A stretch of 32,000 bases of DNA from Candidatus Scalindua sp. (GCA_031316235.1 JALDRA010000001.1:2280001-2312000), one strand, 5' to 3'; positions 1 through 32,000 are shown, numbered from the stretch's first letter. A program made the numbers and translations. The notes: generated by a model not told the origin, from the letters alone.

Positions 1-216
1 CAGGAACTCCACGAGTCAGCTTAATTAAACCCGGATTCCCACTTAATCTGAGCAATTTCATTGTCTATCTTACCGTTTAACAATTGATAAAGTATCGAAA
101 AAAATAATTATGCTACCTGCCAAACTATCCGTCGGGCAAGAAGACTTGACAGCAATATATAAAAAATGGAGATACTATTCCATTAAATTATTTTGTTGCT
201 TTTCTCCCCCATATAC

Positions 217-296
217 TATACTAAAACCAGAAGCCTGGTTGCCGTTATCCCCGGACAAGGCGCCGAGGACTTTCCCCGCTCCGTTTTTTTCAGGAT
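217..296 (-). repeat. Modular hairpin repeat, truncated copy: H2-side terminus + G module + half of H1
   Basis: TATACTAAAACC terminus (preceded by an extra TATAC at 212-216), small hairpin AACCAG/CTGGTT, and G module TATCCCCGGACAAGGCGCCGAGGAC (246-270). Then 27 nt match the outer arm of H1 at 18/27. It abuts the next copy head to head. Confidence 0.75.
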
Positions 297-298
297 GT

Positions 299-411
299 TA
301 TACTCATCTCATACTGGATTTCGGATAAAATCCGAGAAAAAATTGAGCGAGCATACCTTCACCAAAATTTGGTTTCCGGTAAAAACGAAAACCATCATAA
401 GGATGCGTATA
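299..411 (+). repeat. Modular hairpin repeat, full copy (H1+H2), 113 bp
   Basis: TATACTCATCTCATACTGGATTTCGGATAAAATCCGAGAAAAAATTGAGCGAGCATACCTTCACCAAAATTTGGTTTCCGGTAAAAACGAAAACC...GCGTATA. Near-identical over H1 to the copies at 17332 and 28352. The right end is diverged. Confidence 0.9.
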
Positions 412-484
412 AAGAAGATTTTTTAGAGATAGAGGGTAAAGTGAGATGTAACGTAAAGAGATTTCATTTCTCAGGAGAGTATTC

Positions 485-2296
485 ATGACATTATTGAGTC
501 TGCAGGAAGTAAGCGTCAGTTTTGGTGGTCTGATTATCCTTGATCGGGTGAGTTTACAGATAGAGCGTGGTGAACGGGTCTGCCTCCTTGGGAGAAACGG
601 TGCAGGAAAGTCAACGTTACTGAAGCTGATCAACGGGGCGGTTCTACCGGATTCTGGAGAGGTTGTTCGGCAAAAAGGACTCCGCAGTGCCTATCTTTCA
701 CAGGAAATTCCTCGAGATGTACAGGGAACCGTATTTGACATTGTACTTGATGGCCTGAGAGGTCACGGCCAGGGCAATCCACACGATGAAATTGATCACG
801 ATTGGGAGATGCATCATCTGGTGGAAAAGGTGATTTCGCTGATACAGCTGAATGCAGATTCAGAATTCCAGACACTATCTTCCGGCCTGAAACGGAGGGT
901 ACTCCTTGCCCGGGGCCTGGTTTGTCAGCCTGAGATTTTACTTCTCGATGAGCCGACAAACCATCTGGATATTGCATCGATCGGCTGGTTGGAAGAGTTT
1001 CTCCTTCGCTATAAAGGGACAATTTTTTTTGTAACCCATGACCGTATGTTTTTACAAAAAACAGCCAATCGCATCATGGAACTTGATCGCGGCAAGCTTT
1101 CAGACTGGGAGTGTGACTATCAAACGTTTCTTTTACGGAAAGAGGCACTGCTTGATGCTGAGGAAAAGCAGCAGGCAGTTTTTGATAAGAAACTGGCACA
1201 GGAAGAGATATGGCTACGGCAGGGGATTAAGGCGCGACGCACACGAAACGAGGGACGGGTAAGGGCCCTTGAGAAAATGCGTGCAGTCCGGAGAGAACGA
1301 CGCATGGTAACAGGTACAGTGCGGATGAAAACCCATGAGGCTGAACGGTCAGGTGCAAAGATCATAGAGGTAAAGAACCTGGGTTACCGGTATGATGATA
1401 CCTCTGTTATCAAAGATTTTTCTACAACGATTATGAGGGGAGACAAAGTAGGCATTATCGGCCCGAATGGTTCGGGGAAGACCACACTCTTACGTCTTCT
1501 GCTCGGTGAATTGAGCCCCTGGAAGGGGACAGTACATCACGGTACACATATCCAGATTACCTATTTTGATCAGCTCCGTGAACAACTCAAAGAGGATAAG
1601 ACCGTCTATTACAATGTTGGTGAGGGGAGTGATTTTATTACCTTACAGGGTAAACAGAGGCATGTGATGAGTTATCTGCAGGATTTCCTCTTTTCACCCG
1701 ACCGTGCGCGTGTTTCTGCCAGTGTTCTTTCCGGTGGCGAGCGTAATCGTCTTCTCCTCGCCCGGCTCTTCACCAGGCCTTCAAACGTTCTCGTAATGGA
1801 TGAACCGACAAATGATCTCGATATTGAAACTCTGGAACTTCTGGAAGAATTGCTGGTGGATTACAAGGGAACACTCCTCCTGGTCAGTCACGATCGTGCC
1901 TTCCTCAACAATGTGGTGACCAGTACCATAGTGTTTGAAGGAGAAGGGCAATTGAATGAATATGTCGGAGGCTATGACGATTGGCTCCGACAGAGAAAGC
2001 TGGGCGAAAAAACCTCAAAGAAGTCTGTTAATGGTGAACCGGAACTGCCGGTGAAAAAACGTGACAGGCCGCGTAAGCTCAGCTTTAAAGAAAAACGTGA
2101 ACTCGAAATCCTGCCGGAGCGGATAGAGTCACTTGAAACTGAACAGGACCAGTTACATCAGACCATGAGCGACCCGCTGTTTTATCAGAAACAGAAAGAT
2201 GAGATCGTGGGCATAAAGACCCGGTTATCAATTGTGGATACAGAGTTGGCTGATGCGTATCAACGATGGGAAACATTGGAAAAGCTGCAGGATTAA
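485..2296 (+). CDS. uup: ABC-F family ATPase (Uup-like; tandem ABC cassettes, no TM domain, C-terminal coiled coil)
   Basis: 603-aa ORF with AGGAGA just upstream of the ATG. Two Walker A motifs (GRNGAGKST, GPNGSGKTT), two ABC signatures (LSSGLKRR, LSGGERNR) and two Walker B motifs (LLLDEPTNHLD, LVMDEPTNDLD). Charged inter-cassette linker and helical C-terminal tail typical of Uup. Confidence 0.92.
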   Translation: MTLLSLQEVSVSFGGLIILDRVSLQIERGERVCLLGRNGAGKSTLLKLINGAVLPDSGEVVRQKGLRSAYLSQEIPRDVQGTVFDIVLDGLRGHGQGNPHDEIDHDWEMHHLVEKVISLIQLNADSEFQTLSSGLKRRVLLARGLVCQPEILLLDEPTNHLDIASIGWLEEFLLRYKGTIFFVTHDRMFLQKTANRIMELDRGKLSDWECDYQTFLLRKEALLDAEEKQQAVFDKKLAQEEIWLRQGIKARRTRNEGRVRALEKMRAVRRERRMVTGTVRMKTHEAERSGAKIIEVKNLGYRYDDTSVIKDFSTTIMRGDKVGIIGPNGSGKTTLLRLLLGELSPWKGTVHHGTHIQITYFDQLREQLKEDKTVYYNVGEGSDFITLQGKQRHVMSYLQDFLFSPDRARVSASVLSGGERNRLLLARLFTRPSNVLVMDEPTNDLDIETLELLEELLVDYKGTLLLVSHDRAFLNNVVTSTIVFEGEGQLNEYVGGYDDWLRQRKLGEKTSKKSVNGEPELPVKKRDRPRKLSFKEKRELEILPERIESLETEQDQLHQTMSDPLFYQKQKDEIVGIKTRLSIVDTELADAYQRWETLEKLQD

Positions 2297-2463
2297 ACGG
2301 CAGTTTTTTAACCGCCATACTGTTTCTGGGAAAATGTCTTAAATACTTGAAATTAACTGAGGAATTTGCAAAACTATGTTGTGGTGATGAGTTAAGAATA
2401 TGCCGATAGGCGTTAACGCTAAAAAAATTGTGAGATTAACTTAATATAACTTGGAAAGGGATT

Positions 2464-4722
2464 ATGAAAAAAAATTGTCTATTTGTTTCCCATAGTAGTA
2501 AAGACGGTGACTGTGAAATGGCTCTTCGCAAGGGGCTGGAAAATCTTGGCCTGGAAATCCGTTTCGATTCATGTGATGGAGAACCCTCTAAGGAATTACA
2601 CCCTGAAACAAAACAGGAGATTGAGGAGGCCCGTGCATTTATTGTGGTGATTGGTACCGAGACGAAAAGTGCTGACCGTGTTGTGAAGGAGACCGCACAT
2701 GCCCTGGAGCAGATGAAAAAAGGTGATAATGATTACAAAGTGATTCCTCTTATACTGGAAGGTGTTGAACCTGAAGCCGTAACCACGGTTTTGGGGAAAG
2801 AACCCGTTGGAATGAAGATTCAAATTGGTTCCGGTGGTATTGATGAAGCGATACCGCAAATTCTGGCGGCACTGGGAGAACGACTATCAGAAGAGCAGAA
2901 ACAGTCTATCCTGGCCAGTATCGGAGCTCAGTTACGCCGTATCTCTCCGGAAATGAGAGAGAAAATGAAGCCGTTGGGCGTGTTTCAGGGGGGAGGGAGT
3001 ATTTCCAACATAACGTATGTTTTAAAATTAAACGAAGCGGAAAGGGATTTATTAGTTAAGGAATTATTGGAGATTGGTCTGGCTGAACCGATGCCGTATG
3101 GTTTCATACGCTTTCATCCAGCCCTTTGTCCTTACCTGTATCAGGAATTAGATCAGTCCATGCGCAACACATACCAGGCTCGGTGGGGCGAAAGTATGCG
3201 GCAATTGGTAGAGTTTCTGAATAAGAAACGGTCTGAAGACACGCATCTTGCGGATTCTTTGACACAACTCGAACAGATGAACCTCCTGCAGATGCTGCGA
3301 TATGTACAGGCACAGGATGTACCTGAGGTTACCATGGATCTGGCGGTAATGCTTGAAGAGCTCGTCGCACAGCTTGAAACACCAGGCATCCTGGCAAAAG
3401 TGACAGAAATTCGCAAAGAGGAGGAGAAGAAATCGGGCGAATGGGGTCATAACAGATTTGAAGTATTGAGGATACAGATTGAAAGATTGATGAGTATTGG
3501 AAGTCTGCCCAGGGCGTTAAGTGTTGCCCAGGTCCTCCTGGATAAGTGTGAACAGGCTGGTGAGAATTCTTATGCGGGAGCAGATTATGATCTGGCAGAG
3601 GCCCACATGCTCTTGGGCCGTGTATTAAGGGTGGGGGGTGCCGCTGAAGATGCGCTCAAATCAATTGATGAGGCACTCAGACGCTTTCAGCTGCTGGCAG
3701 ACAGGGGGGATAGTGATACTACGGTGAAGATGGTAGCCGCTTCACTTGCGAAAAGAGGTGAGTGTCTTTTTGACCTTGGGCGCTTCAAAGATGCTGCTGC
3801 CGCTTACGAAGGGAGTATACGGAAGGCTGGAGAGGTTAAAAGCGAGAGGCAGATTGCTCTTGCAAAAGGTCAGCTCGGAATGGTTCGTATGTCTCTGGGA
3901 CAATATGAGGAATCACTTAGGTCTCATGATGAGGCTCGAGAAATATTTGATAATCTTGGTGATCCCAACATGGTTGCCGTTGCCTGTCAACAGACGGGAG
4001 TGGTTCATGAGGAGATTGGCCAATTCGATGAAGCGGAGCAGGCATATCTTCAGGCACTGGCTATCAATGTAGAGCAGAAGAATACGATGGACGAGGCCAA
4101 GTGTCTTGGAAGTCTCGGAAGTTTCTACGCAAAGATTGGGAGGTCAGAAGATGCCGTGAATTATTTTCAAAGGGCAGCCGGTATATATCGAGAAATCAAC
4201 GATATGGCAAACGAGGGGCGTGTCCGCGGCAATCTTACTATCACCTTGATCATACTAAAGCGTTACGAAGAAGCCAGGCGTGAGATTCTGAGGGCTATTG
4301 AATGTTTCAAACCCTATGGTCATAATGTTGAACCCTGGAGGGCGTGGGACAAACTGCGCGAAATTGAACTGGCAGAGGGAAACCAGGAGGCCGCTTCCCG
4401 GGCACGGAAGCAGTCGGTCCAGGTATATCTTGCCTGCCGCCGTGACGGTGGAGAAGATCAGAATCCGAGCGCGAGGCTGTGTGTATTGTTTGAGGAAGCC
4501 TTGAAGAAACAGAAGCCGGAAGAGGTCCGAAAACAACTGGACGAAGTTGCCAACGACCCTAAAATACCTGTATCAGGGAAACTCCTGGTTTCAAAATTAC
4601 AGGAGATCCTGGCCGGTTCCCGTGAGAGAGAGCTGGCGGAGGATCTCGGACTCAATTATGCGGATGCAGCCGAAATTCTGTTTTTACTGGAAAGGCTGGA
4701 AAGAGTGAAAGTTGGTGTATAA
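2464..4722 (+). CDS. TIR domain - winged-helix-like linker - TPR repeat protein (no P-loop NTPase domain)
   Basis: 752-aa ORF with GGAAAGGG upstream of the ATG. N-terminal TIR-type motifs: LFVSHSSKD, ARAFIVVIG, SADRVVKETAHAL (Glu at the expected catalytic position), KVIPLIL. A STAND-like winged-helix-looking segment follows (LGVFQGGGS...LVKELLEIGLAEP...FIRFHPALCPYLYQEL). The C-terminal half has at least 6 TPR-like repeats of A/L/G/Y-rich 34-mers. No GxxxxGK[ST] motif anywhere. Confidence 0.8.
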   Translation: MKKNCLFVSHSSKDGDCEMALRKGLENLGLEIRFDSCDGEPSKELHPETKQEIEEARAFIVVIGTETKSADRVVKETAHALEQMKKGDNDYKVIPLILEGVEPEAVTTVLGKEPVGMKIQIGSGGIDEAIPQILAALGERLSEEQKQSILASIGAQLRRISPEMREKMKPLGVFQGGGSISNITYVLKLNEAERDLLVKELLEIGLAEPMPYGFIRFHPALCPYLYQELDQSMRNTYQARWGESMRQLVEFLNKKRSEDTHLADSLTQLEQMNLLQMLRYVQAQDVPEVTMDLAVMLEELVAQLETPGILAKVTEIRKEEEKKSGEWGHNRFEVLRIQIERLMSIGSLPRALSVAQVLLDKCEQAGENSYAGADYDLAEAHMLLGRVLRVGGAAEDALKSIDEALRRFQLLADRGDSDTTVKMVAASLAKRGECLFDLGRFKDAAAAYEGSIRKAGEVKSERQIALAKGQLGMVRMSLGQYEESLRSHDEAREIFDNLGDPNMVAVACQQTGVVHEEIGQFDEAEQAYLQALAINVEQKNTMDEAKCLGSLGSFYAKIGRSEDAVNYFQRAAGIYREINDMANEGRVRGNLTITLIILKRYEEARREILRAIECFKPYGHNVEPWRAWDKLREIELAEGNQEAASRARKQSVQVYLACRRDGGEDQNPSARLCVLFEEALKKQKPEEVRKQLDEVANDPKIPVSGKLLVSKLQEILAGSRERELAEDLGLNYADAAEILFLLERLERVKVGV

Positions 4723-4805
4723 AGACCCTGGTTTTTCTGAAGGGTCAAGATACAGAATTTCAATGCCGCTTTTTCATCAACACTTTGACTGAAGGAGTCG
4801 TATAT

Positions 4806-7175
4806 ATGAGTTGGAACTATCTATCCATGTTACTGGTAGCCGCAAATTTTGTAATTGTTTCCCCGGGTTGCAACGGGAATCCGAAATTACTCAGTGGCAC
4901 TAACTACTCCGGGGAAGAAGGAGCAGGGGGAGCAATTGAGTCTGTGGTAAAACCAGATGGAAAGGGCTGTCTTCTATGCCATGAGGGAATTGAGGTTATC
5001 AGCGAGGTAATGCAGCCTTTTCTCCTGGGGTTCGCCAAAAGGGAATATGGTGAGACCACAGGGTACGAGTGTGCTATCTGCCATGAAGGAAATCCCTCTT
5101 CAGGGGAGAAAGAGGCTGCCCATGATGGTTTTGTCCCCAACCCGTCAAGCATGTGGGCCCTTCACCAGGGAAAGGGGTGTGCAAAATGCCACGATGGCAA
5201 GGGGAGTATCACTACACTTATGGGGAAAGCTCTTGAGACCCCTGTTGGAGGAGAATTGATGTCATCGGTTAATCCTTCTGTAGAAAATATTGGTGATTAT
5301 ACCTTCCGGATGTCTCTGTCTCTCCATTCACTCATGACGGGTATTGCAAGCAAAACACTCTCTTCAAACGGTGTTGTTGAGAAAGGTACATTTCCGTATG
5401 GAAATTTTGCTATGGTAGATACCGACGGGCCGGTACCCCTGGCTGGTTCCGAAAAATATAAGGAGTGGTCAGCAAAGGCCTTAAAGACCGGGTTTCTGAG
5501 AAGGTTGGAAAAGGTGGATGAGATTCCTGACTTTGAAAAGGGGATAACAATTTTTGGATCGGAAGAAAAAGCTGGCTTTTCCGACACGTACAGGAAACAG
5601 TGCGCGAGGTGTCACGTCTGGGGTGAGGGGAGGGGTGAACGGGGAGATCTGCGGGCTTCCGGTTGTGCCGCTTGCCATGTATTATACGGGAATGATGGGA
5701 AATACGAGGGAAACGATCCGACTATCAGAAACAACGAGTCACGCCCGCATCCATTAAGACATCGGATCACCAGTGCCATACCGGCAGCGCAATGCACCCA
5801 CTGCCACACGAGGGGAAAGAGGATTGGAACCACTTTCGTTGGAATGTTTGAATATGATTATATTAAGGATAAGCACGCTCCCCCTTTTGATGAAAACGGC
5901 AAACCACAGGAACCCCTGTTTACGAAGGAGTATTTACATGTGAGAAAGGATGTCCATTTTGAAAGAGGTATGCAGTGCGTGGATTGCCATACCTCTCTAG
6001 ACGTCCATGGTGATGGAAATATCTATCCTGCGACCCTTTATCAGGTGGAAGTCGCCTGCTATGATTGTCACGGTACTCCCACACACTATCCCTGGGAACT
6101 CCCGGTGGGATATGGAACACCGGTTACGCTGGATGGCTCTCGGGGTTTACACAAAGAGGGAAGCAGAGAGTATCTCCTCACTTCAAAAGGGAATGTAAAG
6201 GAGAACTGGTTTAAGGAGGGAGAAAAGACCTATGTCTTCAGCTCTTTTTCGGGTAAGAGGCATGAAGTTCCATTGCTGAAGCATATTCAGGAGGCTGATG
6301 AATTCAAGACTCAACAGGGTAAAGTCGCCATGTCTACGGTTCATGCACATATTGAAAAGCTGGAGTGTTATGCGTGCCATTCCACATGGGCACCGCAGTG
6401 CTACGGCTGTCACATGCAATATGACAGAAGGGCAGAAGGCACTGACTGGATAACTACATCAAAAAAGGTGGACCCAAAGAGCGGCAGGCAGACGGAGACA
6501 AAAACATCCGGTAACCTTTCTCTCGAAAACAGATCTTTTTTGAGGTGGGAAAGTCCCATCCTGGGTGTAAACATGAAAGGCAGGATTACACCGCTGGTTC
6601 CAGGATGTCAGACCTTTTATACCTTTGTAGATGAAGAGGGAAATATTAAAGTTCGAAACAAACACTACTCTACATCTACCGGGCATAATTCTCCCACGCT
6701 GGCGCCCATAAACCCTCATTCAGTAAGCCTAGTTGCAAGAACATGCGAGGACTGCCACACAACTCCAAAGGCGTTGGGATATGGCACAGGAAACTCAAGG
6801 AGCGCCGGGAAAATTCTCGGAGACAGACCTCTTTTTCAGGACCTTTCAAAAGGGGTATACGGGGACATCCCCGATGCGGTAACGGGACGATGGCAAACGG
6901 GGAAAATAGAAGATTTCCCTTATTCACTGGAGCAGCTGGTTACAAGGAGCGGGAAACAGTTGCAGAACATGCCGCTCCCGGAAGACAGACCATTAAATCA
7001 GGATGAAAGAGCGCTTGTAGAAAGAGAAGGTTTGTGCCTGGGATGTCACCAGTATCACGGAACACCGGAATGGGAAAACCTAATCAAAAAGCATGGCAGG
7101 GCAAAAACGGCGGAACAGCACGAAAAAATTGTCTCTGAGGCGATAAAGAGTCTCATGGAGAAGGCGAATAAGTAA
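4806..7175 (+). CDS. Multiheme c-type cytochrome, 12 CXXCH motifs, probable lipoprotein
   Basis: 12 CXXCH motifs counted in the translation: CLLCH, CAICH, CAKCH, CARCH, CAACH, CTHCH, CVDCH, CYDCH, CYACH, CYGCH, CEDCH, CLGCH. The ORF track starts at TTG 4785, but ATG 4806 lies 9 nt after GAAGGAG. That start gives a signal peptide MSWNYLSMLLVAANFVIVSPGC with a lipobox-like SPGC. Confidence 0.9.
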   Translation: MSWNYLSMLLVAANFVIVSPGCNGNPKLLSGTNYSGEEGAGGAIESVVKPDGKGCLLCHEGIEVISEVMQPFLLGFAKREYGETTGYECAICHEGNPSSGEKEAAHDGFVPNPSSMWALHQGKGCAKCHDGKGSITTLMGKALETPVGGELMSSVNPSVENIGDYTFRMSLSLHSLMTGIASKTLSSNGVVEKGTFPYGNFAMVDTDGPVPLAGSEKYKEWSAKALKTGFLRRLEKVDEIPDFEKGITIFGSEEKAGFSDTYRKQCARCHVWGEGRGERGDLRASGCAACHVLYGNDGKYEGNDPTIRNNESRPHPLRHRITSAIPAAQCTHCHTRGKRIGTTFVGMFEYDYIKDKHAPPFDENGKPQEPLFTKEYLHVRKDVHFERGMQCVDCHTSLDVHGDGNIYPATLYQVEVACYDCHGTPTHYPWELPVGYGTPVTLDGSRGLHKEGSREYLLTSKGNVKENWFKEGEKTYVFSSFSGKRHEVPLLKHIQEADEFKTQQGKVAMSTVHAHIEKLECYACHSTWAPQCYGCHMQYDRRAEGTDWITTSKKVDPKSGRQTETKTSGNLSLENRSFLRWESPILGVNMKGRITPLVPGCQTFYTFVDEEGNIKVRNKHYSTSTGHNSPTLAPINPHSVSLVARTCEDCHTTPKALGYGTGNSRSAGKILGDRPLFQDLSKGVYGDIPDAVTGRWQTGKIEDFPYSLEQLVTRSGKQLQNMPLPEDRPLNQDERALVEREGLCLGCHQYHGTPEWENLIKKHGRAKTAEQHEKIVSEAIKSLMEKANK

Positions 7176-7207
7176 CACCGATAGGTTCCCCGTTTGTCAA
7201 ACCAATA

Positions 7208-7222
7208 TATACTAAAACCGAT
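7208..7222 (-). repeat. Solo H2-side terminus of the repeat family
   Basis: TATACTAAAACCGAT is an exact reverse complement of ATCGGTTTTAGTATA, which ends the copies at 17443 and 28464. Confidence 0.7.
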
Positions 7223-7245
7223 GATTCCAGAGAGAAAGGAACTCT

Positions 7246-7458
7246 ATGCTTTCCGATAAAGAGTATCTGTTGAAAATTGCGAAAACCCGTATGCCGTTTG
7301 GTAAATATAAAGATATGTTGCTGCTGGACCTGCCCGAGTGGTATATCGTATGGTATGCGAATAAGGGGTTTCCCGAAGGCGAGCTGGGTAACCTGCTCAA
7401 GTGTGTCTATGAAATCAAACTCAATGGACTCGAATACCTGTTTAAACCGCTCAGATAA
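7246..7458 (+). CDS. DUF3820-like small conserved protein (70 aa)
   Basis: AGAAAGGA upstream of the ATG. The sequence MPFGKYKDMLLLDLPEWYIVWYANKGFPEGELGNLL matches my memory of the DUF3820/QSregVF_b pattern (MPFGKYKG..L.DLP..Y..W....GFP.G.LG). Confidence 0.65.
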   Translation: MLSDKEYLLKIAKTRMPFGKYKDMLLLDLPEWYIVWYANKGFPEGELGNLLKCVYEIKLNGLEYLFKPLR

Positions 7459-7471
7459 TGTAACGATGGTG

Positions 7472-7487
7472 CAATAGGATGAGTATA
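7472..7487 (-). repeat. Solo H1-side terminus of the repeat family
   Basis: CAATAGGATGAGTATA(AC). The 12 nt GATGAGTATAAC (7478-7489) are an exact reverse complement of GTTATACTCATC, found at the starts of the copies at 299, 17332 and 29643. Compare CCAATATGAGATGAGTATAAC at 21342-21364. Confidence 0.6.
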
Positions 7488-7685
7488 ACTGGTTTTTTAT
7501 CCGGATTGGTGCTGAAGGATTCTTTCATGATCAGTTTTGCGGCAAATCAGAAAAAATAAATTTCTGAATTGATTTGCGTACGCAGAGTTATACAATAGGT
7601 ACGCTGTGTGTAATAAGTTCAATGAGCTTTGCCATGGAAAATAGTTTACAGTGACTTCCTGTCGTGAGAAAAAGGAGAAAAATAC

Positions 7686-8408
7686 ATGAAGGCAAAAAAA
7701 GGGAAAAAAACCGTGACCTCGCCGAAAAAATTTTCTATTTGTCCGGAATATCGAATTGCACATATCCTTGAAGAATCAGACGAAAAAGTTTCATCCTGGA
7801 GGATTTTAAAGATCGTTGGCGACTTTGTAAGTGGGTATGAGTTTTTAAAACGGTATGATCTTGCGGTAAGTATTTTTGGAAGCGCCCGCCGTGGATTCGA
7901 AGATGAAGTTTACCTGGAGGCACAAAAACTGGGAAATAAGCTGGCAAAGAAAGGGTTTGCTGTCATTACGGGAGGTGGCCCCGGCATCATGGAAGCCGCA
8001 AACAGAGGGGCACATGAGGCTCAAGGTAAATCTGTCGGTATTAATATCCAGTTGCCTGCAGAACAACATACAAATCCATTTGTAAAGGAATCAATTGCCG
8101 TTAACTATTTTTTTGTACGGAAATTGATGCTCTCTTTCGCATCCGAGGTGTATGTTTTTTTTCCTGGGGGGTTTGGAACCCTTGATGAGTTTTTTGAATT
8201 GATCACCCTGATTCAGACAAAAAAAAGCAAGCCCGTTCCCATCATCCTGGTGAACAGGGAGTATTGGTCACCACTTCTGGAGTGGATACAGAATAATGTC
8301 TATGAAAAGAACCATGCTATTGATGCGGAGGACATGGAAATTTATAATTTAGTGAACACCGCTGATGAGGCGTTTAAGTTGATTCAGAAACTGGTGAATA
8401 ATAAGTAG
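7686..8408 (+). CDS. LOG family protein (TIGR00730 Rossmann-fold nucleotide-binding; cytokinin riboside 5'-monophosphate phosphoribohydrolase-like)
   Basis: AAGGAG upstream of the ATG. Hallmark motifs GGGPGIMEAANRGA and PGGFGTLDEFFE. Confidence 0.9.
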   Translation: MKAKKGKKTVTSPKKFSICPEYRIAHILEESDEKVSSWRILKIVGDFVSGYEFLKRYDLAVSIFGSARRGFEDEVYLEAQKLGNKLAKKGFAVITGGGPGIMEAANRGAHEAQGKSVGINIQLPAEQHTNPFVKESIAVNYFFVRKLMLSFASEVYVFFPGGFGTLDEFFELITLIQTKKSKPVPIILVNREYWSPLLEWIQNNVYEKNHAIDAEDMEIYNLVNTADEAFKLIQKLVNNK

Positions 8409-8442
8409 CCGGTTGTGAACAACTGCTGCCTTGAGCAGGAGA

Positions 8443-8583
8443 TATACCTTCACCAAGATTTGATTTTCGGTTTTACCGGAAACCAAATCTTGGTGAAGGT
8501 ATCCCCGGACAAAAAGCGCCGAGTACCTTACTCGCTCAAATTTATCTCGGATTTTATCAGAAATCCAGTATGAGATGAGTATA
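8443..8583 (-). repeat. Modular hairpin repeat, expanded copy (H1 + G module + H2), 141 bp
   Basis: The reverse complement reads TATACTCATCTCATACTGGATTTCTGATAAAATCCGAGATAAATTTGAGCGAGTA-[AGGTACTCGGCGCTTTTTGTCCGGGG]-ATACCTTCACCAAGATTTGGTTTCCGGTAAAACCGAAAATCAAATCTTGGTGAAGGTATA. H2 forms perfect 19-bp arms (8444-8462 / 8484-8502). Confidence 0.92.
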
Positions 8584-8695
8584 ATCAGAAAATAATCCTG
8601 AGTAAACAATTGCATTTCCCCTCTGGTTTTCATAAGATTGCCTTGTCTCTGTATACAGAACTTTTTCGTGTTGTATTGTATCGGGAGGAGAAGCA

Positions 8696-11116
8696 GTGGC
8701 GTACATGAAAGCACTCAAACCGGAATCCTTATATCATTCCTGTGATCCGGACCAGTTTACCTTTGAGACAACAAACGATCTGGAGGATCTTCACGAAATA
8801 ATAGGACAGCCACGTGCTGTGGAAGCCGTGCAGTTCGGCTTAGGTATTGATCGGGAAGGATATAATATTTTTGCATTCGGACCTGCCGGTATTGGAAAAC
8901 ACACCTTTGTTCAGCAATTCCTGAAAAAAGAAGCTGCTTCCAGATCAACCCCTCCTGACTGGTGTTATGTGTGCAATTTTGAAGACCCGCAAAAACCCCG
9001 CGCATTGAGCCTGCCTCCAGGCAGGGGCATACAACTGAAAAAAGATATAGAACATTTGCTGGAAGAGTTACAGACAGTCATTCCCACCGCATTTCAAAGT
9101 GAGGAATACCGTACACGGAGGCAGGATATTGAGGATGAATTCAAGGAGAAGGAACAGCAGATAATTGAAAAACTTCAGCGCCGTGCAAAAGAAAAGGGTT
9201 TAAACGTCTTTCGCACCCCGGTTGGCGTGGCATTCGCACCATCACGAAACGGCAAGGTCCTGACTCCCGAAGAATTCCAGAAATTACCGGAAGAGGAACG
9301 ATTGCGCATAGAAAAGGAAGTGGATGCGCTCCAGAAGGAATCACAGGATATCTTTCAGCAGTTACCCCGCTGGGAAAACGAGATCCGAAACAAGCTGAGA
9401 GAGCTCAGCCGGGAAATTGCACGTTTTGTTGTCAGTAATCTCATCAATGAACTAAAGAAAACCTATGAAGATCTGGCTGAAGTTTTGCACTATCTGGAAG
9501 CTCTTCAGGAGGATATCATCGATAATATAAAGGATTTTCTTAAAAATGAGCCGTTTCAAAGAAGCCCGGAAGGTACAGCCGGTCAGCTTTCAAATGAAGC
9601 TCCATCATTGAGCGTTTATATGATAAATCTTCTGGTTGATCACAGTAACTCAAGCGGCGCATCGGTGGTGTATGAGGATCATCCCACCTACCAGAATCTG
9701 ATCGGAAGAGTGGAATATCTGTCAGAAATGGGAACCCTGCTTACCGATTTTTCCATGATAAAGGCTGGAGCACTTCACCGGGCCAATGGCGGATACCTTA
9801 TCCTCGATGCACAGAAAATATTGACGCAACCGTATGCCTGGGAAGGTCTGAAACGCGTATTAAGATCAAGACAGATCCGTATAGAATCACTGGGGCAGAT
9901 GTTCAGCCTGATCAGTACTGTCTCCCTTGAACCGGAACCAATACCCCTTACCATAAAAGTGGTTCTTGTTGGCAGCCCCATGCTCTATTATCTGCTCTGC
10001 AGATACGACCCTGAATTCAATAAACTGTTTAAGGTTGCGGCTGATTTTGATGATCAGATGAGCCGCAATCAGGAACATCAGCAGCTCTATGCCCGGCTCA
10101 TCGGAACTCTCGTCAGAAAGGAGGCACTGTGCCCTTTTGACCGGACTGCCGTTGCGCGGGTCATCGAACAAAGTTCCCGATTGAAAGGTGACAACGAAAA
10201 ACTCACGACCCGGTTTCAAAGTATCGCCGATCTGCTTCGCGAGTCAGACTACTATACAAAACAGAGCAATAAAGCTGTTGTCACTGCTGTTGAAGTACAA
10301 AAAGCAATTGATACCAGGCTGTACCGTTCCGGGAGATTGAGAGAACGACTTCATGAAGAAATAGTACGGAACACTATCCTGATTGATACCGGCGGGGAAA
10401 TGATTGGTCAGGTAAACGGGATTTCCGTGATACAACTGGGTGACTTTGCATTCGGAAGCCCCAGTCGTATCACGGCCAGAGTGCGCGTTGGCAAGGGTGA
10501 AGTAATTAATATTGAGCGGGAGGTGAAACTCAGCGGCCCGATCCATTCCAAGGGGGTATTGATCCTTTCAGGCTTCCTGGGAGGGAGGTATGCAAAAGAA
10601 CACCCGTTTTCCCTCACTGTGAGCCTGGTCTTTGAGCAGTCTTACGGTGGAGTGGAAGGAGACAGTGCATCATCTGCTGAACTGTATGTAATACTCTCTG
10701 CCATTGCAGACATCCCTCTCAAGCAGTCCCTTGCTGTCACGGGATCGGTAAACCAGCACGGACAGATACAGGCTATCGGCAGAGTAAACGAAAAGATCGA
10801 AGGTTTTTTTGATATCTGCAGGGCCAAAGGACTGAACGGGGAACAGGGTGTGCTTATACCAGGTTCCAATGTGAAACACCTCATGCTGAGAAGGGATGTC
10901 GTCGATGCCGTTACCGAGGGGCTGTTTCATATTTACCCTGTTGAAACCATTGATCAGGGGATAGAAATTCTTACCGGAATACCTGCCGGCACACCTGATA
11001 CTTCGGGAAAGTATCCTGAGGGAACGGTAAACGGTCTGGTTAAAACAGAACTTGAAGAACTGGCAGAAAAACGATCGGTTTTTCTTGCCTCCGAAGAAGA
11101 AAAGAAGAATAGATGA
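8696..11116 (+). CDS. Lon-like (LonC-type) protease: degenerate AAA-like domain with helical insertion plus S16 Lon protease domain
   Basis: 806-aa ORF. GGGAGGAG at 8683-8690; the start is GTG 8696 or ATG 8705. P-loop-like GPAGIGKHT (His at the S/T position) and Walker-B-like GGYLILDAQ (no acidic residue after the Asp). Long charged helical insert (aa ~130-290). Lon protease Ser motif GVEGDSASSAE and downstream Lys (IGRVNEKIEGFF). Confidence 0.9.
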   Translation: MAYMKALKPESLYHSCDPDQFTFETTNDLEDLHEIIGQPRAVEAVQFGLGIDREGYNIFAFGPAGIGKHTFVQQFLKKEAASRSTPPDWCYVCNFEDPQKPRALSLPPGRGIQLKKDIEHLLEELQTVIPTAFQSEEYRTRRQDIEDEFKEKEQQIIEKLQRRAKEKGLNVFRTPVGVAFAPSRNGKVLTPEEFQKLPEEERLRIEKEVDALQKESQDIFQQLPRWENEIRNKLRELSREIARFVVSNLINELKKTYEDLAEVLHYLEALQEDIIDNIKDFLKNEPFQRSPEGTAGQLSNEAPSLSVYMINLLVDHSNSSGASVVYEDHPTYQNLIGRVEYLSEMGTLLTDFSMIKAGALHRANGGYLILDAQKILTQPYAWEGLKRVLRSRQIRIESLGQMFSLISTVSLEPEPIPLTIKVVLVGSPMLYYLLCRYDPEFNKLFKVAADFDDQMSRNQEHQQLYARLIGTLVRKEALCPFDRTAVARVIEQSSRLKGDNEKLTTRFQSIADLLRESDYYTKQSNKAVVTAVEVQKAIDTRLYRSGRLRERLHEEIVRNTILIDTGGEMIGQVNGISVIQLGDFAFGSPSRITARVRVGKGEVINIEREVKLSGPIHSKGVLILSGFLGGRYAKEHPFSLTVSLVFEQSYGGVEGDSASSAELYVILSAIADIPLKQSLAVTGSVNQHGQIQAIGRVNEKIEGFFDICRAKGLNGEQGVLIPGSNVKHLMLRRDVVDAVTEGLFHIYPVETIDQGIEILTGIPAGTPDTSGKYPEGTVNGLVKTELEELAEKRSVFLASEEEKKNR

Positions 11117-11961
11117 ACAGTAAAGAACTCGAACGAACTATTCGGCACATACTGGTGGCCCTGGATGGCTCACCGCATAGCCTGGCTGCTTTGGAAGCAG
11201 CGGCCGACATGGCGGCGTATCTTAATGCAGGGTTATCCGGGATCTTTATTGAGGACATAAACTTACTCAACCTGGCTGATCTGTCTTTTATAAAACAGGT
11301 AGATACTTTTTCTGCTTCCCTCAGGCCTATTGACCGACAGCATATCAGCCGCCAATTCCGTATGCAGGCAATACGTGCCAGAAATGCGTTGGAACAGGTT
11401 GCAGACCGTACCCATATACAATGGTCATTTCGTGTTATCCGGGGACATGTAACTGCTGAAATAATGGCAGCAGCCTCAGAAGCAGACATCGTTATCCTGG
11501 GAAAGGCAGGGTGGTCTCCCACCAGGGAGAAACGATTGGGAACGACTGCACAGAAAATCCTTTCAGAAGCGCCTTGCCTGACGATGGTCCTTCAACACGG
11601 TATCCGTCTTGAATTACGTCTCATGGTTTTATTTGATAAATCAGGGGACGCACAAAAGGCGCTTGGTGTCGCTGCGCAGCTCCTGCAGGGCAAGGCCGGA
11701 CAATTAACGGTCCTTCTGTCTGTGGAGGAAGAAGCCGCTCTTCAGGAAACACACGCGCAGATTGATACCTTTTTACAGGAATACGATCTGCAGGCACACT
11801 ATTACACGTTGACTGATATAAACGCTCAGAAGCTGGCTTCTCTGGTAGACAGAGAAAAAATCGGGGTATTACTCCTGCCCGGGTCGAGTCGTCTGCTTAA
11901 GGAGGAATCACTTCAGGCACTGTTAAGACAGGCAGAGTGCCCGGTCTTAATAGTTCGGTAA
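11113..11961 (+). CDS. Universal stress protein family, tandem Usp domains
   Basis: 282-aa ORF whose ATG overlaps the Lon stop by 4 bp (ATGA). Usp-type N-terminus HILVALDGSPHSLAALEAAADMA and C-terminal PVLIVR. A second Usp-like half includes VLFDKSGDAQKAL. Confidence 0.82.
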   Translation: MNSKELERTIRHILVALDGSPHSLAALEAAADMAAYLNAGLSGIFIEDINLLNLADLSFIKQVDTFSASLRPIDRQHISRQFRMQAIRARNALEQVADRTHIQWSFRVIRGHVTAEIMAAASEADIVILGKAGWSPTREKRLGTTAQKILSEAPCLTMVLQHGIRLELRLMVLFDKSGDAQKALGVAAQLLQGKAGQLTVLLSVEEEAALQETHAQIDTFLQEYDLQAHYYTLTDINAQKLASLVDREKIGVLLLPGSSRLLKEESLQALLRQAECPVLIVR

Positions 11962-11992
11962 GAAAACATTTCAGGAAGAATAAAGAAATGCC

Positions 11993-13057
11993 ATGTTTAA
12001 ACACATAAAAAAGAGACGCAAAAAAGCCGGTTCTCCACCGGGAACGCTTATCCATGTTGGAGAAACGAAAGCGGAAACGGTAAGGATCACGGTCATTGAT
12101 TATGACGGAGAGTCTTATAGAGAAAGAGAGATACAGCGGATCGAAGATTGCTTCAAATTGAAAGAGACATCAACGGTAACCTGGATTAACATAAGCGGTC
12201 TTCATCAAATAGAGATCGTAGAGAAGATGGGGAAACATTTCGAATTGCACCCGCTCCTCCTTGAAGATGTGTTAAATACGAGTCAACGTCCCAAGATAGA
12301 AGATTTTGGCGAATACCTGTTTATTGTCATGAGAATGTTTTTTTGTAACGAAGTAAAAAACGAAATAGAAACGGAACAGGTAAGTTTTTTCGTTGGCCCA
12401 CAATACGTGATCTCTTTTCAGGAAAAAGAGGGAGATGTCTTCGGTCCTGTACGGGAGCGGATCAGGAACGGGAAAGGGAGAATACGGAAGTGTAGCACCG
12501 ATTATCTTGTGTACACATTAATTGATGCAATCGTTGATCATTATTTTATTATCCTTGAAAAAACAGGGGAAAAAATTGACCGTCTGGAGGAAGAGGTACT
12601 GACAAACGCAACATCGGAAACCTTACAGGCCATTCACACCCTAAAAAGAGAGATGATTTTTATGCGAAAGTCCGTGTGGCCGTTGAGAGAGGTCATCGGT
12701 ACCTTTGAAAGAACTGAATCTCCACTGGTCAGAGAGACGACAACCATATACCTCAGGGATGTTTACGACCATACCATTCAAATAATTGACACAATTGAAA
12801 CCTTTCGGGATGTGATTTCAGGAATGCTTGATGTGTATCTTTCAAGTATCAGTAACAAGATGAATGAAGTAATGAAGATTCTCACCCTTATTGCCACCAT
12901 ATTTATTCCTCTGACTTTTATCGCAGGCATTTACGGTATGAATTTTAAATACATGCCAGAACTTGAGTGGAAGTGGGGATATTTCTCCATCTGGCTGTTA
13001 ATGTTGATCGTAGGCATCACTATGGGGCTGTACTTTAAAAGAAAAAAATGGTTATAA
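11993..13057 (+). CDS. corA: CorA magnesium/cobalt transporter
   Basis: 354 aa. YGMNF signature (GIYGMNFKYMPE) followed by a second C-terminal TM helix and a basic tail. Lies 31 nt after usp. Confidence 0.93.
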   Translation: MFKHIKKRRKKAGSPPGTLIHVGETKAETVRITVIDYDGESYREREIQRIEDCFKLKETSTVTWINISGLHQIEIVEKMGKHFELHPLLLEDVLNTSQRPKIEDFGEYLFIVMRMFFCNEVKNEIETEQVSFFVGPQYVISFQEKEGDVFGPVRERIRNGKGRIRKCSTDYLVYTLIDAIVDHYFIILEKTGEKIDRLEEEVLTNATSETLQAIHTLKREMIFMRKSVWPLREVIGTFERTESPLVRETTTIYLRDVYDHTIQIIDTIETFRDVISGMLDVYLSSISNKMNEVMKILTLIATIFIPLTFIAGIYGMNFKYMPELEWKWGYFSIWLLMLIVGITMGLYFKRKKWL

Positions 13058-13086
13058 AAGAAAAAGTATCTGTGAATAGTTACTAA

Positions 13087-13281
13087 CATCCAGGGCCTCA
13101 GGACCAACACCTGAAAAAGAAACCAGGTAATACCTTTGTTGCTGTGCGGTATCGGGAAACGTGGTTTTATATCGCGGATAATGATCTGGATTCAAAATCA
13201 ACCTTTTTGCTTCTGAAGCAGCTATTCAGTCTCCAGTCCGGCCAGACAAAGTATATAGGTCCATCGCTAACCTGCCTGTAA
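13087..13281 (+). pseudogene. Possible C-terminal gene remnant (no start codon)
   Basis: Open frame bounded by TAA 13084 and TAA 13279 with no ATG/GTG/TTG and no RBS. The translation ...FVAVRYRETWFYIADNDLDSKSTFLLLKQLFSLQSGQTKYIGPSLTCL* looks like a real protein C-terminus. It sits in the convergent gap between corA and the glycosyltransferase. Confidence 0.3.
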
Positions 13282-13374
13282 CCAATCAGTGTTTCCGTAC
13301 AAAAACGAATCAGTCATACCCGTTGCAAAAGGGGCTTTGCACCGGGAGGGCAGAAATAATGGATCAGGTTCGCC

Positions 13375-14634
13375 TTATTCCCACGCTTCATATTTTTTGA
13401 TCAACGCAGACTTTCTGTCTTCAAATACTTTTGCCTGGTTTTCTACGACCTTTTCCGCCTCTTTGGAGTCCAGGTCTGCAACCTCATGACAATATGCTGA
13501 GGTCCTGCCGAAATAAAGTGGAACCATGATGTCTACAAGTTTTTTCCTGTTTCTGCTCCATGTCTGATAGGTAAAGGCAAAATTATACAATATCTTGGCC
13601 CATAAATCAGCAGGAAATACGACCTCTCCGGTTTTTTTCAATTTACGGACATTCTTAGCGAGCTGAATATATGGTTCGGGCTCTATGATCTGTTTATATA
13701 AGGGATCGAAATGAGAAAAACCTTCTAAAAATTCGATATCAAGTTTGCTGAAATTTACCGACACAGGTTCTATCTTGGCAATCATATCAGGGGTTCCAAT
13801 TGTATCTACCGGAGTGCTTCCCTTTATAGCCTTCCATTTTGTCTCGTATTTACCCATAAGATAGAACAGGGTGCTGACTACCTGACGAAACATCGGTGCT
13901 AAATGCTCTGCCGGGTCTTTTGCATCATGCACCTTTGTTCCAAGATGCGCCTGTACAACCTTCAGTCCGGTGTTTATGGCTGTAGTGCTCATCCATACGT
14001 CTATACCGAATTTAGCGACGTCTGTATTCCAAACATCTTCTTTTGTGTAAAGAACGGCAATTTCACCGCTAAAACCAAAATCACCGCCTATAGGCTGTCT
14101 TATTCTCAGCCCATAGAGTGCCCGTGTCATCGGGTAAACGATATTATTTGTAATGGTACCGTCATTTTTATGTCTTATATAATAGGGAGCTACAAATCCG
14201 GCATGCTTCTTGATAATTGGTTCGGCAAGCAGTTTTATCCATTCAGGGGTAATGCTTCTTAAATCAGAGTCTACCACTACACAGCAGTCAGCTTTTAAAT
14301 GCATCGCAACTTCAAATACTGCTCTGAATGAGGTACCCTTTCCCGGTGTACCACGATATATGGTAACCCTTCTCTGGGTCCCTTCTGGAACAGGTGCCGA
14401 ATAGGCCTTTTCCCGGGTATCGTCGGTAGACCCTCCATCGGATATGAATAGAGCACTTTTTTTATCAGGAAAATAGGTCCTTAATCCTTCTGCCGCAGTT
14501 GATACTACATGAGCTATTGTATCTTCGTTATTATAACAGGGAATACCTACGAGGATATCGACATCCTGTATCTCTTTTGTCCATTCATGAACATTTTCAC
14601 GGATAGCACTTGCATATCTTTTCTTTGTTTCCAT
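13375..14634 (-). CDS. GT-A fold glycosyltransferase, glycosylglycerate-synthase-like (GT2/GT78/GT81-like)
   Basis: The ORF track begins at TTG 14679. ATG 14634 (METKK...) is preceded by GGAG at an 8-nt spacing. Motifs: ILVGIPCYNNEDTI, ISDGGSTDDT, PGKG, DxD (VVVDSDL), DGTITNNIV, QPIGGDFG, FGIDVW. These resemble my memory of mannosylglycerate / glucosyl-3-phosphoglycerate synthases. Confidence 0.85.
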   Translation of the reverse strand: METKKRYASAIRENVHEWTKEIQDVDILVGIPCYNNEDTIAHVVSTAAEGLRTYFPDKKSALFISDGGSTDDTREKAYSAPVPEGTQRRVTIYRGTPGKGTSFRAVFEVAMHLKADCCVVVDSDLRSITPEWIKLLAEPIIKKHAGFVAPYYIRHKNDGTITNNIVYPMTRALYGLRIRQPIGGDFGFSGEIAVLYTKEDVWNTDVAKFGIDVWMSTTAINTGLKVVQAHLGTKVHDAKDPAEHLAPMFRQVVSTLFYLMGKYETKWKAIKGSTPVDTIGTPDMIAKIEPVSVNFSKLDIEFLEGFSHFDPLYKQIIEPEPYIQLAKNVRKLKKTGEVVFPADLWAKILYNFAFTYQTWSRNRKKLVDIMVPLYFGRTSAYCHEVADLDSKEAEKVVENQAKVFEDRKSALIKKYEAWE

Positions 14635-14740
14635 GTCCTTATCTCCGAAATTCTTCTTTACTGCTGATATACATATCAATAAAACAGTTTCCCGTTTTCA
14701 GTAACCAATAATTTTGTAATTCAGACTGAGTGATTTGCCC

Positions 14741-16171
14741 TTAAGAACGCAGAATATTCATCCCTCTTCTGCAGATCTCTTTGGCATATTCAGTCCATAT
14801 GCCACTTCCCCAGTATCTGTAGCAGCTTGTTTGTGAAACCAGTAAATGCAACAGTGCTTCTCTGTATGGAGTTTCATTCATATCAATATCCGGTCTGTCA
14901 AATCGCCTGTGAAATTCACCACTCAATGTATTGATAGGATCAAGGACATCACCATAGCCTTCAACCCAGCTGATATCGTTTGTCCAGGACGCTTTATCCA
15001 GGGCAAAGTTGGAATCATTCTCCCTGATTTTATTGATAGCCTTATCAGCGGCACCGGGGCAGAACTCATCCATACATTCCCAGATCCTGTGCTGTGATAT
15101 CGGCTGAAGGGGCAGAAAATCGTTATCACTCAAACCTGTCCCCCTTACAAACTCCAGGTATTCAGACCCATTCATTGCTACCACACCTTCAGTTCCCAGT
15201 TCGTGGCAGGTTTTTTTATATGCGTCAGGAAACTCATTCATCATAACTCCGCCATTTTCCCCATCTCCTATCTGGAGGACATAGGGAATAACCGCTTTTC
15301 CGCAGTATTCTTCCCGTCTTTTTGTCTGCGCTTCATAATAAGGCTGCATCTGCGCAACCAGTTTAGTATCAGAACCCTGAGTCTTTATAAGAACGGTGAT
15401 CTCCTGAGTTTCTCCCCGTGAATTCTTCGCCACAAGCATGTGAGGTACATACGGTCTCTTAAGGCTGCTGCCATCCATATTCTCTACCGTATGCTCCTGA
15501 ACCATGAGCCATTCATATCCGCACTCTCTTAATGCCTTTACATACTCATAACAGACATCCGGATGAACCGGAAGATTCATCTCGGGAGCAGAAAAACCTT
15601 TTACCCTGCCAAGCGCCTCAAGGCCGAAAATTGAAGCAAAATGTTCCTGCCATGCCCTGATATGCAGCTTGATATCCGGTATTGGAGTAGAAGAAACTAC
15701 CGCGTGAGACCACATGGTTCCCAGCCACTCTGCGTTCATATGATAGGTTTTATCGGTAGTTACCAGCTTGAGATTTTCCAATACATATTCTTTTCCCATC
15801 TGTTTCAGACCCCATAGAAGGTTTCCTGAGTAATCAAGCATGACACGGGGAGTTTTACCCTGATCACATAACTCCCTGATAAGATCAGATATCCGGGAGT
15901 AACACCACAGAAAAACAGGGGCATTATGGTTATCTCCCCTATGCTGGTTTTCCATCATAAACTGGAGGTTGGAAATCAGATCGGCTGAAGAGATGTCGTC
16001 ACGGGAACCGGGTATCGTCGGCTGGTGCATATGAAGTGCGATCCCGAAGGAAGATTGTACCTTATCAATATTCAAATCTGAGAGCGACACATAAAGATCA
16101 TCTCTTCTGGCGGAAGTTACCCGCTTTATCTTATCTTCGTTACCGCATATCGGGGGAAAATCTTTAATCAT
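14741..16171 (-). CDS. Glycoside hydrolase family 57 protein
   Basis: 476 aa with AAAGGAG upstream. GH57 conserved regions: HMHQP (region I), SAPEMN (nucleophile-Glu region) and GDGENGG (acid/base Asp region). Confidence 0.9.
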   Translation of the reverse strand: MIKDFPPICGNEDKIKRVTSARRDDLYVSLSDLNIDKVQSSFGIALHMHQPTIPGSRDDISSADLISNLQFMMENQHRGDNHNAPVFLWCYSRISDLIRELCDQGKTPRVMLDYSGNLLWGLKQMGKEYVLENLKLVTTDKTYHMNAEWLGTMWSHAVVSSTPIPDIKLHIRAWQEHFASIFGLEALGRVKGFSAPEMNLPVHPDVCYEYVKALRECGYEWLMVQEHTVENMDGSSLKRPYVPHMLVAKNSRGETQEITVLIKTQGSDTKLVAQMQPYYEAQTKRREEYCGKAVIPYVLQIGDGENGGVMMNEFPDAYKKTCHELGTEGVVAMNGSEYLEFVRGTGLSDNDFLPLQPISQHRIWECMDEFCPGAADKAINKIRENDSNFALDKASWTNDISWVEGYGDVLDPINTLSGEFHRRFDRPDIDMNETPYREALLHLLVSQTSCYRYWGSGIWTEYAKEICRRGMNILRS

Positions 16172-16236
16172 CGGGAGGTGCTCCTTTAAGAGGTAAAATA
16201 GTAACTTACAGACTCCTGGAAATCGCCCGGCAGATG

Positions 16237-16383
16237 TATACTCAAACCGATTTGGTTTCAGGTTTTTCTAAAAACTAAATCCTGGTTAATGGTATCCCCG
16301 GACAGATAGCGCCGAGGGCCTTACTCACCTGTGTTTTTCCCGGATTTTGTCCGAAAGCCTTTATAAGATAAAAATATTATATA
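16237..16383 (-). repeat. Modular hairpin repeat, degenerate expanded copy
   Basis: Starts TATACTCAAACCGAT. Contains the G module GGTATCCCCGGACAGATAGCGCCGAGGGCCTTACTC (16291-16326), then a decayed H1 (CCCGGATTTTGTCCGAAAG...TTATATA). Confidence 0.7.
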
Positions 16384-16396
16384 CGAAGATGAGAAG

Positions 16397-17017
16397 TTAT
16401 ACAACTTCGTTATTCATGCTATCTATCCGGAGCGATGATGGACTGATTATCCCGCCTGAGATAATCAGTTTAATGCAGTTCTCAACAGAAATACTGGTAT
16501 GCTGAATTGCATCTTCAGAAACAATCAGAAAGAATCCTGATGTGGGGTTCGGAGTTGTAGGAACAAATACCTTATAACATTTCTGTCCCTGTGTATCTTC
16601 TATGGAACCGGTAATGAAACCGAAAGTCCGAACTCCAGGCGTAGGGAACTCTATCAGTGCCACGGATTTGAACGTCACGCGGTTCTGGTCAACAAATGAG
16701 CTTACAACTTGTTTTGAAACTCCGTAAATTGTTTTTAAAAGAGGTATCTCCATAATGATGTTCTCTCCGAAAACGATTAATCGGCGTCCGATTATATGAG
16801 CAGTGATGAGTCCCAGCAGGTAAACAATAAGGATGAATATCACCAGTGAGATAAACCATAACAATATTGCAGGTGCATCGTCCCAATATTTGACTAATAT
16901 GGCCACCAGGTTGCCTGCCGAAATGTTCAGTAAAAATTTTAAAATAAAAAGGGTGATTCCGACAGGCAGGATAACAAATATTCCGGCAAGTAAGTGTTTG
17001 CGAAGGTGGTGTTTCAT
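16397..17017 (-). CDS. DUF502 family membrane protein
   Basis: The ORF track starts at TTG 17086. ATG 17017 (MKHHLRKHLLAGIFVILPVGITLFILKFLL) gives the typical DUF502 N-terminus. Two N-terminal TM helices followed by a soluble beta-rich domain. Confidence 0.78.
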   Translation of the reverse strand: MKHHLRKHLLAGIFVILPVGITLFILKFLLNISAGNLVAILVKYWDDAPAILLWFISLVIFILIVYLLGLITAHIIGRRLIVFGENIIMEIPLLKTIYGVSKQVVSSFVDQNRVTFKSVALIEFPTPGVRTFGFITGSIEDTQGQKCYKVFVPTTPNPTSGFFLIVSEDAIQHTSISVENCIKLIISGGIISPSSLRIDSMNNEVV

Positions 17018-17245
17018 AATAATTAAAGCCTTACATGTTCCATCTGTTTTTTTAAGCCGATCTGGCTCAAATCTCTGTAGAGGCAATCGATAATCGTAAA
17101 ATTACCTTCTCATTTTGTACAGTATTTTCTTGTAAACTAAAGTACTCTTATACATAATTTGTTGATCTGCTCAAAGTCTACGTGGATAATCGTACCGTGT
17201 CAAAACAAAATTAAGTTTTCAGTTCTCTGAAATTGTGAGAAGCTC

Positions 17246-17264
17246 TTATCCTGAGTCAGGATAA
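17246..17264. promoter_or_regulatory. 19-bp perfect palindrome in a divergent promoter region (candidate operator)
   Basis: TTATCCTGA-G-TCAGGATAA. Lies between the divergently oriented DUF502 gene (start 17017) and the MFS gene (start 17489), 68 nt upstream of the repeat copy. Confidence 0.3.
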
Positions 17265-17331
17265 AATTGTTTCCGTTCTGCAAAGTTCCGATTTATCTGT
17301 TCCCTGCTGAAGACTTTCGAATACGATATGT

Positions 17332-17443
17332 TATACTCATCTCATACTGGATTTCGGATAAAATCCGAGATAAAATTGAGCGAGTATACCTTCACCAAGA
17401 TCTGGTTTCCGGTAAAACCGAAAACCAGATCGGTTTTAGTATA
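17332..17443 (+). repeat. Modular hairpin repeat, full copy (H1+H2), 112 bp; best reference copy
   Basis: TATACTCATCTCATACTGGATTTCGGATAAAATCCGAGATAAAATTGAGCGAGTATACCTTCACCAAGATCTGGTTTCCGGTAAAACCGAAAACCAGATCGGTTTTAGTATA. H1 and H2 each fold as an imperfect hairpin. Termini are TATACT/AGTATA. Confidence 0.93.
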
Positions 17444-17488
17444 AACACTCCTTCGGATCATTGATTATTCTGAGAAGGATTTGGGAAA

Positions 17489-18751
17489 ATGGTTACAATT
17501 TATAATAGCATTCAAAAGAGTGAGGTACGTAAGACATTGAAGCTATCAATTTATGAAGGTAGTTTGTCCGGTATTTCAACTTCAATCATTGAATTTTTTA
17601 TCAGGCCGTTTGCACTCTTTTTAAGTGCGAGTGTTTTTCAGATCGGCATGCTCTCATCCATTTCCCAGTTACTTATCAGTTTTACTCAGCTTTGGCTTCC
17701 GGAAACCCTCAAACGATTCAAGAGCAGAAGAAACTTTGTCGCTCTTTTTGCTCTGGTTCAGGCGCTTATGGCAGTTCCCATACTATTCGTGCCGTTTGTT
17801 CCGGAAATAATGCAGATCCCGATGTTAATAGCATTTTTCTGCCTGTACACCGTCATAGGTTCCATGATTTCTTCTGTCTGGGGATCGCTCCTGTCTGATA
17901 TCGTCCCGAGAAGAATAACAGGGTTGTATTTCGGTAAAAGGGATCGTATCGTAGGGCTTTTCTCGCTTGCATTCACTTTGTTAACGGGTTTTTTACTTCA
18001 GAGGAGTATGCAGAATATCATCTGGGGATTTATAGCGATTTTCGGCTTTGCATGTCTCCTCAGAATAGTCTCTTCATCCCTTTTGCTGAGACACTATGAT
18101 GTCCCTCTTCATGTTAAGCCTGAACACCACTTCTCATTTTTTCAGTTTCTCAAGAGATCAAAGTCGGAAAATTTTGGCAAATACGTCTTTTTTAAAGCGG
18201 GAATGTCTTTTTCGGTATTTTTTGCAGCGCCGTATTTTACCGTCTATATGCTTGAAAGAATACATTTCGGATATATTCAATTCATCGTTATAAGCACGAG
18301 CCCCCTTTTTTTTGGTCTCCTGCTAAAGCCTGTATGGGGCAAAGTTGGAGATACTTTCGGTAATCTGTTTGTCATAAGAATCTGCAGTATGGTGATTTCA
18401 CTTGTCCCGGCAGCATGGCTTATTTCAGGCAATTTTTATTACCTGGCAATTATACAGATACCTTACGGACTTGCCTGGAGCGGTTTTAATTTATGTACTA
18501 CTAATTTTATCTATGATTCTGCAATCCCAGAGAAGAGAGTACGCTGCATATCGTATTTCCACACCATTACCACTTTTTCCGCCTGTATCGGCGCTTTTCT
18601 GGGAGGATGGGCTGCTTATTACGTACCGGAATTGTGGGGAGAAAGACTTTTGTCGATTTTTGTAATATCAGCTGTTCTCAGAAGCATAACCTGCATGTTT
18701 TTCTATGGTCGTGTTAAAGAGATCAAGCGTGTAAGGCCGTTTGAATTTTAA
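17489..18751 (+). CDS. MFS-type transporter
   Basis: 420 aa with GAAGGA upstream. About 12 hydrophobic segments and an MFS-like loop (DIVPRRITGLYFGKRDRI). Confidence 0.78.
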   Translation: MVTIYNSIQKSEVRKTLKLSIYEGSLSGISTSIIEFFIRPFALFLSASVFQIGMLSSISQLLISFTQLWLPETLKRFKSRRNFVALFALVQALMAVPILFVPFVPEIMQIPMLIAFFCLYTVIGSMISSVWGSLLSDIVPRRITGLYFGKRDRIVGLFSLAFTLLTGFLLQRSMQNIIWGFIAIFGFACLLRIVSSSLLLRHYDVPLHVKPEHHFSFFQFLKRSKSENFGKYVFFKAGMSFSVFFAAPYFTVYMLERIHFGYIQFIVISTSPLFFGLLLKPVWGKVGDTFGNLFVIRICSMVISLVPAAWLISGNFYYLAIIQIPYGLAWSGFNLCTTNFIYDSAIPEKRVRCISYFHTITTFSACIGAFLGGWAAYYVPELWGERLLSIFVISAVLRSITCMFFYGRVKEIKRVRPFEF

Positions 18752-18965
18752 AAAGATTGTTTCAGAGAGATACATTCTGTCTGGCGCGCATAAAAAATTG
18801 TTGTCTTTGTAAGTTTCTATTTAAAAGATACTTAGCATCATCAAAAATTTTCCTTGGAAACGTTTCCCGAAAGTTGATAATCTAAGGGGCTTATGGTTCT
18901 TATTATAATAACTCAATAATGAAGTGTATATCTTCTGCAAAAGAAATCAGGAGGCGCGATAAAAG

Positions 18966-20741
18966 ATGCCGGACATAAGCACTATAATGGTACTTGCTGT
19001 GGTTGTCGCTGCAACGTATCTCTTTGTAACTGAAAAATTACGGGTTGACATGATCGCCCTCTGTGTATTGCTTACTTTGATTGTGCTGGGATTACTGGAT
19101 CCTGATCAGGCACTGTACGGTTTTGCGAACCAGGCAACTGCAACCATAGGTGCCATGTTTATCTTGAGCGCGGGATTGGTGCGTACAGGGATGGTAGAGT
19201 GGCTGGCGCGGCAGATAGATAAACTCGCCGGCAAGAAAGAGCCCCGGCTGATTATCACTTTATGTATTACTATTGCCTTCCTGTCGGCCTTTATCGTGAA
19301 TACTGCCGCTGTGGCAGTATTCATTCCCATATCAATCGTACTGGCGAAAACACGAAAGATTTCAGTTTCCCGTGTATTGATACCGTTATCATTCGCAAGT
19401 CAATTCGGAGGTGTCTGCACCTTAATAGGCACATCTACGAATATACTTGTCAACTCTGTTGCAATAGAAAAAGGGCAGAAGGCCTTCGGGTTTTTTGAAT
19501 TTGCACCGTTGGGGCTGGTAATGACTTTTGTTGGCATAATTTATCTGGTAATGGCCCGTTGGCTTCTGCCAAAACGCAAGGGAGAGGAGCAGCAGGTAGA
19601 CCGGTACCATCTCGCCGGTTACCTTGCCGAGTTACAGGTTTCTCATAAATCCCCACTGATAGGAAAAAACTGGGAAAAGAGCAAGCTGAAAATAAGTGAG
19701 AAAGTGGATCTCATCAAGTTTATACGGAATGACAAGGCGACTACAAAACCCGCAAAAACCAAGATCAGGGAGGATGATGTGCTCCTGCTTCACGGCAAAA
19801 TGGACAAGCTTATTGCGATGCAGGATAAATATGGACTCAAGCTTCATACAAAGGTAAAAATTGATGACAAGAAAATCAGTTCTGATTCGATAAAGCTGAT
19901 CGAAGTTCTCATTCCACCGCGGTCAAGGTTGATTGGCCGCAGCCTGCAGACGTTTGATTTCTTCCGCCGGTTCGGCTGTGTTGTGCTGGCAGTCCAGCGC
20001 CGGGAAAAGATCATACGGGACCGAGTGTCGGAGACCCTTCTCGATGACGGAGATACGCTGCTTCTGGAGGCTGATAAAGAGAACGTATCCCATCTGCTGA
20101 AATCCCGTGATCTGGTAGTGATGAATGAGCTGACTGAACTGTATGTTCGGAAAGATAAGGCCATTATCGCACTGGTTATGTTCCTGGCCGTGACAATCTT
20201 AACAGTGTTCAATATCGTTCCGATCCTGGTCGCAGCGCTGATCGGTGCGGTCGGCATGGTCATGGGCAGGTGTCTTTCCATAGAGGAGGCATATCAGGCT
20301 ATAGATTGGAAGATTGTCTTCCTGCTTGGAGGTATTATACCCCTTGGGCTTGCCATGGAGCGGAGCGGAGCGGCCCTCTGGCTGGTCAATACGATTTTGA
20401 ATCCGTTTACAGGCTTTGGTCCTCTCGCCGTTCTGTCAGTCCTCTATCTGGTCACTGCGGTGCTGACAAGTTTTATGTCAAATAATGCCGCTGCCGTTAT
20501 AATCGCGCCAATTGGCCTGTCCATTGCGGCTTCCATGGATGTAGATCCGAGGCCGTTTCTGGTGGCGATAACCTTTGCCGCCTCAACCAGCTTTGCGACA
20601 CCGATCGGTTACCAGACGAATACCATGATATATGCCCCCGGAGGGTACCGTTTCTCTGATTTTACGCGTGTCGGCACTCCCCTTAACCTCATATTCTGGG
20701 GCCTGTCTGTGTTGCTCATCCCAATGATATGGCCATTCTGA
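18966..20741 (+). CDS. SLC13/DASS-type permease with two central TrkA-C (RCK_C) domains
   Basis: 591 aa with AGGAGG upstream. N- and C-terminal polytopic halves flank two soluble segments of TrkA-C character (LAELQVSHKSPLIGKNW...DDVLLLHG and LIEVLIPPRSRLIGRSL...GDTLLLEA). Confidence 0.88.
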   Translation: MPDISTIMVLAVVVAATYLFVTEKLRVDMIALCVLLTLIVLGLLDPDQALYGFANQATATIGAMFILSAGLVRTGMVEWLARQIDKLAGKKEPRLIITLCITIAFLSAFIVNTAAVAVFIPISIVLAKTRKISVSRVLIPLSFASQFGGVCTLIGTSTNILVNSVAIEKGQKAFGFFEFAPLGLVMTFVGIIYLVMARWLLPKRKGEEQQVDRYHLAGYLAELQVSHKSPLIGKNWEKSKLKISEKVDLIKFIRNDKATTKPAKTKIREDDVLLLHGKMDKLIAMQDKYGLKLHTKVKIDDKKISSDSIKLIEVLIPPRSRLIGRSLQTFDFFRRFGCVVLAVQRREKIIRDRVSETLLDDGDTLLLEADKENVSHLLKSRDLVVMNELTELYVRKDKAIIALVMFLAVTILTVFNIVPILVAALIGAVGMVMGRCLSIEEAYQAIDWKIVFLLGGIIPLGLAMERSGAALWLVNTILNPFTGFGPLAVLSVLYLVTAVLTSFMSNNAAAVIIAPIGLSIAASMDVDPRPFLVAITFAASTSFATPIGYQTNTMIYAPGGYRFSDFTRVGTPLNLIFWGLSVLLIPMIWPF

Positions 20742-20850
20742 TTTGCGAATCTGCGGAAGGTATCGAAAGAGTTAAAGGCCCTGGAAGAGGCTATGCAGGA
20801 AACCGATGAAGCGATTGCGGATTTATTGTAGGCAGTTCGGGATTTATCAC

Positions 20851-20888
20851 TCACCGTAGAGACGCGATGAATCGCGTCTCTACGGTGA
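20851..20888. terminator. 38-bp perfect palindrome / strong stem-loop (possible bidirectional terminator)
   Basis: TCACCGTAGAGACGCGAT-GA-ATCGCGTCTCTACGGTGA, with 18-nt perfectly complementary arms. Lies 110 nt downstream of the SLC13 permease stop. No flanking U-tract, so intrinsic-terminator function is uncertain. Confidence 0.4.
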
Positions 20889-21279
20889 TCATCCGTTGGT
20901 ATTCAGAAACCTTTCAATCATATGTTCTTTTCTATGGCATATTGAGCTAATAATGGTATAATTTCCGTCTGGAACAGACAAGATTCGATTGGGAGGAGAG
21001 ACTGAAAAAACAGAGAATTTATTTTTTTTGAAAGAAGCCGGGGAACATTATACATCATGCCAGGCACAGTTTGTACACTTCCTGGTCTTTATGCAGCAAA
21101 ACATACAATGCCTCTGGCAAGGCGTTCAAACCGACTCCTTTATTTCCGGAGCTGCCCAAGAGAAGCGTGACCCACATTCATGTGCTTCCTGAAGTTTTCA
21201 GGCTTTGTGTACCGGCGAAGGTTTTACGTCAATTCTGCGTACCGCATAACCTCCGCACACAACGGTTCATATATACAAA

Positions 21280-21362
21280 TATACAAAAACCGATTTAGTT
21301 GCAGTTATACTCGCTCAATTTTATCTCGGATTTTATCCGAAAACCAATATGAGATGAGTATA
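21280..21362 (-). repeat. Modular hairpin repeat, short variant lacking the H2 hairpin core, 83 bp
   Basis: TATACAAAAACCGATTTAGTTGCAGT + TATACTCGCTCAATTTTATCTCGGATTTTATCCGAAAACCAATATGAGATGAGTATA. H1 is intact. H2 is reduced to its two flanks. Confidence 0.88.
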
Positions 21363-21416
21363 ACCTTTTTATTACACTCATTGTAGACCGCCCGCAGGGC
21401 ACTAATCTGGTTTGTC

Positions 21417-22997
21417 ATGAAGAAAATTGAAAAAGATACTATAAAAAAACTGTTAGAACAGAGATTTGGCATTCTGGTTCCAGATAACATCTCATTGCAA
21501 CGGATGAGCGAAAGGAAGAAAAAGGAGTGGCTGGAGAGGGGGGATCGTGTGACGTATCTCCAGCCGCAAGACTTTTTAACAACAAGGGAAGCAGAGAAAC
21601 CTTTTATTTTAAATCCTGACATTATTCAATTAGTTACCGACACGATCCGGCAGGAGGAATTGAGGATCTACTTCGGGATGCTGAGTTATCATGGACGGGG
21701 AAATGCATCCCTGCATACCGGACTTAATGTATTTGACTCCCTTGAGCCCTACCGGGAGAAGTGGGGGCTCATGTTCTTCCTGGGCTATCAGGGTAATCGG
21801 GAAACATCCCTCTGCAAGAAATTAAAGGAGAAGGGAATAACTATTTATTTTAATGACCAGGTGCAGCTTGAAGACAGGGACGGAAACATTCTCGTTGCTT
21901 ACAATGAGACCGGAAAAGCGGCAAACTGTATTAAATCTGTCAAGATGATCCAGGGCGAGGCAAACAAACAGCGGCTGAACCCAAGGAAGACGTTTGTAGT
22001 CTTTGTGGATGACGATTACGTCATGCAGGATTCCCTGACCTATCTTATGATGATGATATCATGGGTTTTAAGTTTTGTGTCGCCTCAAATAACGAAAGAA
22101 AAGGGATTACAGAAGCTGATTGAGAACTGCCAGAAGGTAGGGTTCGTGAAGAATGGGAGCTCACGGCTCCAGTTCTCACGCCAGGTTACGCGTGAGATTA
22201 CCTATGGAGAAAAACCCGTAATGAGCTATAGGGATTTTCTCATAGAACTTCTCAAGCGTGAGATACGAGAACACGGAGAGCGTTTCGAACGTGAAGAAAA
22301 AAAGAGCGCGGTCGAAAGGATGATAAAGGAGTTAGCTCAGATGAAGGCAGCTATCCGGCACCTGGATAAAGTGCCGTCTGATGTGATCATGACGCCGGAC
22401 AACTTTTCTTCCGTCCTTTCTACATTTGAAAAGAAAACGCAGAAAAGCTGCAAAATGATAAGGGAACTGCTGCAGAGAAAAGTGAGATTAGGAGGCAGAG
22501 TGACGAGTTTACTGACCACTCTTTTTCTCCGTCATTCAGAAGAGACCCTCCATTTGTGGCTCAGTGAGTTTACGTACATGCTCAACGGGGATCAGGGGAT
22601 GTCGCTCTATAACTGGCTGCACATGTTAATTGGACGGGGGTATGCCCTGGAGATATCACTCCTGGTAAAGGTGCTTCTCGACAGGCAGTTTCAGGATTAC
22701 AAGGTTATTAACATTATTTCAAATCCCCATATCCATCAATCACAACAGGATATGAACGTAGACCGGATGCGGGATACTATCCTCTCTTCATTGGATCTTT
22801 TTCGACTGTTATACGGAGAAATCAAGACAGGTGATTTTCTCCAGCGTTACGATATGAGTTATACCAGCCGGAGACGGATAATCAGACACCCTGACGGCAG
22901 GGTCAGTTTCGATGATCAATTACTTCAGCTGGAAAAAGACCACCTTGTCCCGCCTTTGAAAGAGCTGTTGCTGGTTGAGAAACCGATCAATGCATGA
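21417..22997 (+). CDS. Atypical GT-A protein related to glucosyl-/mannosyl-3-phosphoglycerate synthases, with N-terminal extension and ~100-aa charged insertion
   Basis: 526-aa ORF ending 6 nt before pyk. Motifs aligned from memory to GpgS/MpgS: VVFVDDDYV (DxD), GGRVTSLLTTLFL, GDQGM, GYALEISLLVKVL, NPHIHQSQ. Inserted helical segment REIREHGERFEREEKKSAVERMIKELAQMKAAIRHL. That it is a gene is well supported; the function is tentative. Confidence 0.6.
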   Translation: MKKIEKDTIKKLLEQRFGILVPDNISLQRMSERKKKEWLERGDRVTYLQPQDFLTTREAEKPFILNPDIIQLVTDTIRQEELRIYFGMLSYHGRGNASLHTGLNVFDSLEPYREKWGLMFFLGYQGNRETSLCKKLKEKGITIYFNDQVQLEDRDGNILVAYNETGKAANCIKSVKMIQGEANKQRLNPRKTFVVFVDDDYVMQDSLTYLMMMISWVLSFVSPQITKEKGLQKLIENCQKVGFVKNGSSRLQFSRQVTREITYGEKPVMSYRDFLIELLKREIREHGERFEREEKKSAVERMIKELAQMKAAIRHLDKVPSDVIMTPDNFSSVLSTFEKKTQKSCKMIRELLQRKVRLGGRVTSLLTTLFLRHSEETLHLWLSEFTYMLNGDQGMSLYNWLHMLIGRGYALEISLLVKVLLDRQFQDYKVINIISNPHIHQSQQDMNVDRMRDTILSSLDLFRLLYGEIKTGDFLQRYDMSYTSRRRIIRHPDGRVSFDDQLLQLEKDHLVPPLKELLLVEKPINA

Positions 22998-23003
22998 TAC
23001 CCT

Positions 23004-24425
23004 ATGTTTATGCGCAGAACTAAAATAGTGTGCACTATTGGACCGGCGAGTGACTCCTCAGACCTGATTGAGAGATTGATTGATGCGGGCATGAACGTCG
23101 CACGGCTTAATTTTTCTCATGGCACACATACTTATCACGGTGATACAATAAAAAGGATCCGTTCGGTTTCAGAAAAGAAAGGTGTCCCAATAGCGGTTCT
23201 GCAGGATCTGGCCGGTCCCAAGATCAGGGTTGGTAAATTTGAAAAGGACTCAATCTGCCTGGAGGTCGGGCAGATTTTTACCTTGACAAATGAAGCGGTA
23301 CCTGGGGATGAAAACAGGGTCTTTGTATCGTACGCGAAATTAACTGAAGAGGTAAAGGTCAACGACAGAATACTTCTTGCTGATGGTAGTATTGAACTCC
23401 GCGTTGTAAAAACAGATACCAGAAATGTTACGTGCATAGTTCAGGTGGGAGGTCAACTTTCTTCCAATAAAGGCATCAATCTACCTGGAAGTTCCTTATC
23501 AGTACAGGCGTTTACCGATAAGGACCGTAAAGATCTGGAGTTTGGATTGGAACTAGGTGTGGATTACGTTGCCATGTCCTTTGTGCGTCGTAAAGAAGAT
23601 ATATTCCACATTGAAGAAGCGTTGAAAGAATTAAATTTGCAGGTTCCCATAATAGCTAAAATTGAAAAATATGAGGCTCTGCAGAAAATCGATGAAATAA
23701 TTGACATTGTTGATGGAATTATGGTTGCACGGGGAGATCTGGCGGTAGAGACTGCTCTGGAGAGAGTGCCAATTGTACAGAAAATGTTAATTAAAAAAAG
23801 TAACCGGGCACGTAAACCGGTTATCACTGCTACCCAGATGTTAAAGTCCATGGTGGAAAGTCCCCGGCCAACCAGAGCTGAGGCGAATGACGTGGCGAAT
23901 GCGGTTCTGGATGGAACTGACGCAGTCATGCTTTCAGAGGAGACAACTGTCGGCAAGTATCCTGTGGAATCAGTACGTATTATGGCCAGGATTATAGAGG
24001 CAACAGAGTCAAGCCGGGTATTAAAACGTCAGCATTACCCACCTGATGAAGGAAAACCTGATTCTATAGTCAGTGCGGTCAGCCATGCCACTTCAGATAT
24101 AGCCCGGGATTTAAAAGCAGCAGCCATCATTACTCCAACGCAGAGTGGCAGCACGGCATGCATGGTAAGCTCGTATCGGCCTGATCAACCGATTATTGCC
24201 TTAAGCACGGATCATCAGATCCTCAAACGCCTTAACCTGGTCTGGGGAGTATATCCGATGCTGTCTGACAGATATTACAATACCGAGGAGATGATAGAGC
24301 AGGCAAAAGAGAAGGCATTAAAGTCTGGTTTCGTAAAAACCGGTGATCTGATCGTTATTACGGCAGGTTTTCCGATAGGTCCTGCAGGCACCACTAACCT
24401 GATCAAGGTTGAGATTGTGAAATAA
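23004..24425 (+). CDS. pyk: Pyruvate kinase
   Basis: RRTKIVCTIGPAS N-terminus, NVARLNFSHG, IAKIE, MVARGDL, and TQMLESM-like ATQMLKSM. 473 aa. The start is ATG 23004 or ATG 23010. Confidence 0.95.
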   Translation: MFMRRTKIVCTIGPASDSSDLIERLIDAGMNVARLNFSHGTHTYHGDTIKRIRSVSEKKGVPIAVLQDLAGPKIRVGKFEKDSICLEVGQIFTLTNEAVPGDENRVFVSYAKLTEEVKVNDRILLADGSIELRVVKTDTRNVTCIVQVGGQLSSNKGINLPGSSLSVQAFTDKDRKDLEFGLELGVDYVAMSFVRRKEDIFHIEEALKELNLQVPIIAKIEKYEALQKIDEIIDIVDGIMVARGDLAVETALERVPIVQKMLIKKSNRARKPVITATQMLKSMVESPRPTRAEANDVANAVLDGTDAVMLSEETTVGKYPVESVRIMARIIEATESSRVLKRQHYPPDEGKPDSIVSAVSHATSDIARDLKAAAIITPTQSGSTACMVSSYRPDQPIIALSTDHQILKRLNLVWGVYPMLSDRYYNTEEMIEQAKEKALKSGFVKTGDLIVITAGFPIGPAGTTNLIKVEIVK

Positions 24426-24500
24426 GAAATAATGGTTGAATATTACAGTTTTCTTCTGATTATGTTTTATATGACAATTTCGGCAAAATAAAATATCTTT

Positions 24501-27500
24501 ATGATTCATGATAAAATGAGTATGAGAAAAATACTATCTCTTATTATTATCTTGGTTTCCGTAACTTTCGGTGTAGCTACGGGAGATCTTTGCGGTCAAC
24601 CGGCTGAGGCGCAGGAAAAATTAAAACAGTCAACACTCCTTGAAGATATCAAGAGGACACTTGAAAGTAGCGGGCAGGATATAATTAACTTTGAATTAAA
24701 CTTAAAACTCCTTAAGGAAGAATTAGAAACACTCAATGCAACAAGGGAGAAATTGATTGAAGATAAGGCAGAAGGTTTCGATTCAGTCATAAAACAGAAG
24801 AGTATTATCGAGGAAAGGATTAATACCTTAAATGAAACAATACGAGTTGGAACAGACATAAAAGACATGGCCGGTAGCTTGGCCAGGGAAGTCGATATTC
24901 TGTCAACCATGACTGAAAGAAAAAACAGTATAAGCGATCAAGCCGCCCTCCTGCCCGCATCCCAATTTGGAAGTATTAAAAACGAACTGGAACTGCTTAA
25001 GGCACGTCTGGAGGCAACTAAATCTTCAGTTAAAGAAAAGGGGACATATCTTTCCGCGTCACAGGCATCTCTTGAGGCCGCAAGATTAAAGCTTGAAGAA
25101 GAGAGAAGGAAACTTAAGGATAAAATAAGAAAACTTACAAGCCAGAAACCCTCAACACAGGATGAATCTCACCAGATCGAGGCCATGACACATGGTCTCG
25201 AAAGTGAGATTAAGTTAAGAGAAGAAAAAGTTAATTTGTTGCTGGCCCAGACCGAGTTGGCAAGGCTTAGTCTGCAAACTGCCCAGATCCAAGAGGTAAA
25301 TATCGAGTCACAAATTGATACCAATACTCAAATTGTCGCTGTTTTATCTCAAAGGAACAAGGAAGAGCAGGCAACCAGAAAGAGAGAGGATGAAGAAAGA
25401 GCGAGAAAAGCAGAAGAAGAAAGAAGAAGGATTGCTGAAGAAGAAAAGGCAAGGGCAGAATTGGAGAAGAGGATAGCGCTGAAGAAAACAGAAGCCACGG
25501 TACAGAAGCAGTTGGAAGAGACATCCCCTGAAAAGAAGAGGGTCCTGGAGATAGAGGCTGACGTTCATAAACAAGAGGGAATTATTGCAACAATAAAGGA
25601 CGAATTGATTAATGAAGACACCGTAAGATACAGAGACCGTGAAGAACTTAAAAGGGTACAAAATGAAATAGAAAAGATGCTGGGCGGAGAAAATACCTTC
25701 AGTGAAATTGATGAAGAGTTACAAACCATTGAAAACCTCTCGGATAGAATACTGCACAAGATAGAAATTATCCAGGGATTTCTGGCTGCAGTGGAAAAGC
25801 AGGGATCCATCATCAGTGAAAGTTTGGAGAGTATGCGGAGAAGTCTGTCGCCAGCCACATCCGGAGAAAAATCAAGTATCGAAAAAGAGGCGGAGGGTTT
25901 CAAAGACAAGGGGCAGGCAGAACAACTTGTAAAGCTTGCACATCTGCGCTTAAGACTTATGGAAGAACAGGAAGCACTGATACAGAACAAAAAAGAGAGG
26001 CTGAATGAAAGGCTTGAAATAAATAATACTCTATCGAGAAAATTGATGCAGGCCAAAAATGAACTTTCACAAATACGGGCCGCAAATGTCTGGGCAAGGC
26101 GTGAGAATACCATTTCAATAAACACTTTCAGATCAGTACTTTCTGATGTCAGGAACCTGAAAAACAAGCTTATTGATTCCTATAAGGCATCAATCCAGAA
26201 TCTGAAAAAACTCACTCTCTTTCTTTCAGAAACGAAAAATACTCCACAATTTGTTATAAAACTCTTCATCATCACAGCTGTTGTCCTGTTATCGTATTTT
26301 ATGAGAAGTTATCTGAAGAGATGGGCAAGAGAGAAGAAACAGCGGTACAGAGCAATTACGCCTCAAACGTTTTACACGTTCAAGCTCATACCCGGGCTCC
26401 TGCAGATCATGCATGGAACATTAACGGTATTCTTTCTATCTGTTATTACTTTCTCGATATCGATTACTGTTCCTTCTCAGTCACCCATACTGCTCTCCAC
26501 CATGTATGGATTTGCAGTTTTCACGTGTTACAAGTTTCTTAAAGGCTTTGTTAGTGAATCCTTCAGCCCTTACAGCGGGACTCGATGGGCTACAATTCCC
26601 TATTTCTCATCCAAGCTGCTGTTCAGAGATTTAAACATACTGCTCCTCTTTTCAGCTGTTTCTCTTACATTACTGTCCGTCCTGTACGCTTACCATTATG
26701 ATAAAAAGGATGTCACAGAACTGATCTGGTTTCAATACCGAATCGGTTCACTGTTCCTGATCATCCTCATTGCTGCCAAACAGAGATCGTATTTGTTAAA
26801 GCTGTTACCATACCCGGAGAGTGCTCTTGGGAAGATTATTAACAAAAGCAGTAACTTCCTCTACCCGCTGCTTATAGGATTTGTTATCTTTCTCTTTGCC
26901 TTAAGAAGCCTTGGATTTGTCTTATTGACATATACGTTCATGGGAGCTTTGATAAAGACAATATCTGTAGTAGTCATTATATACATAGCACATGAGTATC
27001 TCGTAAAGCTGCTTTTGCATTCACAGAAAAGGAGGTTAAAGGAGTGCAGACTGCTGGAAGCAAAAGTGATGGTAATTGAAGAACGGGGTATAAATGTCAA
27101 GTTCAGGGTTTTTCAGAAATTGTTACACTATAGTACCGCAATCCTGTCGGTAATTATGGTTCTCGGTATATGGAATGATACCTTTAAAGATGTCGTCAGC
27201 TCTCCTGCCGCCCCAACGGTGTTTCTTGAGATTTATCAAAGTATCTTGTATGTGCTGGTTTCAATAAAGAACAGTTTGACACATAAATTTCCCCTTGCAG
27301 AGGGAAGATATACAACACCTTTCAAGATGCTCTTCGGTATCATGGTACTGGTGCTGGCTTTCATACTTGCAAGGTATTTGAGAAACATCCTGCAAAAGCG
27401 ATTAGAAGAAAAAGCACTGTTAGAAAAAGGGGCACAGCAGGCAATTTCATCTGGTTTGAGATATTTTATAATCGGAATTGCCGCAATAATAGGCTTAAAC

Positions 27501-28172
27501 GTTGCAGGTATCCCATTACGGAGCCTTACTATCTTTGCCGGTGCATTCGGTATCGGAATTGGCTTTGGGATGCAGAATATCATCAACAATTTCGTTAGCG
27601 GCTTGATCCTGTTCGCTGAACGTCCGATAAAAATTGGAGACATAGTCGAAGTTGACAAGTTATATGGTGTGGTAGAGCATATAGGCGCCAGGAGCACACG
27701 GATACGTTCTTCCCAGAATACACACATCATTGTACCGAACAGCTCTTTCCTGCAAAACAATGTATTGAACTGGACACTCTCTGATAATCTGATACGGGCA
27801 AGTATCAAGGTTGGCGTCATCTACGGATCACCAACACGCGAGGTTGAACGCCTGCTCTATAAGGCAGTACGTGAACATGAAAAGGTATTGAAAATCCCTG
27901 AACCAGATCTGCTCTTTACTGATTTTGGAGAGAACTCTCTAGGCTTTGAGATGCACTTCTGGATAAAAGTGACACGTATGTTTGATCGACGGAGAGTAGA
28001 AAGCGACCTCCGTTATCAGATAGACAGCATGTTTCATGATGCAGGTATCGTCATTGCATTCCCTCAGCGTGAAATCCATCTGAATTGCCGGAAACCTATC
28101 GAAGTTCGAATAGTAGGAGAGGGAAAGGAAAAAGAGACCTCATTCACCGGTGCTGATTCTGCAGAAGTTTAG
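24501..28172 (+). CDS. mscK: MscK/KefA-like large mechanosensitive channel (MscS family) with ~550-aa N-terminal coiled-coil domain
   Basis: 1223 aa. Signal/TM at the N-terminus, a long E/K/R-rich coiled coil and about 11 TM helices. MscS core FGIGIGFGMQNIINNFVSGLILFAERPIKIGDIVEV plus a beta and alpha-beta C-terminal domain. The start may be an internal Met (M6/M8). Confidence 0.9.
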   Translation: MIHDKMSMRKILSLIIILVSVTFGVATGDLCGQPAEAQEKLKQSTLLEDIKRTLESSGQDIINFELNLKLLKEELETLNATREKLIEDKAEGFDSVIKQKSIIEERINTLNETIRVGTDIKDMAGSLAREVDILSTMTERKNSISDQAALLPASQFGSIKNELELLKARLEATKSSVKEKGTYLSASQASLEAARLKLEEERRKLKDKIRKLTSQKPSTQDESHQIEAMTHGLESEIKLREEKVNLLLAQTELARLSLQTAQIQEVNIESQIDTNTQIVAVLSQRNKEEQATRKREDEERARKAEEERRRIAEEEKARAELEKRIALKKTEATVQKQLEETSPEKKRVLEIEADVHKQEGIIATIKDELINEDTVRYRDREELKRVQNEIEKMLGGENTFSEIDEELQTIENLSDRILHKIEIIQGFLAAVEKQGSIISESLESMRRSLSPATSGEKSSIEKEAEGFKDKGQAEQLVKLAHLRLRLMEEQEALIQNKKERLNERLEINNTLSRKLMQAKNELSQIRAANVWARRENTISINTFRSVLSDVRNLKNKLIDSYKASIQNLKKLTLFLSETKNTPQFVIKLFIITAVVLLSYFMRSYLKRWAREKKQRYRAITPQTFYTFKLIPGLLQIMHGTLTVFFLSVITFSISITVPSQSPILLSTMYGFAVFTCYKFLKGFVSESFSPYSGTRWATIPYFSSKLLFRDLNILLLFSAVSLTLLSVLYAYHYDKKDVTELIWFQYRIGSLFLIILIAAKQRSYLLKLLPYPESALGKIINKSSNFLYPLLIGFVIFLFALRSLGFVLLTYTFMGALIKTISVVVIIYIAHEYLVKLLLHSQKRRLKECRLLEAKVMVIEERGINVKFRVFQKLLHYSTAILSVIMVLGIWNDTFKDVVSSPAAPTVFLEIYQSILYVLVSIKNSLTHKFPLAEGRYTTPFKMLFGIMVLVLAFILARYLRNILQKRLEEKALLEKGAQQAISSGLRYFIIGIAAIIGLNVAGIPLRSLTIFAGAFGIGIGFGMQNIINNFVSGLILFAERPIKIGDIVEVDKLYGVVEHIGARSTRIRSSQNTHIIVPNSSFLQNNVLNWTLSDNLIRASIKVGVIYGSPTREVERLLYKAVREHEKVLKIPEPDLLFTDFGENSLGFEMHFWIKVTRMFDRRRVESDLRYQIDSMFHDAGIVIAFPQREIHLNCRKPIEVRIVGEGKEKETSFTGADSAEV

Positions 28173-28300
28173 TCAGTGGTCGAGCGAAAACCGCCTTACT
28201 CTTCTTCGGTGCTGCAATAATTTCGTAATTCCCCGTAGTGCGTCTCTTGAATCAGGGAGGCCATAGGTCAACTGCAGGGTTACCGTTCAAGTACTGGTTA

Positions 28301-28328
28301 TTGACAAAACGGCATATTTTTGTATGGT
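28301..28328 (+). promoter_or_regulatory. Candidate sigma70-like promoter upstream of the repeat copy and pfk
   Basis: TTGACA (28301-28306), 16-nt spacer, TATGGT (28323-28328). A transcript from here would carry the 28352-28464 repeat in the pfk 5' UTR. The consensus is assumed from E. coli-type promoters. Confidence 0.25.
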
Positions 28329-28351
28329 TTTCTGATAAAGCTGAGGTTTCA

Positions 28352-28464
28352 TATACTCATCTCATACTGGATTTCGGATCAAATCCGAGATAAAATTGAG
28401 CGAGTATACCAGCAACCAAGATTTGATTTCCGGTAAAACTGAAAACCAAATCGGTTTTAGTATA
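28352..28464 (+). repeat. Modular hairpin repeat, full copy (H1+H2), 113 bp
   Basis: TATACTCATCTCATACTGGATTTCGGATCAAATCCGAGATAAAATTGAGCGAGTATACCAGCAACCAAGATTTGATTTCCGGTAAAACTGAAAACCAAATCGGTTTTAGTATA. Confidence 0.93.
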
Positions 28465-28544
28465 TCAAGCAACAGCTGCTTTTGTACCAAGCAAATGTAT
28501 ACAGTATACGGTCTGAAATAATAAATTACAGAGGGAGGGGAAGC

Positions 28545-29633
28545 GTGAGTAAAAGAATTGCAATACTTACAGGCGGTGGTGACTGCCCGGGGATAAATGC
28601 TGTAATACGGGCCATCACTAAGAAGGCCATACTTGAATATGATATGAATATCATTGGTATTGAAGATGGTTTTGAAGGCCTTGTTCTTAATAAACAGAGA
28701 AAACTTACCTATGAAGACGTATCGGGCATTCTTACCCTGGGAGGAACAATACTGGGGACGTCAAACAGAGCCAACCCTTATAAATATCCAGTTAAGAATA
28801 ACGGAAAAACTGAATGGAAAGATCTGTCAACGAAGGTCCTTCAAAACTTCAAAAAACTTGATGCGGATTGCCTGATTTGTGTGGGAGGAGATGGCACATT
28901 ACGCATTGCTCAACGTTTGTTTGAAGAGGGTGTGCCTGTGGTCGGGGTTCCCAAAACAATAGATAATGATATCCAGGGAACAGATATTACATTTGGTTTT
29001 GATTCCGCTGTTCGAATTGCTGCGGAAGGAATTGACAGGGTTCATACCACTGCTCAATCTCATCATAGAGTTATGATCGTTGAGGTTATGGGAAGAAGTG
29101 CAGGCTGGATTGCCCTGTATTCGGGAGTTGCAGGCGGAGGCGATATTATCCTGATTCCCGAAATACCCTTCGATATAAATATAGTTGCAGAAAAAGTAAG
29201 AGCGAGAAACAAAAAGGGTAAGAGATTCAGCATTGTAATTGTAGCCGAAGGCGCAAGACCTGAGGGAGAAGAGGTTGTAGTGCAGAAGATCGAAAAAGAT
29301 GGTTCAGAGGCCGTTCGACTTGGCGGAATAGGTTTTGTTCTCGGAGAGAGGCTGAGAAAACTTACCAATATTGAAACACGCACGGTTGTTATGGGTCATC
29401 TTCAACGAGGGGGCCCACCTACCTCATTTGACAGAATACTGGGCACACAGTTAGGTGTAACAGCTGTCGATTTGATAGAAAATGAAGATTTCGGTTTTAT
29501 GGTGGGCGTAACAGGGAATGATTTCGTTAGGGTACCGCTGGAAACAGTTTCAAAAGGTGCCAGGCAAGTACCTTCTGATCATATGCTGATAAAGTCAGCT
29601 CGTTCAATAGGTACCTGTTTTGGAGATATATAA
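28545..29633 (+). CDS. pfkA: 6-phosphofructokinase (PfkA family; phosphoryl donor not assignable)
   Basis: The ORF track starts at TTG 28482. GTG 28545 is preceded by GAGGGAGGGG and gives VSKRIAILTGGGDCPGINAVIRA, the canonical PFK N-terminus. Motifs GGDGT, PKTIDND, MGR and GHLQRGG. Confidence 0.92.
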   Translation: MSKRIAILTGGGDCPGINAVIRAITKKAILEYDMNIIGIEDGFEGLVLNKQRKLTYEDVSGILTLGGTILGTSNRANPYKYPVKNNGKTEWKDLSTKVLQNFKKLDADCLICVGGDGTLRIAQRLFEEGVPVVGVPKTIDNDIQGTDITFGFDSAVRIAAEGIDRVHTTAQSHHRVMIVEVMGRSAGWIALYSGVAGGGDIILIPEIPFDINIVAEKVRARNKKGKRFSIVIVAEGARPEGEEVVVQKIEKDGSEAVRLGGIGFVLGERLRKLTNIETRTVVMGHLQRGGPPTSFDRILGTQLGVTAVDLIENEDFGFMVGVTGNDFVRVPLETVSKGARQVPSDHMLIKSARSIGTCFGDI

Positions 29634-29642
29634 GTTAGGTGT

Positions 29643-29674
29643 TATACTCATCTTATAATTGTTTTCGATCGGAT
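29643..29674 (+). repeat. Partial, decayed H1 fragment of the repeat family
   Basis: TATACTCATCTTATAATTGTTTTCGATCGGAT compared with H1 TATACTCATCTCATACTGGATTTCGGAT. Begins 9 nt after the pfk stop codon. Confidence 0.5.
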
Positions 29675-29998
29675 ATCAGGCATGGCGGAGTTGTCAATTC
29701 CTTGACCAGTTTCCAACCAGGCCTGAATGGGGAAAGCGTGACAATGAAGAGCATCATACGCATTTGAGTAGTGATAATGGTTTTTCCATAATGGATGAAG
29801 TTTTTTAATCATGGTAAAACATTCCCTCTCCTTCTAAATTTTTCTTGCTCTAAATAAGATTTACTATATAACATAAGCAAATTTAACAGAAAAATTGCTC
29901 TTCCAGGCATGTACGAATAATCTATACAAGCGGAGAGTCAAGGGCAATTTTCATGATTCGTAATATCATACGTATATATTCTGGAGATTAACTGACAA

Positions 29999-31933
29999 AT
30001 GGCGATAAAAAAACCTAAATCTAAAACCGGCAAACAGCGAAGTGCTGGACTATTGCAGTCGATAGGCCCTGTTGAGAATCTTGAAAGCTATGTCAAGGCG
30101 GATTGGTGGAGAGAAATCTTCAATGCCAATTATTTAAGAACCGATGGCGATGTCGTAGAAGATAAAGCTGTTACTAAAACCGAAATCGATCTCTTCCTGA
30201 GTGTGTTGTCCCCGTCAAAAGAGAGCGTGATTTTGGATTTATGCTGTGGACAGGGCCGTCACTCCCAGGAACTGGCACAATGCGGATTCAGGAACGTCTT
30301 CGGACTGGATCGTTCCCATTACCTGGTAAACAGGGCAAGATCACTCAATCGAAAAGAAGGTTTTAATATTACCTACAAGGAAGGAGATGCCAGGAAAATG
30401 CCATTTATTTCTGATACCTTCGACTTTGTGCTTATAGCCGGTAATAGTTTCGGTTATTTTGAAACCATTGAGGACGATATGGCCATTCTTCGAGAGGTGA
30501 TGCGGGTTCTTAAACCATCCGGAAAATTGCTCATAGATATTACCGACGGTGTCTTTATGAAAGACAACTTTCAGCCCCGGAGCTGGGAATGGATTAATAA
30601 AAACTATTTTGTCTGCAGGGAGCGCTCTCTATCGAAAGATGGTGATCGATTAATATCGCGGGAAGTGATCAGCGATGTAAGAAAAGGCGTAATTGCGGAT
30701 CAGTTCTATGCGGAAAGGCTTTACACCAAAGAAAGCGTAAGTGTTCTGCTGAAAAGGGCAGGATTTGTGGATATAGATTTCCATGCAGAACTGTCTACTG
30801 ATTCACAGAGAAAACAGGACCTGGGAATGATGGAAAGACGCATTGTCATTACTTCGGTGGCCAGGAAGGAATGGGCTCCGGTAAAAAGCAGGCAGAAAGT
30901 CACGAAGACAATCGCCGTGGCGATGGGTGACCACCGAAAACTTGACAGTGTGAAACCCAGTGGAAACTTTGATGAAGATGATTTTTTTACAATCAATGAG
31001 TTAAAAAAAACGCTGGCGGGATTGAAGGAATATAATTTTATCTACTTCGACAGACATGACACACTGATTACTGATCTCAGTAGGAATACGAACAAATTTG
31101 ATTTTGTCTTCAATCTGTGTGATGAGGGGTTCAACAATGACGCTACAAAAGAGCTGCATGTTCCTTCATTACTGGAAATTCTCAATATTAAATATACGGG
31201 AGGAAATCCTCAATGCCTTGCGTATTGTTACGATAAATCACTTGTCAGAGGGATTGCCAAGGAGATGGATATTCCCGTTCCCCGTGCCTTTATTGTCAAT
31301 CCGGAAGACACGTATTTCATTGAACTGCAAATTGGTTTCCCCGTGATTGTCAAGCCGAATTTCGGGGATTCCAGTGTTGGAATCAATCAACACAGTGTCT
31401 GCAATAATTTAGAAGAACTGGAAAACGCTCTTTTACATGTGCGCAGGAATGTGGGCTATGACAAGCCTATTATCGTGGAAGAATTTCTTGAAGGAGAAGA
31501 CATCAGCGTTGGCATTATTGGCAATCCTCCTGAATCGTATTTAGCGCTTCCTATTATCAAGGAAGACTATTCAACATTACCGCCTGATCTGCCGAAAATT
31601 TGTGGATACGAGGCCAAATGGAAGCCTGATTCTCCATACGGCAGGATAGACTCTGTCAAGGCGGATTTGCCTGAAGCGACAGAGAGGTTCCTGATTGCAA
31701 GCAGTATTAAACTTTTTGAAAGACTTGAATGTCGTGATTATGCGAGGTTTGACTGGAGATTGGACGTAAATGGAACGCCAAGACTGCTTGAAGCGAATCC
31801 GAATCCGGGATGGTGCTGGGATGGTCACCTGGCAAAAATGGCTAAGTTTGGAGGGCTTACGTATGCCGACATGTTAGAAAATATTTTAAAAGCAAGTGAG
31901 GAGCGGTTTAGTAAAGCGGACAAAACTCTATAA
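29999..31933 (+). CDS. Fusion protein: class I SAM-dependent methyltransferase (N) + D-alanine--D-alanine ligase-like ATP-grasp (C)
   Basis: 644 aa. Methyltransferase motif I VILDLCCGQGRHS, motif II DFVLIAGNSFGY and post-II LKPSGKLLI. From aa ~300 there is a full Ddl-like layout: FVFNLCDEGFNNDATKELHVPSLLEILNIKYTGG, DKSLVRGIAKEMDIPVP, FPVIVKPNFGDSSVGI, IVEEFLEGEDISVGIIG, ARFDWRLDVNGTPRLLEANPNPG. Confidence 0.85.
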   Translation: MAIKKPKSKTGKQRSAGLLQSIGPVENLESYVKADWWREIFNANYLRTDGDVVEDKAVTKTEIDLFLSVLSPSKESVILDLCCGQGRHSQELAQCGFRNVFGLDRSHYLVNRARSLNRKEGFNITYKEGDARKMPFISDTFDFVLIAGNSFGYFETIEDDMAILREVMRVLKPSGKLLIDITDGVFMKDNFQPRSWEWINKNYFVCRERSLSKDGDRLISREVISDVRKGVIADQFYAERLYTKESVSVLLKRAGFVDIDFHAELSTDSQRKQDLGMMERRIVITSVARKEWAPVKSRQKVTKTIAVAMGDHRKLDSVKPSGNFDEDDFFTINELKKTLAGLKEYNFIYFDRHDTLITDLSRNTNKFDFVFNLCDEGFNNDATKELHVPSLLEILNIKYTGGNPQCLAYCYDKSLVRGIAKEMDIPVPRAFIVNPEDTYFIELQIGFPVIVKPNFGDSSVGINQHSVCNNLEELENALLHVRRNVGYDKPIIVEEFLEGEDISVGIIGNPPESYLALPIIKEDYSTLPPDLPKICGYEAKWKPDSPYGRIDSVKADLPEATERFLIASSIKLFERLECRDYARFDWRLDVNGTPRLLEANPNPGWCWDGHLAKMAKFGGLTYADMLENILKASEERFSKADKTL

Positions 31934-31945
31934 CTCTTGTTCAGA

Positions 31946-31972
31946 GTATGCCGAATGCCATTATCGGCATAC
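31946..31972 (+). terminator. Stem-loop after the methyltransferase/ATP-grasp gene
   Basis: GTATGCCGA-ATGCCATTA-TCGGCATAC: 9-bp stem and 9-nt loop, starting 13 nt after the stop codon. No U-tract. Confidence 0.35.
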
Positions 31973-32000
31973 CAGGGAAAACAACAGATGAGTCAGAATG

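What the first reader, a model, noticed from the sequence alone, without database searches (positions are those of the whole stretch)
212..29674. Dense, apparently undescribed family of modular hairpin repeats (TATACT...AGTATA) at eight or more intergenic sites
Ten segments at eight loci share one architecture. The segments start at 217, 299, 7208, 7472, 8443, 16237, 17332, 21280, 28352 and 29643.
- Module H1 (~57 nt): TATACTCATCTCATACTGGATTTCGGATAAAATCCGAGATAAAATTGAGCGAGTATA. It forms an imperfect hairpin with an outer stem TATACTC/GAGTATA and an inner stem ATTTCGGAT/ATCCGAGAT.
- Module H2 (~55 nt): CCTTCACCAAGATCTGGTTTCCGGTAAAACCGAAAACCAGATCGGTTTTAGTATA. It forms a nested hairpin.
- Both orientations occur, and every copy is intergenic.
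- H2 stem changes are paired. GATCTGG...CCAGATC in copy 17332 becomes GATTTG(A/G)...C(C/T)AAATC in copies 28352 and 8443, so C:G changes to T:A and complementarity is kept.
- The H1 inner stem has a T opposite G. That is a G-U wobble only if the H1-to-H2 strand is transcribed.

Eight loci in 32 kb is a very high density. The size, terminal inverted repeat and internal structure fit a MITE or a REP/BIME-like element. Conserved pairing also allows a structured RNA or a protein-binding module. I do not recognise it as a named family.
Basis: seen in the sequence. Interest (0 to 1): 0.75.

Follow-up and report, generated by a model that had tools for sequence, protein, structure and literature searches.

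The report
New TA-inserting MITE family in Scalindua
The repeats are real: they are copies of a small non-coding mobile DNA element (a MITE) that has spread through the spaces between genes of a marine anammox bacterium, which makes them a new example of a well-known kind of selfish DNA and not a new kind of RNA or regulatory system.

Summary
The window comes from a Candidatus Scalindua MAG. It holds seven substantial copies and three short remnants of one repeat family, all of them between genes.

The family has two forms, both counted with their flanking TAs:
- a short form of 112 nt (H1 + H2)

Every complete copy is bounded TA|TACT…AGTA|TA.

The decisive result is one filled/empty pair. In Scalindua sp. 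AMX11 a copy sits inside a remnant of the GH57 gene. The window's intact GH57 gene has the uninterrupted sequence with a single TA there (15543-15544). The element therefore inserts and duplicates TA.

Other support:
- A sister element in another relative has near-perfect 26-nt terminal inverted repeats that share the same end box.
- Copy density differs greatly between related genomes.
- Copies from different genomes are as alike as copies within one genome (about 91%), while orthologous genes are only about 76% identical.

Evidence against the RNA reading:
- Covariation is not significant.
- Both strands fold equally well.
- Rfam has no match.

Verdict: this is a new MITE family, probably moved in trans by an IS630/Tc1-mariner-type transposase. 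That transposase is inferred and was not found. It is a new member of a known kind, of modest interest.

The parts
212..298 (-). Old, degenerate long-form copy. It keeps the H2 terminus TATACTAAAACC, has lost the H2 hairpin, keeps module M at about 245-275, and its H1 is eroded. It abuts the next copy.
   Evidence: Direct-repeat family D6. Weak covariance-model hit at 210-357(-), E 0.013. Sequence read.
299..413 (+). Short-form copy (H1 + H2) with an eroded right end, upstream of the ABC-F gene (485-2296).
   Evidence: nhmmer E 7e-33; 109 bits.
7208..7222 (-). Remnant: 15 of 15 nt of the H2-side terminus (TATACTAAAACCGAT). It lies within a stretch of about 60 nt between the cytochrome gene and the DUF3820 gene that relative L016 lacks.
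7477..7487 (-). Remnant: the H1-side terminus (GGATGAGTATA), just downstream of the DUF3820 gene (7246-7458).
   Evidence: Family D9.
8443..8583 (-). Long-form copy (H1 + M + H2). Its outer H2 arm has been replaced, so that H2 forms a 28-nt-arm palindrome that is 93% complementary.
   Evidence: (I12).
16237..16376 (-). Long-form copy and the most diverged one (about 72% identical to the canonical copy). It lies upstream of the GH57 gene and in the same orientation.
17332..17443 (+). Canonical short-form copy: TA|TACT…AGTA|TA, with H1 at 17332-17388 and H2 at 17389-17443. It ends 45 nt upstream of the MFS gene.
   Evidence: 144 bits.
21280..21362 (-). Copy with intact H1 and an internal deletion of the H2 hairpin. 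Relative L007 has an approximately empty site here.
28352..28464 (+). Short-form copy upstream of the phosphofructokinase gene.
29643..29670 (+). Truncated 5' end of H1. It begins exactly where similarity to relative L007 stops; L007 carries 2.1 kb more at this point.
   Evidence: (D4).
15543..15544 (.). Empty target site: a single TA inside the intact GH57 gene. At the homologous position in Scalindua sp. AMX11 a 108-nt element lies between two TAs.

Best explanation
These are copies of a non-autonomous DNA transposon, a MITE. The mobile core is 108 nt in the short form and about 136 nt in the long form.

Shown:
- The element has no coding capacity.
- Each end carries the same box: terminal TAC, then …TGGTTTTCGG at about positions 16-26.
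- It inserts at a TA dinucleotide and duplicates that TA.

Inferred:
- A DDE transposase of the IS630/Tc1-mariner type, encoded elsewhere, binds the two ends. It cuts the element out and pastes it into TA sites.
- Insertions inside genes are removed by selection, so the surviving copies pile up between genes.
- The H1, M and H2 hairpins are features of the element's own sequence: inverted-repeat ends plus internal palindromes.
- The paired changes are better explained as rare events or hairpin-templated DNA correction than as selection for an RNA fold.
- Any effect on neighbouring genes, such as hairpins in 5' UTRs, would be a by-product.
For: 1. Filled against empty site. AMX11 locus L009 54-212 and 320-378 match window 15700-15487 at 87-88% identity. 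The window reads …TATGAG-TA-TGTAAAGG…. AMX11 reads …TATGAG-TA-[TACTCATC…GGTTTTAGTA]-TA-TGTAAAGG….
2. Twelve copies from five genomes, eleven full or near-full plus the composite 7208-7487, are bounded TA|…|TA. Their flanks are otherwise unrelated.
3. The ends are inverted: TATACT/AGTATA, with 17 of 27 matches overall; 4 of 2000 shuffles score as well.
4. A sister element at L016 2358-2539 has 24 of 26 matching terminal repeats with the same box and TA flanks. A 44-nt internally deleted version of it is in AMX11.
5. Distribution is patchy:
   - 7 copies plus remnants in 32 kb of the window
   - 3 in 21 kb of AMX11
   - 1 in 43 kb of the closest relative (L007 + L013)
   - 1 in 20 kb of L016
   - 1 in 8 kb of SCAELEC01
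   - 0 in 21 kb of S. japonica
   - 0 in 21 kb of MAG L012
6. Copies from different genomes are as alike as copies within one genome: about 91% against 83-90%. Orthologous genes of the window and AMX11 are 75-76% identical.
7. Short-read contigs of the source sample break inside copies at five contig ends, as expected for a multi-copy repeat.
8. IS630/Tc1-mariner elements insert almost exclusively at TA and duplicate it (PMC2170065). The TA-flanked bacterial MITEs RUP, Correia and ERIC are precedents (PMC2229807, PMC3184786).
Against: - No transposase gene with matching ends was found. The only IS seen, at L013 15731-17031, has unrelated ends.
- There is only one clean filled/empty pair. A second, window 21280 against L007, is approximate.
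- A 2-bp duplication cannot formally be told apart from an element that carries TA at one end.
- The inverted repeats of the main family are weak, at 63% identity.
- The two hairpin cores are at least as similar in direct orientation, including the TAAAA loop. That is not the classic MITE picture.
- Some IS5-family groups also make 2-4-bp duplications (my own knowledge), so the choice of transposase family is not secure.
Confidence: 0.85

Rival explanations
1. It is a MITE, but a different transposase family moves it. One option is a palindrome-associated element (PATE) moved as single-stranded DNA by an IS200/IS605-type Y1 transposase that recognises the subterminal hairpins H1 and H2. Another option is a member of an IS5-family subgroup that makes 2-4-bp duplications.
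For: - H1 and H2 are subterminal hairpins on the same strand.
- Their cores are similar in direct orientation, including the loop: TGGATTTCGGATAAAATCCGA against TGG-TTTCCGGTAAAA-CCGA. 55 of 2000 shuffles reach this score; for the inverted orientation 261 of 2000 do.
- Both fold stably as single-stranded DNA.
- A TA at the left flank plus a TA at the element's right end would look like a TA duplication.
Against: - Left flanks share nothing beyond TA. IS200/IS605 elements insert 3' of a conserved tetra- or pentanucleotide and have no inverted ends (my own knowledge).
- The extreme ends are inverted: TATACT/AGTATA.
- The sister element has a 24 of 26 terminal inverted repeat. This is the signature of a DDE transposon.
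Confidence: 0.08
2. The repeats are, or have become, functional structured RNA modules. Examples would be 5'-UTR hairpins that control mRNA stability or translation, or small RNAs. On this view the conserved pairing reflects selection on the RNA fold.
For: - The fold is very stable: -41 kcal/mol, z = -6.9.
- By my count, about 8 of roughly 12 copies point H1 then H2 towards the start of the downstream gene and end 13-85 nt before it.
- Sequence conservation between genomes is high.
- Four base pairs show changes on both sides.
Against: - Copies occur in both orientations relative to neighbouring genes, between convergent genes, and inside a gene remnant.
- The opposite strand folds as well or better: -46.1 kcal/mol.
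- Covariation is not above control: 28 of 500 shuffles for pairs, 67 of 500 for the score.
- Each double change is in a single sequence.
- Rfam gives no hit above noise.
- Insertion with a target duplication shows that the copies arose by transposition.
Confidence: 0.05
3. It is a REP/BIME-type repeat spread by a RAYT (REP-associated tyrosine transposase).
For: The architecture is modular and made of hairpins. The repeats are intergenic and occur in both orientations.
Against: - Units are 112-140 nt, not 20-40 nt.
- The hairpins have no GTAG or CGTC head (PMC3733652 gives these as the marks of the large REP superfamilies).
- A TA target duplication and inverted ends are present.
- The stems are AT-rich, not GC-rich.
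Confidence: 0.02

Closest known systems
Correia / NEMIS elements of Neisseria
   Same: - TA-flanked MITEs of about 100-155 bp.
- Two size classes that differ by an internal segment, 107 and 155 bp (PMC2229807). Here the two classes are 112 and about 140 nt and differ by module M.
- Mostly intergenic, many copies, long stem-loops when transcribed.
- Location established by comparing filled and empty sites.
   Different: - No sequence similarity.
- Correia elements have about 24-bp good terminal repeats, an IHF site and documented promoters. Here the repeats are weaker and no promoter-like or terminator-like site was flagged inside the two copies scanned.
- The host is a planctomycete (anammox bacterium).
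RUP of Streptococcus pneumoniae with IS630-Spn1
   Same: - 107-bp non-coding MITE.
- Short terminal repeats.
- Insertion at TA dinucleotides.
- High similarity among copies (PMC2229807).
   Different: RUP has an identified parent IS with matching ends. No parent was found here. There is no sequence similarity.
ERIC/IRU elements of enterobacteria; Nezha of cyanobacteria
   Same: - Imperfect palindromes of about 127-170 bp with terminal repeats, target duplications and 5'-TA-3' at both ends (ERIC).
- Mobility inferred from empty and filled orthologous sites in related species (Nezha) (PMC3184786).
   Different: Unrelated sequence and host. The elements here carry two to three separate internal hairpins, and individual copies have gained further hairpin inserts (AMX11 20804-20836; SCAELEC01 L002 951-978).
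IS630 / Tc1-mariner transposons (e.g. ISY100)
   Same: The target is TA and it is duplicated. About 24-30 bp at each end is enough for transposition (PMC2170065). The shared end box here is about 26 nt.
   Different: Those are autonomous elements that encode a transposase. The copies here encode nothing. Membership of this superfamily is inferred from the duplication alone.

Membership tests
MITE (miniature inverted-repeat transposable element) | Small (under about 200-400 bp) and without a transposase gene | tested here: met
   112-159 nt including the flanking TAs. No ORF of 80 aa or more lies within a copy, apart from spurious ORFs that overlap one.
MITE (miniature inverted-repeat transposable element) | Terminal inverted repeats | tested here: met
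   TATACT/AGTATA plus an imperfect 17 of 27 repeat; 4 of 2000 shuffles score as well. The sister element has 24 of 26. The repeats are weak in the main family.
MITE (miniature inverted-repeat transposable element) | Target-site duplication flanking the copy | tested here: met
   TA on both sides of all 12 copies examined. The empty site has a single TA.
MITE (miniature inverted-repeat transposable element) | Insertion polymorphism (filled and empty orthologous sites) | tested here: met
   AMX11 filled against window empty at 15543-15544. Window 21280 filled against L007 approximately empty.
MITE (miniature inverted-repeat transposable element) | A partner autonomous IS with the same ends that supplies the transposase | not testable with these tools
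About 190 kb of fetched loci hold no transposase with matching ends.
IS630/Tc1-mariner-derived MITE | Insertion at TA with a 2-bp TA duplication | tested here: met
   The family property is taken from PMC2170065.
IS630/Tc1-mariner-derived MITE | Ends similar to those of an IS630-family IS | not tested
   ISfinder is not available. No candidate IS is in hand.
REP/BIME | GC-rich palindromic units of 20-40 nt with a conserved GTAG or CGTC head and no target duplication | tested here: not met
   Units are 112-140 nt, the stems are AT-rich, and there is a TA duplication. The criteria are from PMC3733652.
IS200/IS605-derived PATE | No inverted ends and no duplication; insertion 3' of a conserved 4-5-nt target; subterminal hairpins | tested here: inconclusive
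   Subterminal hairpins are present and are similar in direct orientation. However, the flanks share only TA and the ends are inverted.
Any Rfam RNA family | Match at or above the family's gathering score | tested here: not met
   No hits at gathering score over the whole window. Below threshold, only generic miRNA-hairpin noise.

The most novel reading that the evidence does not exclude
The family may not be merely selfish. Copies from Scalindua lineages whose orthologous genes are only about 76% identical are themselves about 91% identical. This is hard to explain by vertical descent. It would fit either recent horizontal spread of the element and its transposase among co-occurring marine anammox lineages, or host-level selection on the whole 110-nt sequence. 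Such selection could act on an orientation-dependent 5'-UTR hairpin or on a protein-binding module that the host has co-opted to control neighbouring genes.
Probability: 0.12. Interest if true: 0.55.

Novelty: new member of a known kind. Interest (0 to 1): 0.3.

Why it matters
Mobile elements are rarely described in anammox bacteria (PMC13597103 says so for transposases and IS elements). I found no paper that links Scalindua with MITEs.

A dense MITE family has practical consequences:
- It breaks short-read assemblies. Five contig ends of the source sample fall inside copies.
- It marks points of rearrangement. Similarity to relatives stops exactly at copies 8583 and 29643.
- It gives a cheap strain and lineage marker for Scalindua populations.
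- It puts strong hairpins 13-85 nt upstream of several start codons, where they could alter expression.

It does not open a new category of biology.

Tried and rejected
1. Known RNA family. Rfam gave no hit at gathering score over the whole window, and below-threshold scans of two copies gave only generic miRNA-like hairpin noise.
2. Genome-collection scan with a strict 24-nt H1 pattern. It gave one hit, Scalindua sp. SCAELEC01.
3. Metagenome scan with a 19-nt pattern. It gave two hits. One lies inside a response-regulator gene and the other has no further similarity, so both are chance matches.
4. Viral contigs: none. Plasmid and phage collections: none.
5. Walking along the source genome was impossible. 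Look-ups of the NCBI protein versions failed, and only short Logan contigs were returned.
6. Mobile cassette carrying the 70-aa DUF3820 gene (7208…7487). Rejected, because the gene is conserved and single-copy. In relative L016 it abuts the cytochrome gene with no element ends.
7. Module M as an independent small repeat. Rejected, because it occurs only inside copies.
8. Parent IS. The IS4/IS5-like element in L013 has unrelated ends.
9. Promoter or terminator function. No consensus site fell inside the two copies scanned.
10. Strand assignment from wobble pairs. Rejected.
11. JGI relatives L014 and L015 were not syntenic at the filled sites.


Full report

Yes. The H1 57-mer recurs four times within 3 mismatches, and no shuffle gave any match. 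Repeat finding, an nhmmer profile and a covariance model all recover the same set:
- strong copies at 297-413(+), 8441-8585(-), 16235-16378(-), 17330-17445(+), 21278-21364(-) and 28350-28466(+)
- a degenerate copy at 210-298(-)
- terminal fragments at 7208-7222, 7477-7487 and 29643-29670

The H2 55-mer as written matches only at 17389, because the other H2 copies are diverged or deleted.

It is itself a small hairpin. It sits between H1 and H2 in the copies at 8443 and 16237 and in the degenerate copy at 212. The family therefore has a short form of 112 nt and a long form of about 140 nt.

All window copies lie between genes with Pfam support. By my count they make up about 0.85 kb of roughly 4.0 kb of intergenic DNA.

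**2. Where does the window come from?**

The pyruvate kinase and the LonC-like protease are 100% identical to proteins of an NCBI MAG named Candidatus Scalindua sp., on a 4.15-Mb contig. Scalindua is a marine anammox planctomycete.

Short-read contigs of the same organism (Logan SRR28338161) end inside copies at five contig ends. One of those contigs shows a further copy about 1.3 kb beyond the right end of the window.

**3. What is it?**

The key result came from Ca. Scalindua sp. AMX11, whose pyruvate kinase is 79% identical. Its locus L009 carries three copies in 21 kb.

The first of these lies inside a decayed remnant of the GH57 gene. L009 54-212 and 320-378 match window 15700-15487 at 87-88% identity. 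The alignment reads:
- window: …TATGAG-TA-TGTAAAGG…
- AMX11: …TATGAG-TA-[TACTCATC … GGTTTTAGTA]-TA-TGTAAAGG…

A 108-nt element has therefore been inserted at a TA, and that TA is now present on both sides. The window holds the empty site, at 15543-15544.

Twelve copies from five genomes (eleven full or near-full plus the composite 7208-7487) show the same TA|TACT…AGTA|TA boundaries, with otherwise unrelated flanks. A second comparison, window 21280 against relative L007, is consistent with an empty site in L007, but indels blur it.

**4. The ends.**

The extreme ends are inverted: TATACT and AGTATA. Over 27 nt the two ends match at 17 positions, and 4 of 2000 shuffles score as well.

A sister element in another relative makes the picture clearer (L016 2358-2539, assembly ERZ25072999):
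- It is 182 nt long and TA-flanked.
- Its terminal repeats match at 24 of 26 positions: TATACCCATCACAAATTGGTTTTCGG against TATACCCATTACAAAATGGTTTTCGG.
- The H1 end of our family matches this box at 21-23 of 26 positions. By my count, the H2 end shares TATAC plus TTGGTTTTCGG.
- A 44-nt internally deleted sister copy lies in AMX11 at L009 11435-11478.

At least two related non-coding families thus share one end box. This is what is expected if one transposase serves both.

**5. Distribution.**

| Genome / locus | Copies | DNA examined |
|---|---|---|
| Window | 7 + remnants | 32 kb |
| AMX11 | 3 | 21 kb |
| SCAELEC01 | 1 | 8 kb |
| ERZ25072999 (L016) | 1 | 20 kb |
| Closest relative ERZ25039603 (L007 + L013; PK 87%, LonC 91% identical) | 1 | 43 kb |
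| S. japonica (L011) | 0 | 21 kb |
| MAG L012 | 0 | 21 kb |
| L014 | 0 | 13 kb |

Copies do not group by genome. Copy 17332 is 91% identical both to an AMX11 copy and to the L013 copy, and 83-90% identical to its neighbours in the window. The orthologous PK, GT2 and PFK genes of the window and AMX11 are only 75-76% identical. This fits recent activity from a conserved master sequence, possibly with horizontal spread. I cannot tell these two apart.

**6. The RNA arguments.**

- The canonical copy folds strongly as RNA on the H1-to-H2 strand: -41.2 kcal/mol, z = -6.9. The opposite strand does at least as well: -46.1 kcal/mol, z = -6.6.
- H1 has a T·G on the plus strand. H2 has a C·A there, which is a G·U on the minus strand. 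The wobble argument therefore cancels out.
- On ten copies from four genomes, 4 of 37 pairs show a change on both sides, each in one sequence. 28 of 500 shuffles reach that count, and 67 of 500 reach the covariation score. Given the tool's stated false-positive behaviour for related sequences, this is not evidence for a selected fold.
- In copy 8443 the whole outer arm of H2 has been rewritten to complement the inner arm (I12). This looks like hairpin-templated DNA correction, a route to paired changes that needs no RNA. That is my inference.
- Orientation is mixed. By my count, about 8 of roughly 12 copies point towards the next start codon. Others are antisense to it, lie between convergent genes, or sit in a gene remnant.
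- Rfam gives nothing.

**7. The segments around 7208-7487.**

The two end fragments flank a 70-aa DUF3820/QSregVF_b gene. I tested whether this is a mobile cassette. It is not.
- The gene is a conserved single-copy gene in Scalindua and many other bacteria.
- In relative L016 it directly abuts the same cytochrome gene, and no element ends are present.

The fragments are remnants of old insertions. How they came to bracket the gene is not resolved.

**8. Mechanism.**

Shown:
- a non-coding element with inverted ends
- insertion at TA with duplication
- insertion polymorphism
- a strong bias to intergenic DNA

Inferred:
- Mobilisation in trans by a DDE transposase of the IS630/Tc1-mariner type. 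The basis is that these elements insert almost exclusively at TA and duplicate it, and that about 24-30 bp of each end suffices (PMC2170065).
- Purifying selection against insertions in genes.

No partner transposase was found. The one IS seen, at L013 15731-17031 (DDE_Tnp_1), has unrelated ends. The hairpin cores are as similar in direct as in inverted orientation. For that reason I keep a single-strand (IS200/IS605-like) mechanism as a minor rival.

**9. Comparison and novelty.**

The closest analogues are:
- Correia/NEMIS, which also has two size classes that differ by an internal segment
- RUP, with IS630-Spn1 as its proposed partner
- ERIC and Nezha

All are TA-associated bacterial MITEs that fold into long hairpins (PMC2229807, PMC3184786). 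There is no sequence relationship to any of them, so this is not a member of those named families. It meets the general MITE definition on every feature I could test.

No paper in the library links Scalindua with MITEs. A 2026 paper notes that transposases and IS elements are rarely described in anammox bacteria (PMC13597103).

**Verdict.**

This is a real and well-described repeat family. It is a new MITE family, which is a new member of a known kind. Interest is modest at 0.3. It matters mainly for Scalindua genome assembly, strain typing and rearrangement, with a small chance of co-opted regulatory roles or horizontal spread.

Noticed in passing
L016 2358-2539; L009 11435-11478: A sister MITE family: 182 nt, TA-flanked, with 24 of 26 matching terminal repeats (TATACCCATCACAAATTGGTTTTCGG). 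AMX11 holds a 44-nt internally deleted copy. It shares the end box of the family under study but has a different interior. It is absent from the window.
   Followed up: partly
window 8585-8599 and 29643: Similarity between the window and its closest relatives stops exactly at the edges of element copies. Upstream of LonC, L013 has a different gene. After the phosphofructokinase gene, L007 has 2.1 kb and two genes that the window lacks. Copies therefore coincide with rearrangement or deletion junctions.
   Followed up: partly
L009 1-440 (Scalindua sp. AMX11): A decayed remnant of the GH57 gene that is intact in the window (14741-16171). It has two internal deletions of about 350 and 470 nt as well as the MITE insertion.
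   Followed up: partly
window 8696-11116: Within Scalindua, the LonC-like protease has close homologues only in the source genome and its nearest relatives (91-92%). The next best hits, at 64-67%, include several from Chloroflexota (Anaerolineae, Caldilineae). AMX11 and S. japonica do not appear among the listed hits. This suggests horizontal acquisition.
   Followed up: no
L013 15731-17031: An IS of 1301 bp with perfect 18-bp terminal repeats (GGTTAGGTTTTTGCGTAA). Its transposase, called as two ORFs, carries DDE_Tnp_1. It sits next to the citrate synthase gene in the closest relative and is unrelated to the MITE ends.
   Followed up: partly
window 20852-20887: A perfect 17-bp GC-rich palindrome (CACCGTAGAGACGCGAT-GA-ATCGCGTCTCTACGGTG), 110 nt downstream of the CitMHS transporter gene. 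No T-run follows it. It is not part of the MITE family.
   Followed up: no
L009 20804-20836; L002 951-978: Individual MITE copies have gained extra GC-rich hairpins: 33 nt inside the H1 loop in AMX11, and 28 nt after module M in SCAELEC01. Neither insert recurs elsewhere in the DNA fetched.
   Followed up: partly
window 21417-22997: A 526-aa protein with no Pfam match. It is conserved at the same position (upstream of the pyruvate kinase region) in the closest relative, L007.
   Followed up: no
window 2464-4722: A 752-aa protein with an N-terminal TIR domain and a long TPR array. Relative L016 has it next to the same multihaem cytochrome gene. It may be a signalling or defence protein.
   Followed up: no
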